In this document: positions 1-64,000 of the stretch, piece after piece
Layout of the letters: every line of letters begins with the position of its first letter
How positions within the stretch are numbered: position 1 is the first letter of the stretch
Made by a program: the position numbers and the translations under genes
Origin: Dehalococcoidia bacterium
GTDB lineage: Bacteria; Chloroflexota; Dehalococcoidia; Lucifugimonadales; UBA3495
Assembly: GCA_965204805.1 (NCBI GenBank)
Contig: OZ242013.1
Span: forward strand, 4,589,232-4,653,231
DNA: 64,000 bases
Direction: 5' to 3'
The notes under the pieces: model-generated
Seen by the model: the letters and a program-made list of their open reading frames with translations, nothing else
Databases searched by the model: none
Told to the model about the DNA's origin: nothing

Positions 1-1439
1 ACAAGGCTATGCCGACCAGCCTTCACTTCAAAAATTCTTTCGTTGGACTCCAATCCCCACGCGTCGCGCCCTTGCAGTTTTCCTGAGTATCCGGCCCACC
101 TGTCTTTTACGTCCACGTCTACATGGAAGTATTGTCCCGGTGCGGTGACAATCCGAAACAAGTCGATGTCACCCCGGTAGTCGATGGATCCTTGGGTTTG
201 CGATCCTACGGCAACAAGCGTGGCGTTGCCCGGGTGGTTGCCGTGGTCGTCCTCCTCATCCGGGATTTCTGCGAGGGTTATGGTCAGGCTGTAGGAGCCT
301 GTGCTCTCGTTGCCATTGTCCCCGGCCTTCACCAGAATGTGGTGGTCGCCGGATTCCCAGGCAGTCCAGAAAGAGTAAGATGCGAGGGGGTTGCCGTCGT
401 CGTTGGACGCTATCGCTGAAAGAGTTGGGTCAAGTACGGCGAAGGCGGCGCTGTCCAGCGATCCTCTATCCAGGTCAACCCGGTAGTTCTGTCCCGCCTC
501 GGCGCTAAAGCGGAACAAGTCGAGGTCGTTTGGGTGGTTGATGCGCCCTTGAATGCCCTCTCCCACGTCAATGACCGTAGCATATTCTATGAAGTCCCCA
601 TGGTCGTCATGAACAATCCGGTCGACCAGCTCGTCGTACTCCGCTTCTCCTGCCAGAGCGATACCCCCCGCCGGGAAGAGGTCGCACCCCTCGAGAAGTG
701 CCAAGACATCATCGGGCAATGCCGCCGTTGCCTCCTCCAAGGCCAGAGATGCCTCAACAAAACCCGGCCCGAAAATTTCGACGATCGTCCGGCTCATGGC
801 CTCCTCTATTAGCCCTTTTCGTTCTTCCGGTGTCTTGGTGGTGTCGTAGCCGATCTCGAAGGTGTCCTCAATTAACTGGGCAGCCGCGGTTACGTATTCT
901 TCACCAAAAGAGTCCTCGCTGGGACGGACGGCGGCCCGGTCACGGAGGGCTTCGAGAGTAGCGTAACTGGCATGGTGGAGCGCTTGTATCTCTAGTGGCA
1001 CGGCTAATTGTCCCAAAAGATCAAGGGCAACGTTTAGGCTCTTTTCGACCGACCCCCAGGTTATAAGTTCAATGTCGTCGTAATCACCCAAGATGTATTC
1101 ATCCAAGGAGACCCCAATCGTCTCGCACTCTCGCACGTAGTCGGTCACTCCCCTCTGCTCCGCTTCATCGGCGGTCCTCTGGGGAGAGGGCGTACTGGCC
1201 GGTGAAGCCACGGGCGTTGTTGGGGCAGGGTATGTGCTGGCCGGCGGGGACACGACCGTCGCCGTTGGCATACGTGTGGTTACTGGCATGGCCGCCACCG
1301 GGGTAGCCGGAGCCTCGCTTATAGCTGTGACGTCCGGCATAGTTTGAACAGTCGCCGGTGTGGGCGTTAACTCACCCCCGTTTGAGCAGCTCACCATCAA
1401 CGCCACCGTCACCGCTACGGCAATAAACAGCAGTCTCAT
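1..1439 (-). CDS. Lipoprotein with PPC (pre-peptidase C-terminal)-like repeats; partial, 3' end lies left of the window
   Basis: Absent from the ORF track because no stop is reached. Manual translation of the minus strand from ATG (1439-1437) stays open to base 1. N-terminus MRLLFIAVAVTVALMVSCSNGG is a signal peptide plus lipobox (LMVS|C). A Pro/Thr/Ala-rich linker follows, then two repeats of DDHG(D/N)..A..I..G....G.I....D.DLFR(F/I)....G..Y.VD, a PPC-like signature. Confidence 0.7.
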   Translation of the reverse strand, partial: MRLLFIAVAVTVALMVSCSNGGELTPTPATVQTMPDVTAISEAPATPVAAMPVTTRMPTATVVSPPASTYPAPTTPVASPASTPSPQRTADEAEQRGVTDYVRECETIGVSLDEYILGDYDDIELITWGSVEKSLNVALDLLGQLAVPLEIQALHHASYATLEALRDRAAVRPSEDSFGEEYVTAAAQLIEDTFEIGYDTTKTPEERKGLIEEAMSRTIVEIFGPGFVEASLALEEATAALPDDVLALLEGCDLFPAGGIALAGEAEYDELVDRIVHDDHGDFIEYATVIDVGEGIQGRINHPNDLDLFRFSAEAGQNYRVDLDRGSLDSAAFAVLDPTLSAIASNDDGNPLASYSFWTAWESGDHHILVKAGDNGNESTGSYSLTITLAEIPDEEDDHGNHPGNATLVAVGSQTQGSIDYRGDIDLFRIVTAPGQYFHVDVDVKDRWAGYSGKLQGRDAWGLESNERIFEVKAGRHSL

Positions 1440-1814
1440 TACAAGCGTCCCGCTGCCCAGGACCGCCTTCTGGTTAAGCAAGGAGATGTCTCGACCGCGT
1501 TCGGATTGCTCTTGCCGCGCTGGACGCGGCCCGCAGGGTGGGATCTCCCCTTACCGGGCTGCCCGTCGAACCGTCCAGCGCCGCCAGTTCGTTTTGAGAT
1601 ATATCCGGCCGGTCCAGCAGTTCCACACGGCGGCAGCATTCAGGATGACGCGAGTGGGCAGTCGCGTGTTTTTCGTCTGGCCCGTTTCCTTCGCACACCA
1701 TCTATGCTCCCCATGTCCGTTTCCGTCTTCGCCCTGGCCGGGCCACGCAGACGGACTTCCTTGTTGCCCGAACATACCCTCTCCCACCATCCGCCCATGC
1801 CCGGCCAAGGAGCC

Positions 1815-1845
1815 GGTAACGGCCCCACGTCGAGGGGCCGTTGCC
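1815..1845 (-). terminator. Hairpin terminator candidate downstream of giant gene A
   Basis: 12-bp GC-rich stem (ggtaacggcccc / ggggccgttgcc, one G-U pair) with a 7-nt loop, about 30 nt after the TGA stop at 1876-1878. The trailing U-tract on the minus strand is weak. Confidence 0.45.
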
Positions 1846-1875
1846 ATCCATTGCCGCCGAAACCGGCGGCGTTGG

Positions 1876-4800
1876 TCAGTCGCCGCTGAGTTCGGCTACC
1901 TTCTCCTTCAGCCAGCGCAAACCGCCGTTGTTCACCTTCGTCTCGGACACCCAGTCCTCGTCGGTGGGGTCACCCAGGAAGAACCGGGGTATCACCGAGC
2001 CCGTCACCCCGGCCAGCCGGTCCACGTCGTCCTGCACGTCGCCCTTGACCTCGCTGTACTTGATTCCGGCGTCCTTCAGCAGCTTCACCCCTTGGTTGTA
2101 GCGGTCCACCGCGTCGTCTCCCGCGTCGGGGTCGTGGTAGATCACGAAGGAGACGGCGGGTTCACTGGCCGGAGTGTTGGCTGCCGCTACCGCGGCGGTG
2201 GCGGCGCTGGTCAGGGTCTCGGCGTTTCCAGCGTCGTCGGTGAAGGACACCGTTACCTTGATGGCCTTGCCCACATCGGCAGCGACTGGCGTGTAGCTGG
2301 AACCCGTGGCCCCCGATATATTCGCCCCGTCGGCCAGCCACTGGTAGCTGAAGCTGGCGTTGGCCAGCCCGTCGGCGTCGCTGATGCCCGAGGTGGCCAA
2401 CGTCAGTGTCTCTCCCACCTGCGCCGTGCCGCTGATGGTCGGGGCACCAGAGGCAGGGCTGTTGGCCAGCGGTTCCTGGGCCGGGGCCGCATTGGTGGTC
2501 CCGCTGCCCTCGGCCGAGTCGCCTTTGGCTTCTAATCCGGCGATGGTGTGGCGAGCCGTTACCTTGACCGTGTAGGCCGTCTCCGCCACCAGCCCCGTGA
2601 TCCGCTCGCTGGTGGCCGTGGCGTCGGAGCGGGTGACGGCGGTGTAGCTGCTGCTCCCCGTCTTCCACTCCACCACGTAGCCCACGGCTCCAGAGACCGC
2701 CGGCCAGGATACGTCCAAGCTGTCGCTGCTGTCGGCTACCGCCGAGACGGTGACGGCCCCCATGGCGGCCAGGGTGGTCCCGCTGGCCTCGCCCACCGCC
2801 AGTTCCGCGTCCGGGTCCGCCTCGGTGTCGATGGCCGTTACCTGGACGGTGTAGGCGGTATCTGCCGTCAGGCCGGTGACGGTGTGGCTGGTATTGGTCG
2901 CTCCCTCTCCGATGTTGTAGGAACCGGAACCGGTCTTCCACCGGACCAGGTACCGGTCGGCGTCGGTCACCGCCTTCCAGGACACTGCCAGCCTGGTGGT
3001 CTCACCGCTTACCGGATTGACCGTCAGCCCTTCCATCTCCGCCGGTTCCGCCGGCGCATAGGCCGTAGCGCCGCTCATTTCGGAGGTCTTCTCCCTGAGC
3101 CACCGCAGGCCGCCGTTGTTCTCTCCCGGCTGGGACACCCAGCCTTCTTCAGTGGGGTCTCCCAGGAAGAACCGGGGCAGGACCGAGTCGATCACCCCGG
3201 CCAGCCGGTCAACGTCATCTTGCACGGCGCCCCTGACCACCGTGTACTCGATCTCGGCGTCTATCAGCAGCTTGACCGCCTGGTTGTAGCGGTCCACCGC
3301 CGCATCTCCGGCGTTGGGGTCGTGGTAGACCACGAAGGAAACGGCGGGAGTCTCATCCGACTGCTGCTGGTCCGTGGTGCCGCTGGCCGTACCCTCGGCC
3401 AGCAGGCTGTTCTCCGCGTCCAGGGCGGCGACGTTGACGGTGTAGGTGGTGTTCGGGGACAGGCCCGTGATGGTGTAGCTGTTGGTGGTGGCCTGCTGGG
3501 CGTCGCCGTAGTCCCCGGCGCCGGTCTTCCAGCGCACGTCGTACCGCGCCGCGCCCTGCACCTCGTCCCAGTTCACGGCCAGCTGGCTGGGCTGGCCCGA
3601 AACGGAGGTAACGGTCAGGCCGGCCAGCGCCGCCGTTCCCACGCCTTCCGGCGGGCTCTGGCCTTGCCCGGTTTCGTTCGGCGCGTTGGTTGTGCCGCTG
3701 GCCTCGGCGGAGTCGCCGTCTTCGTGGTTGCCTAGCCAGTTGCTCAGCACGGTGACCTTGACCGTGTACGCCGTTTCGGCTTCGAGGCCGGTGACCTGGT
3801 AGGCGGTGGTGCCGCTGGAAACGGTCGCCGAGTTCGTGTCGGTGTAGTCCCCGGCGCCGGTCTTCCACTCCACCCGGTAGCCCCTGACCGTATAGCCGTC
3901 GGAGCGAAGCGTCGGTGCCGTCCACCGCACGTTCAGCTTGGTGGTCTCGCGGTCCGCCGCCGAAACGGACAGCCCGGTGATCTCCCCGAAAGTCGCGCCG
4001 TAGCTGGCGTGGGAGAGGCCGTCGGGCGCAGACGCGGAACCGGCGGCGGTATATGCGATGACCCTGGCCTCGTACTCCGTATTGGGCTGCAGGCCGGTCA
4101 CCCGCAGGACAGGCGACTTCAGCGGCTCGCCCGTGTAGTAGGGGAGGGTGTAGGTCCGGTAGGTCGTCATGTTGTCGGCGGTCACCGTGCGGCGGCTACT
4201 TGTCCCGCAGGTGTCGAAGGTGACCGGCTTCAACTCGATCACGTAGCCGGCCGCGGTGCTCACCGTCTCCCACTCGACGTCCGCGGCCCGGGCGTCGCCC
4301 GCGACGGGATCCAGGTACACCACGCCGGGCCAGCCGTGTAGCGTCACCGTCGCCTCCTGGGCGTGGCCGTCGCTCGCGCCGCCCTGTTGGGTCAGCCTGA
4401 CCGTGTGCACGCCCAGAGCCAGACCACTGACCTCATGGGAGGAAACCTCAGACCCAGCCGTGTGGCTGCGCTCCAAGGTGCTGTACGACTGCGCCCCGGT
4501 CTTCCATTGCACCAGGTAGCCAGTCACTCCCGGCTCCGTCGAGGGCGTCCACAACACCCTCAGCACGTCATCGAACAGCGAATGCTGCCTCGGTGCCAAC
4601 TGGGCGTTGGCGACACCGTTGACGCTGAACAACACGTTGGAGGATGGCTCAGCAGGCCACGAGCCCCCATGCCGTCTGTGGTTAACCGAGTAGCGTTGGA
4701 TGCGGCGGCCGTCGGCGATGGACCAGCCAGCCGCGCCGGTCTCGGCGTGCGAAAGAGTAAGTCTGACGCCGTTTCGGTGGGTGTAGGCACGGCAGACGAC

Positions 4801-7101
4801 GTCGATGATGACGTAGTAGGTGGTGTCCGGTTCCAGGTGGAGGCCGGGGTGGGTGAAGGTGTTGCCGCCGCTGCTCAGCGTGTCCGGGTTGGTCAATATG
4901 GCCAGCGCTTTCCCCGGCCTACCGCCGAGTGTGCTCTCGGCGGCGATGAAGACCTCCAGGCCGTCCGAGCGGGTGCCGGCAGGGATTCCCCGGAGAATGA
5001 GATCGACGCTGGTCAGCGTGTAGCCGGTGGCGTTGCCGCCGGTCGTGAAGCCCTGGGCGGCGTCGGCCCCGCCCAACGTCTCGTAGTTGCGCCGGGCATT
5101 GCCCGTGTTGCTGACCAGCACCCCAGGCGACGCCGACGGCGCGTTGGTCGTGCCGCTGCCCTCGGCGGAGTCGCCGTCGGCGGCCTGGCCGTCGATGCTG
5201 ACCCGGGCTGTTACCCTCACCGTGTAGACGGTGCTGGCGCTCAGGCCGGAGATCCGGGCCGAGGTGACGTTTGCCGCCGTGGTGTGCCTGCGCTCAGTAT
5301 CCGAAAACTCCTCGCCGCCGGTCTTCCACTGCACCAGGTAGCCGGTCTCCCCGTTGATGTCCGCCCAGGAGGGGCTCAGCTCGGTCGAGCTGCCGGCCAC
5401 CGCCGAGACGCTGATGGCGCCCATCTCGTCCGGCGTGGTGGCGACTGCCTGGTCCGACGCCAGGTCCGCGTCGGGGTCGGCGTCGGTGTCGACGGCGGTG
5501 ACCTGGACGGTGTAGGTCGTGTCCGCAGTCAGCCCGGTGATGGTGTGGCTGTTGGTGGTCACCGTCGTGCCGGAGGAGTAGGCGCTGGTGGCGGTCTTGT
5601 GCTGCACCCGGTACTGCTCCGCCCCCCCTTGCGCCGTCCACGACACCGCCAGCTCCGTGGTCTTGCCCGCCACCGGCTTGACGGTCAGCCCGGCCAGGTC
5701 CGCCAACGTGCCGTTGATGCGCATCACCAGGCTGGAGGCGCCCGAGGAGTATGTGCCCGTGGAGTTGTACGTCCGGTAGTGGCCGTCGTTGCCGATGGTC
5801 CAGCCCACCGTGCTGTCCTCGTCATTCGACGAGGTGGTGCGAACGTAGGTCCTGTAGGCAGTGCCGGTGGCGCTGACGTCGATGACCACGAAGTAGCTGG
5901 TGGAGGAGGCCAGCGCCAGGCCCGTGTGGGTGAATCTGTTGAGTCCGGTGGCCAGGGCCGGCGGCGCGGTGAGCGTGGCCAGGCTGTCGCCCGGCTGGCC
6001 GTTGCTGTCAGCGTGGACGGCGACGGTGAACGTCGGTGCGGTGCCGGTGGCTTCTCTCACCATGTCCAGGTCGACGCTGGTCAGGATGTAGCCGCCCCCG
6101 CCCGTCGTGAACCCCTGGGCATTGTCGTTGGAGAGTTGTATGTCCTGGGCGGTCTCGTCGGTGTTGGAGACCAGGGCCACCGAAGGGGTGGTGACGGTGC
6201 CGTTGATGCGCATCACCAGGCTCGCTGGGTCCGAGGAGTATGAGTCCAGGGAGCCGAAGGAGCGGTAGTGGCCATCGTCGCCGATGGTCCAGCCCGCCGT
6301 GCCGTCCTCCTCATCGGACCTGATGAAATTGACGAAGGTCGCAAAGGCGGTACCCCGGGCGCTGACGTCGATGACCACGAAGTAGCTGGTGGCGGGGGCC
6401 AGCCCCACGCCCGTGTGGGTGAACGTGTTGATCCCTTCAGCGATGGTCTCCGGCGCGGTGAGCGTGGCCAGTTTGCTGCCCGGCTGGCCGTTGCTGTCGG
6501 CGTGGATGGCGACGGTGAACGTCGGCGCGGTGCCCGGGTCCTTACCCATCGGCAACTCGACGCTGGTCACGATGTAGCCGCCGGCGCCCGTCGTGAACCC
6601 CTGGGCGCGGTCCTGGTTGTGCTCGAAGCTCTGGGGACTGCCCTTGCCGATGTTGGAGACCAGCACCTGTTCCTGCACAGGGGGTGCTTCGAGCACCACG
6701 ATGGCGATGTCGAACTTGGCCGTGTCGCCGTCGGCGTCGGTCACGGTGTACTTGTACCCGGTCAGGGCCTGCGCCCTCGTGGGGACGCCGGTCAGCTTGC
6801 GCGTCGACGCGTTGAAGGTCACCCCGGCGGGCAGCGTCGCGCCTTGCTCCGGCGTCAGGCTGTAGGTCAGCGTCCCGTCGCCGGTGGCTGCGGGGAGGGT
6901 GACGTCGACCGCAACGCCGACCGTGTACTCCTGGACCAGGTCGAGCACGGTGAACGTGCCGTCATGCACCCACTTCGGCCTGGTGTCCGCCTGGGCGGAG
7001 GCGTGGTCGGGCGAGCCGACAACCAGCAGGGCAACCAGGATGCCCAGGGCAAAGAGGACTCCCCGGTGCAGGATGAAGCGCGGCGGGCGCGACATGCTCA
7101 T
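1876..7101 (-). CDS. Giant secreted surface protein A (1741 aa): signal-anchor, cadherin-like Ig domain, 3x LVSN module, many FN3 repeats, internal plus C-terminal Grx-like domain
   Basis: Uninterrupted 1741-codon ORF with RBS caGGAGGtgagacctcATG. N-terminus MSMSRPPRFILHRGVLFALGILVALLVVGSPDHASAQA. One LPAATGDGTLTYSL..LPAGVTF..TGVPT Ig-like domain. Three ~150-aa modules (LVSN..AQGFTTG..GY.LTSV.L..FTVA.HADSNGQPG..LATLT.P....G.N.FTH.GL.L...T.YFVVIDV..GW.I). Numerous FN3-like units (L.VSW....GA..Y.V.WKTG...Y......T..T..ITGL...T.YTV.V.A). One PTISGTAQVGETLT..YQWLADG..I.GAT Ig-like repeat. The ~92-aa domain VSFV(I/V)YHDP.AGD.AVDRYNQ..KLL.DA.I.Y..V.G.VQDDVDRLAGV..SV.PRFFLGDPT.E.WVS......NNGGLRWL.EK occurs twice: internally at ~3070-3348 and at the C-terminus at 1876-2154. 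Confidence 0.9.
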   Translation of the reverse strand: MSMSRPPRFILHRGVLFALGILVALLVVGSPDHASAQADTRPKWVHDGTFTVLDLVQEYTVGVAVDVTLPAATGDGTLTYSLTPEQGATLPAGVTFNASTRKLTGVPTRAQALTGYKYTVTDADGDTAKFDIAIVVLEAPPVQEQVLVSNIGKGSPQSFEHNQDRAQGFTTGAGGYIVTSVELPMGKDPGTAPTFTVAIHADSNGQPGSKLATLTAPETIAEGINTFTHTGVGLAPATSYFVVIDVSARGTAFATFVNFIRSDEEDGTAGWTIGDDGHYRSFGSLDSYSSDPASLVMRINGTVTTPSVALVSNTDETAQDIQLSNDNAQGFTTGGGGYILTSVDLDMVREATGTAPTFTVAVHADSNGQPGDSLATLTAPPALATGLNRFTHTGLALASSTSYFVVIDVSATGTAYRTYVRTTSSNDEDSTVGWTIGNDGHYRTYNSTGTYSSGASSLVMRINGTLADLAGLTVKPVAGKTTELAVSWTAQGGAEQYRVQHKTATSAYSSGTTVTTNSHTITGLTADTTYTVQVTAVDTDADPDADLASDQAVATTPDEMGAISVSAVAGSSTELSPSWADINGETGYLVQWKTGGEEFSDTERRHTTAANVTSARISGLSASTVYTVRVTARVSIDGQAADGDSAEGSGTTNAPSASPGVLVSNTGNARRNYETLGGADAAQGFTTGGNATGYTLTSVDLILRGIPAGTRSDGLEVFIAAESTLGGRPGKALAILTNPDTLSSGGNTFTHPGLHLEPDTTYYVIIDVVCRAYTHRNGVRLTLSHAETGAAGWSIADGRRIQRYSVNHRRHGGSWPAEPSSNVLFSVNGVANAQLAPRQHSLFDDVLRVLWTPSTEPGVTGYLVQWKTGAQSYSTLERSHTAGSEVSSHEVSGLALGVHTVRLTQQGGASDGHAQEATVTLHGWPGVVYLDPVAGDARAADVEWETVSTAAGYVIELKPVTFDTCGTSSRRTVTADNMTTYRTYTLPYYTGEPLKSPVLRVTGLQPNTEYEARVIAYTAAGSASAPDGLSHASYGATFGEITGLSVSAADRETTKLNVRWTAPTLRSDGYTVRGYRVEWKTGAGDYTDTNSATVSSGTTAYQVTGLEAETAYTVKVTVLSNWLGNHEDGDSAEASGTTNAPNETGQGQSPPEGVGTAALAGLTVTSVSGQPSQLAVNWDEVQGAARYDVRWKTGAGDYGDAQQATTNSYTITGLSPNTTYTVNVAALDAENSLLAEGTASGTTDQQQSDETPAVSFVVYHDPNAGDAAVDRYNQAVKLLIDAEIEYTVVRGAVQDDVDRLAGVIDSVLPRFFLGDPTEEGWVSQPGENNGGLRWLREKTSEMSGATAYAPAEPAEMEGLTVNPVSGETTRLAVSWKAVTDADRYLVRWKTGSGSYNIGEGATNTSHTVTGLTADTAYTVQVTAIDTEADPDAELAVGEASGTTLAAMGAVTVSAVADSSDSLDVSWPAVSGAVGYVVEWKTGSSSYTAVTRSDATATSERITGLVAETAYTVKVTARHTIAGLEAKGDSAEGSGTTNAAPAQEPLANSPASGAPTISGTAQVGETLTLATSGISDADGLANASFSYQWLADGANISGATGSSYTPVAADVGKAIKVTVSFTDDAGNAETLTSAATAAVAAANTPASEPAVSFVIYHDPDAGDDAVDRYNQGVKLLKDAGIKYSEVKGDVQDDVDRLAGVTGSVIPRFFLGDPTDEDWVSETKVNNGGLRWLKEKVAELSGD

Positions 7102-7498
7102 GAGGTCTCACCTCCTGTCAGGGCACTGCTGGCGACAACTGGACGAGGGCGCGGGTAAACGGCAACCGCGCCACCGTCTTTGGACGGAGCGCGCTGAAAA
7201 GAGAACGCCGCGCGGTAAACTGACGGCGCGGCGGGATTATCCGGTGAGGCGGGTTTCCACCGGGCGGGGAACGCCGGCGAATGCTGGTTGATGGGCCGGT
7301 TCCCACCGGAACCGGAGGGTCCGGAGTGAGAGTGAAGTGCTCTGTCATTACACACCCTGTTCTAGCCGGAACGAGGGGGGGCTGACAGGGGTATGCTGAA
7401 ATGCAACCGGCGCGCCCCGAGGCGGTGGCGATTACGGCAAACGGCCCTGTTTCCGGCCTGAAGACAGCCAAGTTAATACAGCCAACTCTCCCGGTGGG
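7102..7498 (-). promoter_or_regulatory. Conserved ~400-nt 5' leader of gene A (copy 1 of 3): riboswitch/attenuator-like, class unrecognised
   Basis: Alignable with 12762-13195 and 27452-27909. The conserved core (~7251-7375) reads, in RNA sense, GGGUG.GUAAUG..A.AGCAC....C.U.ACUC-hairpin-GGUUCCGG.GGGA...CCA.CA.UCGCCGG.C.U.CCCGCCCGG.GGA. It is followed by an internal intrinsic terminator (7205-7243) and then ~100 nt to the RBS. Confidence 0.55.
7205..7243 (-). terminator. Intrinsic terminator inside the leader of gene A (attenuator candidate)
   Basis: RNA sense: CGCCGCGC-cgucaguuuac-GCGCGGCG followed by UUCUCUUUUC. It lies ~105 nt upstream of the ATG at 7101. The same hairpin, with compensatory changes, occurs in the other two leader copies. 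Confidence 0.6.
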
Positions 7499-7610
7499 CA
7501 GAATCTGAGAATATATTAGACACTCCCCATGAAATTGATATAGCAATATCGTGTAATCACTCTTTCATTTTGCGTGTCAATCTTTGTGTCAACCGGCTCT
7601 AGGGTATAAT
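7499..7610. promoter_or_regulatory. Conserved AT-rich divergent promoter block (copy 1 of 3)
   Basis: Near-identical ~60-bp block cagaatctgagaatatattagacactccccatgaaattgatatagcaatatcgtgtaatcac. On the minus strand this reads ..TAATATATT.., a likely -10 region for the leader. It is followed by the direct repeat GTGTCAA-N5-GTGTCAA and a perfect plus-strand TATAAT at 7605-7610. All elements are conserved at 13196-13309 and 27910-28023. Confidence 0.5.
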
Positions 7611-7733
7611 GGGTTCCGGTTTGGGCTCCCGCAGGTAGGATGACGCGCTTGGGCGGTCGCCTCAGTCCCGACCGGTGGGCCGATGTACCGCCATATCCGG
7701 CATCGGGTGACGGCGGCCGGCAACCAAAGCTGA

Positions 7734-7759
7734 GACGGCTCCCGCGTGCGGGAGCCGTC
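7734..7759 (-). terminator. Hairpin terminator after giant gene B (potentially bidirectional)
   Basis: Perfect inverted repeat gacggctcccgc-gt-gcgggagccgtc, 34 nt downstream of the TGA at 7793-7795. On the minus strand it is followed by UCUCAGCUUUGG. Confidence 0.55.
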
Positions 7760-7792
7760 CTCATCCCTTGGTCCTATCTCCGTCAGCGTTGG

Positions 7793-10700
7793 TCAGCCGC
7801 CGCTCAGTTCGGCCACCTTCTCCTTCAGCCAGCGGAGGCCCCCGTTGTTCTCGCGCGGCTTGGATGTCCACCCTTCCTCAGTGGGGTCCCCCAGGAAGAA
7901 CCGGGGCAGCACCGAGCCGGTCACCCCGGCCAGCCCGTCCACGTCCTCCTGCACATCGCCGATGACCTCGCTGTAGGAAATACCGGCGTCCTTCAGCAGC
8001 TTGACCGCCTGGTTGTATCGGTCCACCGCGGCGTCCCCGGCGTCTGGGTCGTAGTAGATGACGAAGGAGACATCCGGAGCCGCAGCCGATTGCTGCTCGT
8101 CCGTACCTTCACCTTCATTCGGGTCGGTGGACTGGCCGGTTTGCGGCTCCGTGGCGCCGTTGGCCGTGGCCTCCGCCAGCAGTGTGTTGTCCCCGTCCAG
8201 GGCGGCGACGTTGACGGTGTAGCTGGTGTTCGCCGACAGGCCCGTGATGGTGTAGCTGTTCGTGGTGGCCTGCTGGGCGTCGCCGTAGTCCCCGGCGCCG
8301 GTCTTCCAGCGCACGTCGTACCGCGCCGCGCCCTGCACCGCCCCCCAGGACACGGCCAGCTGGGTGGGCTGGCCCGAGACGGAGGCAACGGTCAGGCCGG
8401 TCAGCGTCGCCGTTCCCACGGGGTCCTGGTCCTGCGAGGGATCGGGTTGGACGGCCTCGCCGGTCTGCGGCGGCGCCGCCGTGGTTCCGACGACTGCGCC
8501 CGCCGCAAGGATCTCATCCGTTGCCGTGTTATAGGCGAAGACGTGGATGGTGTAGGCCGTGTCCGCCGTCAGGCCCGTGATGGTGTGGGGGCTCCTTGTC
8601 AGGTTCGGCGGCCTGCTCGGCGGCTCCACCCGTCCCTCATCCCCGGGGCCGGAAATGCTGTAGTTGCCGGTGGCGGTCTTCCAGCGGACGTTGTACCGGG
8701 TGGTGATCCCCGCCGGGGGAGTCCAGGTCCAGGACACCACCAACCGTGTGTGAGCGTTCGTGGCGGGCGCTGAAACGCTCAGCCCGGTCAGCGTGCCGCC
8801 GGTGGTGGTGGCGTCGTGGCTGTCATCGGCCTTCAAGTAGCCGTCCGCGCCGGTTGCCGCGACGTAGACGACGTAGTTCGTGCCGGCCTTCAGGCCCGTT
8901 ATGGTGTAGCTGGTCCCGGTGGTCTCCACGGCCTCGCTCCACGGGTTGCCGACGCCGCTTTCCTTCCAGCTGACGCTGTACTTGGTTGCGCCCTCCACCC
9001 CGTTCCAGGACGCCGCCAGCTGGGTGTTCTCCCCGGTGACGGGCTCCACGGCCAGGGTCAGCGTCGTCGGGAGGGGTTTCGTGGGTGTAGATTCGGTCGC
9101 CGTGCCGGGTGTGCCGCTGCCCGAAGCCTGGCCGATGTCATTGTTCTGGTGGCGGGCCGTGACCCGCACGGTGTAGATGGTGTCCTCCTCCAGCCCGGTG
9201 ATCCGCTCGTATGCCGCCTTGGGGTCGGTCCTGGTGACTGCGGTGAAGGCGCCGGTGTTCGGGCCGGTGCCGTCGGGGGTCAACCACGTCCGGTACTCCA
9301 CGACGTAGGAGATGTCGTCCCTGGGGATGGCGGTCCACCACACGTCCAGCTTGTCGGCTTCGCCCTGGATGGGCTGGACGGTGACGGGGCCGAAGGGACC
9401 GCGGGTCTTGCCCGTCGCCCGGCCCGAGCCCATCTCCAGGCCGTCCGTGGCGCCCTCTATCGCCACCACCTGGACGGTGTACAACGTATCGGCCTCCAGT
9501 CCAGTTACTGTAGCGGTGGCCTTGAAGCTTGGTATGCCTATCGTGAGATTGGCGCGGCTGATAGTCTGGGACACCGTGTACGGGATGTGGTACAGGCCTA
9601 TGCTCCCCTTCTTGTACTCAACCCGGTAGTGGTCGGCGCGGGAATCATCCTCCCAGAACACCCGGAGTTGGTTCTGGTTCGTGTGGTCGGTCCTGGCCTC
9701 GACTCCCCCTATGGCCAGCTCCGAAGTGGTGGCGATAACCGTGTCCTCACCAGCGTCCCCGCCGAGAGTGTTACCTCTAATGTACCAGGCTACTGCGACC
9801 CTTACCGCGTAGTTCGCGTTGGGGGTGAGACCGGTTATCCGAAAGGGTGAGGCCGCACCGGCCTTGGCTGTGACCCAGGATGCCGTGCCATCCTTCCGGT
9901 ACCTCACGGTGTAGTGGTAATAGCCTGTGCTCGGCTCAAGGGCCGGCCAGGACACGATAAGGCCGTCGCCATGGTTCACCACAGGACTGGCCTGGACGCC
10001 GTCGAACACCGCGCGGGTCGTGCCCACGGCTTGGCCGGAGCCAAGACTCCCGCCGCTCCCCAGCGCCGTCACCTGGACGGTGTACTCGGTGTCAGCCTCC
10101 AGGCCCATCAACCGGAAGAAATGGCCGACCTGTAGCGGAGGCGTGGAGTCCCTGAACAGGACGAACGGCTCCGACGGGTCCGTGCCCGCCTTGTACTCGA
10201 CCCGGTAGGCGGTGGTGCCGGGCACGGCCTGCCAGTTCAACCGGAGTTCGGTTACGTGGAGGGGATGGTTTTCCGCCGTGACTCCCCCGACCCTCTGGAC
10301 CGTCAACTCAGAGGTGGTCCCGCGCGCCTTGGCGGCGGGGTTATCGGTGCAGCCGGAGCCCGACTTCTGGAAGCCCAGCCGGACCTCGTACTCGGTGCTG
10401 GCAACCAGGCCGCTGATCTGGTACGTCGTGGTCTGGCTGGTCAGGGACTGAGTGGTCCCGTAGCTGCCGATGCCCGGCGGCGTCCGCCAGTCCAGGCAGT
10501 AGCCCGTTGCGCCGGAGAACGGGTCCCAGGACACGTCCAGGGCCCCGGCGTCGCCGGCCACGGGGGTCACGGCGAGCCCGGTGGGACGGCTCAGGGTGGT
10601 GACCTGGGCCGTCGCCTTGTTCACCCCTGCGTTGGGGTCCGCCTCGCGGCGGTGGGCCGAGACCTCGACGGTGTATGTCGTGGCGGGCCGCAGAATGCTG

Positions 10701-12761
10701 GCGGCAGGTTCATAGATCTTCATGGCCGAGCCATGCGACAGCCTCGTCTCGTACTCGCCGCCGCTCCCGTCGGTCAACCTGACCCGGTAGAAGTCGGCGC
10801 TCGGCACCGGATTCCACAGCAACCCGATCGTCATCCTGCCGTCGTCGACGAAGCCGGGGGTCGCCACTAGCCCGGTGGGCGCGGGCAGGGACTCCGAATC
10901 CGCCGGTGGCGGCGGCTCCGGCGGCGTGCCATTCGTCGTGCCCTGGGCCTCGCCGGTGATGCTGGGACGCCAGCTGCTTCGCACAGGGGTGACCTTCACC
11001 GTGTAGGTCGTGCCGGGGGCCAGACCTCCGATCCGGTGGCTGGTCTTCGTCGTGGTCGTCCAACCGGACTCCTGTCCCTCCGCCCGCCACTCTATCCGGT
11101 AGTGACGAGTCCAGCGCACGGAGGGCCAGGACACGTCCAGCTCGGTCGTGCTGCCGTCCACCGGGGCGACACTCACGGTCAGAACCCCCCGGGGGCCGGG
11201 TCCGGCTCCGGCGGAGGAGGTCCCGGTTGCCCGACCTTGGGCGGGTCGGCCAGACGCACCTTCGCGGGCGGCACGGGATGGCTCGTATAGTTCCCGAAGC
11301 GCAGGGTGAAGCTGCCCGTCTTGAGCGGGTAGGCGCTGGTGATCTCCAGGATGTAGTTGCCGGGGTCCAGGGTCCGCACCAGCCGCGAGTTCAGGCTGAA
11401 CGGGTTGCGCTGGTCGTCGTTCTCGTCGATCCTGACGGCGCTGCCCGGGCTGTTGCCCTCGGCCAGGTAGAGCTGGGCGTCGAAGTCGTCCGACTCCAAG
11501 GTGAACACCACGTCCTGGCGATGCTGGCCGGTGACGCTGAAGCTGGCGTGCCGGGCGTAGGCCGAGACGTAGCGAGGCGGGAATATGGCCGGGCACGCGC
11601 TGGTGAGCTCGTCGTCGTACTTGCCGAACTCGATGGGCGCCGGCGCACAGGGCGGGGTGTCCGGTTGCGGCAAGGGGATCGGCTTGACGAGGCCCTTCAC
11701 CTCTATGTGCCTGGTGGTGGAGAGATGCGTAAATGTGCCCGTGGAGTCCCAGGCCCGCCGAGAGATATTGTTGTTGATGCTCCAACCGGGCGCGCCGGAC
11801 TCGCCAGTGTCGGCAGTGCCCAGGAGCCGGTCATCGCTGCGGTTGGAGGCGTCGATGAACACCATGTAACTGGTGGGGCGGCCAGGTCCAGGCCCGAGTG
11901 GGTGAACGTGTTCCTGCCGCTAACGATGGCCTGGGGCGCGGTCAGATCGCCCACCTTGGTGCCCAGCTGGTTGCCGTTGGCGGTGTAGATGGCGACGGCG
12001 ACCGTCGACCTGACGGTTCCGGCGTGGGCTATGTTCAGGTCGACGCTGGTCAGGGTATAGCCGGTCGGGTTGCTCCCCGTGGTGAACCTCTGGGCATAGT
12101 CAAATCTCAGGGTGCCCCAGAAATTCTGCACGCGGTCGAAGTTGGTGACCAGCACCCCTATACCCTTGGCGACGCCGTTGATGCCGATCTTCAGGGCAGT
12201 TGTGGCCGTCGACCACGCGCCCGTGGAGTTCCAGGCCCGGCCATGGGCCACGTTGTTGATGCTCCAACCCGACGCGCCGGACTCGGCGTCGGAGAGGGTA
12301 ACGTCGATACCGCTCCCCGTACCTGTGGAAGTGACGTCGAAGACCACGAAGTAGCTGGTGGAGGGGGCCAGGTCCAGGCCCGTGTGGGTGAACGTGTTTA
12401 CGCCGGTGGCGAGGGTCCCCGGCGCGGTCAGCGTGGCCAGTCTGTTGCCGGGCTGGCCGTTGCTGCTGGCGTGGACGGCCACGGAGAACGTTGCCCTGTT
12501 GCTCTGCGTGAAGGCCATGTCCAGATCGACGCTGGTCAGGGTATAGCCCAAGATGCTGCTGCCCGTCGTGAACTCCTGGGCATACTTCTCAGTCCTGAAG
12601 TCCGCATTGGCCGCGGTCGTCTCGCCGATGTTGGAGACCAGGGCCGCCGACTGGGCGGAGGCCCGGTCCGGCGAGCCCACGGCCAGCAGAACGATCAGGA
12701 GACCCAGGGCGATGAGGACGCCCCGGTGCAGGATGTAGCGCGACGGAAGCAGTCTGGTCAT
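7793..12761 (-). pseudogene. Giant secreted surface protein B (~1656 codons if repaired), split by two 1-nt frameshifts in homopolymer runs
   Basis: Three ORF-track pieces join into one protein: 11703-12761, 11179-11865 and the biologically meaningful part of 7793-11785. Junction 1: ..NTFTHSGLDLAAP | TSYMVFIDASN.. at the G4 run 11875-11878. Junction 2: ..PPPPEPDPAPGG | VLTVSVAPVDGSTTELDVSWP.. at the C6G5 run 11185-11195. The span is 4969 nt, and adding 2 nt gives 1657 codons. Content: family signal-anchor MTRLLPSRYILHRGVLIALGLLIVLLAVGSPDRASAQ, 2 LVSN modules, a PPC-like domain, many FN3 repeats, and the C-terminal Grx-like domain (7793-8071). Confidence 0.8.
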
Positions 12762-13195
12762 TGCATTGCCTCTCTTCTATTGGGTATGGACGCGCCGGAC
12801 GGCGGCGCGGACGGGGTTGGCCTTGGCTGGGGTCGTGGGAGAGTCTTCGTCCTCAAGGGCGCGGCGGCGGAGCGTCCCGCAGCCGGTGTCTTCAAAGAAG
12901 CGGGCTGAGAAAAAGCGCCGTTGCGGTCAGCCAACGGCGCAGTCAGGGTGCCTCGTAAAGCGGGACTCCACCGGGCGGGGAACGCCCGGCGAGTGGTGGC
13001 GGGTAGGTCAGGTCCCGCCGGAACCGGAGGGGCCAGAGTGAAGGGGCAGTGCTGTCTCATTACTCACCCCGTTCTAGCTGCGACTTGCGACTAAGGTCAG
13101 GGGTGGCTGACATGGGTGTGCTGCGACAGTTACGGCAAACGGCCTTATTTCCGGCCTGAAGGCAGCCAAGCCTATATCTCCCCTCTCCCGGCGGG
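12762..13195 (-). promoter_or_regulatory. Conserved 5' leader of gene B (copy 2 of 3): riboswitch/attenuator-like
   Basis: Same architecture as 7102-7498. Core at ~12955-13078, internal terminator at 12907-12940, conserved pre-RBS hairpin GCGCCG-ccguc-CGGCGC, and RBS agaaGAGAGGcaatgcaATG. Confidence 0.55.
12907..12940 (-). terminator. Intrinsic terminator inside the leader of gene B
   Basis: RNA sense: GCGCCGUUG-gcugaccg-CAACGGCGC followed by UUUUUCUC. This is the strongest U-tract of the three copies. Confidence 0.65.
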
Positions 13196-13309
13196 CAGAA
13201 TCTGAAAATATATTAGTCAATCCCCATGAAATTGATATAGCAATAACGTGTAATTACATCTCAAATATGAGTGTCATTCTTTGTGTCAATTAGCCGGTGA
13301 GGGTATAAT
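13196..13309. promoter_or_regulatory. Conserved AT-rich divergent promoter block (copy 2 of 3)
   Basis: cagaatctgaaaatatattagtcaatccccatgaaattgatatagcaataacgtgtaattac, then GTGTCAT-N5-GTGTCAA, then TATAAT at 13304-13309. Confidence 0.5.
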
Positions 13310-13503
13310 AGGTTCCGGTTGGGCGCTCCCGGAGGCAGGATGACGCCCGCGGGCGGTCGCCTCCGTGTCGGCTGGTTAGTCAGCGATGATTGCCCTCACA
13401 CCCTGAGCCTGCCTGAAAGCCTCTTCTATTGGCCCCAGTTCCGGCCGGGGGCCGACGTCCCGCTATGTCCCGCATCGGGTGGCGGCGGGAGGCAAACAAA
13501 GCC

Positions 13504-13533
13504 GAGGACGGCCCCTGCACGTGGGCCGTCCTC
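13504..13533 (-). terminator. Hairpin terminator after giant gene D
   Basis: gaggacggccc-ctgcacgt-gggccgtcctc, 11-bp perfect stem, ~28 nt downstream of the TGA at 13561-13563. Confidence 0.5.
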
Positions 13534-13560
13534 ATCTCTTGGCGCTATTTCCGGCAGGGG

Positions 13561-16500
13561 TCAGCCGCTGCTGAGTTCGGTCACCTTCTCCTTCAGCCAG
13601 CGCAGGCCCCCGTTGTTCTCGCCCGGCTCGGACACCCAATCCTCAGCGGTGGGGTCGCCGTAGAAGAAGCGCGGCAGGACCGAGCCGGTCACCCCGGCCA
13701 ACTGGTCAACCTTGTCCTGGAGGTCGCCAAAGACCTGGTTGTACAGGATGCCGGCCTCGTCGAGCAGCGCGATAGCCTGGTTGTAGCGGTCCACCGCCTC
13801 ATCACCGGCGTCCCGGTCGTGGTAGATGACGAACAGGACGTTGGGGGTTTCATCCCCAGCCTCGCTGGTGCGAGGCGCCGTGGTCCCGTCGGCTTCCCCC
13901 TCCGCCAGCAGGGTGTTGTCCCCGTCCAGGGCGCTGACCTGGACGGTGTAGCTCGTGCCCGCCGTCAGCCCCGTGATGGTGTAGCTGTTGGTGGTGGCCT
14001 GCTGGGCGTCGCCGTAGCCGCCGGAGCCGGTCTTCCAGCGGACGTGGTACTTGGCCGCGGTTTCCACCCAGTCCCAGAACACGTCCAGTTGGGTGGGTTC
14101 GTCCGACGCGGGGGGCATGGCCAGGACGGTCAGCTCCGCAGTTCCCACAGGGGGTTCCTGGCCGCCGGGTTCTCCGCTCGTCGAGCCGGGCGTGCCCGTG
14201 ACCGTGGCCTCACCGGCGCTGACAAGAGTAAGCATGCCCGTATTGGGATTACGCGTTCTGACCCATTCAGCTGCCACCCTTATCGTATATTGCGTGCCGG
14301 GCGTGAGACCGGTTATCACGACGGGCGATACGCCCCTGTTGGTGACGCGGGTCTCCGCGTCGCCGGAGCCGGTCCTCTTGTAATACACGTAGTAGACGTA
14401 GTCGCCATCCAGCGCCGACCAGGACACCTCCAGCTGGTCGCCGTGGCCCGTCACCGGCTGGGCCGAGACGCCGCCGAACACCACGCGGGTCCTGCCCACG
14501 GCCTCGCCGATGGCCAGCTCCGTCTCGCCCTGCAGCGCCGTCACCCGGACGGTGTACCTCGTGTCGGGCTTGATGGACAGCAGCGAACCGGCGTGGCGTC
14601 CCCTGCCTTCATTTATTCTCATTCCCTCTGGGAAGCTGACGAACGGGCTCCACGGCCACGGGTCCGTGCCTTCCTTGCCCTCGATCCGGTAGCCGGTGGC
14701 GCCGGGCACGCTCTGCCAGACCACCCTGACGGTGGTCGGGTCGGCGGGATTGGTAACAACCTCAACCCCCTCGACGAACGGTGCGCCCACGGGGAGGTGG
14801 ACCTGGGCCGAGTCCTCGGCCAGGACGGCGCCCGACGGTCCTTTCGCCTCGATCTTAATGTCGTAGGTCAGGCCCAACCGGGGAGGGCTGGGGTCGGTGC
14901 TCTGGACGATGTTCCAGGTCTTGCCCCTGACCGTCGACCGGTAGGTGCGCCTGTTGCCCTCACCGTCAGGACCATCGGTCCACGTGACCTCATAGCTGTC
15001 CGCGCCTCCTACGGGGTCCCACTCCATGTAGATGCTGTAGGTGTCCCCGCCGGTGTACACGGGCCTTGCCGTGAACCCGAATCCCTGGATCGTAGCTGGC
15101 GGTACTGGTTCCGGCGTGGGCGTCGGCTCCGTGGACGGCGATCCGTTGGTCGTTGCGGAGGCTTCTGCGGTCAGCTGGACGGTCACCCTCACGTCGTAGG
15201 ACGTGCCGGGGATCAGCCCCTCGATCCGGTAGGAGGTGTCCGTGGTGGTGTGGGTGCGCTCCGTGTCGCTGTAGTCCTGCCCCTCCGACTTCCATTGCAC
15301 AACGTAGCGCGCCGCTCCGGTCACCGGCGGCCAGGACACGTCCAGCGCGGGGTCGCTGCTCGTTATCGGGACAACGGTCAACCCGCTCAACCCGGCCGAC
15401 GGCAGCGCGAGGGTCGTGCCCCGGGCTTCGCTTACGGAATCGCCGCCGTAATGCCGGGCGGTGACCCTCACCATGTAAGTCGTGCCGGGATACAACTCTC
15501 GGATCCGGTAGGAGGTGACGCTTCCGCTGTAGTCGCCCGTGCTGTGCCTGCGCTCCGATTCGCTGTACTCCTGTCCGTCCGCCTTCCACTCCACGACGTA
15601 GCCCCAGGCGTCCTCCACCTCATTCCAGGACACGTCCAGCGCGAATACGTTGCCGGGGACCGCTGAGACGGTCACCGTCACCGGCCCGGCGGGTTCCGGC
15701 GGCGGGGGGAAGTCACAGCCCTCCGGCGGCACGCGCACCTTAGCGGGGGGCAGCCCCGGCGGCCCGTAGGCCAGGACGTACCTCCCCGTGTCGCGCGCGT
15801 GGTAGGTGGTTACCTCCAGGATGTAGTCGCCGGGGTCCAGCTCCTTCACCAGCCGGGAGTTCTCGCTGCAGGGGTGGCGCTGGTCGTCGTTCTGGTCGAA
15901 GTCGGCGGCGTTGTCCGGGCTCGTGCCCTCGGCAATGTAGAGGAAGGCGTCGAAGTCGTCCGACTCCAAGGTGAAAGCCACGGTCTGGCGGTGCTCGCCG
16001 GTTATGCTGAAGCTGAAGTGATGGGCGTAGGCCGGCCGGTCCCGGAAGAACGACTCGCAGTTGTCGGTGAGGTCGTTCGTGTGCGAGCCGTACCCGCTGG
16101 GATCGATGGGGGTAACCACGCACGGCAGGACCGCCGGGGGCGGTATCCTGACCGCTTCGGCAGGTTCAAAGTCGTGCAACGTGTAATGGAAGACAAGTAT
16201 GCCCCGGTTGGTGGACAGATACGTTGCGTCTTCGTTTTGCCACATTCCCTTGACCGAAGTCAGTGATGGAATGCCATAATCTGAGCTAAAGGTGATGTCC
16301 TTACTGGCGTTCCTGGTAATTCCGTCGTAAGCGAATGCCTTCGTGTCGGTGATGACGTACGTTACGCCATCGTAATGCCACACCGAATTGGCCGTATTGC
16401 TGCCAAGCGTGCTGTGAATGTCGGTTTTACCCAGGGGCTCCATGTCCGGATCGCCGTATTCGACCAGGTCTGCATCATTACTCGCGCTAAGGAACGCCAC

Positions 16501-18231
16501 GAAGTACGTTTTCGTCCCGTCCGACGCGAAACCTTCGGGGTTGTACACCTGATTGCTATAGAGTAAATCAGGGTAGTCCTTGCTGGAATCAGCCTTTCTT
16601 GTGGTCGGGTTGTAGGCGTATACGCCGGCGAGCGCTTTTCCGTTGACTACCCACAACGTGGTCCCATCCGACCAGACGTCAAGCGGACCAGTCAGCGTGG
16701 TTATCGCCTTGTTGCCATCCCATTTGCCCGCATCTGTGTCGTACACGAGCACGTTGTTGCCGGCGTTATTCGCGACGTATATCAGCGAACCATCAGACCA
16801 GAGGCCCCTGAGATCACTGCCGGACGGCTTGCTTATGTCGGCATGCTTGGCGTAGTAGAATCCTCTGGTGCTGTAACCCTTGATGCTCCCCGCGAGTGAT
16901 TGGGTTGTGAATGCGCCGTTCGCCCCCACCCAGAGGCCTTGGGTGTTTTCGCCGAGAGCCAGCTGGGCCTTGACTGTTGCGTGGTAGGGGCTGAGAAACC
17001 TGTTCTCCAGATCGTATGTGAATATCTCCCGATGGCCTCCGTCCACGACATACAGTATGCCGAGATAGCCGCTTATCCCCGATGCGGACTGGTTCCCCCC
17101 CTGCAACGGTATGTCTCGCTCCGCCGGAGTTCCATCGAGGTTGAAGGACTCAATCACGCCGGCGGCGTGGCCTGAGACCCATATCGTACTTTGATCAAAA
17201 TAGACGCCGCGGGGGGTACGCTGTTTCGATGACGGCTGTAGCGTGATGTTTCGCGTCGGAGCGTACGTGTTGGCGGCAAGGGTATAGGCATACAGAATCC
17301 AGTCGTCCCTATCCAGCACCCACATAATCTCCCCGTCGGACCAGATGGGGCCAGGATTAGAATTCTGCGAACTCACCAGATCAATATCCTTGTCGTCATC
17401 CCGCTGCTTGGTTGCGACCGTGTACGCGAGCACTTTGGTCGGAGCAGTCAGTGTTCTCGGTACCACCCACAGGGTCGTGCCGTCGGACCATATCGATGTG
17501 GCTCCAAACTCCGCCGCGCCGGTCACGTCGATATCCCTGGCGCTGTCGCGATTTATGTTCACCTTCGGGCTGCTCGTGGTAAGAGCGACTCCGTCCAACC
17601 GGTAAGCGACATGTCGGCGGAGTTCCGTAGTCCAGCTCGCAACACCCGTAGCGTCGTGAGCCCTCCAGTAAGATGTAACGCCGTCCCAACCGAATGAACT
17701 GGTGTCATTCGTTGTGCTGGAATACCGGATACGACCACGGTTTCTCAACAGGGTATTGGTGGTGAGGTCATCCACCACCAGGGCGTAGCGGGTATTGGGC
17801 TCCAGATATGCCGGAGTTGTGAAAGTGAATGTATTGAGACCTTCGTCAAACGAGGTAATGCTCGCCGTTTCAGCCAGGACGGTCTCCGTCGGGAAATGGT
17901 CCGCCTGGTCCGCCTGCACGGTCCGAATGCTGATTTTCATTTGCCCAAAATCGGCTTGTCTGTTCAGGTGGAGGGATGCGCTGGATACCAGGTAACCGGT
18001 TTCATTGAGTCCGGTGGTGAACTGGTGAGCCACGTCGTGTGAAGCAAAAGCCCGGGTGAAAGTATCACGGGTTTCATCCAGGTTGCTGAGCAGCGCATTT
18101 GATACCGTTTGAGCCTGGACCGGTGCGGGGCCCGGCCCCAGCACTGAGGATGACAGGGCGACCAGGAGGGCCACGAGGGCGATGAGGACTCCCCGGTGCA
18201 GGATGAATCTCGACGGGCGCAATGCGGTCAT
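13561..18231 (-). CDS. Giant secreted surface protein D (1556 aa): signal-anchor, LVSN-like module, WSDG-repeat (beta-propeller-like) region, PPC-like domain, FN3 repeats, C-terminal Grx-like domain
   Basis: Intact ORF with RBS ataGAGGtaaattcATG. N-terminus MTALRPSRFILHRGVLIALVALLVAL. About 10 repeats contain (I/V/L)WSDG..(L/I/M)(W/Y)V(V/L), e.g. SIWSDGTTLWVV, PIWSDGEIMWVL, GLWSDGSLIYVA, DVWSDGTTLWVV. The PPC-like segment FSFSITGEHRQTVAFTLESDDFDAFLYIAEG..DQNDDQ matches those in gene B and in the 1-1439 lipoprotein. FN3 units follow. C-terminal domain at 13561-13839. Confidence 0.9.
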   Translation of the reverse strand: MTALRPSRFILHRGVLIALVALLVALSSSVLGPGPAPVQAQTVSNALLSNLDETRDTFTRAFASHDVAHQFTTGLNETGYLVSSASLHLNRQADFGQMKISIRTVQADQADHFPTETVLAETASITSFDEGLNTFTFTTPAYLEPNTRYALVVDDLTTNTLLRNRGRIRYSSTTNDTSSFGWDGVTSYWRAHDATGVASWTTELRRHVAYRLDGVALTTSSPKVNINRDSARDIDVTGAAEFGATSIWSDGTTLWVVPRTLTAPTKVLAYTVATKQRDDDKDIDLVSSQNSNPGPIWSDGEIMWVLDRDDWILYAYTLAANTYAPTRNITLQPSSKQRTPRGVYFDQSTIWVSGHAAGVIESFNLDGTPAERDIPLQGGNQSASGISGYLGILYVVDGGHREIFTYDLENRFLSPYHATVKAQLALGENTQGLWVGANGAFTTQSLAGSIKGYSTRGFYYAKHADISKPSGSDLRGLWSDGSLIYVANNAGNNVLVYDTDAGKWDGNKAITTLTGPLDVWSDGTTLWVVNGKALAGVYAYNPTTRKADSSKDYPDLLYSNQVYNPEGFASDGTKTYFVAFLSASNDADLVEYGDPDMEPLGKTDIHSTLGSNTANSVWHYDGVTYVITDTKAFAYDGITRNASKDITFSSDYGIPSLTSVKGMWQNEDATYLSTNRGILVFHYTLHDFEPAEAVRIPPPAVLPCVVTPIDPSGYGSHTNDLTDNCESFFRDRPAYAHHFSFSITGEHRQTVAFTLESDDFDAFLYIAEGTSPDNAADFDQNDDQRHPCSENSRLVKELDPGDYILEVTTYHARDTGRYVLAYGPPGLPPAKVRVPPEGCDFPPPPEPAGPVTVTVSAVPGNVFALDVSWNEVEDAWGYVVEWKADGQEYSESERRHSTGDYSGSVTSYRIRELYPGTTYMVRVTARHYGGDSVSEARGTTLALPSAGLSGLTVVPITSSDPALDVSWPPVTGAARYVVQWKSEGQDYSDTERTHTTTDTSYRIEGLIPGTSYDVRVTVQLTAEASATTNGSPSTEPTPTPEPVPPATIQGFGFTARPVYTGGDTYSIYMEWDPVGGADSYEVTWTDGPDGEGNRRTYRSTVRGKTWNIVQSTDPSPPRLGLTYDIKIEAKGPSGAVLAEDSAQVHLPVGAPFVEGVEVVTNPADPTTVRVVWQSVPGATGYRIEGKEGTDPWPWSPFVSFPEGMRINEGRGRHAGSLLSIKPDTRYTVRVTALQGETELAIGEAVGRTRVVFGGVSAQPVTGHGDQLEVSWSALDGDYVYYVYYKRTGSGDAETRVTNRGVSPVVITGLTPGTQYTIRVAAEWVRTRNPNTGMLTLVSAGEATVTGTPGSTSGEPGGQEPPVGTAELTVLAMPPASDEPTQLDVFWDWVETAAKYHVRWKTGSGGYGDAQQATTNSYTITGLTAGTSYTVQVSALDGDNTLLAEGEADGTTAPRTSEAGDETPNVLFVIYHDRDAGDEAVDRYNQAIALLDEAGILYNQVFGDLQDKVDQLAGVTGSVLPRFFYGDPTAEDWVSEPGENNGGLRWLKEKVTELSSG

Positions 18232-18308
18232 GAATTTACCTCTATTGGGAATGTTGGTCCGGCGGACGTCATAGACGGGACTGGCGACGGTGAAGGGGCG
18301 ACGGCGAA

Positions 18309-18330
18309 AGGCCCCCGAGTCCGGGGGCCT
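18309..18330 (-). terminator. Hairpin between genes E and D
   Basis: aggcccccg-agtc-cgggggcct. On the minus strand it is followed by UUCGCCGUCGCC. It lies 31 nt after the TAG of gene E and ~78 nt before the ATG of gene D. Confidence 0.45.
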
Positions 18331-18360
18331 CCCTTACCTTTGTCGCCCCTCCCTGCCACG

Positions 18361-21300
18361 CTAGTCTCCGCTCAGCTCGGCGACCTTCTGTTTGAGCCAG
18401 CGCAGGCCGCCGTTGTTCACTTTGGGCTTGGAAACCCAGCCTTCCTCCGTGGGGTCGCTGAGGAAGAACCTGGGTATGATCGAGTCGGTCACCCCGGCCA
18501 GGCGGTCAACGTCGTCCCGGACGTCGCCCCTGACCTCGCTGTAGGCGATCCCGGCGTCGTCGAGCAGCGCGACAGCCTCGTTGTAGCGGTCCGCCGCAGC
18601 GTCTCCGGCGTCCGGGTCGTAGTAGATGACGAAGGAGATGGCGGGGGTCGAGTCCGACTGCTGCTCGTCCGAATCACTGCCCTCACCTGACTGCTCGCCT
18701 GGCGGCGCCGAGCTCGCGCCCTGGGATTGCCCGGTGCCGGTGGCCGCACTGGTCGTGCCGCTGGCCTCGGCCGAATCGCCGTCTGCGGTTGCGCCGAACA
18801 ACGTGCCCTTCACGGTGAGCCTGACGGTGTACGCTGTGCCCGCCGTAAGGCCGGTGATGGTGGTGCTGGTGCGGGGGGAGAGCGAGGTGCCGTCGTTATA
18901 GTCGTCGGAGCCGGTCTTCCACTGGAGCAAGTAGCCGCTGGCCTCGAACCCGCGCACCTTGCTGTCCGGCGGCGTGTTCCACGACACCGTCAGCTGGGTG
19001 GGCTGGCCGTCGACGGCGACCGCCGTCAGCCCGGTGATCTCCGCGTGGGTCGTGCCGGAGTTCTCGTGGGAGAGGCCGTCGGGACTGGTCGCGGAGCCGG
19101 CCGCCGTGTAGACGGTGACCCTGGCTTCGTACTCCGTGTTGGGCTGCAGGCCGGTCACCCGATGGGTCGGGTACTGGACCGTCTCGCCGGTGTACCCGTC
19201 GGTGGCGGTCCGGTAGTTCAGGCTCCCGGCGGTCACCGAGGCCCGGTTGGCCTGCGGGTAGGAATCCGCGGACGCGAGCTTCCACTCGATCACGTAGCCC
19301 GCCGCGGTGCTCACCGTCTCCCACTCCACGTCGACGGCGCGGGCGTTGCCGGCCACCGGGTCCACGTACACGACGCCGGGCCAGCCGTGCAGGGTCACGG
19401 TGTATTCGACGGAGTTGCCGTCTCCCGCGCCGCCCTGCTGCGTCACCTTGACGGTGTACACGCCCAGGGGGAGATCGCTGATCTCGGACGAAGAGTCGGT
19501 AGGCCCAGCCGTGTGGCTGCGCTCCGTGGTGCTGTACTGCTGGTCGCCGCTCTTCCACTGGACCAAGTAGCCGGTGACCCCGGTGTCCGTCGAGCGGGTC
19601 CAGCTCACGATCATGATGTCGTCGATGAGCGGGTGCTGCCTGGCGCCGGGACTGACCGCGACGGAGATGGCGAGGTCGAATTTGGCCGTGTCGCCGTCGG
19701 CGTCGGACACCATGTAGGTGTAGCCGGTCAGGGGCTGCGCCGTCGTCGGGACACCGGTCAGCCTGCGCGTCGGCGCGTAGAAGTTCAGCCCGGCGGGCAG
19801 CGTCGCTCCCGCCTCGGGCGTCAGGCTGTAGGTCATTGGCCCGTCGCCCGTGGCGCGGGGGAGGGTCAGGTCTACCGCCGCGCCGACGGCGTACTCCTGT
19901 ACGAGGTCCAGCACCGTGAACGTTCCGTCAAACACCCACTGCGGTTTGGTGTCCATGGCCGACGTCGCCGACACCGTGATGGTGAAGGTCAGCTCGGCCT
20001 TGTCGCCGTCGTTGTCGGTCACGCTCCAGGTGTAGGTCGTGGCCGCCTGCGTCGCCGTCGGCGTGCCGGTGATCTTGCGCGTCGTCGAGTTGAACTCCAG
20101 GCCCGCCGGCAGGGTCCCCACCAGCGCGTAGCTCAGCGTGCCGTCGCCGCCGGTCGCCGTGGGCAGTGTGAGGTCCGAGATCGGAGTGTTCTGCGTGTAC
20201 GACTGGTTCGAAATCGTGTTCGCGCCGAATGACGGCGCGGCGCCCTGGACGATGGTGATGGTGAAGTTCACCGCAGCGAATTCGTAGTCGCTGTCGTCGG
20301 CCCGCCAGGTGTAGCTTGTCGCGTCCTGCCGCGCGGTCGGCGTGCCCTTCAGCCTGTACGTGTCGCCCGACTTCTCGAACGACAGGCCGGCCGGCAGCGT
20401 CGGATGGAAGGAGTAACGCAGCGGCGCGTTGCCGCCCGTCGCGGCGGGCAGCGCCACCGGCGTCATGGCGGCATCCTTGGTCAGGACCTGGTTGGCCACG
20501 GCGCTCATGCCGAAGCTCGGTGTGGAGTTCGCCGTCACGGCGAGGGAGAAGGTCAGCTCAGCCGTGTCGCCGTCGCTGTCGGTGGCCACGAAGGTGTAGG
20601 TCGCGGCCGCCGCCGTTGCGCTCGGCGTGCCCATGATCGTCCCTAAACTGTAGCTCAGCCCGGCCGGCAGGGTCTCCTTGACGGAGTAGGTCAGCGGGGT
20701 GTCGCCGCCGGTCGCCCGCGGAAGGTCCGTCGAAAAGCTGCCCCTGTTGACCGCGAACGCCATGTCCGGTATGGACGCCATGGCCCCGAAGCTCGGCACC
20801 GCGTTGGCGGTCACCGTGATGGTGAAGGTGAGGGTCGCCGAATCCGGGTTCGCCGTGTCGCTGTCGGTGACCGTGTAGGTGTAGGTCGTCGCCGCCTGCG
20901 AGGCGGTCGGCGTGCCGGTCAGCTTGCGCGTCGCCGCGTCGAAGCTCAGACCCGCCGGCAAAGCCGCGCCGTTCGGCCCCGTCAGGGTGTAGGTCAGCGC
21001 GCCGTCGCCACCGGTCGCCGCCGGCAGCGTGAGGTCCGTAATCTTCCGGTGCTGGATGTAGGTCTGGTTGGCGATGGTCTCCGCGCCGAAGCTCGGCGCC
21101 GCGTTGGGCATCACCGTGATGGTGAAGCTCACCGCGGCGAATTCGTTGTCGCTGTCGTCGGCCTGCCAGGTGTAGCTTGTCGCGTCCTGCGGCGTGGTTG
21201 GCGTGCCCTTCAGCCTGTACGTGTCGCCCGACTTCTCGAACGACAGGCCGGCCGGCAGCGTCGGACTGAAGGAGTGACGCAGCGGTGCGTTGCCGCCCGT

Positions 21301-22317
21301 CGCGGCGGGCAGCGCCACCGGCGTCATGGCGGCATCCTTGGTCAGGACCTGGTTGGCCACGGTGCTCATGCCGAAGCTCGGCGTGGAGTTCGCCGTCACG
21401 GCGAGGGAGAAGGTCAGCTCGGCCGTGTCGCCGTTGCTGTCGGTGGCCACGAAGGTGTAGGTCGCGGCCGCCGCCGTCGCGCTCGGCGTGCCCGTGATCG
21501 CCCCTGAGGTGGAACTGTAGCTCAGCCCGGCCGGCAGGGCCTCCTTGACGGAGTAGGTCAGCGGGGCGTCGCCGCCGGTCGCCAACGGAAGGAACCCCGA
21601 AGTGTTGGGCTTGTTGACCGCGAACGCCATGTCCGGTATGGACGCCATGGCCCCGAAGCTCGGCGAGGAGTCGGAGCCGGTCTTGGCGGCGCCCTTCACC
21701 TGTATCTGGAATGCCCGGGTGGCCGAGTCAGTCCCCCAGTTCCCGGAACTGACTTTCAGCAAGTAGTTGGCGTCAATGTTCCAGCCGGCGGCGGCGCCCG
21801 AGTCCAGGCCGTCCCTGAGGAGGACCCTCCGCCACCCCGGACCGCCCGTCCTCGAATTGTACTCAGCGACCACGAAATAGGTCGTGTTCGCGGACAATTC
21901 GGCGTCCGCCGGCGCGGCGAATTCGTTCAGTCCCGTAGAAATCGTCCCCGGGTTGGGAAGCGTGTACAGGGCGGTCCCGCTCGGTGTATCTGCAGTAGTT
22001 GAACTCTCCTCCTGAACCGTCACCCGCAATGTGGCATTGACAGCCGGCGCGGATGCGAAAGCCAGAACTACGCTATCCAGCTCGTATCCGTTCGCATTCG
22101 ATCCCGTGTCGAACGCTTGAGCATATGTAATAACGTCGTTGGGCACGCGGTGGCCAGAGACGGGTTTTCCCGTATTGCTGACCAGCACTTCGGTACTTGA
22201 TTCCGCCTGGGCGGAGGCGCGGTCAGGCGAGCCGGCGGCCAGCAGAGCAATCAGGAGGCCCAGGGCGATGAGGACCGTCCCTGGCAGGGTGATGCGCAAT
22301 AGGCGTGGCTTGCTCAT
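18361..22317 (-). CDS. Giant secreted surface protein E (1318 aa): signal-anchor, LVSN module, ~9 dystroglycan/cadherin-like Ig domains, FN3 repeats, C-terminal Grx-like domain
   Basis: Intact ORF. RBS GGAGGagcatcATG lies 18 nt after the stop of the upstream gene F, suggesting an operon. The Ig-like repeats follow the pattern PSFG......Q......I..L.LP.ATGG...L.Y.L....LPAGL.F......I.GTPT...AA.TYT..(V/A)TD.DGD.AEL.F.I.V. C-terminal domain at 18361-18639. Confidence 0.9.
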   Translation of the reverse strand: MSKPRLLRITLPGTVLIALGLLIALLAAGSPDRASAQAESSTEVLVSNTGKPVSGHRVPNDVITYAQAFDTGSNANGYELDSVVLAFASAPAVNATLRVTVQEESSTTADTPSGTALYTLPNPGTISTGLNEFAAPADAELSANTTYFVVAEYNSRTGGPGWRRVLLRDGLDSGAAAGWNIDANYLLKVSSGNWGTDSATRAFQIQVKGAAKTGSDSSPSFGAMASIPDMAFAVNKPNTSGFLPLATGGDAPLTYSVKEALPAGLSYSSTSGAITGTPSATAAAATYTFVATDSNGDTAELTFSLAVTANSTPSFGMSTVANQVLTKDAAMTPVALPAATGGNAPLRHSFSPTLPAGLSFEKSGDTYRLKGTPTTPQDATSYTWQADDSDNEFAAVSFTITVMPNAAPSFGAETIANQTYIQHRKITDLTLPAATGGDGALTYTLTGPNGAALPAGLSFDAATRKLTGTPTASQAATTYTYTVTDSDTANPDSATLTFTITVTANAVPSFGAMASIPDMAFAVNRGSFSTDLPRATGGDTPLTYSVKETLPAGLSYSLGTIMGTPSATAAAATYTFVATDSDGDTAELTFSLAVTANSTPSFGMSAVANQVLTKDAAMTPVALPAATGGNAPLRYSFHPTLPAGLSFEKSGDTYRLKGTPTARQDATSYTWRADDSDYEFAAVNFTITIVQGAAPSFGANTISNQSYTQNTPISDLTLPTATGGDGTLSYALVGTLPAGLEFNSTTRKITGTPTATQAATTYTWSVTDNDGDKAELTFTITVSATSAMDTKPQWVFDGTFTVLDLVQEYAVGAAVDLTLPRATGDGPMTYSLTPEAGATLPAGLNFYAPTRRLTGVPTTAQPLTGYTYMVSDADGDTAKFDLAISVAVSPGARQHPLIDDIMIVSWTRSTDTGVTGYLVQWKSGDQQYSTTERSHTAGPTDSSSEISDLPLGVYTVKVTQQGGAGDGNSVEYTVTLHGWPGVVYVDPVAGNARAVDVEWETVSTAAGYVIEWKLASADSYPQANRASVTAGSLNYRTATDGYTGETVQYPTHRVTGLQPNTEYEARVTVYTAAGSATSPDGLSHENSGTTHAEITGLTAVAVDGQPTQLTVSWNTPPDSKVRGFEASGYLLQWKTGSDDYNDGTSLSPRTSTTITGLTAGTAYTVRLTVKGTLFGATADGDSAEASGTTSAATGTGQSQGASSAPPGEQSGEGSDSDEQQSDSTPAISFVIYYDPDAGDAAADRYNEAVALLDDAGIAYSEVRGDVRDDVDRLAGVTDSIIPRFFLSDPTEEGWVSKPKVNNGGLRWLKQKVAELSGD
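19930..21663 (-). repeat. Tandem in-frame duplication of an 867-bp (289-codon, three-Ig-domain) unit inside gene E
   Basis: The string gaccgcgaacgccatgtccggtatggacgccatggccccgaagctcgg occurs at 20749-20796 and again at 21616-21663, an offset of 867. The stretches 20281-20640 and 21148-21507 differ only by scattered substitutions. The third domain of each unit is more diverged. Confidence 0.85.
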
Positions 22318-22335
22318 GATGCTCCTCCATTTCCA

Positions 22336-25300
22336 TTACTCCCCACTCAGCTCGGCGACCTTCTGTTTGAGCCATCGCAGGCCGCCGTTGTTCACTTTCA
22401 CCTCTGAGACCCAGCCTTCCTCCGTGGGGTCGCCGAGGAAGAAGCGGGGTATGATCGAATTGGTCACCCTGGCCAGCCGGTCAACGTCGTCCTGGACGTC
22501 GCCGATGACCTCGCTGTACGAGATGCCGGCGTCTTTCAGCAGCTTGACCGCCTGGTTGTAGCGGTCCACCGCAGCGGCCCCGGCATTGGGGTCGTAGTAG
22601 ATGACGAAGGTGACGGCGGGGGTTGAATCCTGCTGGTCCTCCGCCACCACCGCCGCCGTGGCGGCGCTGGTCAGGGACTCGGCGTTGCCGGCGTCGTCGG
22701 TGAAGGACACCGTTACCTTAATGGCCTTGCCCACGTCGGCAGCGACTGGCGTGTAGCTGGAGCCCGTGGCTCCCGATATGTCCGAGCCGTCGGCCAGCCA
22801 CTGGTAGGCGAAGCTGGTGTTGTCCAGCCCCTCGGCGTCGCTGATGCCCGACGTGTCCGCCGTGAGCGTCTCTCCCACCTGGACCGTGCCGCTGATGGTG
22901 GGCGCTCCGCTGGCCGGAGTGTTGGCCGCCGCCGCTACCGCCGTCGTGGCGGCGCTGGTCAGGGACTCGGCGTTGCCGGCGTCGTCGGTGAAGGACACCC
23001 GCACGCTGATGGCCTTGCCCACGTCACCGGCCACCGGGGCATAGCTGGCACTCGTGGCCCCGGATATGTCCGACCCGTCGGCCAGCCACTGGTAGCTGAA
23101 GCTGGCGTTGGTCAGCCCGTCGGCGTCGCTGATGCCCGACGTGTCCGCCGTCAGCGTTTCTCCCACCTGGGCCGTGCCGCTGATGGTGGGCGCGCCGGAG
23201 GCCGGAGTGTTGGCAGGCGGCGCGTTGGTGGTGGCGGTGCCCTCGGCGGAGTCTCCGTCGGCTTCTACTCCGCCGATCGTGTGGCGGGCGGTGACGCGCA
23301 CGGTGTAGGCCGTCCGCGGCTCCAGGGAGGTGATCCGCCCGCTGGTGGCCGCCGTTTCCGACCTCGCGAAGGAGCCGTAGGCGCCGCCCGCCTGCTTCCA
23401 CTCCACCACGTAGCCAGTCGCGCCCGACACGGCCGGCCAGGACACCTCCAGGATGTCGCTGCTGCCCTCGACCGCCGCGACGCGGACCGCGCCCATCGCG
23501 GCCAGGGTGGCGCCGGAGGCTTCACCCACAGCCAGCTCAGCGTCGGGGTCGGCGTCCGTATCGACGGCCGTCACCTGCACCGTGTAGGAGGCGCCTGCTG
23601 CAAGTCCGGTGATGGTGTGGCTGGCGCTCGTCGTCTCCGCACCGCTGTTGTAGCTGTCCGAGCCGGTCTTCCACTTGACTACGTATTTGTCGGCGTCGGG
23701 CACGGCCTGCCAGGAGACGGCGAGCCTGGTTGTCTCTCCCCCGACGGGGTGGACGGTCAGCCCCAACAGCGCTCCGGGCTCGGGCGACTGAGGGGCGCCG
23801 GTGCTGGCCTTCACATCCCGCTCGGCCAGGGTCTCGAACCCGTCCCGCATGGCCGACACCGCTTCCAGCGCAATGGCGTACTCGGTGTCCGCCTCCAGCC
23901 CGGTGAGCTGGAGGCTGGTCCGGGGCGATCTGGCCTCGATGGCCTGCCCGCCGTTCACCCGGATGAAGTAGTGGAAGGCGCCCTCCACGGCCTCCCAGGA
24001 CACGTACAGGGCGTCGGTGCGGCCCGTCACCGGCGCGACCGAGACGGGCCAATAGGGGCCGGTGGCCGTCCCTTCCGCCAGCACGGCGTTGTCCTCGCTG
24101 ACGGCGGCGACGTTGACGGTGTAGTTCGTATCGGGGGTCAGGCCCGTGATCGTGTAGCTGTTCGTGGTCGCCTCTACCGAGTCGGCGGAGCCGTCCTTCC
24201 AGCGCAGGTCGTACCTGGCCGCGCCCTCCACCGGGTCCCAGGACACGGCCAACTGGGTCGGCTCGCCCGGGACCGGGGCCAGGGTCAGGCCGGTAAGCTC
24301 CGCCGGGCCGTCGGACTCCGGCTCATCCGGCGAGAAGGCCGCTTCGCTGTTGGCGAGGGTGAACCGGACAGGGGGAACTTCCCGTGCTCGGGGATGAAGT
24401 AGATGTACTCCTCGCCCTCCTCAACGTTGTCGTCGTAGGGAATGAAGGTCTCGGTCCAGGTGACGCTGGTCTGCCCGGCCGGTATCATGTTGCCGATGTA
24501 GTGACCGAGAACCGCGTAGTCCGTCGGCCCTCGCCAGTTGTCGTCTCCCCGGTAGTCCCTCGGCGACAGCGCCACCGGGAGACAGTCGTAGCTCGGCCGG
24601 CCCGAACACGCGTATGCCTCCCCGAGGGCCGCGCTGTGATTGACTTGGAAGTAGTAGTTGCGGGGGTGGGGGGCGCCGATGTTGGCGGTGAAGGTCAGCG
24701 TGGTCGGCCCGGCGTCTTCATCCACGCGGTCGGGCGAGACCGTCAGGATCATGTCCTCGGGTCCTTCGTTGATGAGGCCCTTGATGAACAGCTTGATGGC
24801 CCGCTGGTTCACCAAGGTGTAGTCGCCGGTCGAGTCCCTGCCCCGCCGCTTGTACTGGTTGTAGAGGATTTGCCCCGCTTCGCCGTCCAGATTGGCGTTG
24901 CCGGACTCAAATTGGCTGGTGATTCTGATCACGCCGTTGCCGCTTCCGCCGGAGTCGATGACCACGAAGTAGTTCGAGTCGATGTCGAGCTTCATTCCGG
25001 GGTGGGTCCACTCGTATATCCCGTTCCAGTAGTACCCCCAATGGGGGTTGTCCAGGGTGCCCAGCTTTTTGCCCGGCTGGCCCGAGGTGTTCTCGTGGAC
25101 GGAGACGGTGAAGGGCGCCCGGGGGCGGTCCGTGAACTCCAGGTCCAGATAGATGCTGGTCAGGGTGTAGCCGTCCTGGTGGAGGCCCGTCTTGAACTCC
25201 TGAATGATGTCGTAGGTGCCCAGGGCGACGGTGGAGGCGATCGTCGCGCTCATGTTGGCGACGAAAATATCCCATCCGCCCACCGGGGGCTTCGGCTTGA

Positions 25301-27451
25301 CGATGCCGTTGACCTGCATCTTGATCACCGAATTGACTAACGAAACCCACGCACCCGTGGAGTTCCAGTCCCGGTCAAAGCCCACGTTGTTGATGCTCGC
25401 ACCCTTTGCGCCGGTCTCTCCGCCGGACAAGGTAGTCCGAACAGCGGTGGTGGTGCTCGAAGTGGTGACGTCGACGACCACGAAATAGCTGGTGGCGGGG
25501 GCCAGGTCCAGGCCCGCGTGGGTAAACGTGTTCGTCCCGGTCGCGATGGTCCCCGGCGCCGTCAGCGTGGCCAGCCTGCTGCCCGGCCGGCCGTTGTTGT
25601 CGGCGTGGACGGCGACGGTGAACACCGGGCTGGTGCCCGCTCGGACCACCATGTCGATATCGACGCTGGTCAGCGTGTAGCCGGTCCAGTTGACGCCCGT
25701 GGTGAACTCCTGGGCGTAGTCCTTATCGAATCTCCCAGGCAAGCCGGACGTCTCGGTGAGGTTGGAGACCAGGGACTGGCGCTTGACCACGCCGTTGACG
25801 CGCATCGACATGGTATCGGTGCTAACCCGAGCGCCCGTGGAGTTCCAGAGCCGCCAACTGCTCCCGTTGGCAATGCTCCATCCCTGGGCGCCAGTCTCTC
25901 CGTTGGATTGGGTGAGTTTGATTTCGCCATCACCACTGGAGGCAGTGGCGTCAACGACCACGAAGTAGCCGGTGGCGGGCTCCAGGGCCAGGCCCGTGTG
26001 GGTGAACCGGTTGGTGCCGGTCGTGAGGGTCCCCGGCGCGGTCAGATCGGCCATCTTGCTGCCCGGCTGGCCGTTGCTGCTGGCGTGGACGGCGACGGTG
26101 AACGGCACCTTGTCGCCCGTCGTGAACGACAGGTTCAGATCGACGCTGGTCAGGGTGTAGCCGGCGCTGTTGCTGCCCGTCGTGAACTCCTGGGCACGGT
26201 CAGCATTGAGAACACCACCGAAGACCGTCTCGGTGAGGTTGGAGACCAGGGACTGGCCCACGACCGCGGTCGCATTCGTGGTGACGGTGGTTTCGGACTG
26301 GGCCAACAGGGTCGGTTCAGCCCCTATGGCGATGATTTCGGCCCGGATTCGGACGTCATACTCGGTGTTGGCCGTCAGGCCGGTGATCTGCGCGCTCGTG
26401 TCGGGCGCGGAAACGACTACACGGTCGCCACCGTACGAGCCGCCACCGGTCTTCCACTGGACAGTGTAGGTGGTAGAGTTAGTCACCGCGTCCCAATCCA
26501 CGTCGAGCTTGTCTTGTCGGTGCTGCCGGAGACCGGGGTGACGGTAAAACCGGGCACCGCCGGCGGATTGGTGGTGGCGGTGGTTTCGGACTGGGCTGCG
26601 ATGGTAGAAGGAGGGTTTATGGCCCTGATTTGGACGCCATATTCGGTGTTGGCCGTCAGGCCGGTGATTTGATAGCTCGTTGCTGGGGCAGCGAAAGTTG
26701 TCGAGCCAGTCGGGGAGTCGTACGTCTGGTCGCTGGTCTTCCACCGGATATTGTATCTGCTGAAAGTGACGCCGGTCGGCGCGTTCCACGACACGTCGAG
26801 CTTGTCAGAGCTGCCGGAGACCGGGCTCGCGGTCAGGCCGGGCACCGCTGCATATTTGATGGCGCCGCTTACGCGTATCTGAAGGGCACCGGTGTCATCA
26901 GTCCAGGTGGTGCCGGTGCTGGTCTTCTTCTTGTGGCCGTTGGTGATGATCCAGCCCGCCGTGCTGTCCTCGTCGTTGGAGTCGGTGCCCCGGATCGAGC
27001 CCGTGCCGGTCGTGCCCCCGTCGACGACGACCACGTAACTGGTCGAGGCGGACAGGTCCAGGCCCGTGTGGGTGAACGTGTTGTTGCCGGTGGCGATGGT
27101 TTGAGGGGCCGTCAGCGTGGCCAGCCGGTTCCCCGGCTCGCCGCTGCTGCTGGCATGGACGGCGACGCTGAACACCGACTTGGTTCCGGGCGGAGAAGGA
27201 AAGGCCAGTTGAATGTCCACGCTGGTCAGGGTGTAGCCGAGGGTGTTGCTGCCCGTCGTGAACTCCTGCGCATAGTCGCTGCGAGGACTGACCGTCCAGG
27301 TGTTCCCTTTGCCGACGTTGGAGACCAGGGCCGCCGACTGGGCGGAGGCCCGGTCGGGCGAGCCCATGGCCAGCAGGACGATCAACAGACCCAGGACGGT
27401 CAGAACCAGCCCGGGTAGTAGGATGTAGCGCGACGGCAGCAGTCTGGTCAT
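22336..27451 (-). pseudogene. Giant secreted surface protein F (~1703 codons if repaired), split by a 5-bp tandem duplication and a 1-nt homopolymer frameshift
   Basis: ORF pieces 26483-27451, 24285-26789 and 22336-24252 form one protein. Junction 1: ..AVPGFTVTPVSGSTDK | LDVDWDAVTNSTTYTVQWK.. at CTTGTCTTGT 26508-26517 (coding strand ACAAG ACAAG). Junction 2: ..IPEHGKF(P) | PVRFTLANSEAAFSPDEPESDGPAELTGLTLAPVPGEPTQLAVSWDP.. at the G5 run 24371-24375. The span is 5116 nt; minus 5 plus 1 gives 1704 codons. Content: family signal-anchor, 4 LVSN modules, FN3 repeats, two PTISGT.QVGETLTADTSGISDA.GL.N.SF.YQWLADGSDISGAT Ig-like repeats, and the C-terminal Grx-like domain (22336-22614). Confidence 0.8.
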
Positions 27452-27592
27452 GGCGTTGCCTCTCTTCTATGGGTGTTGACGCGCCGGACGGCGGCGCAGA
27501 CGGGTTTGGCGGTGGAGCAAAAGGGGAAGTCTCCGCCCGCGAGGGCGCGGGGTCGGAACGTCCCGCAGCCGGTGTCTTCAAAGGGAGCGGTT

Positions 27593-27626
27593 CGAGAAAG
27601 GACGCCGCTGCGGTGAGCCAGCGGCG
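27593..27626 (-). terminator. Intrinsic terminator inside the leader of gene F
   Basis: RNA sense: CGCCGCUG-gcucacc-GCAGCGGCG followed by UCCUUUCUCG. The stem changes are compensatory relative to copy 2 (U-A becomes C-G). Confidence 0.55.
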
Positions 27627-27778
27627 CGCTGAGGTTGCCTGGTAAGGCGAACTTCCGCCGGGCGGGTAATGCCCGGCGAATGGTGGTTGATTGGTCAGTT
27701 CCCACCGGAACCAGTGGGACTGGAGTAAAGGGGCGGTGCTGTGGCATTACCCACCCCGGTTCAGCCAGTAGGAAGGTC

Positions 27779-27792
27779 GGGGGGGGGGGGGG
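27779..27792. repeat. Homopolymeric G14 tract (C14 in the leader RNA)
   Basis: Counted directly: gg at 27779-27780 plus 12 g at 27781-27792. The homologous positions hold G7 (7375-7381) in copy 1 and GGGGTGG in copy 2. Confidence 0.95.
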
Positions 27793-27909
27793 CTGACAGG
27801 CGTATGTTGCCACCAGCCCGGCGCATAAGGAACGCCGGGCCGGTGGCCGCAAGGTTCTCTATATCCGGCCTGAAGACATGCAAATTGGTATCTCCCATCT
27901 CCCGGCGGG

Positions 27910-28023
27910 CAGAATCTGGAAACATATTAGTCACTCCCCATGAAATTGATATAGCAATAAGGTGTAATTCAGTCAAAAACTTGTGTGTCATTCTTTGTGT
28001 CAACTTCGCGGTCAGGGTATAAT
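27910..28023. promoter_or_regulatory. Conserved AT-rich divergent promoter block (copy 3 of 3), shared by gene F and the hybrid kinase gene
   Basis: cagaatctggaaacatattagtcactccccatgaaattgatatagcaataaggtgtaattcag. Then GTGTCAT (27985-27991)-N5-GTGTCAA (27997-28003). TATAAT at 28018-28023 lies ~30 nt upstream of the RBS GGAGG (28044-28048) and the ATG at 28053. Confidence 0.55.
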
Positions 28024-28052
28024 CGGTTCCGGTGGGCGCTCCCGGAGGCAGG

Positions 28053-30422
28053 ATGACCCAGGAATTCAGCGATGGAGACCGTTATGACCTGGATGGCCGG
28101 GACCGTCTGTCCCGGCTCAGTGCGGCCAGCCTGCGCATCAGCGAGAGCCTGGACTTCGACACCGTGCTCCAAGAGGTGGTGGACAGCGCCCGTGTCCTGA
28201 CCGCCTCCCGCTACGGGGTGCTGACCACCCTGGACGGGTCGGGACGGCCCTTGGACTTCGTGACCTCCGGCCTGAGCGATGAGGAGCGACGGAGGCTGGA
28301 GGACTTCCTGCCCGAGGGCCTGCTGGTGTACCAGCACCTGAGCGCCCTGGACCGACCTCTGCGCCTCCAGGATTACCCCGCCGACATCGCTGCCCTGGGG
28401 CTGCCCGACTTTTCCCCGGTGCCCATCGGCCCCTTCCTGACGGTTCCCATCCGCCACGGGAGCCAGGGCGTGGGCAACATCTGCCCGGGGCGGGAGGAGG
28501 GCAGCCCGGAGTTCACCCGGGAGGACGAGGAGACCCTGGTGATGTTCGCCTCCCAGGCGGCCCTGGTCATCGCCAACGCCCGGCGGCACCGGGAGGAGCG
28601 GCGGGCCCGGGCAGACCTAGAGACTCTGGTGGAAACCTCGCCCGTGGGCGTGGTGGTCTTCGACGTGAGGGACCGCCGTCTGGCGTCCATGAACCGCGAG
28701 GCCAGGAGAATCCTGGCCGGCCTGTTGGAAGAGGGCGGGTCCTGGGAGCAGTTGCTGGGCACCCTGAGCTTCCGCCGGGGCGACGGGAGAGAGGTGTCCC
28801 TGGGGGACCTGACGGTCTACGAGGCCCTGGGCGCCGGGGAGACGGTGCGGGCCGAGGAGATCGCCATCGGGCTGCCCGGCGGGCGCAGCGTCACCGCCCT
28901 GGTCAACGCCACGCCTATCCGCTCGGAGGAGGGGGAGATCGAGTCCTTCGTGGTGACCCTGCAGGACCTGGCGCCCCTGGAGGAGATGGAACGTCTGCGG
29001 GCCGAGTTCCTGGGGATGGTGAGCCACGAGCTCCGCACGCCGTTGACCTCCATTCGGGGCTCGGCCAACACGTTGCTGGAGGAGGAGTCATCCCTCGACC
29101 CGGTGGAAATGCGTCAGTTCCATCGCATCATCATGGAGCAGTCCGAGCACATGCGGGGCCTGATCAACAACCTGCTGGACGTGGCCCGCATCGAGACGGG
29201 CGCGTTGTCGGTATCCCCGGAGCCTTCGGAGGTGTCATCCCTGGTGGAGGAGGCCCGCAACACCTTCCACAGGACCGGCGGCAGACACAACCTGGACATC
29301 GATCTGGCGCCGGACCTGCCCCTAGTGCTGGCGGACCGGCGGCGGGTGGCCCAGGTGCTGAACAATCTGCTCTCCAACGCGGCCCGGCACTCGGGAGAGC
29401 CGTCCTCCATCGCCGTGAGCGTCCGCAGGCAGGGTCTGCACGTGGCCCTTTCGGTGTCGGACCGGGGCCGGGGCATCTCGGCCGAGCAGTTGCCCCACCT
29501 GTTCCGCAAGTACGCTCGCCCGTACGGCGAGACGGGCGGCCGGGACCCGGGGGCGACGGGCCTGGGGCTGGCCATCTGCAAGGGTATAGTAGAGGCTCAT
29601 GGGGGCCGCATCTGGGCCGAGAGCGAGGGGCCGGACCTGGGCGCGCGCTTCACCTTCACCCTTCCGGCGTTGGAGGAGGGGTCCGGCGCCACCGCCGGAA
29701 CCCGTTCTCGTTCCCGCCGGTCGGGACGGGGCCGGACCCGGGTCCTGGCGGTGGATGACGACCCCCTGGCACTGCGCTACATCCGGGACGTGCTCTCCCG
29801 GGCAGGCTACCATCCGGTGGTGACCCCCAACCCGGACGACGTGCTCCGGCTGCTTGAGGAGGAGCGGCCCCAGCTGGCGCTGCTGGACCTGGTCTTGCCG
29901 GAGGGCGACGGCATTGAACTGATGCAGCGCATCCTGGCCACCACCGACGTGCCGGTGATCTTCGTCTCCGCCTACGGTCAGGAGGAGAACGTCACCAGGG
30001 CGTTGGACATGGGGGCCGTGGACTATGTGACCAAGCCCTTCTCAGCCTCGGAGTTGACGGCCCGCATCCGGGCCGCCCTCCGGCAGCGGGCCGGGGTCAT
30101 ACCAACGGCACAACCCCCGCCCTACGCGCTGGGGGACCTGGCCATCGACTACGCCCAGCGGCGGGTGACCTTGGCCGGTGTGCCGCTGGAGCTGACTCCC
30201 ACGGAGTACGGGGTGCTCTACGAGCTGTCGGCCCACGCCGGAACGGTGCTGACCCACCAGCAGTTGCTGGTGAGGGTCTGGGGCGCGGGCCGCTCCGGGG
30301 ATTCGGGGCTGGTGCGCACCATCGTCAGGAGGCTGCGGGCCAGGCTGGGCGACGACGCCGACGAGCCGAAGTACATCTTCACAGAGCCCCGGGTCGGCTA
30401 CCAGATGCCCGTGGGGGGATAG
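28053..30422 (+). CDS. Hybrid sensor histidine kinase / OmpR-family response regulator (GAF-PAS-HisKA-HATPase-REC-winged helix in one polypeptide)
   Basis: The ORF track gives 28032-30422; ATG 28053 with the GGAGG RBS is preferred. H-box MVSHELRTPLTSIRG. N/G boxes LLSNAARHS, DRGRGI, GLGLAICKGIVEAHGG. REC: RVLAVDDDPLALRYI...LLDLVLPEGDGIELM...KPF. OmpR/PhoB-type trans_reg_C: LTPTEYGVLYELSAHAGTVLTHQQLLVRVWG....LVRTIVRRLRARLGDD...PKYIFTEPRVGYQM. Confidence 0.9.
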   Translation: MTQEFSDGDRYDLDGRDRLSRLSAASLRISESLDFDTVLQEVVDSARVLTASRYGVLTTLDGSGRPLDFVTSGLSDEERRRLEDFLPEGLLVYQHLSALDRPLRLQDYPADIAALGLPDFSPVPIGPFLTVPIRHGSQGVGNICPGREEGSPEFTREDEETLVMFASQAALVIANARRHREERRARADLETLVETSPVGVVVFDVRDRRLASMNREARRILAGLLEEGGSWEQLLGTLSFRRGDGREVSLGDLTVYEALGAGETVRAEEIAIGLPGGRSVTALVNATPIRSEEGEIESFVVTLQDLAPLEEMERLRAEFLGMVSHELRTPLTSIRGSANTLLEEESSLDPVEMRQFHRIIMEQSEHMRGLINNLLDVARIETGALSVSPEPSEVSSLVEEARNTFHRTGGRHNLDIDLAPDLPLVLADRRRVAQVLNNLLSNAARHSGEPSSIAVSVRRQGLHVALSVSDRGRGISAEQLPHLFRKYARPYGETGGRDPGATGLGLAICKGIVEAHGGRIWAESEGPDLGARFTFTLPALEEGSGATAGTRSRSRRSGRGRTRVLAVDDDPLALRYIRDVLSRAGYHPVVTPNPDDVLRLLEEERPQLALLDLVLPEGDGIELMQRILATTDVPVIFVSAYGQEENVTRALDMGAVDYVTKPFSASELTARIRAALRQRAGVIPTAQPPPYALGDLAIDYAQRRVTLAGVPLELTPTEYGVLYELSAHAGTVLTHQQLLVRVWGAGRSGDSGLVRTIVRRLRARLGDDADEPKYIFTEPRVGYQMPVGG

Positions 30423-30450
30423 TCGCAGATGAAGTGTACGCACTGATTCA

Positions 30451-31389
30451 TCACCACGCGTTCAGCCTTGACAGCTGATCAATGTCGTCCACTATGGTGG
30501 GATCGGTCAAAACGGAGGTCATGACGCCACGCTCCCTTATCCCCTTCGCTACATCCAACGCGCGCTCAATAGTTTCTACGATCGTTCTGGCCTTAAACAC
30601 TATGCCCAAGTCCACCATTTGGTTCACCCAGGCATAGGAAGACGAACTCGCGTCGAGCAGTATTTGGCCGGCCTGTGACACTTCCATTTCCGACGTATAG
30701 ACTGACGCGAGTATTCCCAAGAAGGTGGCGTCGTATCTCGTAGTGTATTCGCGACTCCGATTGGCCCGCATAGTGTTATGCAGGATTACTACAGGACTCC
30801 CGCTGCTGCCGGGGAATACCGAACCATCAATCAGGAAGACGGGGAGCCCTCGGTAGTCTACATTTGGATGCGTCGCAGTGATGCCCTTTCTGATTATGGG
30901 AAGGTTATTGGCGGTGTCGTGAAATTGGTGGGGATACCCGACAAACACAATATCCTCTACAGCGTTCAAACTTTCGGGATCCTCAAGAGGCATTATCGAA
31001 GAGGAAAAGGCTTTGATAAAGGGATGATAACCAGGAACACTAAAGAGATCCTTGAATACTGGGATGACCGCCACATCAACATCGTCTTGGGGATGCCCGT
31101 ACCACCGGCTCTTGAGTTCTACACGAGCAAAATCTCCTACGATGGGTTCATCCGGGCCGACTACTCCGGGGGACTCCACAAAACTTGCCTTGGAACGCGT
31201 GAAGGTTATCTCGCATTGCCTCGAACCCTCTATCACGTGTTTGTTCGTAACCAGAAACAGTGTGGGCCCCTCTTCATGCCCCTCCGCTTCGTGAGTAACA
31301 AAGAATCCCGTCCCAGAACGCGCTGTGTCGGTGGTGATCATCGTGGTCGTAAACAGCAACCTTTCTTCCAGTGTATCTACCTTCATCAT
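30451..31389 (-). CDS. Cytoplasmic trypsin-like (S1/S1C-type) serine protease domain protein
   Basis: 312 aa with no signal peptide. Triad context: TNKHVIEG (His), DDVDVAVIPV (Asp), GSSGSPVV (Ser). G+C is visibly lower than the flanks. Convergent with the kinase gene. Confidence 0.75.
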   Translation of the reverse strand: MMKVDTLEERLLFTTTMITTDTARSGTGFFVTHEAEGHEEGPTLFLVTNKHVIEGSRQCEITFTRSKASFVESPGVVGPDEPIVGDFARVELKSRWYGHPQDDVDVAVIPVFKDLFSVPGYHPFIKAFSSSIMPLEDPESLNAVEDIVFVGYPHQFHDTANNLPIIRKGITATHPNVDYRGLPVFLIDGSVFPGSSGSPVVILHNTMRANRSREYTTRYDATFLGILASVYTSEMEVSQAGQILLDASSSSYAWVNQMVDLGIVFKARTIVETIERALDVAKGIRERGVMTSVLTDPTIVDDIDQLSRLNAW

Positions 31390-31550
31390 CTACTCCTCGG
31401 TTGCGGGTGTAAAAAGCAAGTATCGGCAATTGGGAGACTAAACAGCTAGGGAGGGTCAAGACTCATGCTGGAGGCCAAAAGCTGACCCCAGCAGCATTGC
31501 GAGTCTCGCTTTGAGGTGGAACCCATTATTTGGACCTCTCCCCGTTGGCG

Positions 31551-34466
31551 TTAGATTACTGGCTCGGCAACCTTTGGGCGCGCCTTCTCACCCTGTACCG
31601 AAGGCTCGGCGCACCATTTGGCAGACAACCTCCGAACTCCCTCGTACACATCATCGTCGAAGCCCAAGAGTTCACAGAGCACTCGCCGGTCCAGAAGAGC
31701 CCGGCTTGGGTCAACGTCCGCGACGAAGGCCGGCTTCAACTCCATGTCCCTGAGTTCGTTGAAAATGGCCTCGGAGGTGCGCAATTGCTCCTCCCTTAGT
31801 GCATCGAGGTCCAGGACGGGCAGAAATTCAACGTTTCGGATAGTGGTGGTGCCTCGGCCACTGTGCTGCCGGTTCGACTGCCACCAATACAGCAGCAGGC
31901 CGAGCGTAGAGTTGGACCACAGTGTGAACGCGAAATCGCACCGGTGGTCTGGAAACCTAATGTTGGGCCACGCCCTGCCGCCCATGCTCTCCCGCTCGGT
32001 GAACGCCACGGTCAACGGCTGAGAGTTGAACCTGAAGTCGAGGTTGATGTGAGTTCGGCTGGCCGTAGCCCAAGCAGAGGCGGCTTTCCCCTCCATCCCC
32101 GGCCTAACTCGGAGTTGGGAGTCCGGCTGGCAAGCCATCCGGGTTTCGTTCTTCGCATCGTGGTTCCACAGCGACGGATAGGTGGCTGTCGGGCTTGGAT
32201 CGATCTTGTCGAAAGCGCCGCGAGGCTGAGGGCCCGTAATATCACGATGGACCATGCCGAGTTTGGCCAGCTCGTTCAAAGGAGCCACTTTCAGATCCAA
32301 CGCCGAGGGGCGTCCTGGAAGCCACAGCCTGGATTGGGCCAATGCGAAAGCAGTCTGAGCCAGCGACAGGTCGGACAGGCGGACCGCGCACCATGATTCC
32401 CCGTCTGTCTGCACCGGGGCAGTCATGCTCTCTCCAGCGAGTTCGTCGCCGATCATCAAGGCTGTGCCCCCATAAGGCCCATCCTCGATGCATCTCGCAT
32501 GTTCGGGACCGGAGACATTCATCGCCAGTGCACCGGCGTGGGCAAAGCTACCGGCGCGGCGGCCCAGGGATACGAAGTGCCCCCGCCCTGGGGTTGCCTC
32601 AGCCTGCCTGACCTTGCGGGCTATGACCAGGCACTCGGCCATGCCCGTATCGGCTGAGAACGAAAGCTGGTCGTTGTCCGAACCCGCGATGCTCAGCACG
32701 GTGAGGTCGGTATAGTTCTCCGCCAGCGTCTCCCGGAAACCCTGCCAGGACAGGCCCGCGGCTGCCGACAGGGGCAAGACCAGAGCAAGGACTCCACCAG
32801 GCTTGAGCTTCCTGTGGGCCAGCGCAGCGAATGCCGAGGCGATTCGGGCATTGCCGTGATAGCAGGAGTCCTTCCCCAACTGGTTGATCCGGTCTCCCAT
32901 TTCCGTTTGGTCTGCGGGCGTGGCGTCAAAGGCGGCGAAGGCGGGGTTGGTGATATCCGCATGGGCGCCCTCATGGTTGGTTGCCCTGGTGAAGGGCGGG
33001 TTCATTATTATCAGGTCAAAGTTCGCATCCGGGATGTCCACGTGAATCTGGGCGGCAGTCTCCTCGCCCACGCTGCCGGTGCGCCGGGCCGGATCGCTGG
33101 TGTTGAACAGGGTCAAGGCTGTGGAGGCTTGCAGCAACTCCAGGGAACCTATCTTTACCGTGCCGTCCTTCTGCTTTCCATAGGGCATGGTGTAGAGGCG
33201 GGACTGGTTGAATCCCACGTTGGGTCGCATACCTGACAGTGTGGAGCCGGTAATGTGGATCGCCGATGGCATGACGTCGCAGCCGTACAGGACCTCCTCC
33301 ATCATCACCGGATGCAGGGCTGTGGAATCGCCACCGGCGCGCTCGTGGCGGGAAGCAACCTGCTCGTACACCGCCGACAGCAGGGTGCCTGTGCCGCAGG
33401 CGAAATCCCCTATGCGCAACCTGCCTATGGCCTGGGAATCCGCCCAGTCCAGGCCCTCCATCTTTGCAACGGCGAGCCGGGCCAACAACGCCGCCGAGGA
33501 TGGCAGCGTGTAGAAGGTCGCCAGATACTTGCGGTCGGCGATAAGCCGTTGAAAGATGCGGCCCGTCAGGTCGTGGGCGTTGTCGACTCCGGTGGCCTCC
33601 ACTTCCTGGGCGGTATCCAACAAATCCCGCAACATGCTGGTGGCAGCGTCTCCGGGAAGCTGCTCCAGGATGTCCTTGGCGATGGCAAAGATTGGCCAGT
33701 AGTTGATCTTCAGGATACCTTCCCAGGCTGCCAAGGTCTCGCCCTGGGGATTTGCCACGTTGGGACCGCACACCAAGCGCAGGGGTTTCACCTCCTGGTG
33801 CATCCCCGCGATACGCTGGTGGAAGATCATGGCGTTGGCGATGATGGCGCAGGCCATGCGGCGTGTCTGGGGAACATCGCTCATTCCCAGCAACCGGGCG
33901 ATGACAGGGGTGACGCTGGGGCGCAGCCTGGCCATCTCATCCAGTTGGTTGGCAGCCTGACCGATGCCCTGCTCAAGCGTGTCAGCCGCCTGCTCCACTG
34001 CCCTTTGTGGGACGGACACCAGGCGCGCCAAATCGGCCAGATCGCTCACCGAACCGTCCAGCCACCCCAATTCGGGAAACCGGCTGCCGTCTTGATGAAG
34101 GACGCAGTAGGTCAGGCGTGTATCGGCCAGAGTCAAGCGCAGTTCATAGGCATCCTCCACACTCCTGGGATAACGCAGGGCAATGGCAGCCTCGACGGTG
34201 CGCGGGGCATCTCTTACGCGCAGCCCTAGACGCTCAGAGGCATCCTCCTCCACTTTGACGGCCGGCTCATACTCAGCCTCGACAACCACCGGGGAGCGGC
34301 CCGGCGCGGCGATCAGCACGTCGGCATGGCGGCCCGGATGGTCGATGAAGGTCTGGGTGTTCTCGGAGCGGACCTCACAGCCCGGCATCATGCCCCGCAG
34401 GATGTCGCCCAGGACGTTGTTGGTGTTCGGTTCTGTCTGTCGCGGCATTCTACCTACCCAGTCCAC
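31551..34466 (-). CDS. Large (971 aa) N6-adenine DNA methyltransferase, type IIG / BREX-PglX-like size class
   Basis: SAM motif I DFACGTGTLL. Motif IV IIMNPPFTRA (NPPF, gamma-class N6-MTase). A long C-terminal region is compatible with a target-recognition domain. The N-terminal ~110 aa contain HADVLIAAPGRSPVVVEAEYEP, a possible degenerate PD-(D/E)xK-like element (uncertain). Confidence 0.75.
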   Translation of the reverse strand: MDWVGRMPRQTEPNTNNVLGDILRGMMPGCEVRSENTQTFIDHPGRHADVLIAAPGRSPVVVEAEYEPAVKVEEDASERLGLRVRDAPRTVEAAIALRYPRSVEDAYELRLTLADTRLTYCVLHQDGSRFPELGWLDGSVSDLADLARLVSVPQRAVEQAADTLEQGIGQAANQLDEMARLRPSVTPVIARLLGMSDVPQTRRMACAIIANAMIFHQRIAGMHQEVKPLRLVCGPNVANPQGETLAAWEGILKINYWPIFAIAKDILEQLPGDAATSMLRDLLDTAQEVEATGVDNAHDLTGRIFQRLIADRKYLATFYTLPSSAALLARLAVAKMEGLDWADSQAIGRLRIGDFACGTGTLLSAVYEQVASRHERAGGDSTALHPVMMEEVLYGCDVMPSAIHITGSTLSGMRPNVGFNQSRLYTMPYGKQKDGTVKIGSLELLQASTALTLFNTSDPARRTGSVGEETAAQIHVDIPDANFDLIIMNPPFTRATNHEGAHADITNPAFAAFDATPADQTEMGDRINQLGKDSCYHGNARIASAFAALAHRKLKPGGVLALVLPLSAAAGLSWQGFRETLAENYTDLTVLSIAGSDNDQLSFSADTGMAECLVIARKVRQAEATPGRGHFVSLGRRAGSFAHAGALAMNVSGPEHARCIEDGPYGGTALMIGDELAGESMTAPVQTDGESWCAVRLSDLSLAQTAFALAQSRLWLPGRPSALDLKVAPLNELAKLGMVHRDITGPQPRGAFDKIDPSPTATYPSLWNHDAKNETRMACQPDSQLRVRPGMEGKAASAWATASRTHINLDFRFNSQPLTVAFTERESMGGRAWPNIRFPDHRCDFAFTLWSNSTLGLLLYWWQSNRQHSGRGTTTIRNVEFLPVLDLDALREEQLRTSEAIFNELRDMELKPAFVADVDPSRALLDRRVLCELLGFDDDVYEGVRRLSAKWCAEPSVQGEKARPKVAEPVI

Positions 34467-34548
34467 CCGCTCCTACCGGATGGATGGCTCACAACCCCAC
34501 TCGACCGGCAAGGTCTTCGATACGACTGCGGAGGGTGTTGCCCCGCTC

Positions 34549-36285
34549 CTAAATGAACTCCTCGAAGTCGCTTGGTGTAAACGGGTTCTTCATCAGGATG
34601 TCAAAGGCGCGGGTGGAGATGAAGTGCGAGTCCAGTATCCTCATCACCTCATCCTTTCCACTGGTGGCGATGAGTTCCGGCAGGTACTCGTTGGGAAGAC
34701 GGTCCCTGATGACCTCGCGGTTGGTTTCACTGGTCAGGGGTGTCCGGTTTAGTATGGTGTCGATAGAGGTGTTCAGCGCATATTCGCTTCCGAGGCTCTT
34801 CGGGACGATGTGATGGTCATCAAGGTCGTCGTGCTGGGGAGCGTTTCCAGATATCCAGTCGCGAGCGCCATTGAGGACCAACAGGTTGAATATCCCGTTG
34901 TAAACGGACGTGCCTCGCCTCGCCTCACGCCTGAGATCGAGATTCCCAATGTCTCTATTAAACTCCGCAATCAACCCGGGTTGGGCGTTGTCATCGGTGT
35001 ACCAAGTCTTGATTTCCCTGTAGTCCTGCGCCGCTGTGGATTCAACTGCTCCCGAATAGCGGTTGGTGAAGATGCTGGCCCAATACCAGAGACGCACCTT
35101 CTTCTGAGCATCGAGCCTCTGTTCGGGGGGAAGCCGACCCGCTTCGACCTGAAGGGCAGCGAAGGCTGGCAGAATCGCCGCGTAGGGCAGGTATTGAGAA
35201 GATATTGCGCCAAATTCCTGTGGGTGGCGCAGTAAATTCAGCGCCTTTTCCAGAGCATCCACCGCTTCAAACCAGAGATTCTTGAATTCGTCAGAGTCGT
35301 CAACAACCACGTCCGGCTGAAGCGTGCCGTCCGGCCCGCGTACCTGCCTTCGGCTACCGGGAATCAGGTTGTATAAATACTTCGGGGAACAGTACGCCTG
35401 GCGAAGTATGGACATCACCTGAAGCACATACACGTTCATCCGCCCTGCCTCGGCAAACTCCAGGCGAGGAGACGCTTCTCTCCACAGATCCTGCCTGAGT
35501 CGAATTTCCTTTGGCCTCAAGAGGGCGTTGAGGAGGTCGAAGATATCGAGCCTGACGCCCCGGCTGTTGATCTGCGTGAAGATATCGCAGACCTTGTCGA
35601 GTTCGAGGTCTCGGTCCAATTCGACATAGGAAATCTGGTACTGCTCAGTGATATCCTTCAGGTACTCGCCAAACCTCTTGGCGTTCTCCGCATGGAATGC
35701 GGCAGATTCAGCCTCTGTTCCTTCGAGTGTCTCCGCCGCTTCATGCCAGTGCTTCTCATAACCCTGTACCCAGTTTGGCAGTTCCCAGCCCCCTGCTCCG
35801 ACTACAGAAAGCGGGAAGATGTGCTCCTTGAACTGGCAGGTCCGATCACTCAGCAGATTCAGCCCCCGGCGAGTCCAGTCATATATGAAGGCGTCATCGT
35901 ATGCCTCGTCCATGAAGCGGTCGACCTTGATGAAGTAAAGGAATCGATTGCGGCGGCTGGGCGCGGGCTTGTCGGGTGCCATGAAAGCGTAATACATGGC
36001 CGTGAGACGCTGCTGGCCGTCCAATACGATGTCGGTTCGGCCATCGGCACCCTCAAAGCCGTAGATGGCCTCACAGGAGAGTGACTCAAAGTTCTCGTCC
36101 TTGCCCTTCCAAAGAAGAAGGCTACCGATGTAGTAGTCGCGGAATATGGAACTCATCAACTCTTTGATGTCCCACGGCTGCCACTCAAAGTCACGCTGGA
36201 AATCGGGTATCACGTAGCGGCCCTCACGCAAGCGGCTAACCATGTTGGCGAGGCTCACGTGGTCCGGCTTCTGGGAGTCCTTCAT
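34549..36285 (-). CDS. GmrSD-family type IV restriction enzyme-like protein (DUF262 + DUF1524/His-Me finger)
   Basis: N-terminal IPDFQRDFEWQ and LDGQQRLT are DUF262/ParB-like NTPase signatures. C-terminal LDDHHIVPKS....N.....LNRTPLT..TN is a DUF1524 HNH-like nuclease signature. The start overlaps the vapC stop by 4 nt. Confidence 0.8.
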   Translation of the reverse strand: MKDSQKPDHVSLANMVSRLREGRYVIPDFQRDFEWQPWDIKELMSSIFRDYYIGSLLLWKGKDENFESLSCEAIYGFEGADGRTDIVLDGQQRLTAMYYAFMAPDKPAPSRRNRFLYFIKVDRFMDEAYDDAFIYDWTRRGLNLLSDRTCQFKEHIFPLSVVGAGGWELPNWVQGYEKHWHEAAETLEGTEAESAAFHAENAKRFGEYLKDITEQYQISYVELDRDLELDKVCDIFTQINSRGVRLDIFDLLNALLRPKEIRLRQDLWREASPRLEFAEAGRMNVYVLQVMSILRQAYCSPKYLYNLIPGSRRQVRGPDGTLQPDVVVDDSDEFKNLWFEAVDALEKALNLLRHPQEFGAISSQYLPYAAILPAFAALQVEAGRLPPEQRLDAQKKVRLWYWASIFTNRYSGAVESTAAQDYREIKTWYTDDNAQPGLIAEFNRDIGNLDLRREARRGTSVYNGIFNLLVLNGARDWISGNAPQHDDLDDHHIVPKSLGSEYALNTSIDTILNRTPLTSETNREVIRDRLPNEYLPELIATSGKDEVMRILDSHFISTRAFDILMKNPFTPSDFEEFI

Positions 36286-36698
36286 TGGGTCGCACCTCCT
36301 GGGTTTCCCACCAAGATTGCTCCTTCCATGCGGGCTAACCTGCGGTCAAAAGTATGAAGAGGCGTAGCTCCCGCCCGTTCGGTCGCCTTGAGGATCATCA
36401 GGTCTGAGAATCCAACGCCCCCCTGGCGAAAGCGATGTGCGGCGGCAGCAACGTCATCGGAATTCTCCACGACCAGACTGTCCGTAGCGGTCAGGTCCAT
36501 CAATGCCTCAGCAATCTGGCTGCGGGTGAAGCGGTAGCTCCGCTCCAGTACCCAGGCAACCTCAATCACAACCTCACGGCAGATGAATCCGGGGGCGCTT
36601 GGCGTCAACTCCTCCAGCAGCGCACGAGCGGCCTCCGCCTGTTCGGGGTCGTCTCCCACGAGGTAGCGCACGATCACGTTGGTATCGAGCGCAGTCAT
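36282..36698 (-). CDS. vapC: PIN-domain toxin VapC
   Basis: 138 aa. MTALDTNVIVRYLVGDD (first acidic PIN residue), later acidic residues and the ...DLMIL... motif. 4-nt overlap with the upstream antitoxin ORF. Confidence 0.8.
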   Translation of the reverse strand: MTALDTNVIVRYLVGDDPEQAEAARALLEELTPSAPGFICREVVIEVAWVLERSYRFTRSQIAEALMDLTATDSLVVENSDDVAAAAHRFRQGGVGFSDLMILKATERAGATPLHTFDRRLARMEGAILVGNPGGATQ

Positions 36699-36928
36699 TC
36701 CTCGACGGCCCCCTCTGCGATGGCACGGTCCATGTCTTCCAGGCTCACGGCTGGGCCGTCATACTTCAGGCTGCCGAATAGGCGCCTGGTGGGTCGCACA
36801 GGCATCATAAGCACTCCCTCGTCAAGTATGACGTAGCGCACCTTGTCCCCGGCCTTGACTGCCAGCGAATCCCTCACGGCTTTGGGCAACGTGGTCTGGC
36901 CCTTAACAGTTATACTTGACTCAAACAT
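36695..36928 (-). CDS. vapB: AbrB/SpoVT/MazE-fold antitoxin VapB
   Basis: MFESSITVKGQTTLPKAVRDSLAVKAGDKVRYVILDEGVL is a swapped-hairpin AbrB-type motif. I prefer the internal ATG at 36928 over the ORF-track start at 36952. Confidence 0.75.
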   Translation of the reverse strand: MFESSITVKGQTTLPKAVRDSLAVKAGDKVRYVILDEGVLMMPVRPTRRLFGSLKYDGPAVSLEDMDRAIAEGAVEE

Positions 36929-37201
36929 GGAAAATGCTCCTGTGCACCTCAAGTGAACTATTTGCCTTACATTATCGGATAAAGCAATGCCATTCGCAAT
37001 GCTGCAAGTCGATATGGACTTCCGCAGTTGGCGTTGAGCGTAGTTATCCCATACATAAAACGCTTCTCAATAATTGTCGCCACTGCCTGATAACGGTTTC
37101 CCGGGCAACCCGGACACGATTGCACAAGTTTTCAGTTTGGAATCGAGCAAGCGCGGAGTACGGGGTCGAGAGGTGGAGCAATCATCAAGGACGAAGCATA
37201 A

Positions 37202-38668
37202 ATGCCAACTGACCTGGACAAGCTGAATATCCAAACCATACGAGAGGACATCGGCAGGTATCGGAATCTGTTCCACCACAGGTCGGTCATTCTTGAGGGG
37301 ATCAGAAAAGTCGTTCATCGCAACATGGCCCACATCACAGATACCATCACACTTCTGGAAGAGTCCGGCATAAGCAGAGATAACCCCGATTGGGCGAAGC
37401 GGATCCAAAGCAAGATGCTGGCTGACCAGGGGGAGGAGGATGACGAAGCCAACAGGCACCTATTATGGTTTGCCACGTATTACTCGATGCAGGTGTACTT
37501 GGCCCTTCTCTATGCCGAGGTTGAGTTCTACCAAAAACAGTGCCGCCTATCGGCGGTCGCCTCTGACTCGGGCCTGGACTCCTTCTTGGACACCGTACCG
37601 GATTTTACGGAAGCGCTTCATAGGGTCCGCGATGTATTCCTCCACCCTCTGAAGGGCCACATGATAACCATACAAGGATTTGGAGATGCCTCAAAGTCAT
37701 TCAGTCTTGCATACCAATTGCAGGACGAACTGGACAAGTACCTAATCCGACTCCAGGAACAACTAGCTAACCGGGCGAAATGGCTGCTGCAACAGTTGCC
37801 AATTGACCAGAGATCCCTCGTCCTGTTGGGGTACGCTCGGAGGAACAGCACCAGAATGGCCAGCTACGGGGACAAAGAGGGGCTGGCGGGTCTGGAGGAG
37901 ATGACCGGGGCGATGTTGGAATTGATGGAACGACCCGGCGTTGAATCTGACGCACCGTGGGCTTTTTCGTCCACGCAGAGAAAAACTGCCGGAATTCTAT
38001 CAAGCTGCTTGAATGACCTTTACCCGGCAACCAGCGAAGGCCGGTCTACCCCGCTCCCACCGGTACAGACGCGAATGGCTTGGGGATTCTTGTCTGAATC
38101 CGTAGGAGGGAGACGCCGGTCCCACTTCGGAGAGAGCAGGATTGGCAAGCGCGTGAACCAGCTGCTCCCGTCTATCTCCAACGTTATATTGGCCTCCAGT
38201 GTGCTGATGAATGAGTTTTACACGATATTTGGCGAATTCAGCCACGAATACCTGGCCGAATTCTTCGGGGATGGACACGACGAAGCGACTTGGCACGCCT
38301 TCGTCCAGAAGCATGGCGTCTACGACAGGTGGCTGCAGTTTCATATGGAATTGATCTCGTTATCCCTCGTGGGTTTGGCCCTGGCGCACGAGCCGCTGAG
38401 GATATATTGTAGTATAAGGAAAGAGCGTCCCGACATTTTTGAACCGAGACTGGACGGGCTGGTGGAGAGGGGGTGGTTGCAGAGGATCGGGGCCTTTCGG
38501 AATTCGGTGTTCCATATTGCGGATCCGCTCCGGAATCCGCCGGATCTTGGTTCTGAGGGAATACACGCGATGATCGCGGACCCCTATGGGAGGGCAAACC
38601 TCCATTGGGGACTTGCATCATTCTTTTCTCCAACGCCTCCTCTTGAGGACCTCGATTCCTTCGCCTAG
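37202..38668 (+). CDS. Hypothetical protein (488 aa), no motif recognised
   Basis: Long ORF in a lower-GC segment with plausible codon usage and mostly helical-looking composition. No catalytic or binding motif that I can name. Confidence 0.6.
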   Translation: MPTDLDKLNIQTIREDIGRYRNLFHHRSVILEGIRKVVHRNMAHITDTITLLEESGISRDNPDWAKRIQSKMLADQGEEDDEANRHLLWFATYYSMQVYLALLYAEVEFYQKQCRLSAVASDSGLDSFLDTVPDFTEALHRVRDVFLHPLKGHMITIQGFGDASKSFSLAYQLQDELDKYLIRLQEQLANRAKWLLQQLPIDQRSLVLLGYARRNSTRMASYGDKEGLAGLEEMTGAMLELMERPGVESDAPWAFSSTQRKTAGILSSCLNDLYPATSEGRSTPLPPVQTRMAWGFLSESVGGRRRSHFGESRIGKRVNQLLPSISNVILASSVLMNEFYTIFGEFSHEYLAEFFGDGHDEATWHAFVQKHGVYDRWLQFHMELISLSLVGLALAHEPLRIYCSIRKERPDIFEPRLDGLVERGWLQRIGAFRNSVFHIADPLRNPPDLGSEGIHAMIADPYGRANLHWGLASFFSPTPPLEDLDSFA

Positions 38669-39380
38669 CTCTTGGGGAGATTATGCCCAGCAGCGGCTTG
38701 GTTCCACGAAGCGGGGCATAGAACGGAGCGGGATGCCGACGCTGATATGTGTCTGGTGTTGTGCTTGGCCATCATCCCACCTTGTCTTCACAAGCCCGGT
38801 GTGAAAGTCAATCGTTAGCTCACGTTTGGCCAAGGCATCCTTCCCACAACTATCAAGAAAGGCCATCTGCCCGTGAAAAAGTTCGCTCCTGTCGCCCGTG
38901 CGGTAGTAACTCCTCCACGGTGAGCTTAATTTCAGGCTGCTCACCAATACCGCTGGCCGTGCCCGGTTCCGTCGACCCGCTTTTTGGCAATTTCTTCTCC
39001 CTGGCGTAGTCCACGTCGATGGGGTTGACCTATCTTGGCACGGGAGAGCGCTGGATGCCGATTACAGACCACGTACTGGATTCCCTGATCGAACGGGGTC
39101 AAGAGACGGGGAAGGCCATAAATGACTGTAAGGCGCCGGGAGGCGTCTAGTTAGTGTTGTGTCACAGTTACAATTGGAAGCACCTTTCAGGGTGTAAGAG
39201 GCGGCGCCAAGGCGTCCCAGGAGGGAGGACTGACTGGACGCGGCGGCCCAATGTCATGGCGAAGCCAGGTGTTCTGATCCGGCGCATCCTGCGCAAGCGC
39301 GCTTATCCGCCCGATAAGCAAGAGAAGGCAACACAGACAGTGTTGGAACAGGCGGGGGTGCTGTCGGAAGGGTGGAGCTG

Positions 39381-40571
39381 ATGGGGAAAGGATGGGCTAC
39401 GTTGCTGCACCGCTTTCGCAATTGCCGCCGCGGGATTTTACCCGGCGTTTTTTGTGGCGGCATCGCGGTGGTGATTGTGCTCTCGGTGGTGTTCTGGGAG
39501 TGGTTGAACGACGGGGAATCAGGCAGCACGACAATTCGAAACGTTGCCCTGGTCGTGGCGGGCGCGATGGCGCTGGCAATTGCGTTATGGCGGAGCCGTG
39601 TGGCGGACCGCCAGGCGAACACAGCTCAGCAGAGCCTGCTGAACGAACGTTACCAGAAAGGAGCCGAGATGCTCGGCAGCGAAGTCCTTTCCGTGCGGTT
39701 GGGTGGGGTATACGCGCTGCAAAGTCTGGCTCAAGAGCATCCCGAGCAGTACCATGTCCAAATTATGCGCCTGTTCTGCGCTTTCGTTCGTTATCCCACC
39801 AGGGACCCCAGCCTCAAACCGGAACGGGAGGGAAATCAGAAAGGCGATTTACTGGGAATTCGTCAGGACGTGGAAGCCGTCATTCAAGCTATTGGTTCTC
39901 GTCCCAAGTCGCGGATTGCTCTTGAGAGGAATGCCAGCTTCAGGTTGGACTTGCGTGGCGCCGATCTTCATGGAGCTCAGTTGCTGGACGCCGACTTTTC
40001 CAACGCCATGCTCCATCACTCGAACCTGTCCGGTGTTAATTTTGCGAACACAGATCTTACGGACTCTTTCCTATCCTACTCTGACCTGTCTCAGGCCCAA
40101 TTCCATGACGTAAACTTCACCAGAGCCCGCCTGTGGTTCGCCGACCTGTCCGGGGCAATGCTCCAGGACGCGGACTTGCCGGGGGTGGATTTCTCAAACG
40201 CCAGACTGCACGGTACAAATCTCGGCAGAGCAAACCTATCCGGGGCGAATTTTCAGTACGCCACCGCCACCAAAGCGTGGTTTGAATCGGCAAACCTGTC
40301 TCGCGCAACCTTCTTGAGGGCAGACTTGTCCGGCGCAAGGCTGATGAAGGCGGGCTTGACTGACGCGGATTTCCTGGACGCCAACTTGAATGAAGCGAAT
40401 ATTTCCGGCGCCAACCTCTCGGGTGTAAGGTTTTCCAATGGCGGCATTCAACCAGCCAAGGGGTTGACCCAGGCCCAACTTGATGAGGCCCAGCAGGATT
40501 CGAACGATCCGCCCAAGCTGACCAAAGTTCTTGACGCTGGAAGCGGCCGGCAACTGGTCTGGTCCGGATGA
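39381..40571 (+). CDS. Membrane-anchored pentapeptide-repeat protein
   Basis: Two N-terminal hydrophobic segments (GILPGVFCGGIAVVIVLSVVFW; NVALVVAGAMALAIALW). The C-terminal half is continuous A(D/N)LxG-type pentapeptide repeats (LRGADLHGAQLLDADFSNAMLHHSNLSGVNFANTDLTDSFLSYSDLSQAQF...). The ORF track starts at GTG 39372; ATG 39381 is preferred. Confidence 0.8.
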   Translation: MGKGWATLLHRFRNCRRGILPGVFCGGIAVVIVLSVVFWEWLNDGESGSTTIRNVALVVAGAMALAIALWRSRVADRQANTAQQSLLNERYQKGAEMLGSEVLSVRLGGVYALQSLAQEHPEQYHVQIMRLFCAFVRYPTRDPSLKPEREGNQKGDLLGIRQDVEAVIQAIGSRPKSRIALERNASFRLDLRGADLHGAQLLDADFSNAMLHHSNLSGVNFANTDLTDSFLSYSDLSQAQFHDVNFTRARLWFADLSGAMLQDADLPGVDFSNARLHGTNLGRANLSGANFQYATATKAWFESANLSRATFLRADLSGARLMKAGLTDADFLDANLNEANISGANLSGVRFSNGGIQPAKGLTQAQLDEAQQDSNDPPKLTKVLDAGSGRQLVWSG

Positions 40572-40631
40572 GGGAAAGAAGACGTGGCGTAACTTTACTA
40601 CTTTGGCGGAGCGACCAAGCGTGAGGGCCAG

Positions 40632-41291
40632 ATGATTGATGAGTGCAGGGCATTAACCGATGAAACCGTCGACAGTTTCTCCGGGCTGGAATTCCACGAA
40701 CTAGAGGGTGATTGGGCACCTCTGTCAATCTCATGTCTGAGTGAAGGCCACCGCAGGCTGGTCTCAATTCGACGGTTGGCCGATGAAGATCTGGATAGTT
40801 CCCTTATCCTCATGAGGTCGCTGTTCGAGTTGGCGGTAACGGTCAATTACATCGCCAGGGATCCTGATGTCAGAATATCCACTTTCAAGCAGAATCTGCC
40901 TTCACCAGATGAGGCAATGGATGCCGAACCCGTGGACAACGGTTACATCAGCCGGTCACTGCCTAGATTGAAAGCCATATGCAGTGACCTCGGCAGTTGG
41001 GCGGAGAACTACTACAACTCGGGTTTCTACAGTTACACCAGCGACGCAACCCATTCGGGTGCGTGGACTATTTACAGGAATCTTGGCCGATTGAGATATC
41101 AAGTACCTCCCGATGATGTGGATCAATGCCGTGTGCTTGCAACCTCAGCCGACTTGTTTTTATACATCGCGAGGCCCGCATTAGTATTCTACTCGGACCA
41201 TTCCCTGCTGGGAGAGTGGGAGAGGCTCAACAGCAAATGGGGAAGATTGTGGAGCCAACTGAGTGAGAGGTTGGTCGAAGACGCTTCATGA
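40632..41291 (+). CDS. Hypothetical protein (219 aa)
   Basis: ORF in the same lower-GC segment, directly after the pentapeptide gene. No motif recognised. Confidence 0.5.
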   Translation: MIDECRALTDETVDSFSGLEFHELEGDWAPLSISCLSEGHRRLVSIRRLADEDLDSSLILMRSLFELAVTVNYIARDPDVRISTFKQNLPSPDEAMDAEPVDNGYISRSLPRLKAICSDLGSWAENYYNSGFYSYTSDATHSGAWTIYRNLGRLRYQVPPDDVDQCRVLATSADLFLYIARPALVFYSDHSLLGEWERLNSKWGRLWSQLSERLVEDAS

Positions 41292-41874
41292 AGGCCGCAC
41301 TGGTAGGCTCAGAACCTTAATTCCGGGGTTAAGTGGTATTGGACACCCGCACTTGTTTTGGCTAAACTCGGCGGTGTAGTCGGCTGGTGGCTTACAAAGA
41401 AACCTCCCACCGAAAAGTTCGCAATTCGGTACGCCCAGGCCCACTTAGAGAGTTTCGAACGCGGCCTCGTTAAGTATTGCCCCCTCCCGCCGGATCAAGA
41501 TCCACAGCCCAGGAATAGCGAAGCTTTTCGTGTTGATTGGAAAACTGATGAGTTGTCCGCTGGATAAAGGGCGTTCCGTGACCGGCGCCAGCGGGAGTGT
41601 GTTGGCCTCCAGAAAATGCTATGTCTCCAATTCATGAGGACTTGCGGTCGCTGATTCGTCTTGCGCCGAAACAATCGGCGAATCCAGCGAGGCCGAAGGG
41701 CGAGGTGATCAGCCTCCTCTTCCGGATATGCGGTTTCGAGGGGCGCCAGGGCAGACATGTCCAGCTTGGGCCTGTTCATGCTGGAGTCGTCCTTGCGCCG
41801 CGCGATTACGCAGGGGAATTCCTTGTACTCTTGGATTGCTGCATATGCCTTTGAAGAGACATCACGGCTACGAG

Positions 41875-43287
41875 TCAGCTTTTCCCGTTCCCCGTTCCAC
41901 CGGTTGGTGAGAACGGATACGGTGAACCAGGCTCTGAACCTCCGGTGCCCGCGTTGCTGGGTAGAAAGACGCTCATTACGGTTCCGCCTCCAGGCTCCGA
42001 CTCGGCTTCAATGGTGCCGCCGTGTTCCCGGACGATGTCCCAGACCAGGCTGAGCCCAAGCCCCGTATTCCGGCCCGTGTTCCATGTGGTGAAGAAGGGG
42101 TTGAACATCCTGGACTTGGTATCCTCGGTCATCCCTACGCCGTTGTCCCGGACCTGTATGCTTACGCCATTCTCCTTTCTCTCCGAAACCACCGTAAGTT
42201 GTGGTTGATAGCCGTCGCCGGTCCCGCGCCGCCTTTCGGCCATGGCCTGACAGGCGTTCATCACCAGGTTGACGGTCATCCGGGCCAGATCCTCAGGCAC
42301 GGCGACCACTTCCCCAACTTCGGGGTCGAGCTGCGTGGTGATCTCCACGCCGAACCCCGGCTCGTATGCCTCCGTCGCCTGCCTGCCGAGGTTCGTCTGC
42401 TCCTCCAGCAGGCGGTTCAAATCCACGGCGCGGAACCCGCCGCCGGTGCCCCGGTCGTAGACCATCATGGCCGACGCAATGCTTCTCAGCCTCCCGCTGT
42501 GGTGTTCCACCCGGTCCAAATTGCCGGTGATGTCCTGTACCAGGTCTCGGGCTCCCTCCCGGTCAACCTCTCCAGGTTGTTCCAGCAATTCGAGAAGCTC
42601 CGAGGCAAGTTCTTTTGAGATTCTTGTGAAATTGGTGATAAATTGCAATGGGTTTCGCATCTCATGGGCCACGCCCGAGGACAGTTCGCCAAGCTCGGCT
42701 AGCTTCTGCTGGCTGATGATCCGGTCCTGGCTTTCGTGCAGATCCCCCAGAGCCCGCTCCAGTTCCCCGTTCCTCTCTTGGAGTTGATCCGAGAGCTGCG
42801 TTACGAGGTCAAGTTGCATGGCCTTGATGCAGTTCTGGCGCAAGGTCTCGAGGGCCAAGCAGGCCTTGGAGACCTCATCGTTGCCCCAGGGCTCTATCCG
42901 GTACTCGAAATCTCCCATGCCCAGACGCCGTATCCACACCTCCACCGCTATGGTCCGCAGACCAATCCTGACCACGAGCGCCGTTTTCAGAAGCACTACC
43001 AACAGGACGGCCGCTGACAGTGCAAGAAGCAGGGTGTCGCCCCGGAATGCTGCAAGCGCGGTCGTGGCGATCAGCAGGGTATTGGTCAGGGCGATCAGCA
43101 GGAAGTGTTGCACCGAATAGCGGCGGATGTTGAACCGGGACATCCCGAAGGGGTCGTTGGACCTCAGGCTGGTATCCGGCGCGGCGATCTGGTCGTTCAT
43201 AACTTCAACCTCCCACCCGGCGAATATGTCCTCTTCGCCATTGTATGCGCGGGGCGTGGTGTGTGCCACGCGCCGGACGCGCTCCAA
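41875..43287 (-). CDS. Membrane sensor histidine kinase (orphan, no adjacent response regulator)
   Basis: Two TM segments. H-box SSGVAHEMRNPLQFI. N box LVMNACQAM. G1 VRDNGVGM. G2 GLGLSLVWDIVREHGG. The start is uncertain: ATG 43287 or the internal MNDQ... Confidence 0.85.
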   Translation of the reverse strand: MERVRRVAHTTPRAYNGEEDIFAGWEVEVMNDQIAAPDTSLRSNDPFGMSRFNIRRYSVQHFLLIALTNTLLIATTALAAFRGDTLLLALSAAVLLVVLLKTALVVRIGLRTIAVEVWIRRLGMGDFEYRIEPWGNDEVSKACLALETLRQNCIKAMQLDLVTQLSDQLQERNGELERALGDLHESQDRIISQQKLAELGELSSGVAHEMRNPLQFITNFTRISKELASELLELLEQPGEVDREGARDLVQDITGNLDRVEHHSGRLRSIASAMMVYDRGTGGGFRAVDLNRLLEEQTNLGRQATEAYEPGFGVEITTQLDPEVGEVVAVPEDLARMTVNLVMNACQAMAERRRGTGDGYQPQLTVVSERKENGVSIQVRDNGVGMTEDTKSRMFNPFFTTWNTGRNTGLGLSLVWDIVREHGGTIEAESEPGGGTVMSVFLPSNAGTGGSEPGSPYPFSPTGGTGNGKS

Positions 43288-43788
43288 GGTGGCCTTCGCC
43301 AGAACAACGACCGCAGGCGACTATGAGGATAAGACCCAGAAGCAAAACAATTGCGCGCTACACATTCATCGGCAGTCTCGTTGGAAGAGCAGCCTGACGC
43401 CCACCCGTGCCAGCGCAACAGCCACCTAATCCGGGTCGCACACGTGGGAGCCCTACGCAGGTTCAGCAGGTTAGCAGTAGCTTCTCCGCCCCTATTGCTG
43501 CGCCTATCGCAGCCGACAGCAGCAGCCAACCGATAAGGCTCCAATCGTCGGGGCGGGCTTCCAGCTTAAGACGCGCCTCGCAAAGACTGTCATGCCCATT
43601 TTGCTTGGAATAAGTTCATCCGGCGTATTGATAGGGTCTAGTCCAGTTGCTAGTGGTCCACCACCAGTGAGTCAAGCCAACGGATGTGCTAGAAATTCCC
43701 AACGCCATGTATTCAAAAGCGTAGGTGCTACGGGCACATCAGTGGCAAATGGTTGATTTCTCAGGAAAGGACAAGTCTTTCTTGGACC

Positions 43789-44787
43789 CTAACGAATGCT
43801 GTAGGTGATTTGCAGCCCAACGGTTACCTCGACCTCGGGCTCGGCGTCGAAAGGAACAAGATTGGGGTAGGGAGACGATTCCTGAGCACCGCACCCATAA
43901 AGGCTCACCCCGGCTAGCCCGTACGCTGAGGCGGTGAGCGGGTACTCCAGGGCGCCGATGACCGTCCCTCGACTCACCTTCAGGGCTTTAGCTAAATCAT
44001 CGGCGGCCCTTTCCGCCCTTGGAATTGCCTCGCGGCGGGCCAAGGATAGAGCGCCTTCACAGTTTTCCTCAGACAGGCTGTATATGACTCCGTGAGATTC
44101 GTAGCGCCTAATCACCTGCTCCACGGCACCAAGAATTGGCTCCCTCTTTTCGTCCAATTCGTCGAACTCGACTTCCACGGAGACGCTTGATGGGCCGTAT
44201 ATTGCCAGGTTCTGGAATTCAACGGCTTCCTCCGGGACGCCAATATCGGCTAAATTCTCCCTGATCTCTTGGCGGTCCTCATCAGTCATTTGCTCGGGGC
44301 CCGATGGACCGTAGCGCTGCTCGGGTATCACAACCACGTAAGCCTCGTCAGCTGCCACAGTAACTGAGCCGATGGCTGAAACCGTCAGTCCACCTTCGGT
44401 GGGAACGGTTTGAGGCAGGGACGAACGGTGGGAACCGCCAGAAAGCCCTATAAGAACACTGGACGGCGCAGTGGACGACCTAGAGCTGATCAGTCTCAGG
44501 GAAGCGCCCCCAGATTCCAGGGTTACCGGAGGGACAGTTGGGGATGTAGCGGCTGTTGTGGTGGGGGCAGAAAGAGCAGTAGCTACGGGTGTGCTGGTCG
44601 GATTTTCGGTACGAGCAACAGGACTGACGGACGATGGGGTCGTCGCAGCCACGGTTTCAGTGGGCGCGACAACGGTTGGCGCCGAGGTTATGGGAGGCGC
44701 AGGGGTCTCCTGACCGCAGGCTACCAATACCGCAACCGCCATGGTCGCAGCAAGAACTGCCAACATCACCCGGGGTAGGCCATTCAT
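43789..44787 (-). CDS. SIMPL-domain (DUF541) lipoprotein
   Basis: Signal peptide plus lipobox (AVLVA|CGQE) and a Thr/Pro/Ala-rich linker. Then GLTVSAIGSVTVAADEAYVVV... through ...EVEVTVGLQITYSIR, the typical SIMPL start and end pattern. Confidence 0.7.
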   Translation of the reverse strand: MNGLPRVMLAVLAATMAVAVLVACGQETPAPPITSAPTVVAPTETVAATTPSSVSPVARTENPTSTPVATALSAPTTTAATSPTVPPVTLESGGASLRLISSRSSTAPSSVLIGLSGGSHRSSLPQTVPTEGGLTVSAIGSVTVAADEAYVVVIPEQRYGPSGPEQMTDEDRQEIRENLADIGVPEEAVEFQNLAIYGPSSVSVEVEFDELDEKREPILGAVEQVIRRYESHGVIYSLSEENCEGALSLARREAIPRAERAADDLAKALKVSRGTVIGALEYPLTASAYGLAGVSLYGCGAQESSPYPNLVPFDAEPEVEVTVGLQITYSIR

Positions 44788-44966
44788 CGCTCTCTCCTAA
44801 TCTGGGAAGTCTTCGCATATCTTGAGAATCCGCCTGGTATTCAGGCGCTATTGAAGTGCTGGGTATAGGGACTTCAGCATAATTCGTGCGTCTTGGGTGG
44901 TAAAACGCCAAGTGGCACGTACCGAGTCGCGGTTTCCCCGTCCTAGCCAGGTCTGGGTTTCGCGTT

Positions 44967-45218
44967 TCAGGACGTCCTCACTGGGAATCCGGCTCGGACG
45001 GGCCCAGCATAGGGCCGGGCGTGAAGCCTCCGGTGGTGTGCCGAGGTGGCGTACTGAAGCCTCTCGTTCAAGGCGCGGGAGATGCTGGGATGGTCGCGCT
45101 CCACAGCGTAGAGCAGCCTCACCAGAACTGACAAGGAGAGGGCGAGATTCTCAACGACAGGCAAGGCCCTTTCTGCGTATTCAGAGCCTACCAGTGGGAC
45201 GAGGATTCTCGTGTACAT
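44967..45218 (-). pseudogene. Universal stress protein (UspA-family) N-terminal fragment
   Basis: MYTRILVPLVGSEYAERALPVVENLALSL matches the canonical Usp N-terminus (ILVP.DGSE.AERAL). The remainder of the ORF loses similarity and no C-terminal ATP-binding G-2x-G-9x-G(S/T) motif is found. It is truncated or frameshifted. Confidence 0.45.
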
Positions 45219-45308
45219 GGAGCATCCCCTGGATTCCGGTTACTCCTATTCCAGTATCGCATATCGCAACCGGAAACGAAGGGAGTCAACGGGGATAGAA
45301 AGCTGGAT

Positions 45309-45635
45309 TCATGGTGAATGTTTGTTCCGTTTCGAAGCTCGGTCCGCCTCCCTGCGTTCCTTGACGTTCTCGACGATGTCGCTGAACACCCAAAACTCAT
45401 CTTCTGTCATGAAAGCCGCGAGTTGGTGAACAACGTCCTCGATCACCGTCGTAACTACGCCGCAGGCGCGGCATTCTCCGCACTTCTCGGAGTGGTCCTC
45501 GTTCCCCGAGGCCTTGTAAATGTCCGCAAAGGCCTTGTCATATCCTTCCTGGAAGGTGTACTTACAGCAATGCTTGGTCATGATCCTTACCCTCCCGAGG
45601 TCGGGTTGGCAATCTGGCCGACACCTCCTCCACAC
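45309..45635 (-). CDS. Small Cys-rich hypothetical protein
   Basis: 108-aa ORF; the likely start is the internal MTKHCCKY at ~45581. Contains CC..(x32)..CGECRACG, a possible metal-binding cluster. Low-GC segment. Confidence 0.4.
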   Translation of the reverse strand: MWRRCRPDCQPDLGRVRIMTKHCCKYTFQEGYDKAFADIYKASGNEDHSEKCGECRACGVVTTVIEDVVHQLAAFMTEDEFWVFSDIVENVKERREADRASKRNKHSP

Positions 45636-45720
45636 AATTTGCGCGTTGGAAAATACCCCTTGATGAGCCTGTTTGGCCTCATTGAATCACGGGCCGATTC
45701 TACTCGCAATGAGGGCGGGC

Positions 45721-46217
45721 TTATGCTGGCTGGGCCGCGGGTTGCGCGTCGCCGGGCCCCTCGTCGTTGAGCAAGTCTACGTCGGCGTAAAGGTCGTTCT
45801 TGCCGGTGAGCCGGTCCCAGGTGAGCCGCTTGCCGGTGAGGTTATGAACCGTTTGCCCGATGGTTCGCGGGCCGTTACCCCGCCCAGAGTTCAACCTGTA
45901 CGGAAATTCGTTAACGCAGCGGAAGACGATCACCGTCCCCGCTTGCTCGCGGAACTGCGCGATGGCTGCGGCGGCGTCCTCCAAGCCGTGGTGCAGCGAG
46001 CGTGGAACAGGGCCGATGGCGATGTCCAGCCCACCGGCCAGCACACCAGCCGCGAAGGCTTGTCGTGGTCGCTGTCAGCCTCGCCGCCCGCCGATGACGG
46101 CTTGACGTAGGCAGAGGACCGCCCGGCGTCGCGCACGCACGCCAGCAGCTCGGCGGCAACGCTGGGCTTGCCGGAGCGAGCAGGGCCGGTAATGAGGATG
46201 GTGGGTATGCTACCCAA
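45721..46217 (-). pseudogene. P-loop NTPase/kinase-like gene disrupted by a frameshift
   Basis: ORF 45930-46217 begins MGSIPTILITGPARSGKPSVAAELL (Walker A). A sensible sequence continues in another frame (ORF 45721-46044: ..AFAAGVLAGGLDIAIGPVPRSLHHGLEDAAAAIAQFREQAGTVIVF..). The frame switch lies around 46040-46055. Confidence 0.55.
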
Positions 46218-46221
46218 GTTC

Positions 46222-46893
46222 TCAAAATTCCCAAAGATTGCGAAATAATTCTAACCGAGCCCGAAGTAGTGCTTTGTGCCTCGGAGCAGGTGATATAAGA
46301 AAGGAGCGTGACCCCCATTGACATGTCCATATGGGCCGATTGAGTAATTCCCCAAGATCCAAAACGCGTCGAAGTTCTCCTAGCGTACTATTAGAAGGGT
46401 GCTGACAAACCACTAAGCTCCTATCTCCCACGTTGCCGTTTGCAAAAGCTTGAAGATCTTCCTCATAAGCGTGGTCTCGACTCCCCGCGCCTATCCCAGT
46501 GTTGGGATCCAAAAACACTAGTTCGGCGTCTGTTATCCGATTCAAAGCATTGATACGCCAATCATCGCGATTTCCGATTCGAGGAATTAAATCCCAAAAG
46601 AATTCACATTGATCGGGGAAAATATCAGCATCTTGGATTTCTCGAACCGTACGCCTGTTGAGGTGAATAATTCTCGTTAACTCGTTGAATAAAGGAGGAT
46701 CATAATAGAACAAAGGAGCCGGGATATTCAGATAACCGATTTCTCCACCGCCTCCCCTTCTGTCCTCAGTGAAATACCACACGACTCCCAAATGTAAAGG
46801 GGGGTCCATCTGAGGACCAGTTTTGCCACATAGAAATCGCAACAGCCCGTACTTGCAGAAATCCCCGATGTCTCCAACATATTGATCCTGCAT
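46222..46893 (-). CDS. Hypothetical protein (223 aa)
   Basis: ORF in a low-GC segment. N-terminal MQDQYVGDIGDFCKYGLLRFL and a central LVFLDPNTGI. I cannot place the family with confidence. Confidence 0.55.
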   Translation of the reverse strand: MQDQYVGDIGDFCKYGLLRFLCGKTGPQMDPPLHLGVVWYFTEDRRGGGGEIGYLNIPAPLFYYDPPLFNELTRIIHLNRRTVREIQDADIFPDQCEFFWDLIPRIGNRDDWRINALNRITDAELVFLDPNTGIGAGSRDHAYEEDLQAFANGNVGDRSLVVCQHPSNSTLGELRRVLDLGELLNRPIWTCQWGSRSFLISPAPRHKALLRARLELFRNLWEF

Positions 46894-47305
46894 AGCTCAT
46901 CCTGTTGAAGCCTACCCTACACACCCACATCCAAAACTCGATGCTGTGGGGGTCGAAGCCCTTGGGTGAGGTGGTGGCATTGTCCCACCCGGCAAGGTCG
47001 AACTCAACTCGGTGGAGGCTGGCTTGGTCGAAGATTGCGCCGGTCATGTTGGCGGCAATTTAAATGGGGTCGCGGGAGAAGGAGCGTGTTGGATTCGGGA
47101 CCCCGGCCGGTGCCGGTCTTGCTGCTGGGGAATTTCTCCCAATCGGCGGCCCGAAAACTCACGTTCTGGGCACCTTCGCAATCCAGTTTCCAGAATGATT
47201 GCTTGGCGACTGCCTCCTTTACCAGGAGATTGGTTTCTCTAGCCCATATCCACCGAGGGGCGGCATTTGGGCTAAGATGGACGGGCCGACCGAACTCAAC
47301 TCCCG

Positions 47306-49030
47306 GTGTTTCCTGATCGAGGATATGTGGTTGCGACAACTCTGAGCTCCCTGCCCATCCAGCAGAGGAAAGTGATTCGCGCCTGGTGCGTCTACGACTG
47401 GGCCAATTCCGCCTACGCCACCAGCGGCATCGCCGCCATATTTCCGGTCTACTTCGTCTTTCTCTTCCAGGAGTCCCTGGGCGACTCCGCTTCATTCCTG
47501 GGGCTGTCGTTCACCGGGAGTTCCATGTGGAGTCTCGGCATCGTGGTCTCCACCGCATTGGTGGCCCTCTCAAGTCCTCTGCTGGGCATCATCGCCGACC
47601 GGGTTCCTATCAAAAAGGCCCTGCTGTGGGTCTACACCGTGGTCGGGGCCCTGTTCACTGTGTTGATGTTCTTCTCGGCCTACACCGCCCAGCCGTGGGC
47701 CTGGATGCTGGGCATGCTGGTGCTGGCCAACATTGGATTTGCCGGTTGCCTGGTGTTCTACAACTCCTTCCTGCCCCACATCGCGCCCCGGGAACTGCTT
47801 GACGACGTCAGCAGCAGGGGTTTCGCCTACGGCTATGTCGGCGGGGGATTGCTGCTGCTGGCGCACCTCGTCCTGATCCTGGCCACCCGGGACACCGCCG
47901 CCGCCGACCTGGCAACCCGGGTGTCCATTGCCTCCGTGGGCCTGTGGTGGTTCGGCTGGGCGCTGTGGACCCTGAGGGTGGTGCCGGAGCCGCGGTTGCC
48001 GCGCGTGGTTGGCGGGCTGACTCCCTTGCGGGCCCTTTCCCTGGGGTTCGTCGAGCTGGGCCGCACCCTCCGCGAAATACGCCGGTTCAAGGTCTTGGTC
48101 ACCTACATTCTGGCCTACCTGCTGTTCAACGACGGGATTCAGACCGTTCTGGTGATCGCCGGGGCATTCGCCGCCGACACCATTGGGATTCCCTTAGTAT
48201 TCAACATGGCCACCATCCTGGTTATCCAGTTCGTGGCCGCCGGTGGCGCCATGGCCTTTGCCCGGTTGGCGGAGCGCATTTCCACCAAGGCCGCCCTCAC
48301 CGTCGCTCTGCTGGTGTGGATTCTCATCATCCTGCTGGGCGTGGCGGTCGTGCCGCTGGCGCCCGCCGATAGTGGCGACTTCGATTACCGGTTGAGCTAT
48401 CAGCCCGACTCGGCGGTCTACGTGCTGACTCATGCCCCGGACCTGGGAGACTCCCCCTCCGAGGAACTCTGGATGGAGGAGGTGGGCGACATTACGGCCG
48501 GGGACACCCTGGATTCCGGTCAGGCGGGCCGGCTGCTCGACAGCGTCAATAGATCGAAATACAGCCTGTCTATAACCGGAGGCAGCCTGGGCGGGCAGAC
48601 CGCCTTGGGAAGGGATCACCCCGCCAACCTGGGCGAAGGCCCCATGGACTGGTGGCCCGAGGCCGTCCGCCGCTGGGTCTGGCGGCCCCTGGGACTGGAC
48701 GCCCCGTATCAATGGCTGGTCCTTGGCGTAGCCCTGGGAGCGGTGCTGGGTGGCAGCCAGGCGCTGGCCCGCAGCCTGTTCGCCCAGATCTCCCCCGTAA
48801 CGAGGAGCGGTGAATTCTTCTCCTTCTTCGGGTTCGTGAGCCGGGCGTCATCCGTAATCGGCCCCCTGCTGTACGTCCTGGTCACCGGCATCCTGGACAC
48901 CAGGGTTGCCGTGGTGGCGATAATGCTCCTCATCGTCGCGGGCGTGATAGTCCTGCGCTGGGTTGACGTGGCCGCCGGGGCGCGGATGGCCGACGCTGAG
49001 GCCGCTCGATTCTCAGCCCCCGGCGACTGA
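47306..49030 (+). CDS. MFS transporter, UMF1 (Atg22-like) family
   Basis: The N-terminal VIRAWCVYDWANSAYATS signature is typical of UMF1 transporters. There are ~12 hydrophobic segments with a large soluble insertion between the two halves. The start is uncertain (GTG 47306 or GTG 47327). Confidence 0.8.
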   Translation: MFPDRGYVVATTLSSLPIQQRKVIRAWCVYDWANSAYATSGIAAIFPVYFVFLFQESLGDSASFLGLSFTGSSMWSLGIVVSTALVALSSPLLGIIADRVPIKKALLWVYTVVGALFTVLMFFSAYTAQPWAWMLGMLVLANIGFAGCLVFYNSFLPHIAPRELLDDVSSRGFAYGYVGGGLLLLAHLVLILATRDTAAADLATRVSIASVGLWWFGWALWTLRVVPEPRLPRVVGGLTPLRALSLGFVELGRTLREIRRFKVLVTYILAYLLFNDGIQTVLVIAGAFAADTIGIPLVFNMATILVIQFVAAGGAMAFARLAERISTKAALTVALLVWILIILLGVAVVPLAPADSGDFDYRLSYQPDSAVYVLTHAPDLGDSPSEELWMEEVGDITAGDTLDSGQAGRLLDSVNRSKYSLSITGGSLGGQTALGRDHPANLGEGPMDWWPEAVRRWVWRPLGLDAPYQWLVLGVALGAVLGGSQALARSLFAQISPVTRSGEFFSFFGFVSRASSVIGPLLYVLVTGILDTRVAVVAIMLLIVAGVIVLRWVDVAAGARMADAEAARFSAPGD

Positions 49031-49438
49031 AGGGAGACTGCATCGACAATTGTTCGACCGGCCTGTCGAAATAGACACTTTCCTTGGAACTTATAATCGG
49101 ACTGGTTCGGTGTCGATGGTTTCCGGCGGGCAGTCCCGCTTCCGGCGGGCTTGTTGCGCTGCGTCCTCCTCCTGCGGCGGGGCGTCAGTATGAATCCAAG
49201 CTCGATGATTCTGCCGGTTGGATGACCGCCTCCGGGCGCATACGGCGCCTGTGCGACTGCCTGGACAACCTCACCAGCCGGACCGGCACTGAAACGGACC
49301 CCGACCGGCACCGCCGGTACTCCCTATTGGCGCGTTGGCCGCCACGGAATTCCTCACCATCTTGAATATAGCAGGGTTCGGGAGCTGCACCGGCTCCACG
49401 GCAAAGACCGCCTGAACGTCAACACAGGGAGCGGACCG

Positions 49439-50779
49439 ATGGCGACGCGATACGAGACCGGCCGGATTGACGCCCAATGGCAGGTGAAATCTCCGGGCTG
49501 GCGGCCGAAAGAGCATAGCAGCGAGCGCGAGATGCTCTACGACATTCTGGAGGGCCAGGAGGATATTGAGTGCCTGCTGGCCTGCCGCTGGGGCGACACC
49601 CGCTCATGGCAATGGGTGGGGAATATGGTCGTTGGAGGGCTCCAAAATGCAGGAAACTATTACCCGGGGCCTCACCATGATGGCATCGCCGTGGCAACCA
49701 GCCTACGAGTCATCTTCTTGATGAAACGAAGAGGCTTCCTGGGCCTTTGGGGCGAAGCCGATGCCGCAAGCGCCGAGGTGGCATACGAGGACATAGCGTT
49801 GGTGCCCTATCCTGACATGGACCCTTACGAGAGGCGCTGTAAAGACAGGAACATGAAGGATCTGGTGAGGATAGGAGACTACAAATACTCCGCGAACAAG
49901 CGGGTCGACGACCAGCCGTTCATTGATTGTGTGCGGAGTCATTTGACCTCTCCCGAGGCGTTGAAGGCCAATCGGCTTGATGCCCAGTGGCGAGCGTGCG
50001 CGCCGGACCTGTTTGACCCGGCTGACTCCACCCGTGTGCGCCGGAACCTATACTCGGTACTGTACGGCAACGAGAACATCGAAAGACTGGTACGGGGTGC
50101 TCTGTGGGAATGGTCGACGCCCAGCGAGGGCGTTGCGGCGGCCACTGCGAGCCGGATAATTCTAATGCGCTCCTCGGAACAACAATACTCGATACCCTGG
50201 TCCGAAATACCATACCGCAGTATCGAGGAAGTGACGTGCAGTGGGGCGGAGGTGTCCATCGCCAGGCGCAGCGCCGGTGTCAGCAAAATCACTGACCGCC
50301 GGCGAGTCTATGCTGAGCCGTTCGCGGACTGGGTGCAGGCCCGTCTGGCCGGGTCGGCGGCGTCTGGCGATGCGGTGAGGCTGAACCGGATTGACGCCCA
50401 GTGGCATGCGCTGGTTTCAGATAACCGGGTCTGGTGCCCCGAGGCGCACACCGGGGAACTCCTGGCGTTGTACTTCATCCTTGACGATGGCGAAGATATT
50501 GAGAACGTAATCGAGGCGTTTCTGGAGGACGTGATCTATTGCGTCGCCGTGGCGACCGACCGCCGGGTCATTGTGCTTAAAGGACATAACAAGGTGTTGG
50601 AGTCGCCCTATGAAAGCATCGGAGAGGTCGAATACGACGCCGGGTTGTTTGGGGGCCGCCCGGGCATGACCATCACCGGGGTCTTCACCACCGATTCCAA
50701 GACAATCTTCGGGTACGACAGCCGAGACCTCAGGGCGTTTGCCGATCGCGTCCATTGTCATCTGTTCTGGACAGCCTGA
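49439..50779 (+). CDS. Hypothetical protein built from three ~150-aa internal repeats
   Basis: Each repeat starts with R(I/L)DAQW(Q/R/H) followed by ....(L/M)Y..L.G.E(D/N)IE.(L/V), at about aa 7, 175 and 315. Possibly a PH-like fold (speculative). Confidence 0.6.
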   Translation: MATRYETGRIDAQWQVKSPGWRPKEHSSEREMLYDILEGQEDIECLLACRWGDTRSWQWVGNMVVGGLQNAGNYYPGPHHDGIAVATSLRVIFLMKRRGFLGLWGEADAASAEVAYEDIALVPYPDMDPYERRCKDRNMKDLVRIGDYKYSANKRVDDQPFIDCVRSHLTSPEALKANRLDAQWRACAPDLFDPADSTRVRRNLYSVLYGNENIERLVRGALWEWSTPSEGVAAATASRIILMRSSEQQYSIPWSEIPYRSIEEVTCSGAEVSIARRSAGVSKITDRRRVYAEPFADWVQARLAGSAASGDAVRLNRIDAQWHALVSDNRVWCPEAHTGELLALYFILDDGEDIENVIEAFLEDVIYCVAVATDRRVIVLKGHNKVLESPYESIGEVEYDAGLFGGRPGMTITGVFTTDSKTIFGYDSRDLRAFADRVHCHLFWTA

Positions 50780-50867
50780 GGCAACGCGGAACTGGTGAAG
50801 AGGGTCCTGTGAATGGTGCCGTCGTCACCCTACTCCTTTAGCACGCGGCTCTTGGGAGTAGGCGGCC

Positions 50868-51833
50868 GTGGTTTTTCCACCGCATTTTTGGCGACTCATC
50901 ATGGGCACACTTCCCTCGTTCATAGAGGCTCTCTGGGCCCTGAAATATGTGGTGTCCGGCAAGGTGAAGCCGCTGCGGGAGGATAAGGGAACTGCGATGG
51001 AAGAGGCCAGAGCTGTACGAGACGGGCAGAGAGCCTGGGCCACGGAGAACGGAGTCCCCTTCGATTCTCGCGGCTACGTTGATGACGTTGAAATGAATCT
51101 CAGGCGACCCCTGTCCGCAGCGGCTCGGGAGGCTTTTGAGAAAGGGGCGGGGTCAGAGCTTGCCGGGCACATGAGGGCGCTGCACTCGTCTTCTGCCCTG
51201 GTGGTCAACTTCTTCGACTACTGGAGCTGTAGGGACAAGGATCCACTCCTATTCGCCTTCGGCATCAGCGGCAAAGTGGCAGACCGTCTGGAATTCGAGG
51301 CCCGTTTCCCCACAGGGCTGGGAGGGACTCCGCCACATCTTGACGTTGTGATATGGCTCCTGTCAGGCGAGGCCATCGCAGTGGAGAGCAAATTCACCGA
51401 ACACCTGGGGCGGTCCACTAAGGGAAAATCCCGCTTTGAACCCTCGTACTTCCCCGAACAAAGGGGACTCTGGGAGGAGAAAGGCCTGCCCGCAAGCCAG
51501 TTATTCGCCGAAGAACTGAACGCCGGACTCCATCGCTTTGAATCCCTGGACCCGTGGCAACTCCTAAAACACGCCCTGAGCCTGGCCAATGTCCTCGGTC
51601 AGGCTTTTCGCTTAGTTTACCTTTACTACGACTCACCCGGGGGAAGGGCCCAGCAGCACCGGCGGGAAGTCCGGAGATTCGGCGACGCCGAGCGAGACGA
51701 TTTCATATTTGAACCGCGGGCGTACCAGACGGTTTACCAGCACCTCACGACTTTTGAGGACACGGACCTTGGCTACCTCGAATACATCGACTACTTCGGG
51801 ACCAGGTACTTCCCCGACGTCCTCAGACGATGA
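50868..51833 (+). CDS. PD-(D/E)xK nuclease-fold protein (putative)
   Basis: ALHSSSALVVNFF followed by PPHLDVVIWLLSGEAIAVESKFTEHL gives a D...(E)xK arrangement typical of restriction-endonuclease-like folds. The start is uncertain (possibly MGTLPSF at ~50901). Confidence 0.55.
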   Translation: MVFPPHFWRLIMGTLPSFIEALWALKYVVSGKVKPLREDKGTAMEEARAVRDGQRAWATENGVPFDSRGYVDDVEMNLRRPLSAAAREAFEKGAGSELAGHMRALHSSSALVVNFFDYWSCRDKDPLLFAFGISGKVADRLEFEARFPTGLGGTPPHLDVVIWLLSGEAIAVESKFTEHLGRSTKGKSRFEPSYFPEQRGLWEEKGLPASQLFAEELNAGLHRFESLDPWQLLKHALSLANVLGQAFRLVYLYYDSPGGRAQQHRREVRRFGDAERDDFIFEPRAYQTVYQHLTTFEDTDLGYLEYIDYFGTRYFPDVLRR

Positions 51834-52031
51834 TGTTTCCGTGCCCGCCCTTTGGGGATCCTCCAGGGGTCGCGCGGGGTGTTCGGATGGAGCCGGAAAG
51901 CGCCGTAAATGGATGCAAATGCACCCCTTACCGGTTGTCACCGGCTCTTGATGATTTCCATTCCGAGCGGCTACGACTTTGACAGGCCCCAGTAAACTAC
52001 TGTCTGGCAGTCTCGGAAAAGGAGACCCAGT

Positions 52032-53255
52032 ATGCCTCCGGCCGTTATAGCATGGCTCGACTATTCTCAGGCTGATCAGCGCCGGGCGCGGGAAATCGTT
52101 GCGATGTTCTCCCAGGCCGAAAGCCGGGACGAGCTCGGGATTGGTCAGATCCGGGATGCCCTGAGCGACACGCTGTTCCCTGGAACCTCGGTACTGTTAA
52201 CCCGTGCGCGGTACCTGCTGTTCGTTCCATGGCTTTACCGGGAGGGAGCCCGCCTGGGACGCCACGGCCCGCAGCTCGCATCATGGGTCGACTGGCACGA
52301 GCGGCGCCTGATCGACGCTCTTAGCAACGGCGGCGACCGGGAGGGATTGATTGGCCGAGTTGCGGGAGCGGCGATTCAGAACCTGCCCTCTACAATTTAT
52401 TGGAACAGCCTGCGCCGTTTCGCCATTCTGAGGGACGATGCAAGCCCAACGCAGATAGTGAGTCATCGACCGCTGGCACGCCGGTCCAATGACGCAACCG
52501 AGTTTGTAGAACACTCGGATTCAGTCTGGGATCCCTCGATGCCAAACCCTCCGGAGGACTTCTTCGCGCTCAGCAGTTGCGATTTCACCCTCACCGGAGA
52601 CGAGGCCACCTGGCTTGCCGAACGCATCTGCCAGGCCGCCCCCGACACCCTGCTCCAATTCCTGGTGGCCAAGGGCACCCGGCGCCACGAGGTCGCCCGG
52701 TTCGCTTGGGATGATCCCGAGGTCAAAGCGGCCCCCGAACAAATACGCGACGGCGTCGCCCAGGCGGAGCGCTTCGCAGTGGTGATGCACGGGGCAGCGC
52801 TGCTCTACAACATTCTCCTTGCCGAGCGTGAGGAAGAACTCGGTCTATCCCAGTATGACGGACAACGAGAACATTTCGCTGGCCGGCTTGAACAGTGGCA
52901 GAATGAAATTGGGAGAGGCGACCTGAATGGATGGGACCTTGACCGGCTGTGGGCCCTGGTCTCGATGCAGGGAAGGCCCGTCTCGCCAATCACACGCGCA
53001 TTCGTCACTCAGTGGGCCAGGCTGATACGGGAGAGACACAGCCGTGCATTCACTGACGACTCGGATGCGCGGACGCTGATTCGGGAACGGGAACTCCGCC
53101 AGAAAGGAGGGCAGGCGCGACTCCGCAACGACAGGCTCATGCGACAGTGGGGAGGGGCATCGGGGTCCGGTCGCCTCAACTTCCGGTGGCCAGTGGTTGC
53201 CCGTCTCCTGAATGACATCGCCGAGGGCAGGGAGGATGGAAATGCTGCCTCCTGA
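52032..53255 (+). CDS. Hypothetical protein (407 aa), first gene of a PLD-helicase cluster
   Basis: RBS GGAGAcccagtATG. N-terminal DELGIGQIRDALSDTLFPGTSVLLTRARYLLFVPWLY block. The 3' end overlaps the next gene. Confidence 0.6.
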   Translation: MPPAVIAWLDYSQADQRRAREIVAMFSQAESRDELGIGQIRDALSDTLFPGTSVLLTRARYLLFVPWLYREGARLGRHGPQLASWVDWHERRLIDALSNGGDREGLIGRVAGAAIQNLPSTIYWNSLRRFAILRDDASPTQIVSHRPLARRSNDATEFVEHSDSVWDPSMPNPPEDFFALSSCDFTLTGDEATWLAERICQAAPDTLLQFLVAKGTRRHEVARFAWDDPEVKAAPEQIRDGVAQAERFAVVMHGAALLYNILLAEREEELGLSQYDGQREHFAGRLEQWQNEIGRGDLNGWDLDRLWALVSMQGRPVSPITRAFVTQWARLIRERHSRAFTDDSDARTLIRERELRQKGGQARLRNDRLMRQWGGASGSGRLNFRWPVVARLLNDIAEGREDGNAAS

Positions 53256-55056
53256 CAACCGCGCGCTGCTGCTTGACGCACTTCAGCCGCCCCTGGGCCA
53301 CTCCCTGGACCGCGCAGTCGCAACGACGTTCACATTGGATCTCGAGACGGCCCTGATGGTGCCCCTGGCATTCGCGGGATTTCGAATCGACGAGAATCCG
53401 GACCCGATCGAGATCATGGAGGCACTCCGAAGAATGAGCGAGAAGTTGGACATTTTCTGCCAGGCCGGCGCCATCAGCGCGGCCAGGTGGCCGTCCGACC
53501 TGGTGGCTCTTCTCGAGAACGTCATACACGAGGTCAGGCGACCCCGGCCGGGCCGCATCTTTCATCCGAAGGTCTGGGCGCTCCGGTTTCTGGATCCATC
53601 AGGGAAACCCGCATACCGGCTTGTCGTGCTCACCCGGAACCTCACCGCCGACCGCAGTTGGGATACGATCCTCTGGCTTGACGGTCATCCGGAGGGGCGG
53701 CGTCCAATTGCCAGCAATCGCCCGCTGGCCAGCTTCTTCGAGGCACTGCCAGGACTTGTGTCCGCCGGCCTCGCCGGGGAGAGGAGTGCCGCCGTATCAG
53801 AACTGGCCCAGGAACTAAGGCAGGTAAGCTGGGAACTGCCGGACGGGGTGCGCGAGGCCCGCTTCCACCCGATCGGGATTCGCGGATTTCGTTCCTTTCC
53901 GGTGGAGGACCATTTCACCGGCTACCGAAGGCTCGTCATCTCTCCCTTTGTCCGGGATGGGTTTATACAGCGGATACTCGACGCCGCACCTAGCCGGGCA
54001 GCGACGCTGGTTTCACGGGGCGAGGAGTTGACGGCACTTCGAACGGACACCCTTGACCGTCTGAGCGCCTACGAACTGGATTCCGCGGCCCAACTCTCGG
54101 TGGCTGACCTTGACCGTGACACAGACCGTACCTTCCTCAACAATAACAATCTGCACGCAAAGGTTTACGTGGCTGAGCGGGCCCGACTGGCGCATCTATA
54201 CATTGGCTCACCGAACGCGACCGAGGGAGGGTTCAACGGCAACGTGGAGTTTCTGTGCCAGCTCGTCGGCCCCGTGGCAAAGTACGGGGTTGATGCGCTC
54301 GTGGGTGAGAATGCACCGATGCGTGCTCTGCTGACTCCGCACGTTCCTTCCGAGACGCCGGAGACCGATGAGAGCGATAAGGTTGGGAGGGCGCTTCAGG
54401 ATTTGCTCATGGACATCGCCGCCGATGTTGGGTTCCGTACCATTGTCACTAAAGCGCCTGATGGCTGGGCACCCTGCATAACGGCGGATTCGGAGTTGCC
54501 GCACATGCCCGACGGCACGACCGTAACCATCGCCGCCCATAACCGTCCGGCCGAGACTTACACGCTGCGTCCCGGCGAACCTGTCGCGGTGGAACTGCCC
54601 ACACGCGAAATTGCGGATATCACCCCGTTTCTTCAACTCACCGCCGGACGGGCGGATGGGGGCATGGTCATCGAACGATCGACGGTGATCTGCTCCCGGC
54701 TGGAAGGGGAGCAGGCAGATCGCTATAGCGAGATCTTTGCCAGGCAGATCGATACCCCGGAGAAGTTCCTCCGGCTCCTGACCCTTCTCATGGGATTCGG
54801 CTCCGGAGGCGTCATTGGCGTCCGTTCCGGAACAGGCGGTTGGGCGGAAGGCTGGTCGGCGGGCGCCGGCGCCGGTGTCCTGGAGTTGCTGGCGCGGGCC
54901 CTCTCCGAGAACCCTGACTCGATCGACCACCTGGCCACCATCATTGACCATGTGCGAGCGTCGGCAAGAGGGACGGCGATACTCCCTCCCGGCTGGGATG
55001 ATGTGTGGATACCCGCACTTGAGGCCAGGCGCGCCATGCAGGGAGCTGATACATGA
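53236..55056 (+). CDS. Phospholipase-D-family (two HxK motifs) nuclease-like protein
   Basis: Two HKD-type motifs: IFHPKVWALRF...LVVLTRNLT and LHAKVYVAE....LYIGSPNATEGGF. The ORF track starts at 53212; ATG 53236 or 53242 behind GGGAGG is preferred. The stop overlaps the helicase start (ATGA at 55053-55056). Confidence 0.75.
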   Translation: MEMLPPDNRALLLDALQPPLGHSLDRAVATTFTLDLETALMVPLAFAGFRIDENPDPIEIMEALRRMSEKLDIFCQAGAISAARWPSDLVALLENVIHEVRRPRPGRIFHPKVWALRFLDPSGKPAYRLVVLTRNLTADRSWDTILWLDGHPEGRRPIASNRPLASFFEALPGLVSAGLAGERSAAVSELAQELRQVSWELPDGVREARFHPIGIRGFRSFPVEDHFTGYRRLVISPFVRDGFIQRILDAAPSRAATLVSRGEELTALRTDTLDRLSAYELDSAAQLSVADLDRDTDRTFLNNNNLHAKVYVAERARLAHLYIGSPNATEGGFNGNVEFLCQLVGPVAKYGVDALVGENAPMRALLTPHVPSETPETDESDKVGRALQDLLMDIAADVGFRTIVTKAPDGWAPCITADSELPHMPDGTTVTIAAHNRPAETYTLRPGEPVAVELPTREIADITPFLQLTAGRADGGMVIERSTVICSRLEGEQADRYSEIFARQIDTPEKFLRLLTLLMGFGSGGVIGVRSGTGGWAEGWSAGAGAGVLELLARALSENPDSIDHLATIIDHVRASARGTAILPPGWDDVWIPALEARRAMQGADT

Positions 55057-57212
55057 ACCGGAGCAGCGAGCACAGACGCCCAACGTCGCTTAGTGATTTT
55101 CAACGGGCAACGGCGCACCACGCCTTCAGGCGCCTGTATCGCGACTCCGATTCAACGAAACGGTTTCTCGTTGCTGATGAGACCGGCCTGGGCAAAACGC
55201 ACGTCGCCAGGGAGGTCATTTCCCTGGCCGTCAAGCACCTTCAACAGGTCGACCACGTGGGCCGCATCGACATCGTATACGTTTGCTCCAACGCGGACAT
55301 CGCCGCTCAGAACATACGCAAGCTGGATATCGCCGGATCCGACAGGCCGAGCTTCGCAACCCGGCTGAGCCTGCTCATCACCAAGCCCGAGATGTTGAGG
55401 CCCACGGCGCCCGAAGGAGGCAAGCCGACGACCTTTGTGGCATTCACGCCGGCCACCTCTTTCCAGCTGGGACAGCAGATGGGAAGGAAGGAGGAGCGCG
55501 CCGTCCTCTATGTGCTGCTTCGCGACCACCTGGGGCTCTATGGAGCGCGGACCACGGCGGCGCTGCGAATCTTTCAGGGAGGGGTGGGCAACTGGCAGAA
55601 ATTCCGGGACCGTGACGTCGCGAATCTTGATGTAGGGTCCTTTGATCAAGGCATCCGTCAGGCATTCTACGAGGAGTTCGACCAGAGCTCCGAGAGCAAC
55701 TCCCTCGTCTCCCTGGTCGATGAGGTCACCGGGCGCAGGTCATTGACCGATCACCAGCGGGACACCGCGCGCACCATCATGGGTGAACTTCGCAGAATGC
55801 TGTCGCGAGCAGCGTTGAAGGCGCTCGAACCGGACCTCGTGATTCTTGACGAATTTCAGCGCTTCCGGAACCTGCTGGACGTCAAGACAGGAGGCGACGC
55901 GGCCGAACTGGCAGACGACCTCTTCAGCCATGCGGACTCCCACGTGCTGTTGCTCTCGGCCACTCCTTACAAGCCGTTTACCTACGCGGAGGAGGCGGAC
56001 GCCAGCGGTGGACACTATGGGGACTTCCTGAAGACCCTGGAATTCCTCGCCGCCTCCGAGACCGCCGTGGACGCTGTGCGGGCCGATCTTAATGAACTGC
56101 GGCAGGCGGCCCTGTCGGGCGTGCCGACGGCTGATGTCCGGGACCGGGTGCAGTCCCAATTGAGGAGATGGATGGCCCGGACCGAGCGCCCGTCCGGCAC
56201 CAACCGCACAGCGACTACCCGCGGGGACACGAACCAACTCCGGGTCAGGGCCGAGGACTTCAGCGGCTTCGTCGCCCTGCGGAATGTCGCCCATGCCGTG
56301 GATGCTCCGTTCACCGTTGAGTATTGGAAGTCGTCCCCCTACTTCCTCAATTTCCTCAGGGGGTACCGGGTCGGTGAAAATTTGCGGGACGGCATGAAGG
56401 ACCTCGATCGCAGGACCCGGTTGGTACCGCTGTTCGAGGGAGCCCAGCGGATCTCCAGGACCGATGTGGAGCAGTTCAATAAACTCGAATGGGGAAACGC
56501 CCGCATGCGCGCCTTGGCTGCCGAGACCCTCGATCAGGAGTGGTGGAAACTACTGTGGATGCCCCCGTCCCTCCCTTACCATGCCCTCGCCGGTCCGTAT
56601 GAAACGGTCGATCCAACCTCAATCACCAAGAGCCTCATCTTCTCCAGTTGGGTGGCCGCCCCTTCGGCCATCGCCTCACTACTCAGCTACGAGGTGGAGA
56701 GACGGATCTTCACGCAGGGAGGACACTCCGTTAATACGCCCGCAGACCGGGCGTCCATTGCCAGCCGCCTCGACTATCGAATGACCAACGGCCGCCCGTC
56801 CTCCATGACGGCACTAGCGCTTTTCTGGCCACAGCCGACGCTGGCCTCGCAAACCGATCCATTGGATGCCGCCCGTGAACACTGGAACGATCCGGAGCCT
56901 CCCGGCATCGGTCGCGTCGTCGAGTGGGCGCAGGGCCGGGTGGAGAACCTCGTCGGCCCGAACGGAAACACCCGGGCGACAACCAGCGCACAATGGTACT
57001 GGTTTGCGCCGGTGCGCTGCGAGAACGACAGCACCCTCGGATCGGAACTGATAAACGCACGGCGCAGCAGTCTCGTTGATGCGTTGGTCGGCACTTCGGA
57101 GGGCCGCGGTACTGAGGACACCTCGGGCGCCCTCCGGGAACACGTAAACATGATGGTGGGTGCCCTGGGCAACCGGGAGCCGGATACGGAGCGTCCGGCG
57201 GACCTGCAGTAG
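55053..57212 (+). CDS. SF2 helicase, N-terminal part (motifs I-III); ends at an in-frame TAG
   Basis: Motif I LVADETGLGKTHVA, motif II LVILDEFQRFRN, motif III LLLSATPYK. TAG at 57210-57212. The same frame stays open immediately afterwards and carries the C-terminal helicase lobe. Confidence 0.8.
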   Translation: MNRSSEHRRPTSLSDFQRATAHHAFRRLYRDSDSTKRFLVADETGLGKTHVAREVISLAVKHLQQVDHVGRIDIVYVCSNADIAAQNIRKLDIAGSDRPSFATRLSLLITKPEMLRPTAPEGGKPTTFVAFTPATSFQLGQQMGRKEERAVLYVLLRDHLGLYGARTTAALRIFQGGVGNWQKFRDRDVANLDVGSFDQGIRQAFYEEFDQSSESNSLVSLVDEVTGRRSLTDHQRDTARTIMGELRRMLSRAALKALEPDLVILDEFQRFRNLLDVKTGGDAAELADDLFSHADSHVLLLSATPYKPFTYAEEADASGGHYGDFLKTLEFLAASETAVDAVRADLNELRQAALSGVPTADVRDRVQSQLRRWMARTERPSGTNRTATTRGDTNQLRVRAEDFSGFVALRNVAHAVDAPFTVEYWKSSPYFLNFLRGYRVGENLRDGMKDLDRRTRLVPLFEGAQRISRTDVEQFNKLEWGNARMRALAAETLDQEWWKLLWMPPSLPYHALAGPYETVDPTSITKSLIFSSWVAAPSAIASLLSYEVERRIFTQGGHSVNTPADRASIASRLDYRMTNGRPSSMTALALFWPQPTLASQTDPLDAAREHWNDPEPPGIGRVVEWAQGRVENLVGPNGNTRATTSAQWYWFAPVRCENDSTLGSELINARRSSLVDALVGTSEGRGTEDTSGALREHVNMMVGALGNREPDTERPADLQ

Positions 57213-57263
57213 ACAGCCGCGCTGCTGGGCCTAGGAGCTCCCGGCAACATCGCGTGGAGAGCG

Positions 57264-58280
57264 TTGAGCCGCCTCAGGAAGCCGGAAGGCCAGGTGACGG
57301 AATTTGGCCTGTGGCGGGCCGCATCCATGCTGGCATCCGGTCTCCGCAGCCTGTTTGTCCGGCCCGATGCGGAACTGCTGCTGGACACAATCTACGGTGG
57401 GTCGCGCGTTGCCCGAGAGGGCGCCGGTGCGTACTGGCGTAAGGTGGCCCGGTATTGCATCGACGGGGACCTGCAGGCGGTTCTTGACGAGTATGTCCAC
57501 CATCTGGCCGGAGAGTCCGGGGCCAACATCGAGACTGATGAGGGTCTTTTCTCTTTTGCAGAGTCCGCACGGGGGGCAATAGCCCTAAGGCCGTCGGTGT
57601 ATCGTGCCACCGACATTGATCACTTCGACGCCCAGGGAATATCTTTCCCCAGCCGGTACGCCCTGCGGTTTGGCAGCGCGCAGCGCAGCCACGAGGAGGC
57701 CAGGCTTCCCGAGGTGAGGGCAGCCTTCAACTCGCCCTTCTGGCCGTTCGTCCTTGCAACAACATCAATTGGGCAGGAGGGAATTGATTTCCATTGGTGG
57801 TGCCACTCCGTCGTGCATTGGAACCTTCCCGGCAATCCAGTCGACTTCGAGCAGCGTGAGGGCAGGGTGGACCGCTACAAGGGACACGCAATCAGGAAGA
57901 ACGTCGCGGCCGCTCACCGGTCGGCGGCATTGGCTCCTGGAGTGGTGGATCCCTGGACTGCTGCATTTGAGGCCGCGGCGAAAGAGACTGACAGGGACAC
58001 CGGCGGTCTCTCGCCCTACTGGATTTATTCGGGGGATGCCCGGATCCATCGGAGACTGTTGTCTCTCCCATTGAGCCGCGATGAGGACCGGTGGGCCCAG
58101 TTGCAGGATTCGCTGGCGCTCTACCGGCTGGCGTTCGGCCAGCCGAGGCAGGAGGACATGCTGGCCGCGCTGCAACGTCGCGGCATCATTAGCCGCCCCG
58201 AGGAAATTGATGACCTGCGAATCGATTTGCGGCCGCCGGTGTCTGTCATCGGCCAAGCAAATCCGGAACCGGCGAGGTAG
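57264..58280 (+). CDS. SF2 helicase, C-terminal part (motifs V-VI), same frame as 55053-57212
   Basis: VLATTSIGQEGIDFH (motif V) and FEQREGRVDRYKG (motif VI, QxxGRxxR). No stop occurs between 57213 and 57263, so 55053-58280 is one 1075-codon helicase gene interrupted by a single amber codon. The alternative is a split helicase starting at TTG 57264. Confidence 0.75.
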   Translation: MSRLRKPEGQVTEFGLWRAASMLASGLRSLFVRPDAELLLDTIYGGSRVAREGAGAYWRKVARYCIDGDLQAVLDEYVHHLAGESGANIETDEGLFSFAESARGAIALRPSVYRATDIDHFDAQGISFPSRYALRFGSAQRSHEEARLPEVRAAFNSPFWPFVLATTSIGQEGIDFHWWCHSVVHWNLPGNPVDFEQREGRVDRYKGHAIRKNVAAAHRSAALAPGVVDPWTAAFEAAAKETDRDTGGLSPYWIYSGDARIHRRLLSLPLSRDEDRWAQLQDSLALYRLAFGQPRQEDMLAALQRRGIISRPEEIDDLRIDLRPPVSVIGQANPEPAR

Positions 58281-58806
58281 CCCCAGGAAATATCGCAAAC
58301 AAGCTCACCCCAGAGTCAGCATAAGCGCGCTGAGCTGTTGAGCATTGCCAGCGTTGAATTGCATTTGGTTAAGGTGTTCGGCGTTTTGAACCAGCCCCGC
58401 AGGGATTAACTACCTCAGTCCCGTTGCGGGCGCTGGCCACAGACAGCAGGAGCCACCAGTGTAGTGCGAGCATTGGTATTCTGAAACATCAGGACCAGGT
58501 TTCAGCAGCTCATTGCCCTGTACTTAAGGTCACAGAACGCGCTGTCTCCGAACTGGCAGTACCGGTTGCCAAGACCAGGGATTAGGCCAAGGCAAACTTG
58601 CCAATTGCAGCTGGATACATTCCTTTTGCGCCTCGAATAGCCATCTCTGACCGACCATGTGTGGGACGTGTCGGCATACACGTCCGGTTGTCAAGGGCGC
58701 CGCGAATGTGGGCCACTGGGGTGTCGAAGGCCAGCATGAATGTCCGCACCAATTGTTCAGGAGGAATGTCTCCCTGACGTCTGCACAAGGGCGGGCAGAG
58801 GTCGTC

Positions 58807-59265
58807 CTACAGACGGTCCAGCAACTTGGCAATCTGATCGGTGTGGTTCATGTCGGGCTCCCATTCGCAGATCACACCGTGTTCGTCGATGACAACTGCG
58901 GGCCTTTTCCCATCTGACGGGTCTTTGACGTACCTCTCTCCATCGAAAGCGGACATGCCTAACTCAATTCCTACTCGTCGATCAGGATCGTTCAGGACCG
59001 CGAATGGAAGCTGCTCTTTCTCGACCCACTGGCGGGCAGCATCCAAGCTTCCGTCATGGATTCCGAACAGCACGACGTTCTTCTCGGTGAACTTGGCAGC
59101 ATGCTCTCGGTACCCAAGAGCCATGCGGGTTCAATTACCGCCGCCCGGATTGGTGAAGAAGTACAGCAGGACCTTTTGTCCGCGCAGGCTGCCAAGGGAT
59201 ATCGTCTGTCCATCGCTGGATTGAAGTGTGAAACCGGAAATCGTCTTCCCGATGTAAGTTTCCAT
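58807..59265 (-). CDS. bcp: Bcp-type peroxiredoxin with in-frame TGA at the peroxidatic Cys position (probable selenoprotein)
   Basis: RBS AAAGGAcggcaataATG (59265). METYIGKTISGFTLQSSDGQTISLGSLRGQKVLLYFFTNPGGGN-TGA-TRMALGYREHAAKFTEKNVVLFGIHDGSLDAARQWVEKEQLPFAVLNDP... This aligns with E. coli Bcp ..[26 protein letters not shown]..., and the TGA (59131-59133) falls exactly on the Cys of PGCT. The ORF-track pieces 59131-59682 (3' part) and 58807-59124 are in the same frame. Confidence 0.7.
59099..59126 (-). promoter_or_regulatory. SECIS-like hairpin immediately downstream of the in-frame UGA
   Basis: RNA: UGA-ACCC-GCAUG(G)CUCUUGG-GUA-CCGAGAGCAUGC. It has 12 bp including one G-U pair, one bulged G, and a G-rich apical region 16-20 nt after the UGA. 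Confidence 0.55.
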
Positions 59266-59871
59266 TATTGCCGTCCTTTCCGGTGAGACTTGATGGAACC
59301 GGCGCGCATGGGAGAACCGTTCCCCATGCAGTTGCTGGGCTGCGGAAGTCTGGTGCTGAGTCAAGGCCGAAGTGTCAGGATATAAGAGGCGGAGTTTGGC
59401 TCTGGCGTATTCGGCGATGAAACGCCCGTTGCCGGCGGATGCCGCCGCGTTGCGCTCTGTCACGTAGATGCTGATGCTCCTCGATAGCGGCTCCCCGCTG
59501 GGATTTCTGCCTTTGAGAGAAGCATAAGCCAGCACGATGAACTGGGTCTCTGCCAGGTTCAGCTGGCGGACCCGATGCGGTATTTGCTTGTGCCGCACAC
59601 AGTGCAGACAGCACGCAGGGCAGGACGCCCGTTTTTCAGGGTCACCTGTTCCACATCCCGTGAGCCGGTCTTGGCCCGGCACCTCAAGCAGTAGATTTCA
59701 ACAGATTCGGAAGGCGTAGCCATGATTGAAGGCTCCTGGTCCGAAGTTTGCCAGGATTATAGCCAAAGGAAAGCCTCCGCCGTATGCGACTGCGAGACCG
59801 GCCGGCCCTTCGGATTATGCACACTGAAATTGCCCGGATTCTCTCGGGAGCTACGGGACGGCGCGGATGGA

Positions 59872-60189
59872 CTAGATAACCCTGTCTCCCCACCCTGGAG
59901 TGGATTGGCTCTCCGGCTCGCCCGCCACTCCGGGCAGCGGTGTAAGCATAACACGCCAACGGGGAGTCTCCTTGGATGCCTCGACCAGGAATTCCCCCAG
60001 GGGGACATCAACGTCGATATCATCGAATTCGAAGTTGAACGCCGCCTTCACATGAACTGGGCACACAAGTCCCGCCGTGGCGTTGTTCTCCTGTCCCACC
60101 CGCCTCAGCTCCTCTCGCTCGGCAAGGGTCATCTTCAGGCGGCGGTAACAGCCGGCAATAGCGCATTTGACCTGGACCTTTCTGGCCAT
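59872..60189 (-). CDS. Small hypothetical protein (105 aa)
   Basis: ORF with plausible composition (MARKVQVKCAIAGCYRRLKMTLAEREELRRVGQ...). No motif recognised; weak call. Confidence 0.3.
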   Translation of the reverse strand: MARKVQVKCAIAGCYRRLKMTLAEREELRRVGQENNATAGLVCPVHVKAAFNFEFDDIDVDVPLGEFLVEASKETPRWRVMLTPLPGVAGEPESQSTPGWGDRVI

Positions 60190-61192
60190 TTCTCCAATAT
60201 TACAACCTCAGCGCAACGTGGGGCCTGTGCGGGGCCAGGCGGCCACCCTCATCCGCTTCTGTCCGCAAGTGTCAAGGGCGGGGCAAGGCGGTCCAGCACC
60301 GGGTCCGTTCGCTGAAGGCTTTCCATGTGGCCAGACAGCGCTCCCATTTCGAGACTCGTCAGGTGTTCGCATTCGAGGAATCCGACGTGGTCTGTCGCCG
60401 AGTATGTGAGGGAGTTTCCCATTACCTGCACGAGCTATCGTACCCACGAACGATTCGATTTCGCTTGCGGGTAAGCTTACACCCGTATACCCCAATGGGC
60501 GTGAAGTCCGAAAACCTTGCTGATCAGACTCAGTTGACCCCTGGGCCTCAGCGACCGGAATGTACCTCTGGGGATGATTTCCCGGCTGCTGAGCGCTGAG
60601 ATAGCGGCAACGAACGGAGGCACTTTAGTGGACGGGGAGGATATGGTTGAAATGGAGGTATCAGGCTCGCCGGCGAAACCGACCTTAACCCTTGGGGGGC
60701 CTCCGTAACGATTCGGTGGGCGACACCCGGTCCGGAGAGGAAGGATCAGTAGTCCCATCCCCTCTGACCTTCCATGACGGGCCTTATGCGAGGTTGACCT
60801 GATTATTCTCGTAACCTGCGGCTACGCCATAGTACCCCGAAACTTTTAGAGCAGTTGTTTGACGTCAACTTTTATCTTGACGCAACGGGACAGGCAAAAC
60901 TAATTGTCGTTGATCAGCAGTGGCCATCCGGGCGGGTCTCCCCCAGCGCAACATCTGAATCGTCATCTTCAAGGAGAACGTCGACACCAGGAACAGTAGC
61001 ACCGGTGCAAAGTTCTACCGCCATATGATGCTGGCCCAAGGGCCTGGGTTCCGTGGACCTCCATTCTCCGTGAGGTGATACATTCAAAAGATCCTGCTGG
61101 GCCACAACGCGCCCCACGACGGCTGGTTCGGCCGCCATGTTGCCGGAGGCCCGAGGGCGGCAAACGGCGTTGCCCGGCCTGCCGTGGGCCTT

Positions 61193-63004
61193 CTACCCCT
61201 CCTCTCCCTTCCAGAGGCGTGCCTCGTCGCGCACAAATTGGGCCGGGTCTTCCAAAGCCTTGATCAGGTAGGGTTCAGGCAGTTCGCAGCCAAGTTTGCG
61301 CAGCGCCCGGAGAGCCGCCCATCTGACCAATGCCTCTTCGTCCGACAGCGCCTCCAGAAGACCAACCCTAGCTTCCTTGTCTCCCAGGGCCCCCAGACCC
61401 TCGGCGGCGGGCAAGCGCACCATCAACCCATCGTCCCTCAACGCCAGGAGCAGTGCCGGCACGGCCTCCCGGCAGGCACCCTCGCCTTCATTGGCGGCGA
61501 GTTCCCCCAGCCCTTTGGCAGCGGCAACTCGCACATTCTGTTCCCCATCCCCAAGTGCCTCCAGGAGTGCCGGCATGGCCTCCCGGCGGGCATCCTCGCC
61601 TCCATTGGCGGCGAGTTCCCCCAGTCCCTTGGCAACGGCAGCTCTCACAATCTGGTCCTCGTCCCCAAGTGCCTCCAGCAATGCCGGCAGTTCCTCCGGG
61701 CCACCCAGGATCCCCAACACCTCGGCGGCCTTGGCCCTTCTCCAGATCTCCGGAGCGCGCAGATCCTGCAGTTCCTCCGGAACACCGTGCCTACTGCCCA
61801 GCTGCCTCAGGGCCTGGGCCACGCTGCTGGCACTTGAGCCCGAACCTCTCAGCTTGGCGAGCAGGTGCGGTATGGCCTGGGTAGCCCCCATCTTTCCCAG
61901 TGCCCCGGCGGCACGGGACTGCACGGACATGTCGGGGTCGTTCAGTGCGCGGATCAGCCCGGGCACAGCCTCTGGTCTTCCCAGGTCCCCAAGGAGTCCG
62001 GCCGCCGCGTAGCGTGCTCTCTCGCCACCCGAACCCAGGACGTCGAGCAGTCCGGGAACAGCCCCGGGGTCCTTGAGTTTCATCAGGGACTGCCCAGCCA
62101 CCGAGGCAAGCATCCCGTCATAGTGGGGCAGGGCTGACACCAGCCCATGCACGGCCTCCTCGCCTCCCAGTTCGCCCAGGGATCTGGCTGCCTCGCAGAG
62201 CACCGTCTGATCGTAATGCTTGAGAGTCCTGAGCAGGGCAGGCACGGCGCGCCGGTCCTTCAGCTGGCCCACCGAACGGGCTGCCTTTACATTCACCGCC
62301 GGATTCCACCGATCCAACGCCCTGATCAGTGCCGGCACGGAGTCTTCGTCGCCCAGCGTCCCCAGGGCCTCGGCCGCCACCTCCAGCAGGGGAGTGTCCC
62401 CGGCCAGAAGGGCTTCGTTGAAGGCCGGTACCGCCTCCCTGACCCTCATATCCAAGAGTGCCTGTCCAGATCGCGCCCGGACAGTTTCGTCAGGGTCGGA
62501 CATGGCTCTCAGCAGTTGAGATACCGCGCCGCTCTCCCTGAGTTTCCCCAGGGCCCAGACAGCCTCCTGCCGCACAAGGGCGCTTTCGTCGTCAACCAGC
62601 GGAACAAGCGCGGGACCGGCGTTGGAGTCCCCGTTCTGACCGAGGTCCCAGGCGGCACCGGCCCCCGCGCCCTCATGACCGTCAGCCAGAAGCAAAGTCA
62701 GCTCCGGAGTTGCTGTCGTTACGCTCATCTTCCCGAGGGAACGGGCGGCGCCGGCCCGGGTGTCCCCATCGGAGTCCGCCAGAGTGGCGACCAGTCCCGG
62801 CACAGCGGCGGCATCCCCCAGGTTACCCAGGGTCTCCGCGGCCGCTCGCCGGGCTGGCGGGAAGCCTGAGTTCAGCGCATTCATCAGGAACGCAGGCACT
62901 TCTTGTTCACTGGCGATGCCCAGTATCTGCGCGGCGTACCGGCGCACCGCCTCATTTTCGTCAGAAATGGCTGGGATGAATTGTTCTTCGCCTGATTCAG
63001 ACAT
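61193..63004 (-). CDS. HEAT-repeat (PBS-lyase-type) protein, 603 aa
   Basis: About 17 consecutive repeats of the form D....VR..AA.ALG.LGD..AVP.L...L. Two adjacent 38-aa units are nearly identical. Confidence 0.85.
   Translation of the reverse strand: MSESGEEQFIPAISDENEAVRRYAAQILGIASEQEVPAFLMNALNSGFPPARRAAAETLGNLGDAAAVPGLVATLADSDGDTRAGAARSLGKMSVTTATPELTLLLADGHEGAGAGAAWDLGQNGDSNAGPALVPLVDDESALVRQEAVWALGKLRESGAVSQLLRAMSDPDETVRARSGQALLDMRVREAVPAFNEALLAGDTPLLEVAAEALGTLGDEDSVPALIRALDRWNPAVNVKAARSVGQLKDRRAVPALLRTLKHYDQTVLCEAARSLGELGGEEAVHGLVSALPHYDGMLASVAGQSLMKLKDPGAVPGLLDVLGSGGERARYAAAGLLGDLGRPEAVPGLIRALNDPDMSVQSRAAGALGKMGATQAIPHLLAKLRGSGSSASSVAQALRQLGSRHGVPEELQDLRAPEIWRRAKAAEVLGILGGPEELPALLEALGDEDQIVRAAVAKGLGELAANGGEDARREAMPALLEALGDGEQNVRVAAAKGLGELAANEGEGACREAVPALLLALRDDGLMVRLPAAEGLGALGDKEARVGLLEALSDEEALVRWAALRALRKLGCELPEPYLIKALEDPAQFVRDEARLWKGEEG
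61450..61680 (-). repeat. 114-bp near-identical tandem repeat (two HEAT units) inside the HEAT-repeat gene
   Basis: gtgccggc..cctcccggc.gg..cctcgcc..cattggcggcgagttcccccag occurs at 61453 and again at 61567. Protein units: PALLEALGDEDQIVRAAVAKGLGELAANGGEDARREAM / PALLEALGDGEQNVRVAAAKGLGELAANEGEGACREAV. Confidence 0.8.
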
Positions 63005-63338
63005 GGCTGAGTCGAGCCTCCTAGGAATCTATTATCCTCTTATATCCGTTACCGTGCCAGCGCCGCTGTGTTACCTCACATAATCGGGGACGGAGAGGCC
63101 TGCAATGACTTGCGGCGCGACGTCGTTGCAACCCACCGTTTGCCAGGGCAGGCATCTCGGGACGCAGGCAAACGGTCCAGCACGGGCGGTCCTGCGGCTG
63201 CCCCCCGGCTCACCAGGTAGCCTTTCTCATTACGGTCTATTCGGGCACCCTTGGCGGAAAACGCCCGTTTTCCGCCAGTGCTGAAATGCTGACAGTCGCC
63301 TCTTGTGACCCCCTGGCGAAAAAGGGTAGGATGGGGAT

Positions 63339-63959
63339 ATGCCCGCCTACGGCTACATCAGGACCAGCCGGGAGCAGGATCCCGGCCACCCCGGCAGCGA
63401 TCCTGAGGTGCAGCGCCGCCAGCTCATAGACGTCGGCGTTGACCCCGGGCGCATCTATGCCGACGTCGCCGTCTCCGGCGCCACGCCGGGCAGTTCCCGC
63501 AACCAGTGGCACCTCCTCGACCAACTGCTCGCCTCGGGCGACGTCTTGGTGGTGGCCGCCGTCGACCGGCTGGGCTGACGCTACCTCGAGACCATGTGGG
63601 CGATATACGACCTGCAGCGCAGTGGAATCCGGCTCCGGTCCCTGGCCGGCAACGTAGGCGAATGGGCCAGGTTCCTGGACGCCGCCCCGGACTCCCCGGA
63701 GGCCTTCATGGGCAATATCTTGGCCAGCATGGCAGGCTGCGTGGCCAGCCAGGAACGCCAGAGCATCAGCCGCAGGACCAGGGCGGGGTTGGACGCTGCC
63801 AGGATGAAGGGCAAGGAGCTGGGGCGGCCACGGCGTCTCACCGGGGAGCAGCTCACCGCCATCAGCTAGGACCTGGCCGACGAGGTGCCCGTGGCCGCGG
63901 TGGCCAGGAAATAGGGCGTGCCGCGGTCCACGCTCCGGGGCGCGCTGTGCCGAAGTTGA
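63339..63959 (+). pseudogene. Small serine recombinase (resolvase/invertase family) inactivated by three in-frame stop codons
   Basis: MPAYGYIRTSREQD carries the catalytic Ser context. ..VLVVAAVDRLG-TGA(63576)-RYLETMWAIYDLQRSGIRLRSL..ERQSISRRTRAGLDAARMKGKELGRPRRLT..TAIS-TAG(63867)-DLADEVPVAAVARK-TAG(63912)-GVPRSTLRGAL. All parts are in one frame and there is an HTH at the C-terminus. The stops sit where family members usually have R, a polar residue and Y. Confidence 0.8.
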
Positions 63960-64000
63960 TCACCCAGCAGTGTTTTTCTCGTTTGAAGCACGGACGTGCC

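Follow-up and report, generated by a model that had tools for sequence, protein, structure and literature searches.

A locus of giant modular adhesin-like proteins sharing a cysteine-free C-terminal domain with a predicted glutaredoxin-like fold

Among described systems, the LapA, Bap and ice-binding RTX adhesins resemble the proteins considered here in their size, their long runs of Ig-like extender domains, their ligand-binding modules, their tandem paralogy and their internal duplications. Those adhesins combine a C-terminal T1SS signal and RTX repeats with an N-terminal retention module, whereas the present proteins lack RTX repeats and begin with a Sec-type signal. A second point of contact is the choice-of-anchor R family (NCBIfam NF041539), a family defined by sequence and without a tested function, whose name denotes proteins bearing alternative C-terminal anchors. 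The window analyzed here, a stretch of 64,000 nucleotides from a marine and probably host-associated Chloroflexota (Dehalococcoidia-type) bacterium, holds on its minus strand five neighboring paralogous genes, A, B, D, E and F, that encode giant adhesin-like proteins. We give an even chance to the proposal that this locus supplies a regulated set of very large proteins, modular and adhesin-like, which are exported by Sec to the surface or into a matrix and have a C-terminal domain of glutaredoxin (Grx) fold that docks non-covalently.

The paralogous family of five giant secreted genes described in the initial annotation is real. The reading frames of A, D and E are intact, and the same terminal domains recur in all five products. 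Gene A (1876..7101, 1741 aa) encodes a signal, a He_PIG domain that precedes the first of three choice-of-anchor R modules (6193-6666, 5707-6177 and 4609-5121; span 4609..6666), at least seven FN3 domains, an internal Grx-fold domain, more FN3 domains, an Ig-like (ZirU-like) repeat and a terminal Grx-fold domain. Gene B (7793..12761, about 1658 aa once rebuilt) is interrupted at two places, around nt 11874 and nt 11185, and encodes a signal, two choice-of-anchor R modules (12162-12647 and 11683-12155; span 11683..12647), the second of which straddles the first frameshift, a PPC-like domain, nine FN3 domains and the terminal Grx-fold domain. Gene D (13561..18231, 1556 aa), the product of which is identical with the database protein P0025, combines the signal with one choice-of-anchor R module (17587..18096), WSDG propeller-like repeats, a PPC-like domain, FN3 and the terminal domain. 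In gene E (18361..22317, 1318 aa), the start codon of which lies 18 nt past the stop of F, the signal and a single choice-of-anchor R module (21682..22188) are followed by seven He_PIG domains, FN3 and the terminal domain. Gene F (22336..27451, about 1705 aa once rebuilt) carries the signal, four choice-of-anchor R modules (26855-27334, 25782-26252, 25296-25775 and 24771-25265; span 24771..27334), FN3 and the terminal domain, and is disrupted twice, once where the 5 nt ACAAG are duplicated in tandem (near nt 26510) and once at a C5 run (near nt 24375). Thus B and F are indeed frameshifted members, with two frameshifts each rather than one. The reported mixtures of FN3, Ig-like, PPC-like and WSDG regions also hold: above the Pfam gathering scores, fn3 (PF00041) reaches 192 bits in A, 220.9 in a B fragment, 117.4 in D and 61.3 in E, and He_PIG (PF05345) 178.1 bits in E, while the PPC-like segments of B and D and the WSDG repeats of D (aa ~230-690) can be read directly off the translations. 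Restriction and toxin genes adjoin the locus.

All five genes open with a near-alike n-region, a hydrophobic core of 15-16 residues and then ...SPDRASAQ. This common leader, present in every member as first noted, had been taken for a signal-anchor; because it offers an A-x-A site (ASA, followed by Q), a cleavable Sec signal is the likelier reading of the sequence, and the five proteins would accordingly be exported and lose their signals. At the other end, all five terminate in a soluble acidic helix (...KVAELSGD/E/G), and models for LPXTG, SLH, RTX, autotransporter and T9SS features gave zero matches in the five proteins (Pfam and NCBIfam), in keeping with the earlier statement that none of these C-termini is present. 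We therefore rejected these proteins as sortase substrates (LPXTG and relatives), given their soluble acidic termini, and as carriers of SLH or other catalogued wall-binding modules, which are absent from their Pfam and NCBIfam matches. We likewise rejected an RTX/T1SS adhesin assignment, there being no RTX match and a signal-like leader at the N-terminus; a match to T1SS_rpt_143 scored 13.9 bits (E = 0.038) against a cut-off of 66 bits. Equally, the proteins may be released into a matrix or remain attached through an uncleaved signal.

The count of 11 N-terminal modules in total was reproduced by an internal jackhmmer search, which recovered exactly four copies in F, three in A, two in B and one each in E and D, every one with an E-value of 1e-46 to 1e-75, for a module of ~160 aa. 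This module belongs to an already named family: a single copy covers positions 1-154 of the 155-position NF041539 model at 106.6 bits, and the whole proteins A, D and E score 230.5, 45.6 and 81.1 bits respectively, against a cut-off of 30 bits. The family match extends to the autotransporter-like relatives P0052 and P0082. The AF2 model of the module is a lectin-like beta jelly roll, all-beta (pLDDT 84), with phage receptor-binding and baseplate domains, the lectin-like domain of Cwp84 (TM ~0.6) and CBM6/35 as its best structural neighbors. The few database relatives of the module for which a source is named include MAGs of three phyla, one of them SB0668_bin_1; sponge-associated Entoporibacteria are represented in the bin series SB0661-SB0678.

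The common C-terminal domain was likewise recovered in all five proteins, as a unit of 94 aa with 73-83% identity among the five termini (A, 1879..2160, the copy used for the AlphaFold model; B, 7796..8077; D, 13564..13845; E, 18364..18645; F, 22339..22620; all minus strand), each preceded by a flexible acidic linker. A sixth copy, overlooked in the initial annotation, lies inside A (aa 1252-1345; 3067..3348, minus strand) and is probably a relic of the fusion of two tandem genes. The initial annotation had named profile searches as a check on whether both terminal modules are known families: the N-terminal one proved to be catalogued, whereas the C-terminal one is in no catalogue, with no significant match in Pfam, NCBIfam or PDB sequences and no family match in a Pfam scan of 42 of its members. 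Its AF2 model (pLDDT 86.6) has the order b-a-b-a-b-b-a, and nearly all of the top 50 Foldseek matches are thioredoxins, glutaredoxins, PDI or GST N-domains, at modest similarity (best E ~1e-3, TM 0.5-0.6), pointing to a thioredoxin/glutaredoxin fold without catalytic cysteines. In a profile search of PDB sequences the glutaredoxin 2klx ranks first and in register, at a non-significant E of 0.35; the window domain shows no match at E<=10 to the Pfam glutaredoxin and thioredoxin families (PF00462, PF00085 and relatives), and one of the 42 members matches Pfam Glutaredoxin with E = 0.17. One of the 42 also matches CBD_PlyG (E = 0.013), which we take as chance. After strand 1, where an oxidoreductase would have its CxxC or CxxS active site, the sequence reads YHDPDAG, and neither the six window copies nor the family consensus contains a cysteine; a functional oxidoreductase was rejected on these grounds.

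Three motifs of the domain, YHDP, PRFFLGDP and NNGGLRWL, hardly vary. Across 42 diverse members Y8, D10, P58-R59-F60-F61, G63-D64-P65, W70 and N77-N78-G79-G80-L81-W83-L84 either never vary or are conserved to 90% or more, and P58 (of PRFF) and G79-G80 (of NNGG) fall, by sequence alignment, at positions aligned with the cis-Pro loop before strand 3 and the GG motif before the last helix of glutaredoxins. Between the six window copies dN/dS is 0.14-0.55 at dS 0.28-0.73, and the copies are under purifying selection. With these values, and with DNA duplications inside the genes that are just 80-87% identical, the description of the repertoire as rapidly evolving was overstated.

The C-domain family is a rare one, with 115 representatives among 1.84 billion, and of its 101 near-full-length domain copies 50 lie at the end of their protein. 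In Chloroflexota-type proteins it usually comes last; in the other relatives it is internal, behind an N-terminal choice-of-anchor R and in front of Calx-beta, which an autotransporter-like barrel follows. The region after Calx-beta ends in ...RW and matches the TIGR01414 autotransporter barrel in two of six members (best E 1e-5), with OMP_b-brl matches at E 0.005-0.04. Because Calx-beta and this barrel-like end come after the domain, the C-terminal side appears to be the cell-proximal side in the homologous autotransporter-like architecture. Both A and the autotransporter-like class have the domain in an internal place, where it cannot itself be the anchor. The suggestion that it is a shared C-terminal anchoring, sorting or partner-binding module stands insofar as the proteins lack a known anchor, but the domain is not strictly terminal.

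These distributions bear on whether the C-domain is a terminal sorting signal, recognized and possibly removed by a dedicated export or attachment machinery in the manner of the T9SS C-terminal domain, sortase or PEP-CTERM systems. Such a role would agree with its exactly C-terminal position, with 0-2 residues following, in about half of the family representatives, with the conserved acidic tail ...AELSGD on terminal copies, with the flexible linker ahead of it and with the name of the N-module family, which refers to alternative C-terminal anchors. We nevertheless consider it quite unlikely: A has an internal copy, members of the autotransporter-like class, equipped with a translocator of their own, regularly contain one or two such copies, no conserved candidate machinery gene lies beside the family in the window or in loci L002, L004, L010 and L011, the thioredoxin-like alpha/beta fold differs from the T9SS beta sandwich, and the domain has neither a hydrophobic segment nor a basic tail. 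The internal copies argue against a classical terminal sorting signal, and a cell-proximal docking or binding module fits them better.

It is also unlikely, in our judgment, that the domain is merely structural, be it a cap, a folding nucleus comparable to an autochaperone or a calsequestrin-like acidic Ca2+-binding unit, with no specific docking. Its acidity, the calsequestrin chains among its Foldseek matches, its place near the barrel and adjoining Calx-beta in the autotransporter-like class, and its tandem or repeated occurrence in some proteins (e.g. P0013-P0016) are what such a module would lead one to expect. Yet YHDP, PRFFLGDP and NNGGLRWL are near-invariant across lineages that are just 35-50% identical overall, which exceeds the usual need of a scaffold, and an autochaperone directly precedes the barrel in autotransporters, whereas here Calx-beta and a linker of ~100 aa intervene.

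Upstream of F and divergent from it lies a hybrid sensor-regulator (28032..30422, plus strand) with GAF, PAS, HisKA, HATPase, receiver and OmpR-type winged-helix domains, in which Pfam detected no N-terminal membrane domain. This gene is a conserved divergent neighbor of the adhesin family, being 73-87% identical at the amino acid level and adjoining family genes in the TARA metagenome contigs L010 and L011, and conserved as its receiver/DNA-binding part in L001 and L003. The intervening control region (27452..28031, minus strand) contains the direct-repeat operator TGACACAAAGAATGACAC at 27985-28002, an additional TTACAC repeat, a TAATAT -10-like box and a GC-rich leader of ~430 nt for F, with a C14 tract at ~27780-27793 and a folding z of -5.0. 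Between D and B (12762..13560, minus strand) the terminator of the F-E-D unit (13503-13534, after D) is followed by a second operator copy upstream of B (13271-13288), a promoter and the leader of B with a terminator-like hairpin (12915-12940); between B and A (7102..7792, minus strand) a hairpin past the B stop is followed by the third copy upstream of A (7574-7591), a promoter and the leader of A. These are the only three occurrences of the operator in the window, where zero are expected. L010 and L011 both conserve the operator/promoter core, together with the combination of direct-repeat operator and long leader. The adjacent hybrid kinase-regulator and the shared structured leaders of A, B and F, both recorded in the initial annotation, are therefore borne out and recur in other genomes; its term "system" is too strong for a locus in which, among the neighboring genes, the regulator is the only conserved partner found.

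This conservation weighs against the reading of the array as largely decaying relic DNA, that is, pseudogenes of an older adhesin expansion with no present function. B and F do carry two frameshifts each, the 5-nt tandem duplication is hardly a homopolymer read error, short C-domain fragments (P0010 and P0061) turn up at other places of this 4.68-Mb contig, and another adjoins transposases in L001. However, open frames of 1318-1741 codons persist in three genes, dN/dS stays well under 1 with the C-domains of B and F included, promoter, operator and regulator are kept across genomes, and all but one of the four frameshifts fall within runs of C or G, where assembly errors or slippage are possible. 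We regard the relic reading as very unlikely.

In the proposed docking arrangement, the choice-of-anchor R jelly rolls would be distal heads that bind ligand, the FN3, He_PIG, PPC and propeller regions would provide the stalk and accessory binding parts, and the cysteine-free Grx-fold domain, after its flexible acidic linker, would form the cell-proximal end as a non-catalytic docking module. Its YHDP loop, cis-Pro PRFF loop and NNGG loop would lie where glutaredoxins have their active site, and, judging from thioredoxin-fold topology, the conserved residues may cluster into one groove; this groove could bind an envelope component or partner and so retain the protein after signal-peptide cleavage. 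Transcription would begin at three copies of one activator-dependent promoter, giving the units F-E-D, B and A, with the phased TGACAC-type direct repeats at each promoter bound by the adjacent cytoplasmic GAF-PAS hybrid kinase/OmpR-type regulator, and the transcripts would traverse a long structured leader with a terminator-like hairpin. We infer the head-stalk-base orientation, the docking and the regulator-operator binding alike. The envelope type is assumed for this lineage from what a phylum-wide description gives for Chloroflexota (10.1101/2025.08.19.671072). If the docking is true, the C-domain would be a candidate for a new way to hold proteins on the cell surface.

Several known systems share parts of this design. 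Type Va autotransporter adhesins (TIGR01414) are approached by the relatives that have a choice-of-anchor R head, a stalk of FN3, He_PIG and cadherin domains, and a Grx-fold domain in one or two copies before Calx-beta and the barrel-like end; the window proteins, in contrast, stop right after the Grx-fold domain, and their host phylum is considered to have no outer membrane. We rejected them as autotransporters, the barrel being confined to this second class of relatives. In T9SS cargo, too, many large secreted proteins with nothing else in common end in a conserved domain of ~90 aa; the window domain matches no T9SS model in Pfam or NCBIfam, has an alpha/beta fold and occurs internally, and was rejected as a T9SS sorting domain, and Chloroflexota are not known to possess a T9SS. 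The "eukaryote-like" proteins of sponge symbionts, rich in FN3 and cadherin domains, are comparable in that the window proteins are also giant and FN3-rich, with a sponge-linked bin series among the N-module relatives and restriction and toxin genes next to the locus, but that literature reports domain enrichment rather than this C-domain or regulon. No other system that unites choice-of-anchor R, a terminal Grx-fold domain and a dedicated kinase-regulator was found in the sequence libraries and literature searched. For the C-domain itself the nearest counterparts are the redox-inactive domains of PDI (b/b'), calsequestrin, SasA (N-terminal domain) and ArsD, in which the thioredoxin fold serves binding and not catalysis. 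Like them it has no CxxC pair, and several of them are among its Foldseek matches; it differs in having no detectable sequence kinship with them, in its extracellular place on giant adhesin-like proteins and in its own invariant motifs.

It can be said with confidence that the locus encodes a regulated family of giant modular proteins of the Sec type, which combine lectin-like heads and Ig-like stalks with a new, strongly constrained, cysteine-free glutaredoxin-fold (Grx-fold) end. Five very large frames occupy the minus strand of 1876-27451, three of them uninterrupted (A, 1741 aa; D, 1556 aa; E, 1318 aa); the other two, B and F, carry two frame breaks each and reach about 1658 and 1705 aa, respectively, once both are bridged. 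The initial annotation, which had presented this array as a candidate undescribed cell-surface system, is confirmed in its observations with some corrections and partly supported in its interpretation: profile searches with the two terminal modules place the N-module, a ~160-residue repeat following the leader, in an already named family (NCBIfam NF041539), and the C-domain, comprising the last 94 residues, is new to the libraries searched.

The frameshifted members noted earlier are B and F, each of which is broken twice. The first shift in B lies near nt 11874 within its second N-module, where the paralogues have GCCCCCTCCACC as against GCCGCCCCACC in B, and the second falls in a C5G6 run near nt 11185. 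The second shift in F is likewise in a C5 run, near nt 24375; its first coincides with a 5-nt tandem duplication of ACAAG near nt 26510 (~26503-26513, reading GACAAG ACAAG CTC), which, involving no homopolymer indel, is probably a real mutation. It is possible that the array is partly pseudogenised, a reading to be set beside its three intact genes. The giant genes have a G+C content of 65-69%, compared with 55-63% in most other parts of the window, and in the 5' half of gene D, which encodes WSDG repeats, it drops to 57%, especially at 16001-18000; this contrast hints that parts of the array are mosaic or foreign in origin.

The N-terminal leaders of all five proteins are closely similar, with a positive start, a hydrophobic core of 15-16 residues and an A-x-A site, and end in ...SPDRASAQ. 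The common leader proposed initially is thus present throughout, but its reading as a signal-anchor is not retained, as the A-x-A site favours a probable cleavable Sec signal. A Tat signal and a lipoprotein signal were ruled out by the lack of a twin arginine and of a lipobox cysteine, respectively.

An internal iterative search recovered exactly 11 copies of the N-module (four in F, three in A, two in B and one each in E and D). It has no match in Pfam; a single copy scores 106.6 bits against NF041539, the 'choice-of-anchor R domain', covering the whole model, so that the module is already catalogued; no description of its function was found in the literature. AlphaFold, given ten copies from the window, models it as an all-beta sandwich (pLDDT 84.3), whose nearest solved folds are phage baseplate/receptor-binding domains, the lectin-like Cwp84 domain (TM about 0.6) and carbohydrate-binding modules. 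These fold similarities are weak and all run in the same direction, pointing to a predicted binding jelly roll. Between the termini, Pfam detects stretches of FN3 (seven in A, nine in B, four in D, two in E and at least six in the fragments of F) and He_PIG (seven in E, one in A), and the translations further show that B and D have PPC-like segments and that D has WSDG repeats at aa ~230-690. Internal duplications, previously described as recent, do exist, but with DNA identities of 80-87% they are not very recent.

The C-domain is 73-83% identical among the five proteins. All five indeed end in it, as had been claimed, but it is not only terminal: a six-frame scan uncovered a sixth copy inside A (aa 1252-1345; nt 3067-3348). 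As further FN3 repeats follow this copy in frame and the surrounding 600 nt are 79% identical to the 3' end of B, we read it as the fusion scar of two tandem genes. Across the six copies dS is 0.28-0.73 and dN/dS 0.14-0.55, the higher ratios belonging to the internal copy in A. These values indicate purifying selection on old paralogues, and the dS range rules out recent gene conversion as the source of the similarity.

Pfam, NCBIfam and PDB sequences, searched with the C-domain, yielded no match; a Pfam scan of 42 family members returned no convincing family match, PDB sequence searches with the domain, its profile and the barrel-like region of its relatives gave nothing significant, and no description of it was found in the literature. 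Its AlphaFold model is confident (pLDDT 86.6), with the element order b-a-b-a-b-b-a, and recovers almost only thioredoxin-fold proteins with Foldseek, at modest scores (best E 1e-3, TM 0.5-0.6). The family profile also aligns in register with the glutaredoxin 2klx, with a non-significant E of 0.35. The position of the CxxC motif is occupied by YHDPDAG; the domain is therefore devoid of redox chemistry, a redox function being ruled out by the absence of cysteines. Among members with only 35-50% overall identity, Y8, D10, P58-R59-F60-F61, G63-D64-P65, W70, N77-N78-G79-G80-L81 and W83-L84 are near-invariant. By thioredoxin-fold topology these residues would fall in the three loops lining the active site of glutaredoxin, a placement that predicts a conserved binding groove.

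A word-index protein search returned short fragments only, and the family came to light when 1.84 billion cluster representatives were searched exhaustively with a profile, recovering 115 C-domain proteins at E<=1e-3. These fall into two classes. In the first, which includes the gene D protein (P0025) and the 3' ORF of B (P0021), the C-domain forms the end of the protein, usually with 0 residues beyond it, and some members have a second, internal copy. Members of the second class contain one or two internal copies followed by Calx-beta and about 470 glycine-rich residues ending in ...RW; the autotransporter barrel model TIGR01414 matches two of six such ends (best E 1e-5), and Pfam OMP_b-brl matches them weakly. 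These proteins, too, open with choice-of-anchor R and contain repeats of the FN3, He_PIG, cadherin or SRCR type, so that the same head-stalk-Grx-fold order occurs with and without a barrel, and from the domain order the Grx-fold domain of the barrel form is predicted to be on the cell-proximal side. Four metagenome contigs (L006, L007, L008 and L009) encode such autotransporter-like proteins with the Grx-fold domain upstream of Calx-beta and the barrel-like end; in L006 and L007 the next gene codes for a Peptidase_S24 (LexA-like) protein.

The gene D protein comes from a contig of 4,677,930 bp, and two further C-domain fragments (P0010 and P0061) come from a contig of equal length. When one genome per species was scanned with narrow patterns, which would miss the second class, only two genomes showed the terminal form, the Chloroflexota MAG JAJEGF01 and the Dehalococcoidia MAG CBDBMB01, and scans of metagenome contigs with patterns from broad and narrow C-domain alignments gave pattern matches and no confirmed relative. 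In JAJEGF01 two tandem genes share the leader peptide and the architecture of the window family, and two TARA contigs (L010 and L011) have one to four family genes. A locus of this MAG (L001/L003, JAJEGF010000083) combines a truncated family gene (FN3 and C-domain) with a split response regulator homologous to that of the window and flanking IS110- and IS481-type transposase genes, and hence looks like a decayed copy. No description of the related MAGs was found in the literature. The few N-module relatives with a source name include MAGs labelled Bacteroidetes SB0668_bin_1, Gammaproteobacteria and Chloroflexi, and sponge-associated Entoporibacteria are among the bins of the series SB0661-SB0678 (PMC7883664), making a host-associated marine origin plausible.

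The adjacent hybrid kinase-regulator reported initially is found at 28032-30422 on the plus strand, divergent from the array, and fuses GAF, PAS, HisKA, HATPase, receiver and OmpR-type winged-helix domains. As Pfam finds no membrane domain in it, it would amount to an entire two-component pathway in one cytoplasmic polypeptide. An overlapping minus-strand ORF (27969-28589) was rejected as a gene, being merely an antisense shadow of the kinase gene. Orthologues of the regulator with 76-87% aa identity are divergent beside family genes in both TARA contigs, and in the Chloroflexota MAG its receiver/DNA-binding part (73% identity) adjoins the family relic. The orthologue in L010 is split into two ORFs. 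An apparent small island of defence/toxin genes borders the locus beyond the regulator, encoding a trypsin-like peptidase (30451-31389), an Eco57I-like restriction-modification protein (31551-34466), a GmrSD-type endonuclease (34549-36285) and a PIN-domain protein (36282-36698); no member of this set is kept beside the family in related loci.

The same ~500-nt region precedes A, B and F; the leaders thought to be shared by the family are accordingly confined to these three and missing before D and E. Within it lies the direct-repeat core TGACACAAAGA(A/T)TGACAC, of which the window has exactly three copies where 0 are expected by chance, only 5' of A, B and F (7574-7591, 13271-13288 and 27985-28002, minus strand), followed by a third repeat, TTACAC, about two helical turns downstream and by a TAATAT box. 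In both TARA contigs (L010 2585-2859; L011 9773-9908) this core is conserved as well, in the interval separating a family gene from the hybrid regulator, and we consider the element a candidate OmpR-type operator. With about 30 nt between this element and the annotated start of the regulator gene, autoregulation is possible. Given that D and E lack the upstream region, that short gaps precede them (129 and 18 nt) and that a terminator follows D, the units are taken to be F-E-D, B and A.

The leaders are rich in G+C, and that of F folds much better than its shuffles (z -5.0), whereas that of B does not (z -1.5). The B leader contains a canonical terminator-like, GC-rich 9-bp hairpin followed by UUUUUCU (12915-12940, minus strand), about 155 nt 5' of the start codon. 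A four-sequence leader alignment places hairpins in the A and F leaders at the same position and shows, by eye, one apparently compensatory change from U-A in B to C-G in F. This putative hairpin suggests attenuation or antitermination control of the very long transcripts; Rfam has no match in window 1-32000, leaders included. The leaders also share an CCTGTCAGCC(C)n element (~27780-27793, 7376-7389 and 13101-13114, minus strand; also ~2850 and ~11340 in L010), with C14 before F, C6 before A, an interrupted run before B and C7-C8 in L010, which could be prone to slippage (phase variation) or mark an error in the assembly.

To our knowledge, little is known of the means by which Chloroflexota retain proteins at their unusual envelope, and the five window proteins lack all the standard anchor signals. 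We propose that the Grx-fold domain would use its predicted conserved groove to dock the mature protein onto the envelope or a partner. This proposal draws on the domain's position at the protein end behind a flexible linker, the absence of all catalogued anchors, its cell-proximal place in barrel-bearing relatives, its conservation pattern and the general view that Chloroflexota are devoid of an outer membrane (10.1101/2025.08.19.671072). It is less likely that the domain is a sorting signal of the classical, cleaved type, given its internal copies and the lack of a conserved machinery gene nearby in the loci compared; a purely structural role is possible. Extending the docking proposal, we suggest tentatively, and with some doubt, that the Grx-fold domain represents an unrecognised class of envelope attachment, displaying giant adhesins in Chloroflexota and placed surface-proximally in the autotransporter adhesins of other bacteria, which possibly belong to the same host-associated communities. 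If true, this would give Chloroflexota, a phylum described as having an atypical envelope, their own means of displaying giant adhesins.

At a minimum, the C-domain merits its own family entry: as a rare and strongly constrained domain that ends many giant adhesin-like proteins, it is a concrete candidate for surface retention. Its reuse beside autotransporter barrels suggests a common toolkit of adhesin parts, which may apply within marine host-associated communities. The locus further offers a compact regulatory case, with its fused kinase/OmpR-type regulator, triplicated operator-promoter and long leader with a terminator-like hairpin. In a more daring version of the attachment proposal, the invariant Asp-Pro bonds (YHD-P and LGD-P) may support self-cleavage and covalent attachment, by analogy with the self-processing modules of the FrpC type and with GDPH sites. 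Giant modular adhesins as such are of a known kind; it is the domain at their end that is new to the libraries searched.

Follow-up and report, generated by a model that had tools for sequence, protein, structure and literature searches.

A cysteine-free domain with a predicted glutaredoxin-type fold in giant secreted proteins of Chloroflexota, and its possible role as a docking module

What is a glutaredoxin-like domain that lacks cysteine doing in giant bacterial surface proteins, and why should it occur six times over in a single gene cluster? The window that we analysed, a 64-kb stretch of DNA from a sponge-type Chloroflexota bacterium, encodes a series of paralogous secreted proteins whose sole common block is a domain of ~92 aa, here termed GrxL (glutaredoxin-like). 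The original prediction counted six copies of it, and translation and alignment find all six, every one of them on the minus strand and none with a cysteine (Table 1). The positions first given for them hold overall, except that copy 2, placed at ~3070–3348, was two codons off. The domain had also been said to terminate the giant proteins; five of the six copies do end an open reading frame, but copy 2 is internal to g1. The part of g1 downstream of copy 2 is 77–83% identical in nucleotide sequence to the 3' part of g6, and because of this match g1 is consistent with a gene fusion.

Table 1. Features of the 64-kb window (GrxL copies are given without stop codons)
Feature	Position	Strand	Description	Basis
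g1	1876..7101	-	1741-aa secreted giant protein	Pfam and NCBIfam scans, sequence
g3	7793..12761	-	giant gene, broken into three frames: 12761-11703, 11865-11179, 11785-7793
g4	13561..18231	-	1556-aa secreted giant protein	Pfam and NCBIfam scans, sequence
g5	18361..22317	-	1318-aa secreted giant protein	Pfam and NCBIfam scans, sequence
g6	22336..27451	-	giant gene, broken into three frames: 27451-26483, 26789-24285, 24252-22336; GrxL at end
Upstream region of g6	27452..28031	-	conserved; paralogous copies 7102-7792, 12762-13560	alignment
Hybrid sensor kinase-response regulator	28032..30422	+	GAF-PAS-HisKA-HATPase_c-REC-Trans_reg_C	Pfam
GrxL copy 1	1879..2154	-	C-terminal in g1; stop codon 1876-1878; AF2 model query	translation, alignments
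GrxL copy 2	3067..3342	-	inside g1, ORF runs ~400 aa further	translation, alignment
GrxL copy 3	7796..8071	-	C-terminal in disrupted g3	translation, alignment
GrxL copy 4	13564..13839	-	C-terminal in g4	translation, alignment
GrxL copy 5	18364..18639	-	C-terminal in g5	translation, alignment
GrxL copy 6	22339..22614	-	C-terminal in disrupted g6	translation, alignment

The six copies are 66–83% identical to one another in amino acid sequence and 75–86% in nucleotide sequence, and their similarity can be taken as homology rather than chance. Mean dN/dS among them is 0.31 at a mean dS of 0.54, which indicates that purifying selection has acted on the protein and that the copies were not recently homogenised; recent gene conversion as the source of the conservation is rejected at such a dS. 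The claim that GrxL is conserved at the nucleotide level far above the rest of the genes is right in one respect and wrong in another: no other block is shared by all of the paralogues, but blocks shared by particular pairs are equally similar, at 77–85% over 280–1450 nt.

Only three of the giant genes (g1, g4 and g5) are intact. The frame splits in g3 and g6 would make these either pseudogenes or products of assembly frameshifts, and one of the junctions sits in a C6G5 run. The proteins are mosaics. That of g1 consists, in order, of a signal peptide, He_PIG, three choice-of-anchor R domains, eight fn3 domains, GrxL, another fn3, an Ig-like repeat and the final GrxL. A signal peptide, choice-of-anchor R, fn3 repeats and GrxL are found in g3, to which a repeat region is added in g4; g5 has a signal peptide, choice-of-anchor R, seven He_PIG domains, fn3 and GrxL. 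The g4 product is 100% identical to public protein P0062, and P0051 corresponds to residues 209–1330 of the last g3 frame; an exact look-up of the 1556-aa sequence, and one of P0011, gave no entry. NF041539, the choice-of-anchor R model, matches g1, g4 and g5 at 230.5, 45.6 and 81.1 bits (cut-off 30), so that their products can be counted among choice-of-anchor R surface proteins. The predicted secretion is upheld by these domains, along with fn3 and He_PIG, and by N-terminal signal peptides that can be read directly (for example ...LVALLVVGSPDHASAQ). Whole giant proteins contain only 0–4 cysteines each and are acidic over their full length, and in the Chloroflexota GrxL is attached through a low-complexity linker of 15–45 aa rich in acidic residues, Q, S, T and P. 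No C-terminal barrel region is present in those of the window. The small Pro/Arg-rich ORFs between the giant genes are not conserved elsewhere and are artefacts of high GC.

The case for a glutaredoxin-type thioredoxin fold comes mainly from structure prediction. An AF2 model built on copy 1 has a pLDDT of 95.7, a pTM of 0.87 and glutaredoxin topology, with elements in the order β1(2–7)-α1(13–29)-β2(32–37)-α2(41–48)-β3(57–60)-β4(~72–77)-α3(79–91), although confidence is uneven, pLDDT being 66–69 in three of the five models. When the PDB is searched with Foldseek, all top matches are thioredoxin-fold proteins, with glutaredoxins and the cysteine-less SH3BGRL3 in front; TM-scores are 0.68 for SH3BGRL3, 0.64/0.68 for Francisella tularensis Grx1, 0.61/0.64 for Escherichia coli Grx1 and 0.63 for Aip5. 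In BFVD the matches are phage glutaredoxins and NrdH (TM 0.6–0.76), and they are weak (best E 3.6e-4). Sequence comparison reaches less far. An hhalign comparison with a profile of six Grx-type sequences gave a probability of 45% and an E of 2e-4, with α1-β2-α2-cisPro-β3 in register, whereas single Grx1 and SH3BGRL3 sequences gave nothing significant (0.2% probability). PF00462 matched one of 19 GrxL members, at E=0.24, and there was no Pfam match to the copies in the window; when the profile of the six copies was run against PDB sequences, the matches were all spurious, to heptad repeats of coronavirus spike. AlphaFold and Foldseek give no indication of a different fold, and the prediction of a cysteine-less glutaredoxin-like domain stands, as modelled; the ~92-aa unit is an autonomous domain.

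Like glutaredoxins and NrdH (PF00462), GrxL has, in the model, the β1-α1-β2-α2-β3-β4-α3 fold, a strand with the motif [V/I]-x-P-R-x-F-[L/I]-G, and a GG turn before the last helix. In human Grx1 the equivalent strand reads TVPRVFIG, and in that of E. coli it is TVPQIFI. Among 116 full GrxL copies, P55 is 99% conserved and, in the model, lies directly before β3, like the cis-Pro of TVP; G76 and G77 (99% and 96%) precede α3. The β1-α1 loop, which is the CxxC site of glutaredoxins, is filled by DPDAG instead (consensus D-P-[DN]-A-G). The motifs thus fall where they had been said to fall on the glutaredoxin layout, and the cis-Pro motif and GG turn of glutaredoxins both appear to be present. The differences are as telling. 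GrxL has neither CxxC nor CxxS, and it has a conserved 13-residue insertion, GDPxxxxWxSxP, between β3 and β4. Glutaredoxins and NrdH are small cytoplasmic enzymes, whereas GrxL is extracellular and belongs to giant multidomain proteins. Because the 116 copies have no conserved cysteine, and essentially no cysteine at all, GrxL is not a redox enzyme.

GrxL is rare. Its signature is Y-x-D-P ... R-Y ... L-A-G-V-x-x-S-x-x-P-R-F-F-x-G-D-P ... W ... N-N-G-G-L-R-W-L. Scans of Pfam, NCBIfam and PHROGs gave GrxL no match, and only 123 clusters (E<1e-3) were found among 1.84 billion protein representatives; repeating the word-indexed protein search with a divergent profile added nothing new and no named proteins. 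Since neither a pattern scan of IMG/VR nor tblastn against GenBank phages found GrxL, the one phage-like contig that carries it (L015) is an isolated case. The hosts are MAGs of at least three phyla, Chloroflexota, Alphaproteobacteria and Acidobacteria. Species-representative genomes contain 14 loci, all of them in a set of 11 MAGs; at least six of these trace to marine sponges, an origin that is backed by the literature for some and by naming conventions for the rest; jk18 bins are Caribbean Ircinia symbionts, for example, and SB066x bins are sponge bins. The family is apparently sponge-restricted. Its range and partners had been left to a family search, which gives the three phyla just named and, as partners, choice-of-anchor R, fn3, He_PIG and Calx-beta domains. 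GrxL thus has its place outside the cell, as one module of very large mosaic proteins that are exported by Sec and almost free of cysteine.

Is it also an invariant C-terminal tag, as first proposed? Among the 69 cluster representatives of at least 300 aa, GrxL lies at the extreme C-terminus (within 0–2 residues) in 38 and is internal in 31. In four proteins, among them P0100, P0101 and P0113, it directly follows the signal peptide, and two seem to have no signal peptide at all (P0027, from a phage-like contig, and P0131). Because of the 31 internal and four post-signal-peptide cases, C-terminal placement is a trait of the Chloroflexota lineage and not of GrxL, and the tag cannot be called invariant. 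What does recur, in nearly all of the complete proteins, is its position at the C-terminal end of whatever is exported.

In the double-membraned (diderm) relatives GrxL is internal. Calx-beta follows within 45 aa in 20 of the 31 internal cases, and 18 of the 31 finish in a region of ~470 aa that is probably an autotransporter barrel; the order is GrxL–Calx-beta, once or twice, followed immediately by the probable type Va barrel. The Chloroflexota proteins end in GrxL, without Calx-beta. TIGR01414 (autotrans_barl) matches four of ten members of the region, with a best E of 5.7e-6, and in a separate scan of three sequences it matched L005 at 18.5 bits against a curated cut-off of 16. The last residue is W in 14 of 15. 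There is no PF03797 match in Pfam, and PDB profile searches found no autotransporter structure; that the region is a barrel has weak-to-moderate backing, from sequence. Like type Va autotransporters, the diderm proteins start with a signal peptide, continue in a long modular passenger and a helix-like WLARFGR segment, and finish in the terminal region ending in W; unlike them, they have β-sandwich domains and GrxL in place of a β-helix passenger. The Chloroflexota proteins of the window differ further in lacking the barrel. Where there is a barrel, the protein is already anchored, and a GrxL anchor would be redundant.

These placements bear on the idea that GrxL is a genuine signal for C-terminal sorting or secretion that dedicated machinery recognises and perhaps cleaves, in the manner of the T9SS C-terminal domain, PEP-CTERM or LPXTG. 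The layout of signal peptide, variable middle and constant C-terminal domain invites it, as do the 38 terminal representatives, all of the Chloroflexota subfamily, and the presence of choice-of-anchor R, one of a series whose names refer to a pairing with alternative anchors at the C-terminus (the naming logic is documented for choice-of-anchor A). We nevertheless think it very unlikely. The internal and N-terminal cases contradict it, as do proteins with two copies, g1 included; GrxL has no transmembrane segment, hydrophobic tail, sortase motif or β-sandwich fold, its fold being α/β; the window has no gene for candidate machinery; and NCBIfam sorting-signal models did not match GrxL proteins. 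Dockerin, SLH and the T9SS C-terminal domain do resemble Chloroflexota GrxL in arrangement—a signal peptide, variable catalytic or adhesive modules, a flexible linker, then a constant C-terminal domain of ~90 aa that many paralogues have in common—but their folds are unrelated, and GrxL is internal in the diderm proteins. The analogy is one of function only, and we know of no partner of GrxL of the cohesin or SCWP type.

Might GrxL be needed only for folding? As a fast-folding, very stable C-terminal unit with no specific ligand, it would act like an autochaperone in the autotransporters and, in the Chloroflexota, protect the end of a string of β-sandwiches. Autochaperone segments of type Va passengers sit just before the barrel, and GrxL before Calx-beta and the barrel occupies that site. 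Its placement holds whatever modules lie upstream, and no other block is kept in every paralogue. On the other hand, the near-invariant surface-type residues (D7, P8, R17, R56, D61, N74, N75 and R79) exceed what stability of the fold would need, the flexible linker parts GrxL from the rest of the chain, and the C-terminus of a Sec-exported Chloroflexota protein emerges last and so cannot nucleate vectorial folding. This explanation seems to us decidedly unlikely. Less probable again, and the least probable of those considered, is a calsequestrin-like role as an acidic calcium-binding module that, with Calx-beta, stiffens the base of the stalk in the calcium of seawater. The net charge of GrxL is -4 to -10 per 92 aa, it is strictly paired with Calx-beta in diderm homologues, and calsequestrin is among the weak structural matches; but the acidic positions are mostly variable and the invariant ones aromatic, Arg, Asn or Gly, acidity is a property of the proteins as a whole, and the Chloroflexota proteins do without Calx-beta.

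A more serious contender looks to the host. Adhesion-type and 'eukaryote-like' proteins are known to be enriched in sponge symbionts, and GrxL could belong to such a repertoire, mimicking cysteine-less eukaryotic proteins of the SH3BGRL3/Aip5 type and binding a protein or the matrix of the sponge as an adhesion or effector module. SH3BGRL3 is its best match in the PDB and Aip5 is close, the family is apparently confined to sponge-associated MAGs of three phyla, and GrxL keeps company with fn3, Calx-beta and cadherin-type modules; in sponge symbionts, genes for surface adhesion (fn3, cadherin) are enriched and pass laterally from one symbiont to another. The aggregation factors of sponges are Calx-beta proteins too, and GrxL next to the signal peptide, as in P0100, P0101 and P0113, would be distally exposed. 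Several things make host binding unlikely all the same. In sequence, no resemblance to SH3BGR or to any other family of eukaryotes could be detected: Pfam gives no match that would place GrxL in the former, and GrxL has an invariant motif of its own, PRFF...NNGGLRWL. Bacterial and phage glutaredoxins are structurally as similar to it. In autotransporter-type proteins GrxL always sits beside the barrel, at the greatest distance from the host. Finally, GrxL subtypes follow the architecture of the protein, or the type of envelope of its bearer, while neighbouring modules are exchanged between phyla: the nearest GrxL neighbour shares the architecture in 37 of 43 terminal and 39 of 47 internal copies, and the adjacent fn3 module is 82–85% identical in nucleotide sequence between Chloroflexota and Alphaproteobacteria, where GrxL is 66–77%. 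This gap fits a GrxL that is matched to its bearer's own envelope.

The reading that we favour, and consider probable though by no means secure, is that GrxL is a cell-proximal, non-catalytic docking or structural module of modular, adhesin-like proteins. Thiol chemistry would have been lost while the β1-α1 loop, the cis-Pro loop and the GG turn of glutaredoxins were kept; argued from topology, the conserved residues would cluster on one face of the modelled domain, and GrxL probably uses this retained face as a non-catalytic binding site. It would be no novelty for the fold. SH3BGRL3, the C-terminal domain of Aip5, PDI b/b', ERp29 and calsequestrin likewise have a thioredoxin or glutaredoxin fold minus the catalytic cysteines, and serve as modules that bind proteins or ions; they are eukaryotic and intracellular, or resident in the ER/SR, whereas GrxL is bacterial and extracellular, with no link to them in sequence. 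Taking the lost chemistry and the retained face together, GrxL is most likely the base of adhesin-like stalks at the end nearest the cell, or the module by which they dock. In the window's Chloroflexota it might act as a constant C-terminal module, in the way of a dockerin or SLH domain, and hold variable paralogous surface proteins on a component of the envelope, or on each other, with their variable N-terminal modules facing the sponge matrix; GrxL on its flexible linker may be what holds the protein on the envelope. For the family at large a more general binding or structural role is suggested, because diderm proteins are anchored by the barrel, GrxL is at the mature N-terminus in four proteins, and two have no apparent signal peptide.

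The giant genes do not stand alone. A hybrid sensor kinase-response regulator divergently adjoins the cluster, and the same pairing recurs at Chloroflexota and Alphaproteobacteria loci. By tblastn its amino acid identity is 77% in L001 and 50–52% in L006, L007 and L010, with partial matches in L002, L005 and L013 (the last two at contig ends), and every match adjoins a giant gene. The upstream region of g6 and its two paralogous copies each combine an AT-rich core that resembles a promoter with a long leader rich in GC, and each contains the direct repeat TGACAC-N6-TGACAC (27985–28002, 7574–7591 and 13271–13288). These three are the only sites in the window, where 0.33 would be expected by chance. 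The g6 leader is 69% identical in L001; the conserved 5' leader can form hairpins, with essentially no covariation, and an Rfam search of the window found nothing. The divergent kinase, with its OmpR-type regulator, probably controls expression of the giant genes. We would entertain, as possible if on the whole improbable, a bolder version of the docking model: that GrxL is a new, non-covalent envelope docking module, replacing the outer-membrane barrel in single-membraned and possibly wall-less sponge Chloroflexota and displaying giant adhesins that recombine rapidly, and that the whole cassette—hybrid kinase-regulator, TGACAC-N6-TGACAC operator and mosaic genes ending in GrxL—moves between phyla in sponges as a symbiosis island.

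The surface biology of Chloroflexota is especially poorly understood. GrxL is a compact, highly conserved domain that lies outside Pfam, NCBIfam and PHROGs and is easily expressed, and this makes it a handle for pull-downs, for localisation and for raising antibodies. The family of surface proteins that it marks crosses phyla and is apparently confined to sponges, and GrxL could also mark the surface cassettes of sponge symbionts and their lateral transfer. To the thioredoxin folds that have been re-used as non-redox modules it adds a bacterial, extracellular case.

Very large ORFs on the minus strand follow one another head to tail in the first 27.5 kb of the window (G+C 55–69%). Translated on that strand, the six intervals of the original prediction yield six clearly homologous segments of ~92 aa—the glutaredoxin-like, cysteine-free domain termed GrxL here—that are 66–83% identical to one another in aa sequence and 75–86% in nt sequence. 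The copies are thus real, although the position assigned to copy 2 was two codons off, the in-register interval being 3067–3342. As predicted, five of the six close their ORFs, with a stop codon 0–1 residues later; copy 2 is internal, instead, to a 1741-aa ORF (1876–7101). Because the part of this ORF 3′ of copy 2 (1876–3066) shares 77–83% nt identity with the 3′ region (22336–24252) of the gene that terminates at 22336, and runs on past the internal domain without an intervening stop codon or signal peptide, the ORF looks as if two adjacent paralogues had fused. An internal and a terminal copy also occur together in at least four other cluster representatives (P0030–P0033).

Giant genes of the array, with their GrxL copies, upstream regions and adjoining regulator gene
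Feature	Positions	Strand	Remarks
Intact giant genes	1876–7101, 13561–18231, 18361–22317	−	Obvious Sec signal peptide at start
Disrupted giant genes	12761→7793, 27451→22336	−	Three overlapping reading frames each
GrxL copies 1–6	1879–2154, 3067–3342, 7796–8071, 13564–13839, 18364–18639, 22339–22614	−	
Long upstream regions of giant genes	7102–7792, 12762–13560, 27452–28031	−	Conserved ~500-nt segment
Direct repeat TGACAC-N6-TGACAC	7574–7591, 13271–13288, 27985–28002	−	One per upstream region
Hybrid sensor kinase–response regulator	28032–30422	+	GAF-PAS-HisKA-HATPase_c-REC-Trans_reg_C; divergent, adjoins giant array

The two disrupted genes may be decaying genes or pseudogenes, phase-variable paralogues, or products of long-read assembly frameshifts; pseudogenes and assembly errors come to mind because one frame junction (11170–11195, in the gene 12761→7793) falls in a C6G5 homopolymer context. 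In the N-terminal half of the intact 1556-aa protein (13561–18231), residues ~230–700 contain many short repeats of the type IWSDG(T/E)xxWV; Pfam matches none of them, and they may form a β-propeller-like region; a segment common with the disrupted gene at 11179–11865 (48% aa identity) follows them.

GrxL had been thought far more conserved in nt sequence than the rest of these genes. It is indeed the sole block common to all the giant paralogues, but particular pairs match it in identity over other blocks. The copies average 0.54 in dS and 0.31 in dN/dS, values that speak for purifying selection acting on the protein and against recent homogenisation.

No model in Pfam, NCBIfam or PHROGs matches GrxL, and a sequence search of the PDB gave spurious matches only. 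AlphaFold2, from a 29-sequence alignment, returned a model with pLDDT 95.7 and pTM 0.87 (models 3–5 reached only pLDDT 66–69), ordered β1(2–7), α1(13–29), β2(32–37), α2(41–48), β3(57–60), β4(~72–77), α3(79–91). Foldseek matched it in the PDB exclusively to thioredoxin-fold proteins (best TM: SH3BGRL3 0.68, F. tularensis Grx1 0.64/0.68, Aip5 0.63, E. coli Grx1 0.61/0.64) and in BFVD to phage glutaredoxins and NrdH on top (TM 0.6–0.76, best E 3.6e-4). Given the first of these matches, host mimicry of SH3BGRL3-type proteins is one rival account of the domain. A profile of 116 full copies aligned locally with six approximate glutaredoxin-type sequences (probability 45%, E 2e-4), across α1-β2-α2-cisPro-β3 and in the correct register.

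Near-invariant among the 116 copies are Y5, D7, P8, R17, L46-A-G-V, P55-R-F-F, G60-D-P, W67 and N74-N-G-G-L-R-W-L. The fold proposed originally is thus supported, and so are the motif assignments, which fit both this conservation and the predicted topology: D-P-D-A-G fills the CxxC loop of glutaredoxins, V-x-P-R-F-F is the cis-Pro strand, and N-N-G-G is the GG turn preceding the last helix. Specific to the family is a conserved insertion of 13 residues, GDPxxxxWxSxP, between β3 and β4. None of the 116 copies has a conserved cysteine at any position, and the host proteins contain 0–4 Cys per 638–1741 aa; judged by its sequence, GrxL cannot perform thiol-disulfide chemistry, and the suggestion that it is redox-dead is borne out. 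In its predicted structure the domain is a glutaredoxin, but it lacks two things that define that family, the active-site cysteines and a significant profile match.

Among 1.84 billion cluster representatives, an exhaustive HMMER search found only 123 proteins with GrxL at E<1e-3, three of them the window's own genes on a public 4,677,930-bp contig. With each prokaryotic species represented by a single genome, a scan found 14 loci in 11 MAGs, labelled Chloroflexota/Dehalococcoidia, Alphaproteobacteria/Defluviicoccus or Acidobacteria. We take the 'SB066x' bins to come specifically from Ircinia ramosa and, by naming and analogy only, the 'p16x' bins to belong to the Ircinia set; the latter include the Chloroflexota MAG of locus L001, which is syntenic with the window at 73–83% nt identity. 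The 'RHO' and 'COS' bins, again by naming, are presumably those of Robbins et al. 2021 from coral-reef demosponges. Names of the form 'jk18x…bins' are those of Caribbean Ircinia symbiont MAGs (Kelly et al. 2022, PMC9531527), and 'SB066x_bin' names occur in a sponge-associated (Entoporibacteria) group (PMC7883664). Attribution to sponges covers these bins and leaves aside three MAGs (four records) named in UUID style. The family spans phyla and is apparently sponge-restricted, an unusual distribution.

GrxL had also been described as an invariant C-terminal tag, and this proved too strict. Of the cluster representatives that are 300 aa or longer, 38 have it at the extreme C-terminus—the Chloroflexota type, almost never with Calx-beta, and attached in Chloroflexota proteins by a 15–45-aa low-complexity linker—and 31 carry it internally. 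Calx-beta follows within 45 aa in 20 of the 31, often as two [GrxL–Calx-beta] units, and a ~470-aa terminal region closes 18. This region starts with a helix-like WLARFGR segment and ends in W in 14 of 15 cases; TIGR01414, the autotransporter barrel, matches it in four of ten members (best E 5.7e-6), and in a separate three-sequence scan locus L005 scored above the curated cut-off. As neither Pfam PF03797 nor the PDB gives a match, we consider an autotransporter barrel probable, not proven. A rival account of GrxL makes it a folding cap or gives it an autochaperone-like role.

In four proteins (P0025, P0100, P0101, P0113) GrxL directly follows the signal peptide, and in two (P0027, P0131) a signal peptide is apparently absent. 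P0027, a divergent stand-alone protein (36% identity), is encoded at 4695–5186 of a phage-like 13.7-kb contig (ENA ERZ25069412), where a Phage_lysozyme gene lies immediately upstream of it and ERF, YqaJ and HNH genes are close by; searches of IMG/VR and of GenBank phages turned up no relatives. These varied placements make GrxL a general extracellular module; being confined to the C-terminus is a trait of the Chloroflexota. They are also what the rival view of GrxL as a true sorting signal must accommodate; it is not a known sorting domain.

Subtypes of GrxL track architecture, which the nearest neighbour shares for 37 of 43 terminal and 39 of 47 internal copies. The fn3 modules just upstream of it (3372–3651, 8149–8420) are 82–85% nt identical to those of two alphaproteobacterial loci (L010, L013), and a He_PIG stretch (19960–21037) is 78% identical to an alphaproteobacterial MAG (L011), which indicates recent exchange of these adhesin modules between phyla. 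GrxL itself is only 66–77% nt identical to L010 and L013; thus it is the upstream modules that move between phyla, while GrxL remains lineage-typed. Isolated, degraded GrxL fragments (L018 10001–10450; L004 9848–10288; P0011 and P0018, on the window's 4.68-Mb contig), one of them lying between IS110 and DDE transposases, resemble remnants of disrupted giant genes and are consistent with rapid turnover of the family.

The hybrid regulator has an orthologue in the same divergent position beside a giant gene in L001 (2228–4486, 77% aa identity), others in Alphaproteobacteria (L006 4712–6886, L007 3744–5933, L010 4451–6643; 50–52%), and partial matches in three more loci, L002 as well as L005 and L013, which both lie at contig ends. 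The pairing suggests a cassette of regulator and adhesin genes that is transferred as one. Three giant genes with signal peptides and long upstream regions have in common a conserved ~500-nt leader, whose last ~280 nt are 69% identical in L001; it has no Rfam match, and its predicted hairpins lack covariation. The upstream regions hold an AT-rich promoter-like core, a GC-rich leader and the window's only three TGACAC-N6-TGACAC repeats (0.33 expected), a plausible candidate site for an OmpR/PhoB-type regulator. Elsewhere, the window has restriction-modification and other defence genes in a defence-island-like stretch (31551–36285 and 50868–57212: a methylase/restriction fusion of Eco57I type, GmrSD, REase-ARP and DUF6361, besides several large ORFs without Pfam match), a pentapeptide-repeat protein (39372–40571) and a HEAT-repeat protein (61193–63004), content typical of sponge-symbiont genomes (Robbins et al.).

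What, then, might GrxL do? It has a predicted glutaredoxin fold, is free of cysteine and under purifying selection, and lies where the exported part of giant mosaic proteins ends, on the C-terminal side that is proximal to the cell. Glutaredoxins bind substrate with a face made up of the β1-α1 loop, the cis-Pro loop and the GG turn; all three are conserved in GrxL, where they probably form a non-catalytic binding site. PDI b/b′, ERp29, SH3BGRL3, Aip5 and calsequestrin are likewise redox-inactive thioredoxin folds re-used as binding modules, as GrxL would be; a calsequestrin-like Ca2+ binder is a further rival. Rather than a host-binding tip, we favour a docking or base module that relates to the envelope of its own bearer, since GrxL lies close to the cell in relatives of the autotransporter type, its subtypes go by lineage, and in Chloroflexota it has a dockerin-like layout, a constant C-terminal module on a linker. 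A specific docking role remains a tentative proposal; the wider description of GrxL, as a new Grx-fold module that is redox-dead and forms the base of surface proteins in sponge symbionts, is somewhat more likely than not. We found no publication describing it, and the libraries searched, which extend to 2025–2026, have no model for it. GrxL is a new domain family, worthy of a Pfam entry, with an unusual distribution, a conserved regulator for a neighbour, and a function that we infer.

Follow-up and report, generated by a model that had tools for sequence, protein, structure and literature searches.

Leaders that combine an internal terminator with an upstream ORF are of a well-known kind. 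In the translation-coupled attenuation of E. coli pyrBI, a leader ORF that has a ribosome-binding site (RBS) of its own crosses a Rho-independent terminator located before the structural gene. Two further kinds of regulatory element are relevant to large surface proteins and their promoters, namely the c-di-GMP riboswitches (GEMM families of Rfam), which stand upstream of adhesin genes, and promoters of the Pho-box type, which are bound by regulators of the OmpR/PhoB family. Giant proteins with fn3, He_PIG and cadherin-like domains are encoded by hallmark genes of uncultured, probably host-associated Chloroflexota; we know of no work on the control of these genes and, to our knowledge, no attenuation system has been described in this phylum. 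The dfn operon of Bacillus velezensis, which is unusually long and costly, has a leader in which an intrinsic terminator is preceded by a small conserved RNA element, and the LoaP-dependent leaders (those of the dfn and mln polyketide operons) are marked by a hairpin with a UNCG tetraloop and by a gene for a NusG paralogue nearby (PMC12691694).

The window analyzed here is a 64-kb stretch (64,000 nucleotides) from a Dehalococcoidia bacterium, the left half of which is filled, on the minus strand, by genes for giant secreted proteins built from fn3 and He_PIG repeats, as identified with Pfam (Table 1). The adhesin-like transcription units are 5-14 kb long, and the three units that start with genes A, B and F together amount to ~25 kb. 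Divergently from F, the window encodes a fusion of a histidine kinase and a response regulator with an OmpR-type DNA-binding domain (Pfam). The sequences that precede A, B and F can be aligned over ~600 nt with a mean column identity of 74%, and exactly three copies of the leader were found in the window with nhmmer and a covariance model. The original prediction had described these leaders as homologous, with a common core motif, two hairpins and terminator stems that differ by compensatory changes; the alignment, the coordinates and the minus-strand orientation proved right, and each of these elements lies where it had been placed. One part of that proposal, a long 5′ leader that is common to three transcription units and contains an orientation-specific hairpin resembling an intrinsic terminator, is borne out.

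Table 1. Positions of the genes and leader elements in the window (numbered from its first nucleotide).
Feature	Positions	Strand	Description and source
Gene A	1876-7101	-	giant fn3/He_PIG protein
Leader of gene A	7102-7505	-	core 7338-7359; terminator 7196-7234
Gene B	7793-12761	-	giant fn3/He_PIG protein
Predicted upstream ORF, copy B	12758-13060	-	100 codons; crosses terminator; UGA overlaps main AUG (AUGA); from sequence
RBS region AGAAGAGAGGCAA and gene B start codon	12759-12778	-	sequence, three-copy alignment
Leader of gene B	12762-13205	-	three-copy alignment; 5′ end inferred from conserved TAATAT at 13210-13215
Post-terminator block UUUGAAGACACCGGCUGCGGGACGCUCCGCCGCCGCGCC	12858-12896	-	best conserved segment between species
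Predicted intrinsic terminator, copy B, GCGCCGUUG-GCUGACCG-CAACGGCGC then UUUUUCUCA	12906-12940	-	terminator scan; -18.0 kcal/mol
Helix P1, 3′ strand, CUUUACG	12954-12960	-	proposed to pair with G-run; RNAalifold, 9 sequences; 88% of cells paired, 7 sequences
Hairpin c, CCGGGCG-UUCCC-CGCCCGG	12971-12989	-	84% of cells paired in extended 9-pair helix (7 bp in copy B and two outer pairs)
Hairpin a, CUGGC-CCC-UCCGG in copy B	13024-13038	-	compensatory changes in copy F and L052
Conserved core GGGGUGAGUAAUGAGACAGCAC, G-run then AUG	13049-13070	-	AUG 13060-13058; most widely conserved motif, ten leader copies
Three direct repeats T(T/G)ACAC, putative regulator site	13248-13289	read on -	invariant in A, B and F
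Kinase promoter relic, TATAAT then GGAGG-N5-ATG	13304-13342	+	TATAAT 13304-13309; ATG 13340-13342; sequence, alignment
F operon	27451 down to 13561	-	F is the first gene
Leader of F operon	27452-27920	-	core 27736-27757; terminator 27591-27629; C14 tract 27779-27792
Hybrid kinase gene, GAF-PAS-HisKA-HATPase-REC-Trans_reg_C	28053-30422	+	divergent; Pfam; 100% match to P0001

The similarity of the three regions extends beyond the leaders. Between F and the kinase gene, the minus strand carries the promoter elements TGCTATATC and TAATAT, and the plus strand carries a TTGTGT-17-TATAAT promoter, the -35 hexamer of which overlaps the first of the three T(T/G)ACAC boxes. Given that a sigma-70 scan recovered no canonical promoter on either strand, the transcription start is only inferred. 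The boxes are spaced 12 and 23 bp apart and are found at a constant distance from the kinase ATG in the orthologous loci L017, L019, L051, L052, L054, L055 and L057. Direct repeats at about one helical turn that adjoin or overlap a -35 element are the arrangement of OmpR/PhoB-type promoters and, in particular, the plus strand reads as the heptamer-like GTGTCAT N5 GTGTCAA of the Pho-box type, with an overlapping -35, a good -10 and an adjoining gene that encodes a Trans_reg_C domain. Unlike in Pho boxes, the repeats are spaced at 12 bp instead of 11 bp, a third repeat lies 23 bp away, and the regulator is a kinase, receiver and DNA-binding domain fused in a single polypeptide. The neighboring hybrid kinase has an OmpR/PhoB-type output domain, for which the repeats are regarded as a putative binding site.

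The boxes, the promoters and the RBS and ATG of the kinase, the GGAGG-N5-ATG of which is a true gene start at copy F only, are also present upstream of A and B, with the kinase start as a relic, so that the triplicated unit consists of the promoter, the regulator sites, the leader and the 5′ end of the gene. Copies A, B and F are old paralogues that stem from duplication of the whole gene, and for this reason the similarity among them says little by itself. Indeed, the leaders might lack conditional control altogether, in which case duplication together with constraint on the promoter and the regulator sites would explain their resemblance, and the hairpin would be a constitutive leaky dampener or insulator, or would not terminate at all. 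Copies B and F fit this explanation in that they are colinear from -605 to +514 at ~75% identity (66% at third codon positions). Copy A does not: its leader is much better conserved than its coding sequence, with the protein ~33% identical to B and F and the promoter and leader core 72-85% identical, a disparity that argues that the cassette either is under selection or was transferred in one piece.

The kinase shows good conservation across Chloroflexota MAGs. To place these observations in a broader context, twelve loci with kinase orthologues were taken from ENA/NCBI assemblies, and ten more came from JGI metagenomes. Among the loci in which the kinase is 72-80% identical to that of the window, most (L019, L052, L053, L055, L057 and L058) have a giant gene of the fn3, cadherin or LapA-like type in divergent orientation to it; the gene in this position is smaller or without a Pfam match in L017 (kinase 87% identical), L051, L054 and L056. 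Clear homologues of the leader were detected only in L051 (nhmmer E = 1e-46) and L052 (1e-40) and weak ones in L019, L053, L054, L017 and L056, whereas none was found in L055, L057, L058 or the ten JGI loci, where the kinases are 52-61% identical and none has a recognizable leader. The GTDB representative genomes, which do not include the source species, yielded 16 matches to the core pattern, all due to chance and confined to the 21 nt of the pattern, and among viral contigs one pattern gave 0 matches and the other 4 chance matches inside coding regions. When an antisense ORF predicted over the L051 leader was used as the query against the protein database, only one near-identical relative was retrieved, which indicates that the leader element is rare or is not called as a gene. 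Altogether, the element is rare in public data and appears to occur only in a narrow clade of uncultured Chloroflexota.

The comparison with L051 and L052 also shows where conservation lies. The first ~200 nt of the leader are essentially unalignable (28-47% identity), the segment that had been considered an aptamer-like core is 50-65% identical, and the terminator with the ~60 nt that follow it is 80-95% identical, against 70-73% at the third codon positions of the adjacent kinase gene. The core is thus less, and the terminator region more, conserved than synonymous sites, which is the opposite of the pattern of a typical riboswitch.

The distance from the end of the terminator to the start codon is 96 nt in copy A, 145 nt in B and 142 nt in F, in keeping with the original prediction, which had given ~100-150 nt to the RBS and had also assigned a terminator to each copy. 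This assignment stands inasmuch as each copy has a stable GC-rich hairpin (-16.3, -18.0 and -18.8 kcal/mol in A, B and F, respectively) and a U-rich tract, but a strict terminator scan passes copy B only (12940-12915, tail UUUUUCUC); in copies A and F, the U-tract is broken by C (UUCUCUUUUC and UCCUUUCUC, respectively), and the best stem of copy A has a loop that exceeds the length permitted by the scan. The stems GCGCCGUUG/CAACGGCGC of B and GCGCCGCUG/CAGCGGCG of F differ by one compensatory pair, and copy A forms its stem in a shifted register (CGCCGCGC/GCGCGGCG). When L051, the U-tract of which is likewise interrupted by C, is added to the three copies, the hairpins range from -14.6 to -18.8 kcal/mol, have U-rich tails and include one U-A to C-G compensatory pair, so that all four can be predicted to be intrinsic terminators.

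Not all relatives share this feature. The terminator of L052 is degenerate (-10.8 kcal/mol), and L052, L053 and L019 have no convincing terminator, which means that attenuation is not universal in the leader family; L055 and L057 have short leaders without a terminator. This decay, and the fact that strict criteria are passed by copy B alone, would be expected if there were no conditional control. However, the stem keeps its pairing through a compensatory change and is at least 80% identical in L051, and the leaders of L054 and L058 contain terminators that are unrelated in sequence but similarly placed. Taken together with the divergence of protein A behind its conserved leader, these features render a mere duplicated promoter region with a constitutive hairpin an unlikely explanation.

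The post-terminator block presents a distinct problem. It has no codon periodicity, no compensatory changes and no promoter-like hexamers, and is absent from copy A; interpretations as a coding sequence or as a conserved hairpin were rejected on account of the lack of periodicity and of compensatory changes. Strong conservation with neither a structural nor a coding signature is what would be expected of a promoter or operator, and the leader could in principle be a separate small RNA of ~290 nt that ends at the terminator, with transcription of the adhesin gene started within the block. This arrangement seems very improbable because the block contains no sigma-70-like hexamers, copy A lacks the block and still keeps everything upstream of it, the 200 nt at the 5′ end of such an RNA are not conserved between species, and the regulator boxes are located upstream of the first promoter only.

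The core itself, GGGUG.GUAAUG..A.AGCAC in the three copies of the window, has a feature that had been overlooked: it consists of a Shine-Dalgarno-like G-run and an ATG that opens an upstream ORF across the terminator. In 9 of the 10 leader copies (from eight loci), an ATG, most often in the context ATGAC.CTGCAC, is preceded at 3-8 nt by a run rich in G, and the G-run resembles a Shine-Dalgarno site since it lies at the right distance from the AUG. The predicted ORF comprises between 26 and 103 codons; in A, B, F and L051 it extends across the terminator, and in L054 it stops within the loop of the terminator of that locus. There is an overlap between its TGA and the main ATG in B, F, L052, L053, L019 and L056, and a gap of 9-18 nt between the end of the ORF and the main ATG in L051, A and L017. 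The copy without the ATG is that of L052, which also has the decayed terminator, and the minimal leader of L056 contains a C-run, the G-run, the ATG, an ORF of 31 codons and the ATGA overlap, and nothing else.

Several features of the reading frame bear on the upstream ORF. The distance between the upstream and the main ATG (92-314 nt) is 2 mod 3 in 7 of the 10 copies (P = 0.02 in a binomial test, and 0.04 if B and F are counted as one), and, L054 excluded, there are 3 stop codons in the frame of the upstream ORF vs 14 and 19 in the other two frames; because the leader sequences are related, these statistics are only suggestive. Between B and F, a -1 and a +1 indel jointly restore the frame of the upstream ORF. 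Open frames are common in the GC-rich leader, with two of the three frames open in copy F. A conserved leader peptide was rejected: the amino acid sequence of the upstream ORF is not conserved, the differences by codon position (0.53, 0.49 and 0.45) show no periodicity, and its GC content at the three positions is flat and without the local codon bias (~0.65/0.65/0.68 vs ~0.6/0.5/0.85 in real genes). In a separate RNAalifold prediction, the U-rich tail of the terminator is paired with the purine-rich RBS of the main gene, which would fit coupling between the two but is to be expected from the base composition alone.

With an upstream ORF that has an RBS and is placed across a terminator, such that the hairpin could not form while a ribosome closely follows the polymerase, the layout is like that of pyrBI. 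The Chloroflexota leader differs in having no evident UTP-sensitive pause logic, in the greater length of the ORF and its usual overlap with the main start codon, and in that the peptide is not conserved, the organism and the target genes are unrelated, and the translation of the upstream ORF is predicted.

A different interpretation of the core, put forward in the original prediction, is that of a conserved aptamer coupled to the terminator. In its most specific form, a metabolite would be bound by a junction that is closed by helix P1 and contains hairpins a, b and c, and would thereby decide whether the terminator forms. RNAalifold analysis of 9 sequences yields P1 as a closing helix of GGUGGG with CCYYACC, with the 3′ strand ~20 nt before the terminator, a proximity that speaks for this form. 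In a MAFFT alignment of nine sequences, 72% of the cells of the helices noted earlier are paired, compared to 35-49% in slid controls. For the four-helix model (P1 and the three hairpins) the value is 81% vs 24-51% in 7 sequences, and nine pairs (13 cells) are changed on both sides vs 1-4 pairs in the controls; these seven sequences, however, include the three paralogues and are also those from which the model was derived. The stretches UAAUGAC.CUGCAC, CUGACC and AUUCGCC, which the model leaves unpaired, are conserved, which also speaks for this form. The pair support for the model thus seems real but modest, and the fold could indicate that something else acts on the core.

On closer inspection, the individual helices are less persistent. 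Hairpin a shows two compensatory pairs between copies A and F (CCGGA-CCC-UCCGG vs CCAGU-CCC-ACUGG) and pairs at 4 of 5 positions in copy B, and hairpin c shows one G-C to U-A compensatory change in L051; but hairpin a is absent from L051, L053, L019 and L056, and hairpin c is gone in the distant homologues L053, L019 and L056. The compensatory pairing claimed in the original prediction is thus real for some hairpins, and the covariation among homologues amounts to what the four-helix model shows in the seven sequences that gave rise to it. The nine homologues that were folded do not agree in the minimum free energy structure of the core, and the folding energy of leader B gives a z-score of -1.19 relative to shuffled sequences, that is, no extra stability. 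With the homologues folded up to the terminator loop, no conserved antiterminator was found, the 5′ arm of the terminator being paired differently in each of them. Two more candidates were discarded: the long-range helix CCCRCCGG/CCGGYGGG, which RNAalifold proposed from the three paralogues, is not kept in L051, L052 or L017, and a reading of UGAUGA...CUGA as a K-turn or C/D box was dropped after inspection by eye, the stems on either side being out of register.

The leader matches no described RNA family. A scan of the whole window against Rfam at gathering thresholds gave 0 matches, and at E ≤ 10 copies B, F and L051 gave only chance-level ones (the best, DUF3800-VI, scores 19.1 bits vs a threshold of 35), in agreement with the earlier statement that the class was not recognizable. 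The same result bears on the c-di-GMP riboswitches, which the leader resembles as a cis-regulatory element with a terminator before large surface or adhesin genes, but from which it differs in the absence of an Rfam match even at this relaxed threshold and of a conserved aptamer architecture. With a core that varies more than synonymous sites, discordant folds, no antiterminator and a motif that is rare in public data, the aptamer proposed to control the terminator is not supported, and a ligand-binding riboswitch is quite unlikely despite the above-control pairing of the four-helix model.

As a fallback, the original prediction offered a leader that depends on a protein or an antiterminator, and this is still a candidate explanation. 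The core or the post-terminator block would be recognized by a factor, either a paralogue of NusG or an antiterminator that binds RNA, which would let the polymerase pass the leader terminator and might also carry it past sites of pausing or termination inside the very long genes. The layout, with a conserved element and an intrinsic terminator ahead of very long, costly units, is like that of the LoaP-dependent dfn and mln leaders, in particular the dfn leader of Bacillus velezensis (PMC12691694); conservation resides in the primary sequence rather than in helices, above all in the post-terminator block, and there is no conserved competing RNA structure. Against this, the leader has no UNCG tetraloop hairpin, the loops being UUCCC, AUUACCC or GAGCACAUG; no NusG or KOW domain, and hence no NusG paralogue nearby, was identified among the 28 ORFs scanned; there is no sequence similarity to the LoaP-dependent leaders, which belong to another phylum; and the block, located after the terminator, would come too late to act on it. 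Antitermination that depends on RfaH and the ops element was rejected, since a search of the minus strand with up to 2 mismatches found no match to GGCGGTAGNNTG common to the three leaders, only one site with 2 mismatches in copy F. Control by a dedicated antitermination factor is thus doubtful.

Based on the above considerations, the element is probably a cis-acting leader with a working attenuator, set in a promoter cassette that is probably run by the neighboring hybrid regulator, and the best reading is an attenuator whose read-through depends either on translation of the upstream ORF or on some factor. Transcription would start downstream of the three T(T/G)ACAC repeats, which are probably bound by the adjacent hybrid kinase/OmpR-type regulator, and the transcript would pass through the ~430-nt leader, where, ~290 nt in, the GC hairpin and its U-rich tail would function as a leaky intrinsic terminator that restricts entry into the 5-14 kb units. 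As a tentative further step, read-through may be set by a ribosome that translates the upstream ORF: trailing the polymerase, it would block formation of the hairpin, as at E. coli pyrBI, and the same ribosome would hand itself over to the start codon of the adhesin gene through translational coupling at the ATGA overlap. Pairing of the G-run with the C-rich tracts upstream or with CCYYACC downstream could tune the use of the upstream ORF. The ribosome-based route is favored over the alternatives because it is built on the one feature that is conserved across the whole leader family and explains why the upstream ORF and the terminator occur together. The strong conservation of the post-terminator block is a separate observation that attenuation by the upstream ORF does not account for.

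A further, improbable reading is that the leader represents a previously undescribed device of host-associated Chloroflexota, either a new class of structured RNA with a four-helix junction or a new type of coupling between ORF, terminator and start codon, that gates a regulon of giant adhesin-like proteins together with the hybrid kinase/OmpR-type regulator; in that case, the post-terminator block would be a further recognition site. In any event, the locus offers a concrete unit that can be tested, in which a hybrid sensor-regulator that is conserved and the DNA sites that it likely binds are combined with a leader containing a terminator and an upstream ORF. If the attenuator is not functional, this unit is only a duplicated promoter region; if it is, attenuation would ration the expression of very expensive genes, and the leader cassette would define a small regulon for the giant adhesin-like genes of these bacteria.

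The hybrid histidine kinase/OmpR-type regulator encoded divergently from the operon headed by gene F (window 28053-30422, plus strand) combines GAF, PAS, HisKA, HATPase, receiver and OmpR-type DNA-binding domains in one polypeptide. The kinase is highly conserved in Chloroflexota metagenome-assembled genomes, with 60-87% identity across the best 120 matches, and two of the orthologous loci (L017 and L058) each contain two paralogues. The direct repeats located between this gene and the adhesin promoter are spaced by 12 and 23 bp, and their distance from the kinase ATG is the same across many loci (L017, L019, L051, L052, L054, L055 and L057). These repeats look like a Pho-box-type operator. 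In L019, the repeat-box promoter occurs a second time, ahead of an APH/EcKL kinase-like gene, which suggests that the regulon reaches beyond the adhesins.

The leaders of L058 and L054 are unrelated in sequence, and each also contains an intrinsic terminator, located some 250-430 nt downstream of the kinase-divergent promoter; in L058, the terminator stem is a perfect 12 bp. The post-terminator block, which is missing from copy A of the three promoter-plus-leader cassettes (A, B and F) that precede the giant fn3/He_PIG adhesin-like genes, shows 80-95% identity between species, above that of synonymous sites, and no coding, structural or promoter signatures were found within it.

The C-tract in leader F has shorter counterparts at the equivalent position, namely C7 in copy A, C9 in L051 and C11 in both L019 and L056. 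The tract could be prone to slippage and might pair with the G-run of the conserved core; alternatively, its length could be an assembly error. Genes B and F each consist of two overlapping open reading frames (ORFs) in different frames, with the break about 1 kb past the start, and the cause of the split could be a frameshift, pseudogenization or an assembly indel.

Features of the window and of orthologous loci (L numbers)
Feature	Window position	Strand	Orthologous loci; remarks
T(T/G)ACAC direct repeats (three)	13248-13289, 7548-7590, 27955-27997		between kinase/regulator gene and adhesin promoter
Second repeat-box promoter copy		-	L019 462-548; downstream of fn3 gene
Kinase-gene promoter relic (TATAAT, ribosome-binding site, ATG)	7600-7642 (copy A), 13283-13342 (copy B)	+	
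Post-terminator block, UUUGAAGACACCGGCUGCGGGACGYUCCGCC...	12858-12896, 27545-27582	-	L051 about 9455-9515; L052 about 9490-9545
Intrinsic terminators		-	L058 about 9610-9647; L054 about 7616-7643
Canonical terminator closing F operon	13503-13534	-	12-bp stem then GCUUUGUUUG; just upstream of cassette B
G14 homopolymer	27779-27792	+	C14 in leader F RNA
ORF overlaps, genes B and F	11703-11785, 26483-26789		
Restriction or defence genes (Eco57I-like methylase, GmrSD, REase-ARP, DUF6361)	31551-36285, 50868-57212		
Pentapeptide-repeat protein	39372-40571		
HEAT-repeat protein	61193-63004		

The relic of the kinase-gene promoter persists in copies A and B; if it is active, antisense transcription from it would enter the 3′ end of the adhesin gene that lies upstream.

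Follow-up and report, generated by a model that had tools for sequence, protein, structure and literature searches.

The window analysed here, a stretch of 64,000 nucleotides, carries on its minus strand giant genes for secreted repeat proteins and, on its plus strand, a gene for a histidine kinase fused to a DNA-binding regulator. Three short blocks that an earlier note had reported lie at 7499-7610, 13196-13309 and 27910-28023, the third directly before the regulator gene. They form AT-rich islands in GC-rich DNA, as that note described, with 33-37% GC against 65-69% in the 500-nt flanks; only four 60-nt segments in the 64 kb have a GC content of 34% or less, and three of them are these blocks. 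The giant-gene operons each begin about 420 nt downstream of one block, leaving a leader of about that length. Each block reads as a back-to-back pair of predicted promoters, with two outward-facing -10 hexamers 88 bp apart and four co-oriented half-sites between them (consensus GT(G/T)(T/G)CA(A/T)). The elements are as follows.

27924 to 27929, minus strand: probable -10 hexamer TAATAT of copy 3, for the leader and giant-operon promoter (from sequence and from conservation in diverged blocks)
27951 to 27957, plus strand: copy 3 half-site 1, ATAGCAA, weak, at about -34 to -40 of the inferred minus-strand start
27962 to 27968, plus strand: copy 3 half-site 2, GTGTAAT, 23 bp before half-site 3
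27985 to 27991, plus strand: copy 3 half-site 3, GTGTCAT, at -45 to -39 of the inferred plus-strand start
27997 to 28003, plus strand: copy 3 half-site 4, GTGTCAA, at -33 to -27, in the -35 region of the TATAAT promoter
28018 to 28023, plus strand: copy 3 -10 hexamer TATAAT, predicted promoter of the regulator gene (from sequence)
28044 to 28048, plus strand: GGAGG ribosome-binding site, 4 nt before the ATG at 28053
28053 to 30422, plus strand: regulator gene, 789 aa, proposed binder of the half-sites (Pfam and PDB matches)
13210 to 13309: copy 2 bidirectional block, with the minus-strand -10 at 13210-13215 and TATAAT at 13304-13309
13237 to 13243, 13248 to 13254, 13271 to 13277 and 13283 to 13289: copy 2 half-sites
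7513 to 7610: copy 1 bidirectional block, with the minus-strand -10 at 7513-7518 and TATAAT at 7605-7610
7540 to 7546, 7551 to 7557, 7574 to 7580 and 7586 to 7592: copy 1 half-sites
13503 to 13534, minus strand: intrinsic terminator of the upstream giant-gene operon, a 12-bp stem with nine GC pairs and a T-rich tail
1876 to 27451, minus strand: giant genes for secreted proteins with fn3/He_PIG repeats, presumed targets (ORFs and Pfam)

All three blocks have a perfect plus-strand TATAAT (7605-7610, 13304-13309 and 28018-28023) and, on the minus strand, TAATAT(A/G)T (7511-7518, 13208-13215 and 27922-27929), in agreement with the earlier note. The direct repeat GTGTCA(A/T)-N5-GTGTCAA is likewise found in each, ending 14 nt before TATAAT, as GTGTCAATCTTTGTGTCAA at 7574-7592 in copy 1 and as GTGTCATTCTTTGTGTCAA at 13271-13289 in copy 2 and at 27985-28003 in copy 3. 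The note took this repeat to be a candidate operator; the repeat pair is real, but it is one half of an array of four half-sites in two tandem pairs, ATAGCAA-N4-GTGTAAT followed after 16 nt by GTGTCAT-N5-GTGTCAA. Half-site 1 lies 11 bp before half-site 2 and matches the heptamer at only 4/7 positions, so that we count it as a putative member. The spacing from half-site 2 to half-site 3 is 23 bp in all five cassettes of the genome (see below) and at the orthologous locus L007, and the right-hand pair has a 12-bp period in all five cassettes, in L007 and at a second orthologous locus, L008. This 12-bp period exceeds the 10-11 bp usual for the regulator family.

Placed from the -10 hexamers only, the transcription starts would lie at about 27917 (minus strand) and about 28030 (plus strand). 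The -10 hexamers of every full cassette have, on both strands, the A at position 2 and the T at position 6 expected for sigma-70. When three cassettes were scanned, no -35 element matching TTGACA at 4/6 or more positions was found 16-18 nt upstream on either strand. The earlier note's statement that TATAAT lacks a good -35 thus stands insofar as there is no consensus element, but the -35 is weak rather than absent, as TTGTGT, which lies 17 nt before TATAAT and is the best candidate on the plus strand, matches TTGACA at 3/6. Since neither strand has a complete sigma-70 promoter, both promoters probably need an activator, and the repeats do sit where activators of the OmpR/PhoB type replace the -35. 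The four half-sites share one orientation, so that the minus-strand promoter meets them in the mirror image of the geometry at the plus-strand promoter and could be either activated or repressed.

The three copies of the earlier note are those in the 64-kb window, but the genome has five cassettes, the other two being outside the window, a short way to its left, at C1:4578428-4578809 and, in a divergent form (c0b), at C1:4573489-4573699. The motif of 14 defined bases occurs four times exactly and once with one mismatch in the 5.06-Mb genome, all five occurrences being confined to one giant-protein gene cluster of this sponge-type Chloroflexota. The paralogous cassettes are about 550 bp long and 73% identical overall, and the blocks are their best-conserved part; among the four full cassettes, conservation is highest at 27905-27964, the predicted minus-strand core promoter rather than the repeats. 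An Rfam scan of the whole window gave no match, so the block is no known RNA element, and a DNA search of 30 relatives found the block nowhere outside its own genome. Just two orthologue leaders matched the cassette profile, that of L007 in no more than its promoter block and that of L008 weakly.

In copies 1 and 2 no gene follows the plus-strand TATAAT. That the orphan TATAAT of the four extra cassettes (c0b, c0, c1 and c2) precedes a small gene or RNA found no support, as there is no stop-bounded conserved ORF; substitutions in the ATG frame are mostly non-synonymous, and large indels separate the copies. After the orphan TATAAT of copy 2, the terminator at 13503-13534 bounds a stretch of about 195 nt.

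The diverged blocks allowed the elements to be footprinted. In c0b, the half-sites and the -10 hexamer are identical at 25/27 positions, compared with 30/67 of the other columns (p = 9e-6), and in the orthologous promoter of L008, whose regulator is 72% identical to that in the window, the figures are 24/27 and 25/67 (p = 3.5e-6); these p-values, and the z-scores as well, are inflated because the motif columns were picked after copies 1-3 had been seen and because many of the orthologue promoters are related. The intervening and flanking bases of c0b and L008 are only 37-45% identical. The spacer between half-sites 3 and 4 has changed to TCACA in c0b and ATCTT in L008, while the heptamers are retained. 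The -10 that the earlier note assigned to the minus strand is kept as CATAAT in c0b and TATGAT in L008, where the flanks differ, and the plus-strand -10 of L008 is TACAAT, in the same place. Half-site 1 has the counterparts ATGTCGT (L008) and ATGCCAT (c0b), and half-site 2 has GTGTCAA (L008), GTCTAAT (L010) and GTGCAAT (c0b). This phylogenetic footprinting supports a function for the half-sites, which would act as predicted binding sites.

The gene behind copy 3 encodes, as the earlier note read it, a kinase fused to an OmpR-type winged helix, with the domain order GAF-PAS-HisKA-HATPase_c-REC-Trans_reg_C. HisKA (PF00512, 70.4 bits) has an intact H-box, SH325ELRTPL, and is followed by HATPase_c (PF02518, 97 bits). 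The receiver (PF00072, 94.7 bits) has the phospho-acceptor Asp in LALLD612LVLP and the conserved Lys in TK661PF, and Trans_reg_C (PF00486) spans residues 711-785 with 64.5 bits against a cut-off of 26.2. Full-length alignments to the PDB place the REC-wHTH part nearest to KdpE, MtrA, RegX3, PrrA and PhoP, with KdpE (4kny/4kfc and 6lgq chain D) as the top match, aligned across both domains with E = 6e-36 and 3e-36. The highest 19-residue hydropathy of the protein is 1.15, hence no membrane segment is predicted, and the regulator is by its sequence a soluble protein whose sensors are cytoplasmic GAF and PAS domains. No other OmpR-type protein is encoded in or beside the cluster. Elsewhere the genome holds 12 other full-length paralogues, 13 with the adjacent regulator included, and two classical OmpR-type regulators with an intact wHTH.

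The promoter plan recurs across the regulator family, which has been little studied. In about 80 relatives, the regulator's own promoter has direct repeats with a period of about 11 bp that end about 15 nt before the -10. In 75 orthologue upstream regions, direct repeats of 5-mers peak at 11 bp (95 vs 21.5 +/- 5.8 after shuffling) and are likewise raised at 10, 12 and 22 bp; an exact 6-mer repeat at 10-12 bp is present in 32/77 regions, compared with 9.7 +/- 2.7 in shuffles. In the blocks studied here the candidate tandem-repeat site for the wHTH has periods of 11 and 12 bp, and across the family the peak is at 11 bp. Family promoters viewed from the -10 consist of a distal pair, 17-20 nt, a proximal pair, about 15 nt, and the -10. 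Next to the distal pair, the minus strand had an extended -10 (TGGTAnnnT) in 17/89 cases against 9.2 +/- 3.1, a weak enrichment.

The window regulator forms a clade with those of L007, L008, L009 and L010 (SH-like support 100), and throughout this clade the promoter of the regulator itself retains sites of the GTKKCAW type in the -35 position. Across the family the half-sites vary by clade along with the recognition helix: GTGAC/GTGAG goes with SRPVRTAVKNLR, GTAAC with PMRTMVSKLR and GTGTCA with SGLVRTIVRRLR, a correspondence that is qualitative and confounded by phylogeny, as automated half-site calling per orthologue is noisy. Within the genome, each paralogue promoter carries its own half-site variant, and these variants are single-copy. 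In the L008 genome, two loci have GTGTCAT-N5-GTGTCAA, each preceding a paralogue of the regulator. The L007 genome has a second exact motif site with no -10 after it. Copy number of the proposed regulator module ranges from 0 to 13 among genomes of one genus, and the family occurs in several phyla of sponge-type microbiomes.

Members of the regulator family have a giant adhesin-like gene as their divergent neighbour much more often than would be expected. At 20/71 orthologue loci, an ORF of 900 aa or more lies divergently within 1.3 kb, whereas only 4% of the ORFs of at least 250 aa in the genome studied here reach that size. In the same genome, 5 of the 12 other paralogues adjoin giant genes. 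The repeats found in these giant neighbours are of the cadherin-like, LRR, fn3, Calx-beta, Big_2 and RTX types. Neither L007 nor L008 has a giant gene as its divergent neighbour.

We consider it probable that the blocks are compact bidirectional promoters, each with one operator common to both directions, to which the winged helix of the adjacent regulator binds. The comparative evidence, namely the conservation of the half-sites and their recurrence across the family, favours the candidate operator that the earlier note proposed. The minus-strand TAATAT would serve the leader and the giant fn3-protein operon, and the plus-strand TATAAT the regulator gene. The predicted binder is the winged helix of the neighbouring soluble GAF-PAS-kinase-receiver-wHTH protein, in which the GAF and PAS domains would sense a cytoplasmic signal and lead to phosphotransfer from His325 to Asp612 within a dimer; the receivers would then pair and the winged helices bind the repeats head-to-tail, in the manner of PhoB and KdpE. 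At -45 to -27, the right-hand pair may stand in for the missing -35 and so give positive autoregulation, and the left-hand pair, which spans -34 to -51 relative to the leader promoter, would tie the giant-protein operon to the same signal. The four extra cassettes presumably arose by tandem duplication of the giant-gene unit, and the duplications appear to have taken the whole bidirectional promoter, including the 5'UTR of the regulator gene and its first five coding bases. With the promoter cassette copied in each duplication, one regulator gene may serve five operons.

The repeats could instead be a genuine OmpR/PhoB-type operator bound by another paralogue or by a classical OmpR-type regulator, which would make the adjacent regulator a target, either instead of the controller or in addition to being one. 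The genome does offer such binders, in the 13 full-length paralogues and the two classical regulators with an intact wHTH; the paralogue half-sites are related (GTGAC, GTAAC, GGTGTC), and the L008 genome has the same motif before two paralogues. We nevertheless judge this unlikely: each paralogue promoter has its own variant, single-copy in the genome, the GTKKCAW type follows the regulator's own clade across genomes, and the cluster has no second OmpR-type gene in or beside it. The motif is also nowhere else in the genome, and hence there is no wider regulon such as Pho.

The near-palindrome ATTGATA/TAGCAAT (27947-27960), overlapping both half-site 1 and the -35 region, might be the site from which a second dimeric regulator governs the minus-strand promoter, leaving the all-in-one regulator to control its own promoter only. 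Such an arrangement is compatible with our main explanation. The 25-mer round the near-palindrome is the most conserved sequence in the four full cassettes and L007, and some 7 kb to the left of the fifth cassette there are two Xre-type HTH genes. However, the palindrome is lost in c0b and L008, where the half-site register is kept, and nothing ties the Xre-type genes to the cluster, which makes this quite unlikely.

It is decidedly unlikely that the heptamers are core-promoter or architectural elements of constitutive promoters, either as a minus-strand TTGACA serving as the -35 or as UP-like AT-rich DNA. The reverse complement of GTGTCAA does contain the canonical TTGACA, and the entire island is AT-rich, but neither minus-strand TTGACA has a -10-like hexamer 16-18 nt downstream, the sequences at that distance being GTTTTT for half-site 4 and ATTACA for half-site 3. 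The complements of the repeats of other clades (GTGAC, GTAAC and GTCAG) are moreover unlike a -35, while position and period are retained, and we rejected TTGACA as the minus-strand -35 on these grounds. That the conservation is a mere trace of recent tandem duplication, with functionless repeats and a decaying relic of TATAAT in the extra copies, fits the 73% identity of the roughly 550-bp cassettes around the blocks, the deletion mosaic lacking a conserved ORF after TATAAT and the decayed ribosome-binding site of c0 and c1, but is very improbable given that the heptamers and -10 persist in c0b and L008 amid 37-45% identity and that the same plan appears in unrelated promoter sequences across the family.

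The operator that we propose for the adjacent regulator is a conventional OmpR/PhoB-type arrangement and so extends a known principle rather than overturning one. PhoB of Escherichia coli is a REC-wHTH protein that dimerises on phosphorylation, and its 18-bp pho box, which precedes phosphate-acquisition genes around the genome, consists of two 7-bp direct repeats with an 11-bp period. The blocks share with it 7-bp repeats with a TGTCA core that are directed at the gene and replace a missing -35 before a good -10; they differ in the 12-bp period, the 14-nt gap to the -10 and the second pair facing a divergent promoter, and the regulator differs from PhoB in being fused to its own kinase. We rejected a reading as a Pho box, as the motif is confined to one cluster, is unlinked to phosphate genes and has a period of 12 bp. 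KdpE works as a separate protein, its partner being the membrane kinase KdpD and its regulon kdpFABC; in sequence the REC-wHTH part matches it best, across both domains, but the site and regulon of KdpE are unrelated to this operator. The two-component operons phoPQ and phoBR are positively autoregulated, and the candidate site at the regulator's own promoter resembles theirs, except that here one polypeptide would do all steps and the operator has been copied four more times with target genes.

The hybrid two-component systems (HTCS) of Bacteroides also combine kinase, receiver and DNA-binding output in one polypeptide encoded beside the polysaccharide utilisation locus (PUL) that it controls; they sit in the membrane, sense in the periplasm and have an AraC-type output (PMC11253607). 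The present family is similar in its single polypeptide, its marked expansion per genome and the member adjoining the locus that it would control. It differs in that the regulator is predicted to be soluble, with GAF/PAS sensing and an OmpR-type winged helix, and that its neighbours encode giant adhesin-like proteins where those of the HTCS serve glycan utilisation; in Pfam the regulator has no AraC/HTH_18 match, its output being Trans_reg_C. We tentatively suggest, as a reading that is plausible rather than probable, a "sense-and-display" module made up of a soluble one-protein two-component system, a private operator of four half-sites and a divergent giant adhesin-like gene. Such a module might have diversified into many lines with distinct operator "codes", might be an OmpR-type counterpart of the HTCS-PUL pairing that chooses which giant surface proteins are displayed, and might here have enlarged its regulon by copying the promoter cassette with the target genes.

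Sponge-symbiont genomes are characterised by giant repeat proteins with fn3, cadherin, LRR or Calx-beta domains, and we found no account of how their expression is controlled in the literature searched. If the proposed module is real, it would provide a handle on the timing of giant-protein display by the symbiont, with the GAF/PAS domains defining the signal. It would also supply naturally orthogonal sensor/operator pairs, each in a single polypeptide, and would be a clear case of regulon expansion through duplication of a promoter cassette.

All three AT-rich, putative bidirectional promoter regions (blocks) described in the earlier note, at 7499-7610, 13196-13309 and 27910-28023, are present with their direct repeat, TATAAT and reverse-complement TAATAT(A/G)T, and the observation on the blocks is confirmed. 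The contrast with GC-rich surroundings holds as well: GC content was 33-37% in the blocks vs 65-69% in the 500-nt flanks, and three of the four 60-nt windows with GC at or below 34% in the whole window are the blocks. They are the best-kept part of aligned paralogous cassettes of ~550 bp, each of which begins at a minus-strand giant gene's start codon and extends across a ~420-nt leader to a plus-strand ATG. The claimed total of three was too low, since a profile search of the 5.06-Mb assembly found five cassettes.

Features of the blocks and extra cassettes
7574-7592, 13271-13289, 27985-28003, plus strand: GTGTCA(A/T)-TCTTT-GTGTCAA
from 7605, 13304, 28018, plus strand: perfect TATAAT, 14 nt after the repeat
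7511-7518, 13208-13215, 27922-27929: reverse complement of TAATAT(A/G)T
C1:4578428-4578809: extra cassette (c0), just left of the window, same cluster
C1:4573489-4573699: extra, more divergent cassette (c0b), just left of the window, same cluster

Exact GTGTCAW-N5-GTGTCAW occurs at four genome sites and, with one mismatch, at a fifth; all are the five cassettes. The motif is therefore private to the cluster and not a genome-wide box such as the Pho box.

No sigma-70 consensus site with both hexamers was found on either strand of any cassette scanned, and TATAAT does lack a good -35, that position reading TTGTGT. Columns that withstand divergence were read from an alignment of the five cassettes with the closest two orthologous promoters, those of L007 and L008, whose regulators are 87% and 72% identical to the window's. 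The minus-strand -10 hexamer is TAATAT in L007 and all full copies; c0b has CATAAT and L008 TATGAT. The plus-strand hexamer, 88 bp away, is TATAAT (TACAAT in L008). Between them the claimed direct pair stands as HS3 and HS4, but the two-site count does not, as four co-oriented half-sites aligned.

Half-sites in copy 3
27951-57: HS1, ATAGCAA; ATGTCGT in L008, ATGCCAT in c0b
27962-68: HS2, GTGTAAT; GTGTCAA in L008, GTGCAAT in c0b
27985-91: HS3
27997-28003: HS4

Because c0b and L008 were not used in defining the motif, they could serve as tests. Identity to copy 3 across HS2-HS4 and the plus -10 was 25/27 in c0b and 24/27 in L008, vs 30/67 and 25/67 in the other columns between the -10 hexamers (p=9e-6 and p=3.5e-6, values that are optimistic because the columns were picked after inspection). 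The HS3-HS4 spacer reads TCTTT in copy 3, TCACA in c0b and ATCTT in L008. If each start lies the usual 7 nt beyond its -10, HS3 and HS4 would be at -45..-39 and -33..-27 from the predicted plus start, and HS1 and HS2 at -34..-40 and -45..-51 from the predicted minus start.

The gene after copy 3 (28053-30422, plus strand; GGAGG at 28044-48 before the ATG at 28053) encodes GAF-PAS-HisKA-HATPase_c-REC-Trans_reg_C, all above the Pfam cut-off, in line with the claimed kinase/OmpR-type fusion. It carries the H-box SH325ELRTPL and the receiver motif LALLD612L, and no hydrophobic segment was found in its sequence. The REC-wHTH part aligned end to end with KdpE (6e-36), MtrA, RegX3, PrrA and PhoP. No NCBIfam model matched the protein at its own cut-off. 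Its predicted domains make it a member of the OmpR/PhoB family to which a HisKA kinase of its own is fused. Among described classes that combine kinase, receiver and DNA-binding parts in one polypeptide, the Bacteroides HTCS (PMC11253607) come closest, but two of their defining features, the AraC-type output and the membrane/periplasmic sensor, are absent from the regulator; the open-access text searched yielded no paper on this soluble family with its GAF-PAS-HK-REC-wHTH layout, or on its members being paired with genes for giant surface proteins.

From ~190 relatives detectable in one-genome-per-species contigs we took the best 80 with 6-kb flanks; these come mainly from Dehalococcoidia/SAR202 MAGs, and isolate names suggest a sponge-metagenome origin for many. 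Across a non-redundant set of 75 upstream regions of 260 nt, direct repeats of exact 5-mers peaked sharply at 11 bp (95 vs 21.5 +/- 5.8 shuffled), with shoulders at 10, 12 and 22 bp. An exact 6-mer was repeated at 10-12 bp in 32/77 regions; shuffles gave 9.7 +/- 2.7, and other spacings 14-17. Anchored on the -10, the family plan is a distal and a proximal pair 17-20 nt apart, followed after ~15 nt by (TG)G-[T/C]AnAAT, with the start codon 60-110 nt past the -10. The half-site varies with clade, and so does the recognition helix.

Half-site and recognition helix
GTGAC/GTGAG: SRPVRTAVKNLR
GTAAC: (T/R)PMRTMVSKLR
GTGAY/GTAAC/ATGAC: RPMRTIVSKLR
GTKKCAW: SGL(V/I)RTI(V/I)xRLR

The GTKKCAW group is a clade (SH-like support 100) of the window protein, L007, L008, L009 and L010, and 5/5 members have such sites at their own -35. 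The match is consistent with co-evolution of helix and half-site but is no proof, because both follow the tree. In L008 (1880-2100), ~270 nt with hairpin-type repeats (gtcattcccgcgaaagcgggaatccag, cattcctgcttgcgcaggaatgac) separate operator/-10 from the regulator start codon, vs a 5'UTR of only 23 nt for the window regulator; the stretch looks like an inserted REP/MITE-like element.

On this comparative evidence, the block is probably the shared operator of two activator-dependent divergent promoters, bound by the adjacent regulator. Intramolecular His-to-Asp transfer would precede binding; HS3/HS4 would act as a pho-box-like pair at the regulator's own promoter, and HS1/HS2 would couple the giant operon's leader promoter to the same signal. 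Since all half-sites point the same way, what binding would do at the minus promoter cannot be predicted. The candidate operator was likened to the pho box and other OmpR/PhoB-family sites; identity with the Pho box is ruled out by the 12-bp period and the lack of a link to phosphate genes. Weighing against the operator model are that unusual period, the weak HS1 and the orphan promoters described below. The operator interpretation thus keeps its comparative support, with copy number, half-site number and orphan plus-strand promoters corrected.

Binding of the heptamers by a different family member is unlikely. The genome holds 13 full-length paralogues, twelve besides the window regulator, at 40-61% identity. 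Promoters of par1, 2, 5, 6 and 7 follow the two-pair plan too, each with half-sites of its own; these motifs are single-copy in the genome. No other OmpR-type regulator was found in the cluster flanks.

Regulator paralogues
C1: 1482605-1484935, 718952-721288, 996247-998577, 999063-1001381, 4044194-4046512, 1920351-1922678
C1, continued: 1286882-1289239, 4085463-4087787, 2675818-2678181 (appears interrupted by an in-frame TGA, with just a 54-aa ORF from the start), 3461174-3463459, 1283153-1285414
C2: 36251-38578

The par4 proximal pair ATGACTTCTTGTAAC (with spacer) recurs once elsewhere, at C1:2595048-2595062, perhaps as part of a copied promoter or as a second target. Par3 and par5 (C1:996000-1001600) are convergent neighbours ~0.5 kb apart, identical over the promoter-proximal ~150 nt and different in their distal half-sites, which indicates a recent local duplication of regulator and promoter.

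We give little weight to a second regulator acting at the near-palindrome ATTGATA/TAGCAAT (ATTGATATAGCAAT; 27947-27960, 7536-7549, 13233-13246), a reading compatible with the operator model. The element lies at about -35 of the minus-strand promoter, within the cassettes' most conserved 25-mer. Neither c0b nor L008 retains it. It is also very doubtful that the heptamers are core-promoter elements, and scarcely credible that their conservation is a neutral leftover of duplication.

The regulator family, whose window member we take as the probable binder, often adjoins giant genes. The cluster's minus-strand genes encode giant secreted-type proteins of fn3 and He_PIG repeats, and par1, 2, 5, 6 and 7 diverge, across ~400-600 bp, from 1600-2000-aa proteins with Big_2, cadherin-like, fn3, RTX or DUF11 repeats. 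Where an orthologue locus had 5 kb or more of upstream sequence, a divergent ORF of 900 aa or longer lay within 1.3 kb in 20/71 cases, a length that just 4% of ORFs of at least 250 aa reach in the window's genome; the divergent ORFs tested contain cadherin-like, LRR, fn3, Calx-beta, Big_2 or CARDB repeats. Exceptions are L007 and L008, whose divergent neighbours are small without Pfam match, and L011, with a TonB-dependent receptor. L007 has a second paralogue (1990-4404) on the same strand, 1.6 kb upstream of the orthologue, with small genes without Pfam match between.

Within the genus, copies range from 0 (six genomes) to 10 in G005-G022, G035 and G036, with 13 in the window's genome; several carry in-frame stops. 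Same-genus genomes yielded neither an orthologue of the window regulator above 64% identity nor the block, and L007, the closest relative at 87%, is a MAG of another name, which makes the module accessory. Members from other phyla nest within Chloroflexota clades of the tree: Latescibacterota (L011, L036, L043, L084), Acidobacteriota (L055, L068, L071, L076, L052), Gemmatimonadota (L062), Actinomycetota (L070) and Tectimicrobiota (L022, nearly identical to a Caldilineaceae copy). This nesting suggests that family members moved horizontally between co-resident bacteria, or that some of the contigs were mis-binned. The cluster flanks contain a HEAT-repeat gene and, left of the fifth cassette (L005 2571-4292, 5416-6913, 11049-11693 = C1:4562571-4571693), a large serine recombinase, two Xre-type (Xre/MqsA-like) HTH genes in tandem and a DDE transposase. 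The giant-gene cluster may thus border on DNA that is mobile or rearranging.

Homology of c0b, c0, c1 and c2 (the last two being window copies 1 and 2) to copy 3 continues through TATAAT, the 5'UTR and the first five ORF bases (ATGAC) and ends there. The following 90-200 nt, in which the copies differ by big indels and share no conserved reading frame, end at the preceding giant operon's intrinsic terminator (e.g. 13503-13534). The simplest reading is that the giant gene and its entire bidirectional promoter were duplicated in tandem with the regulator gene left out. That would leave each of the four extra cassettes with an orphan plus-strand promoter.

Orphan TATAAT, 5'UTR and ATGAC, plus strand
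window 7611-7790
window 13310-13560
C1:4573652-4573800
C1:4578761-4578990

No gene follows these elements; past them, an indel mosaic runs on into the terminator and the preceding giant gene's 3' end. If active, an orphan promoter would yield either a short RNA or a transcript antisense to that end of the gene.
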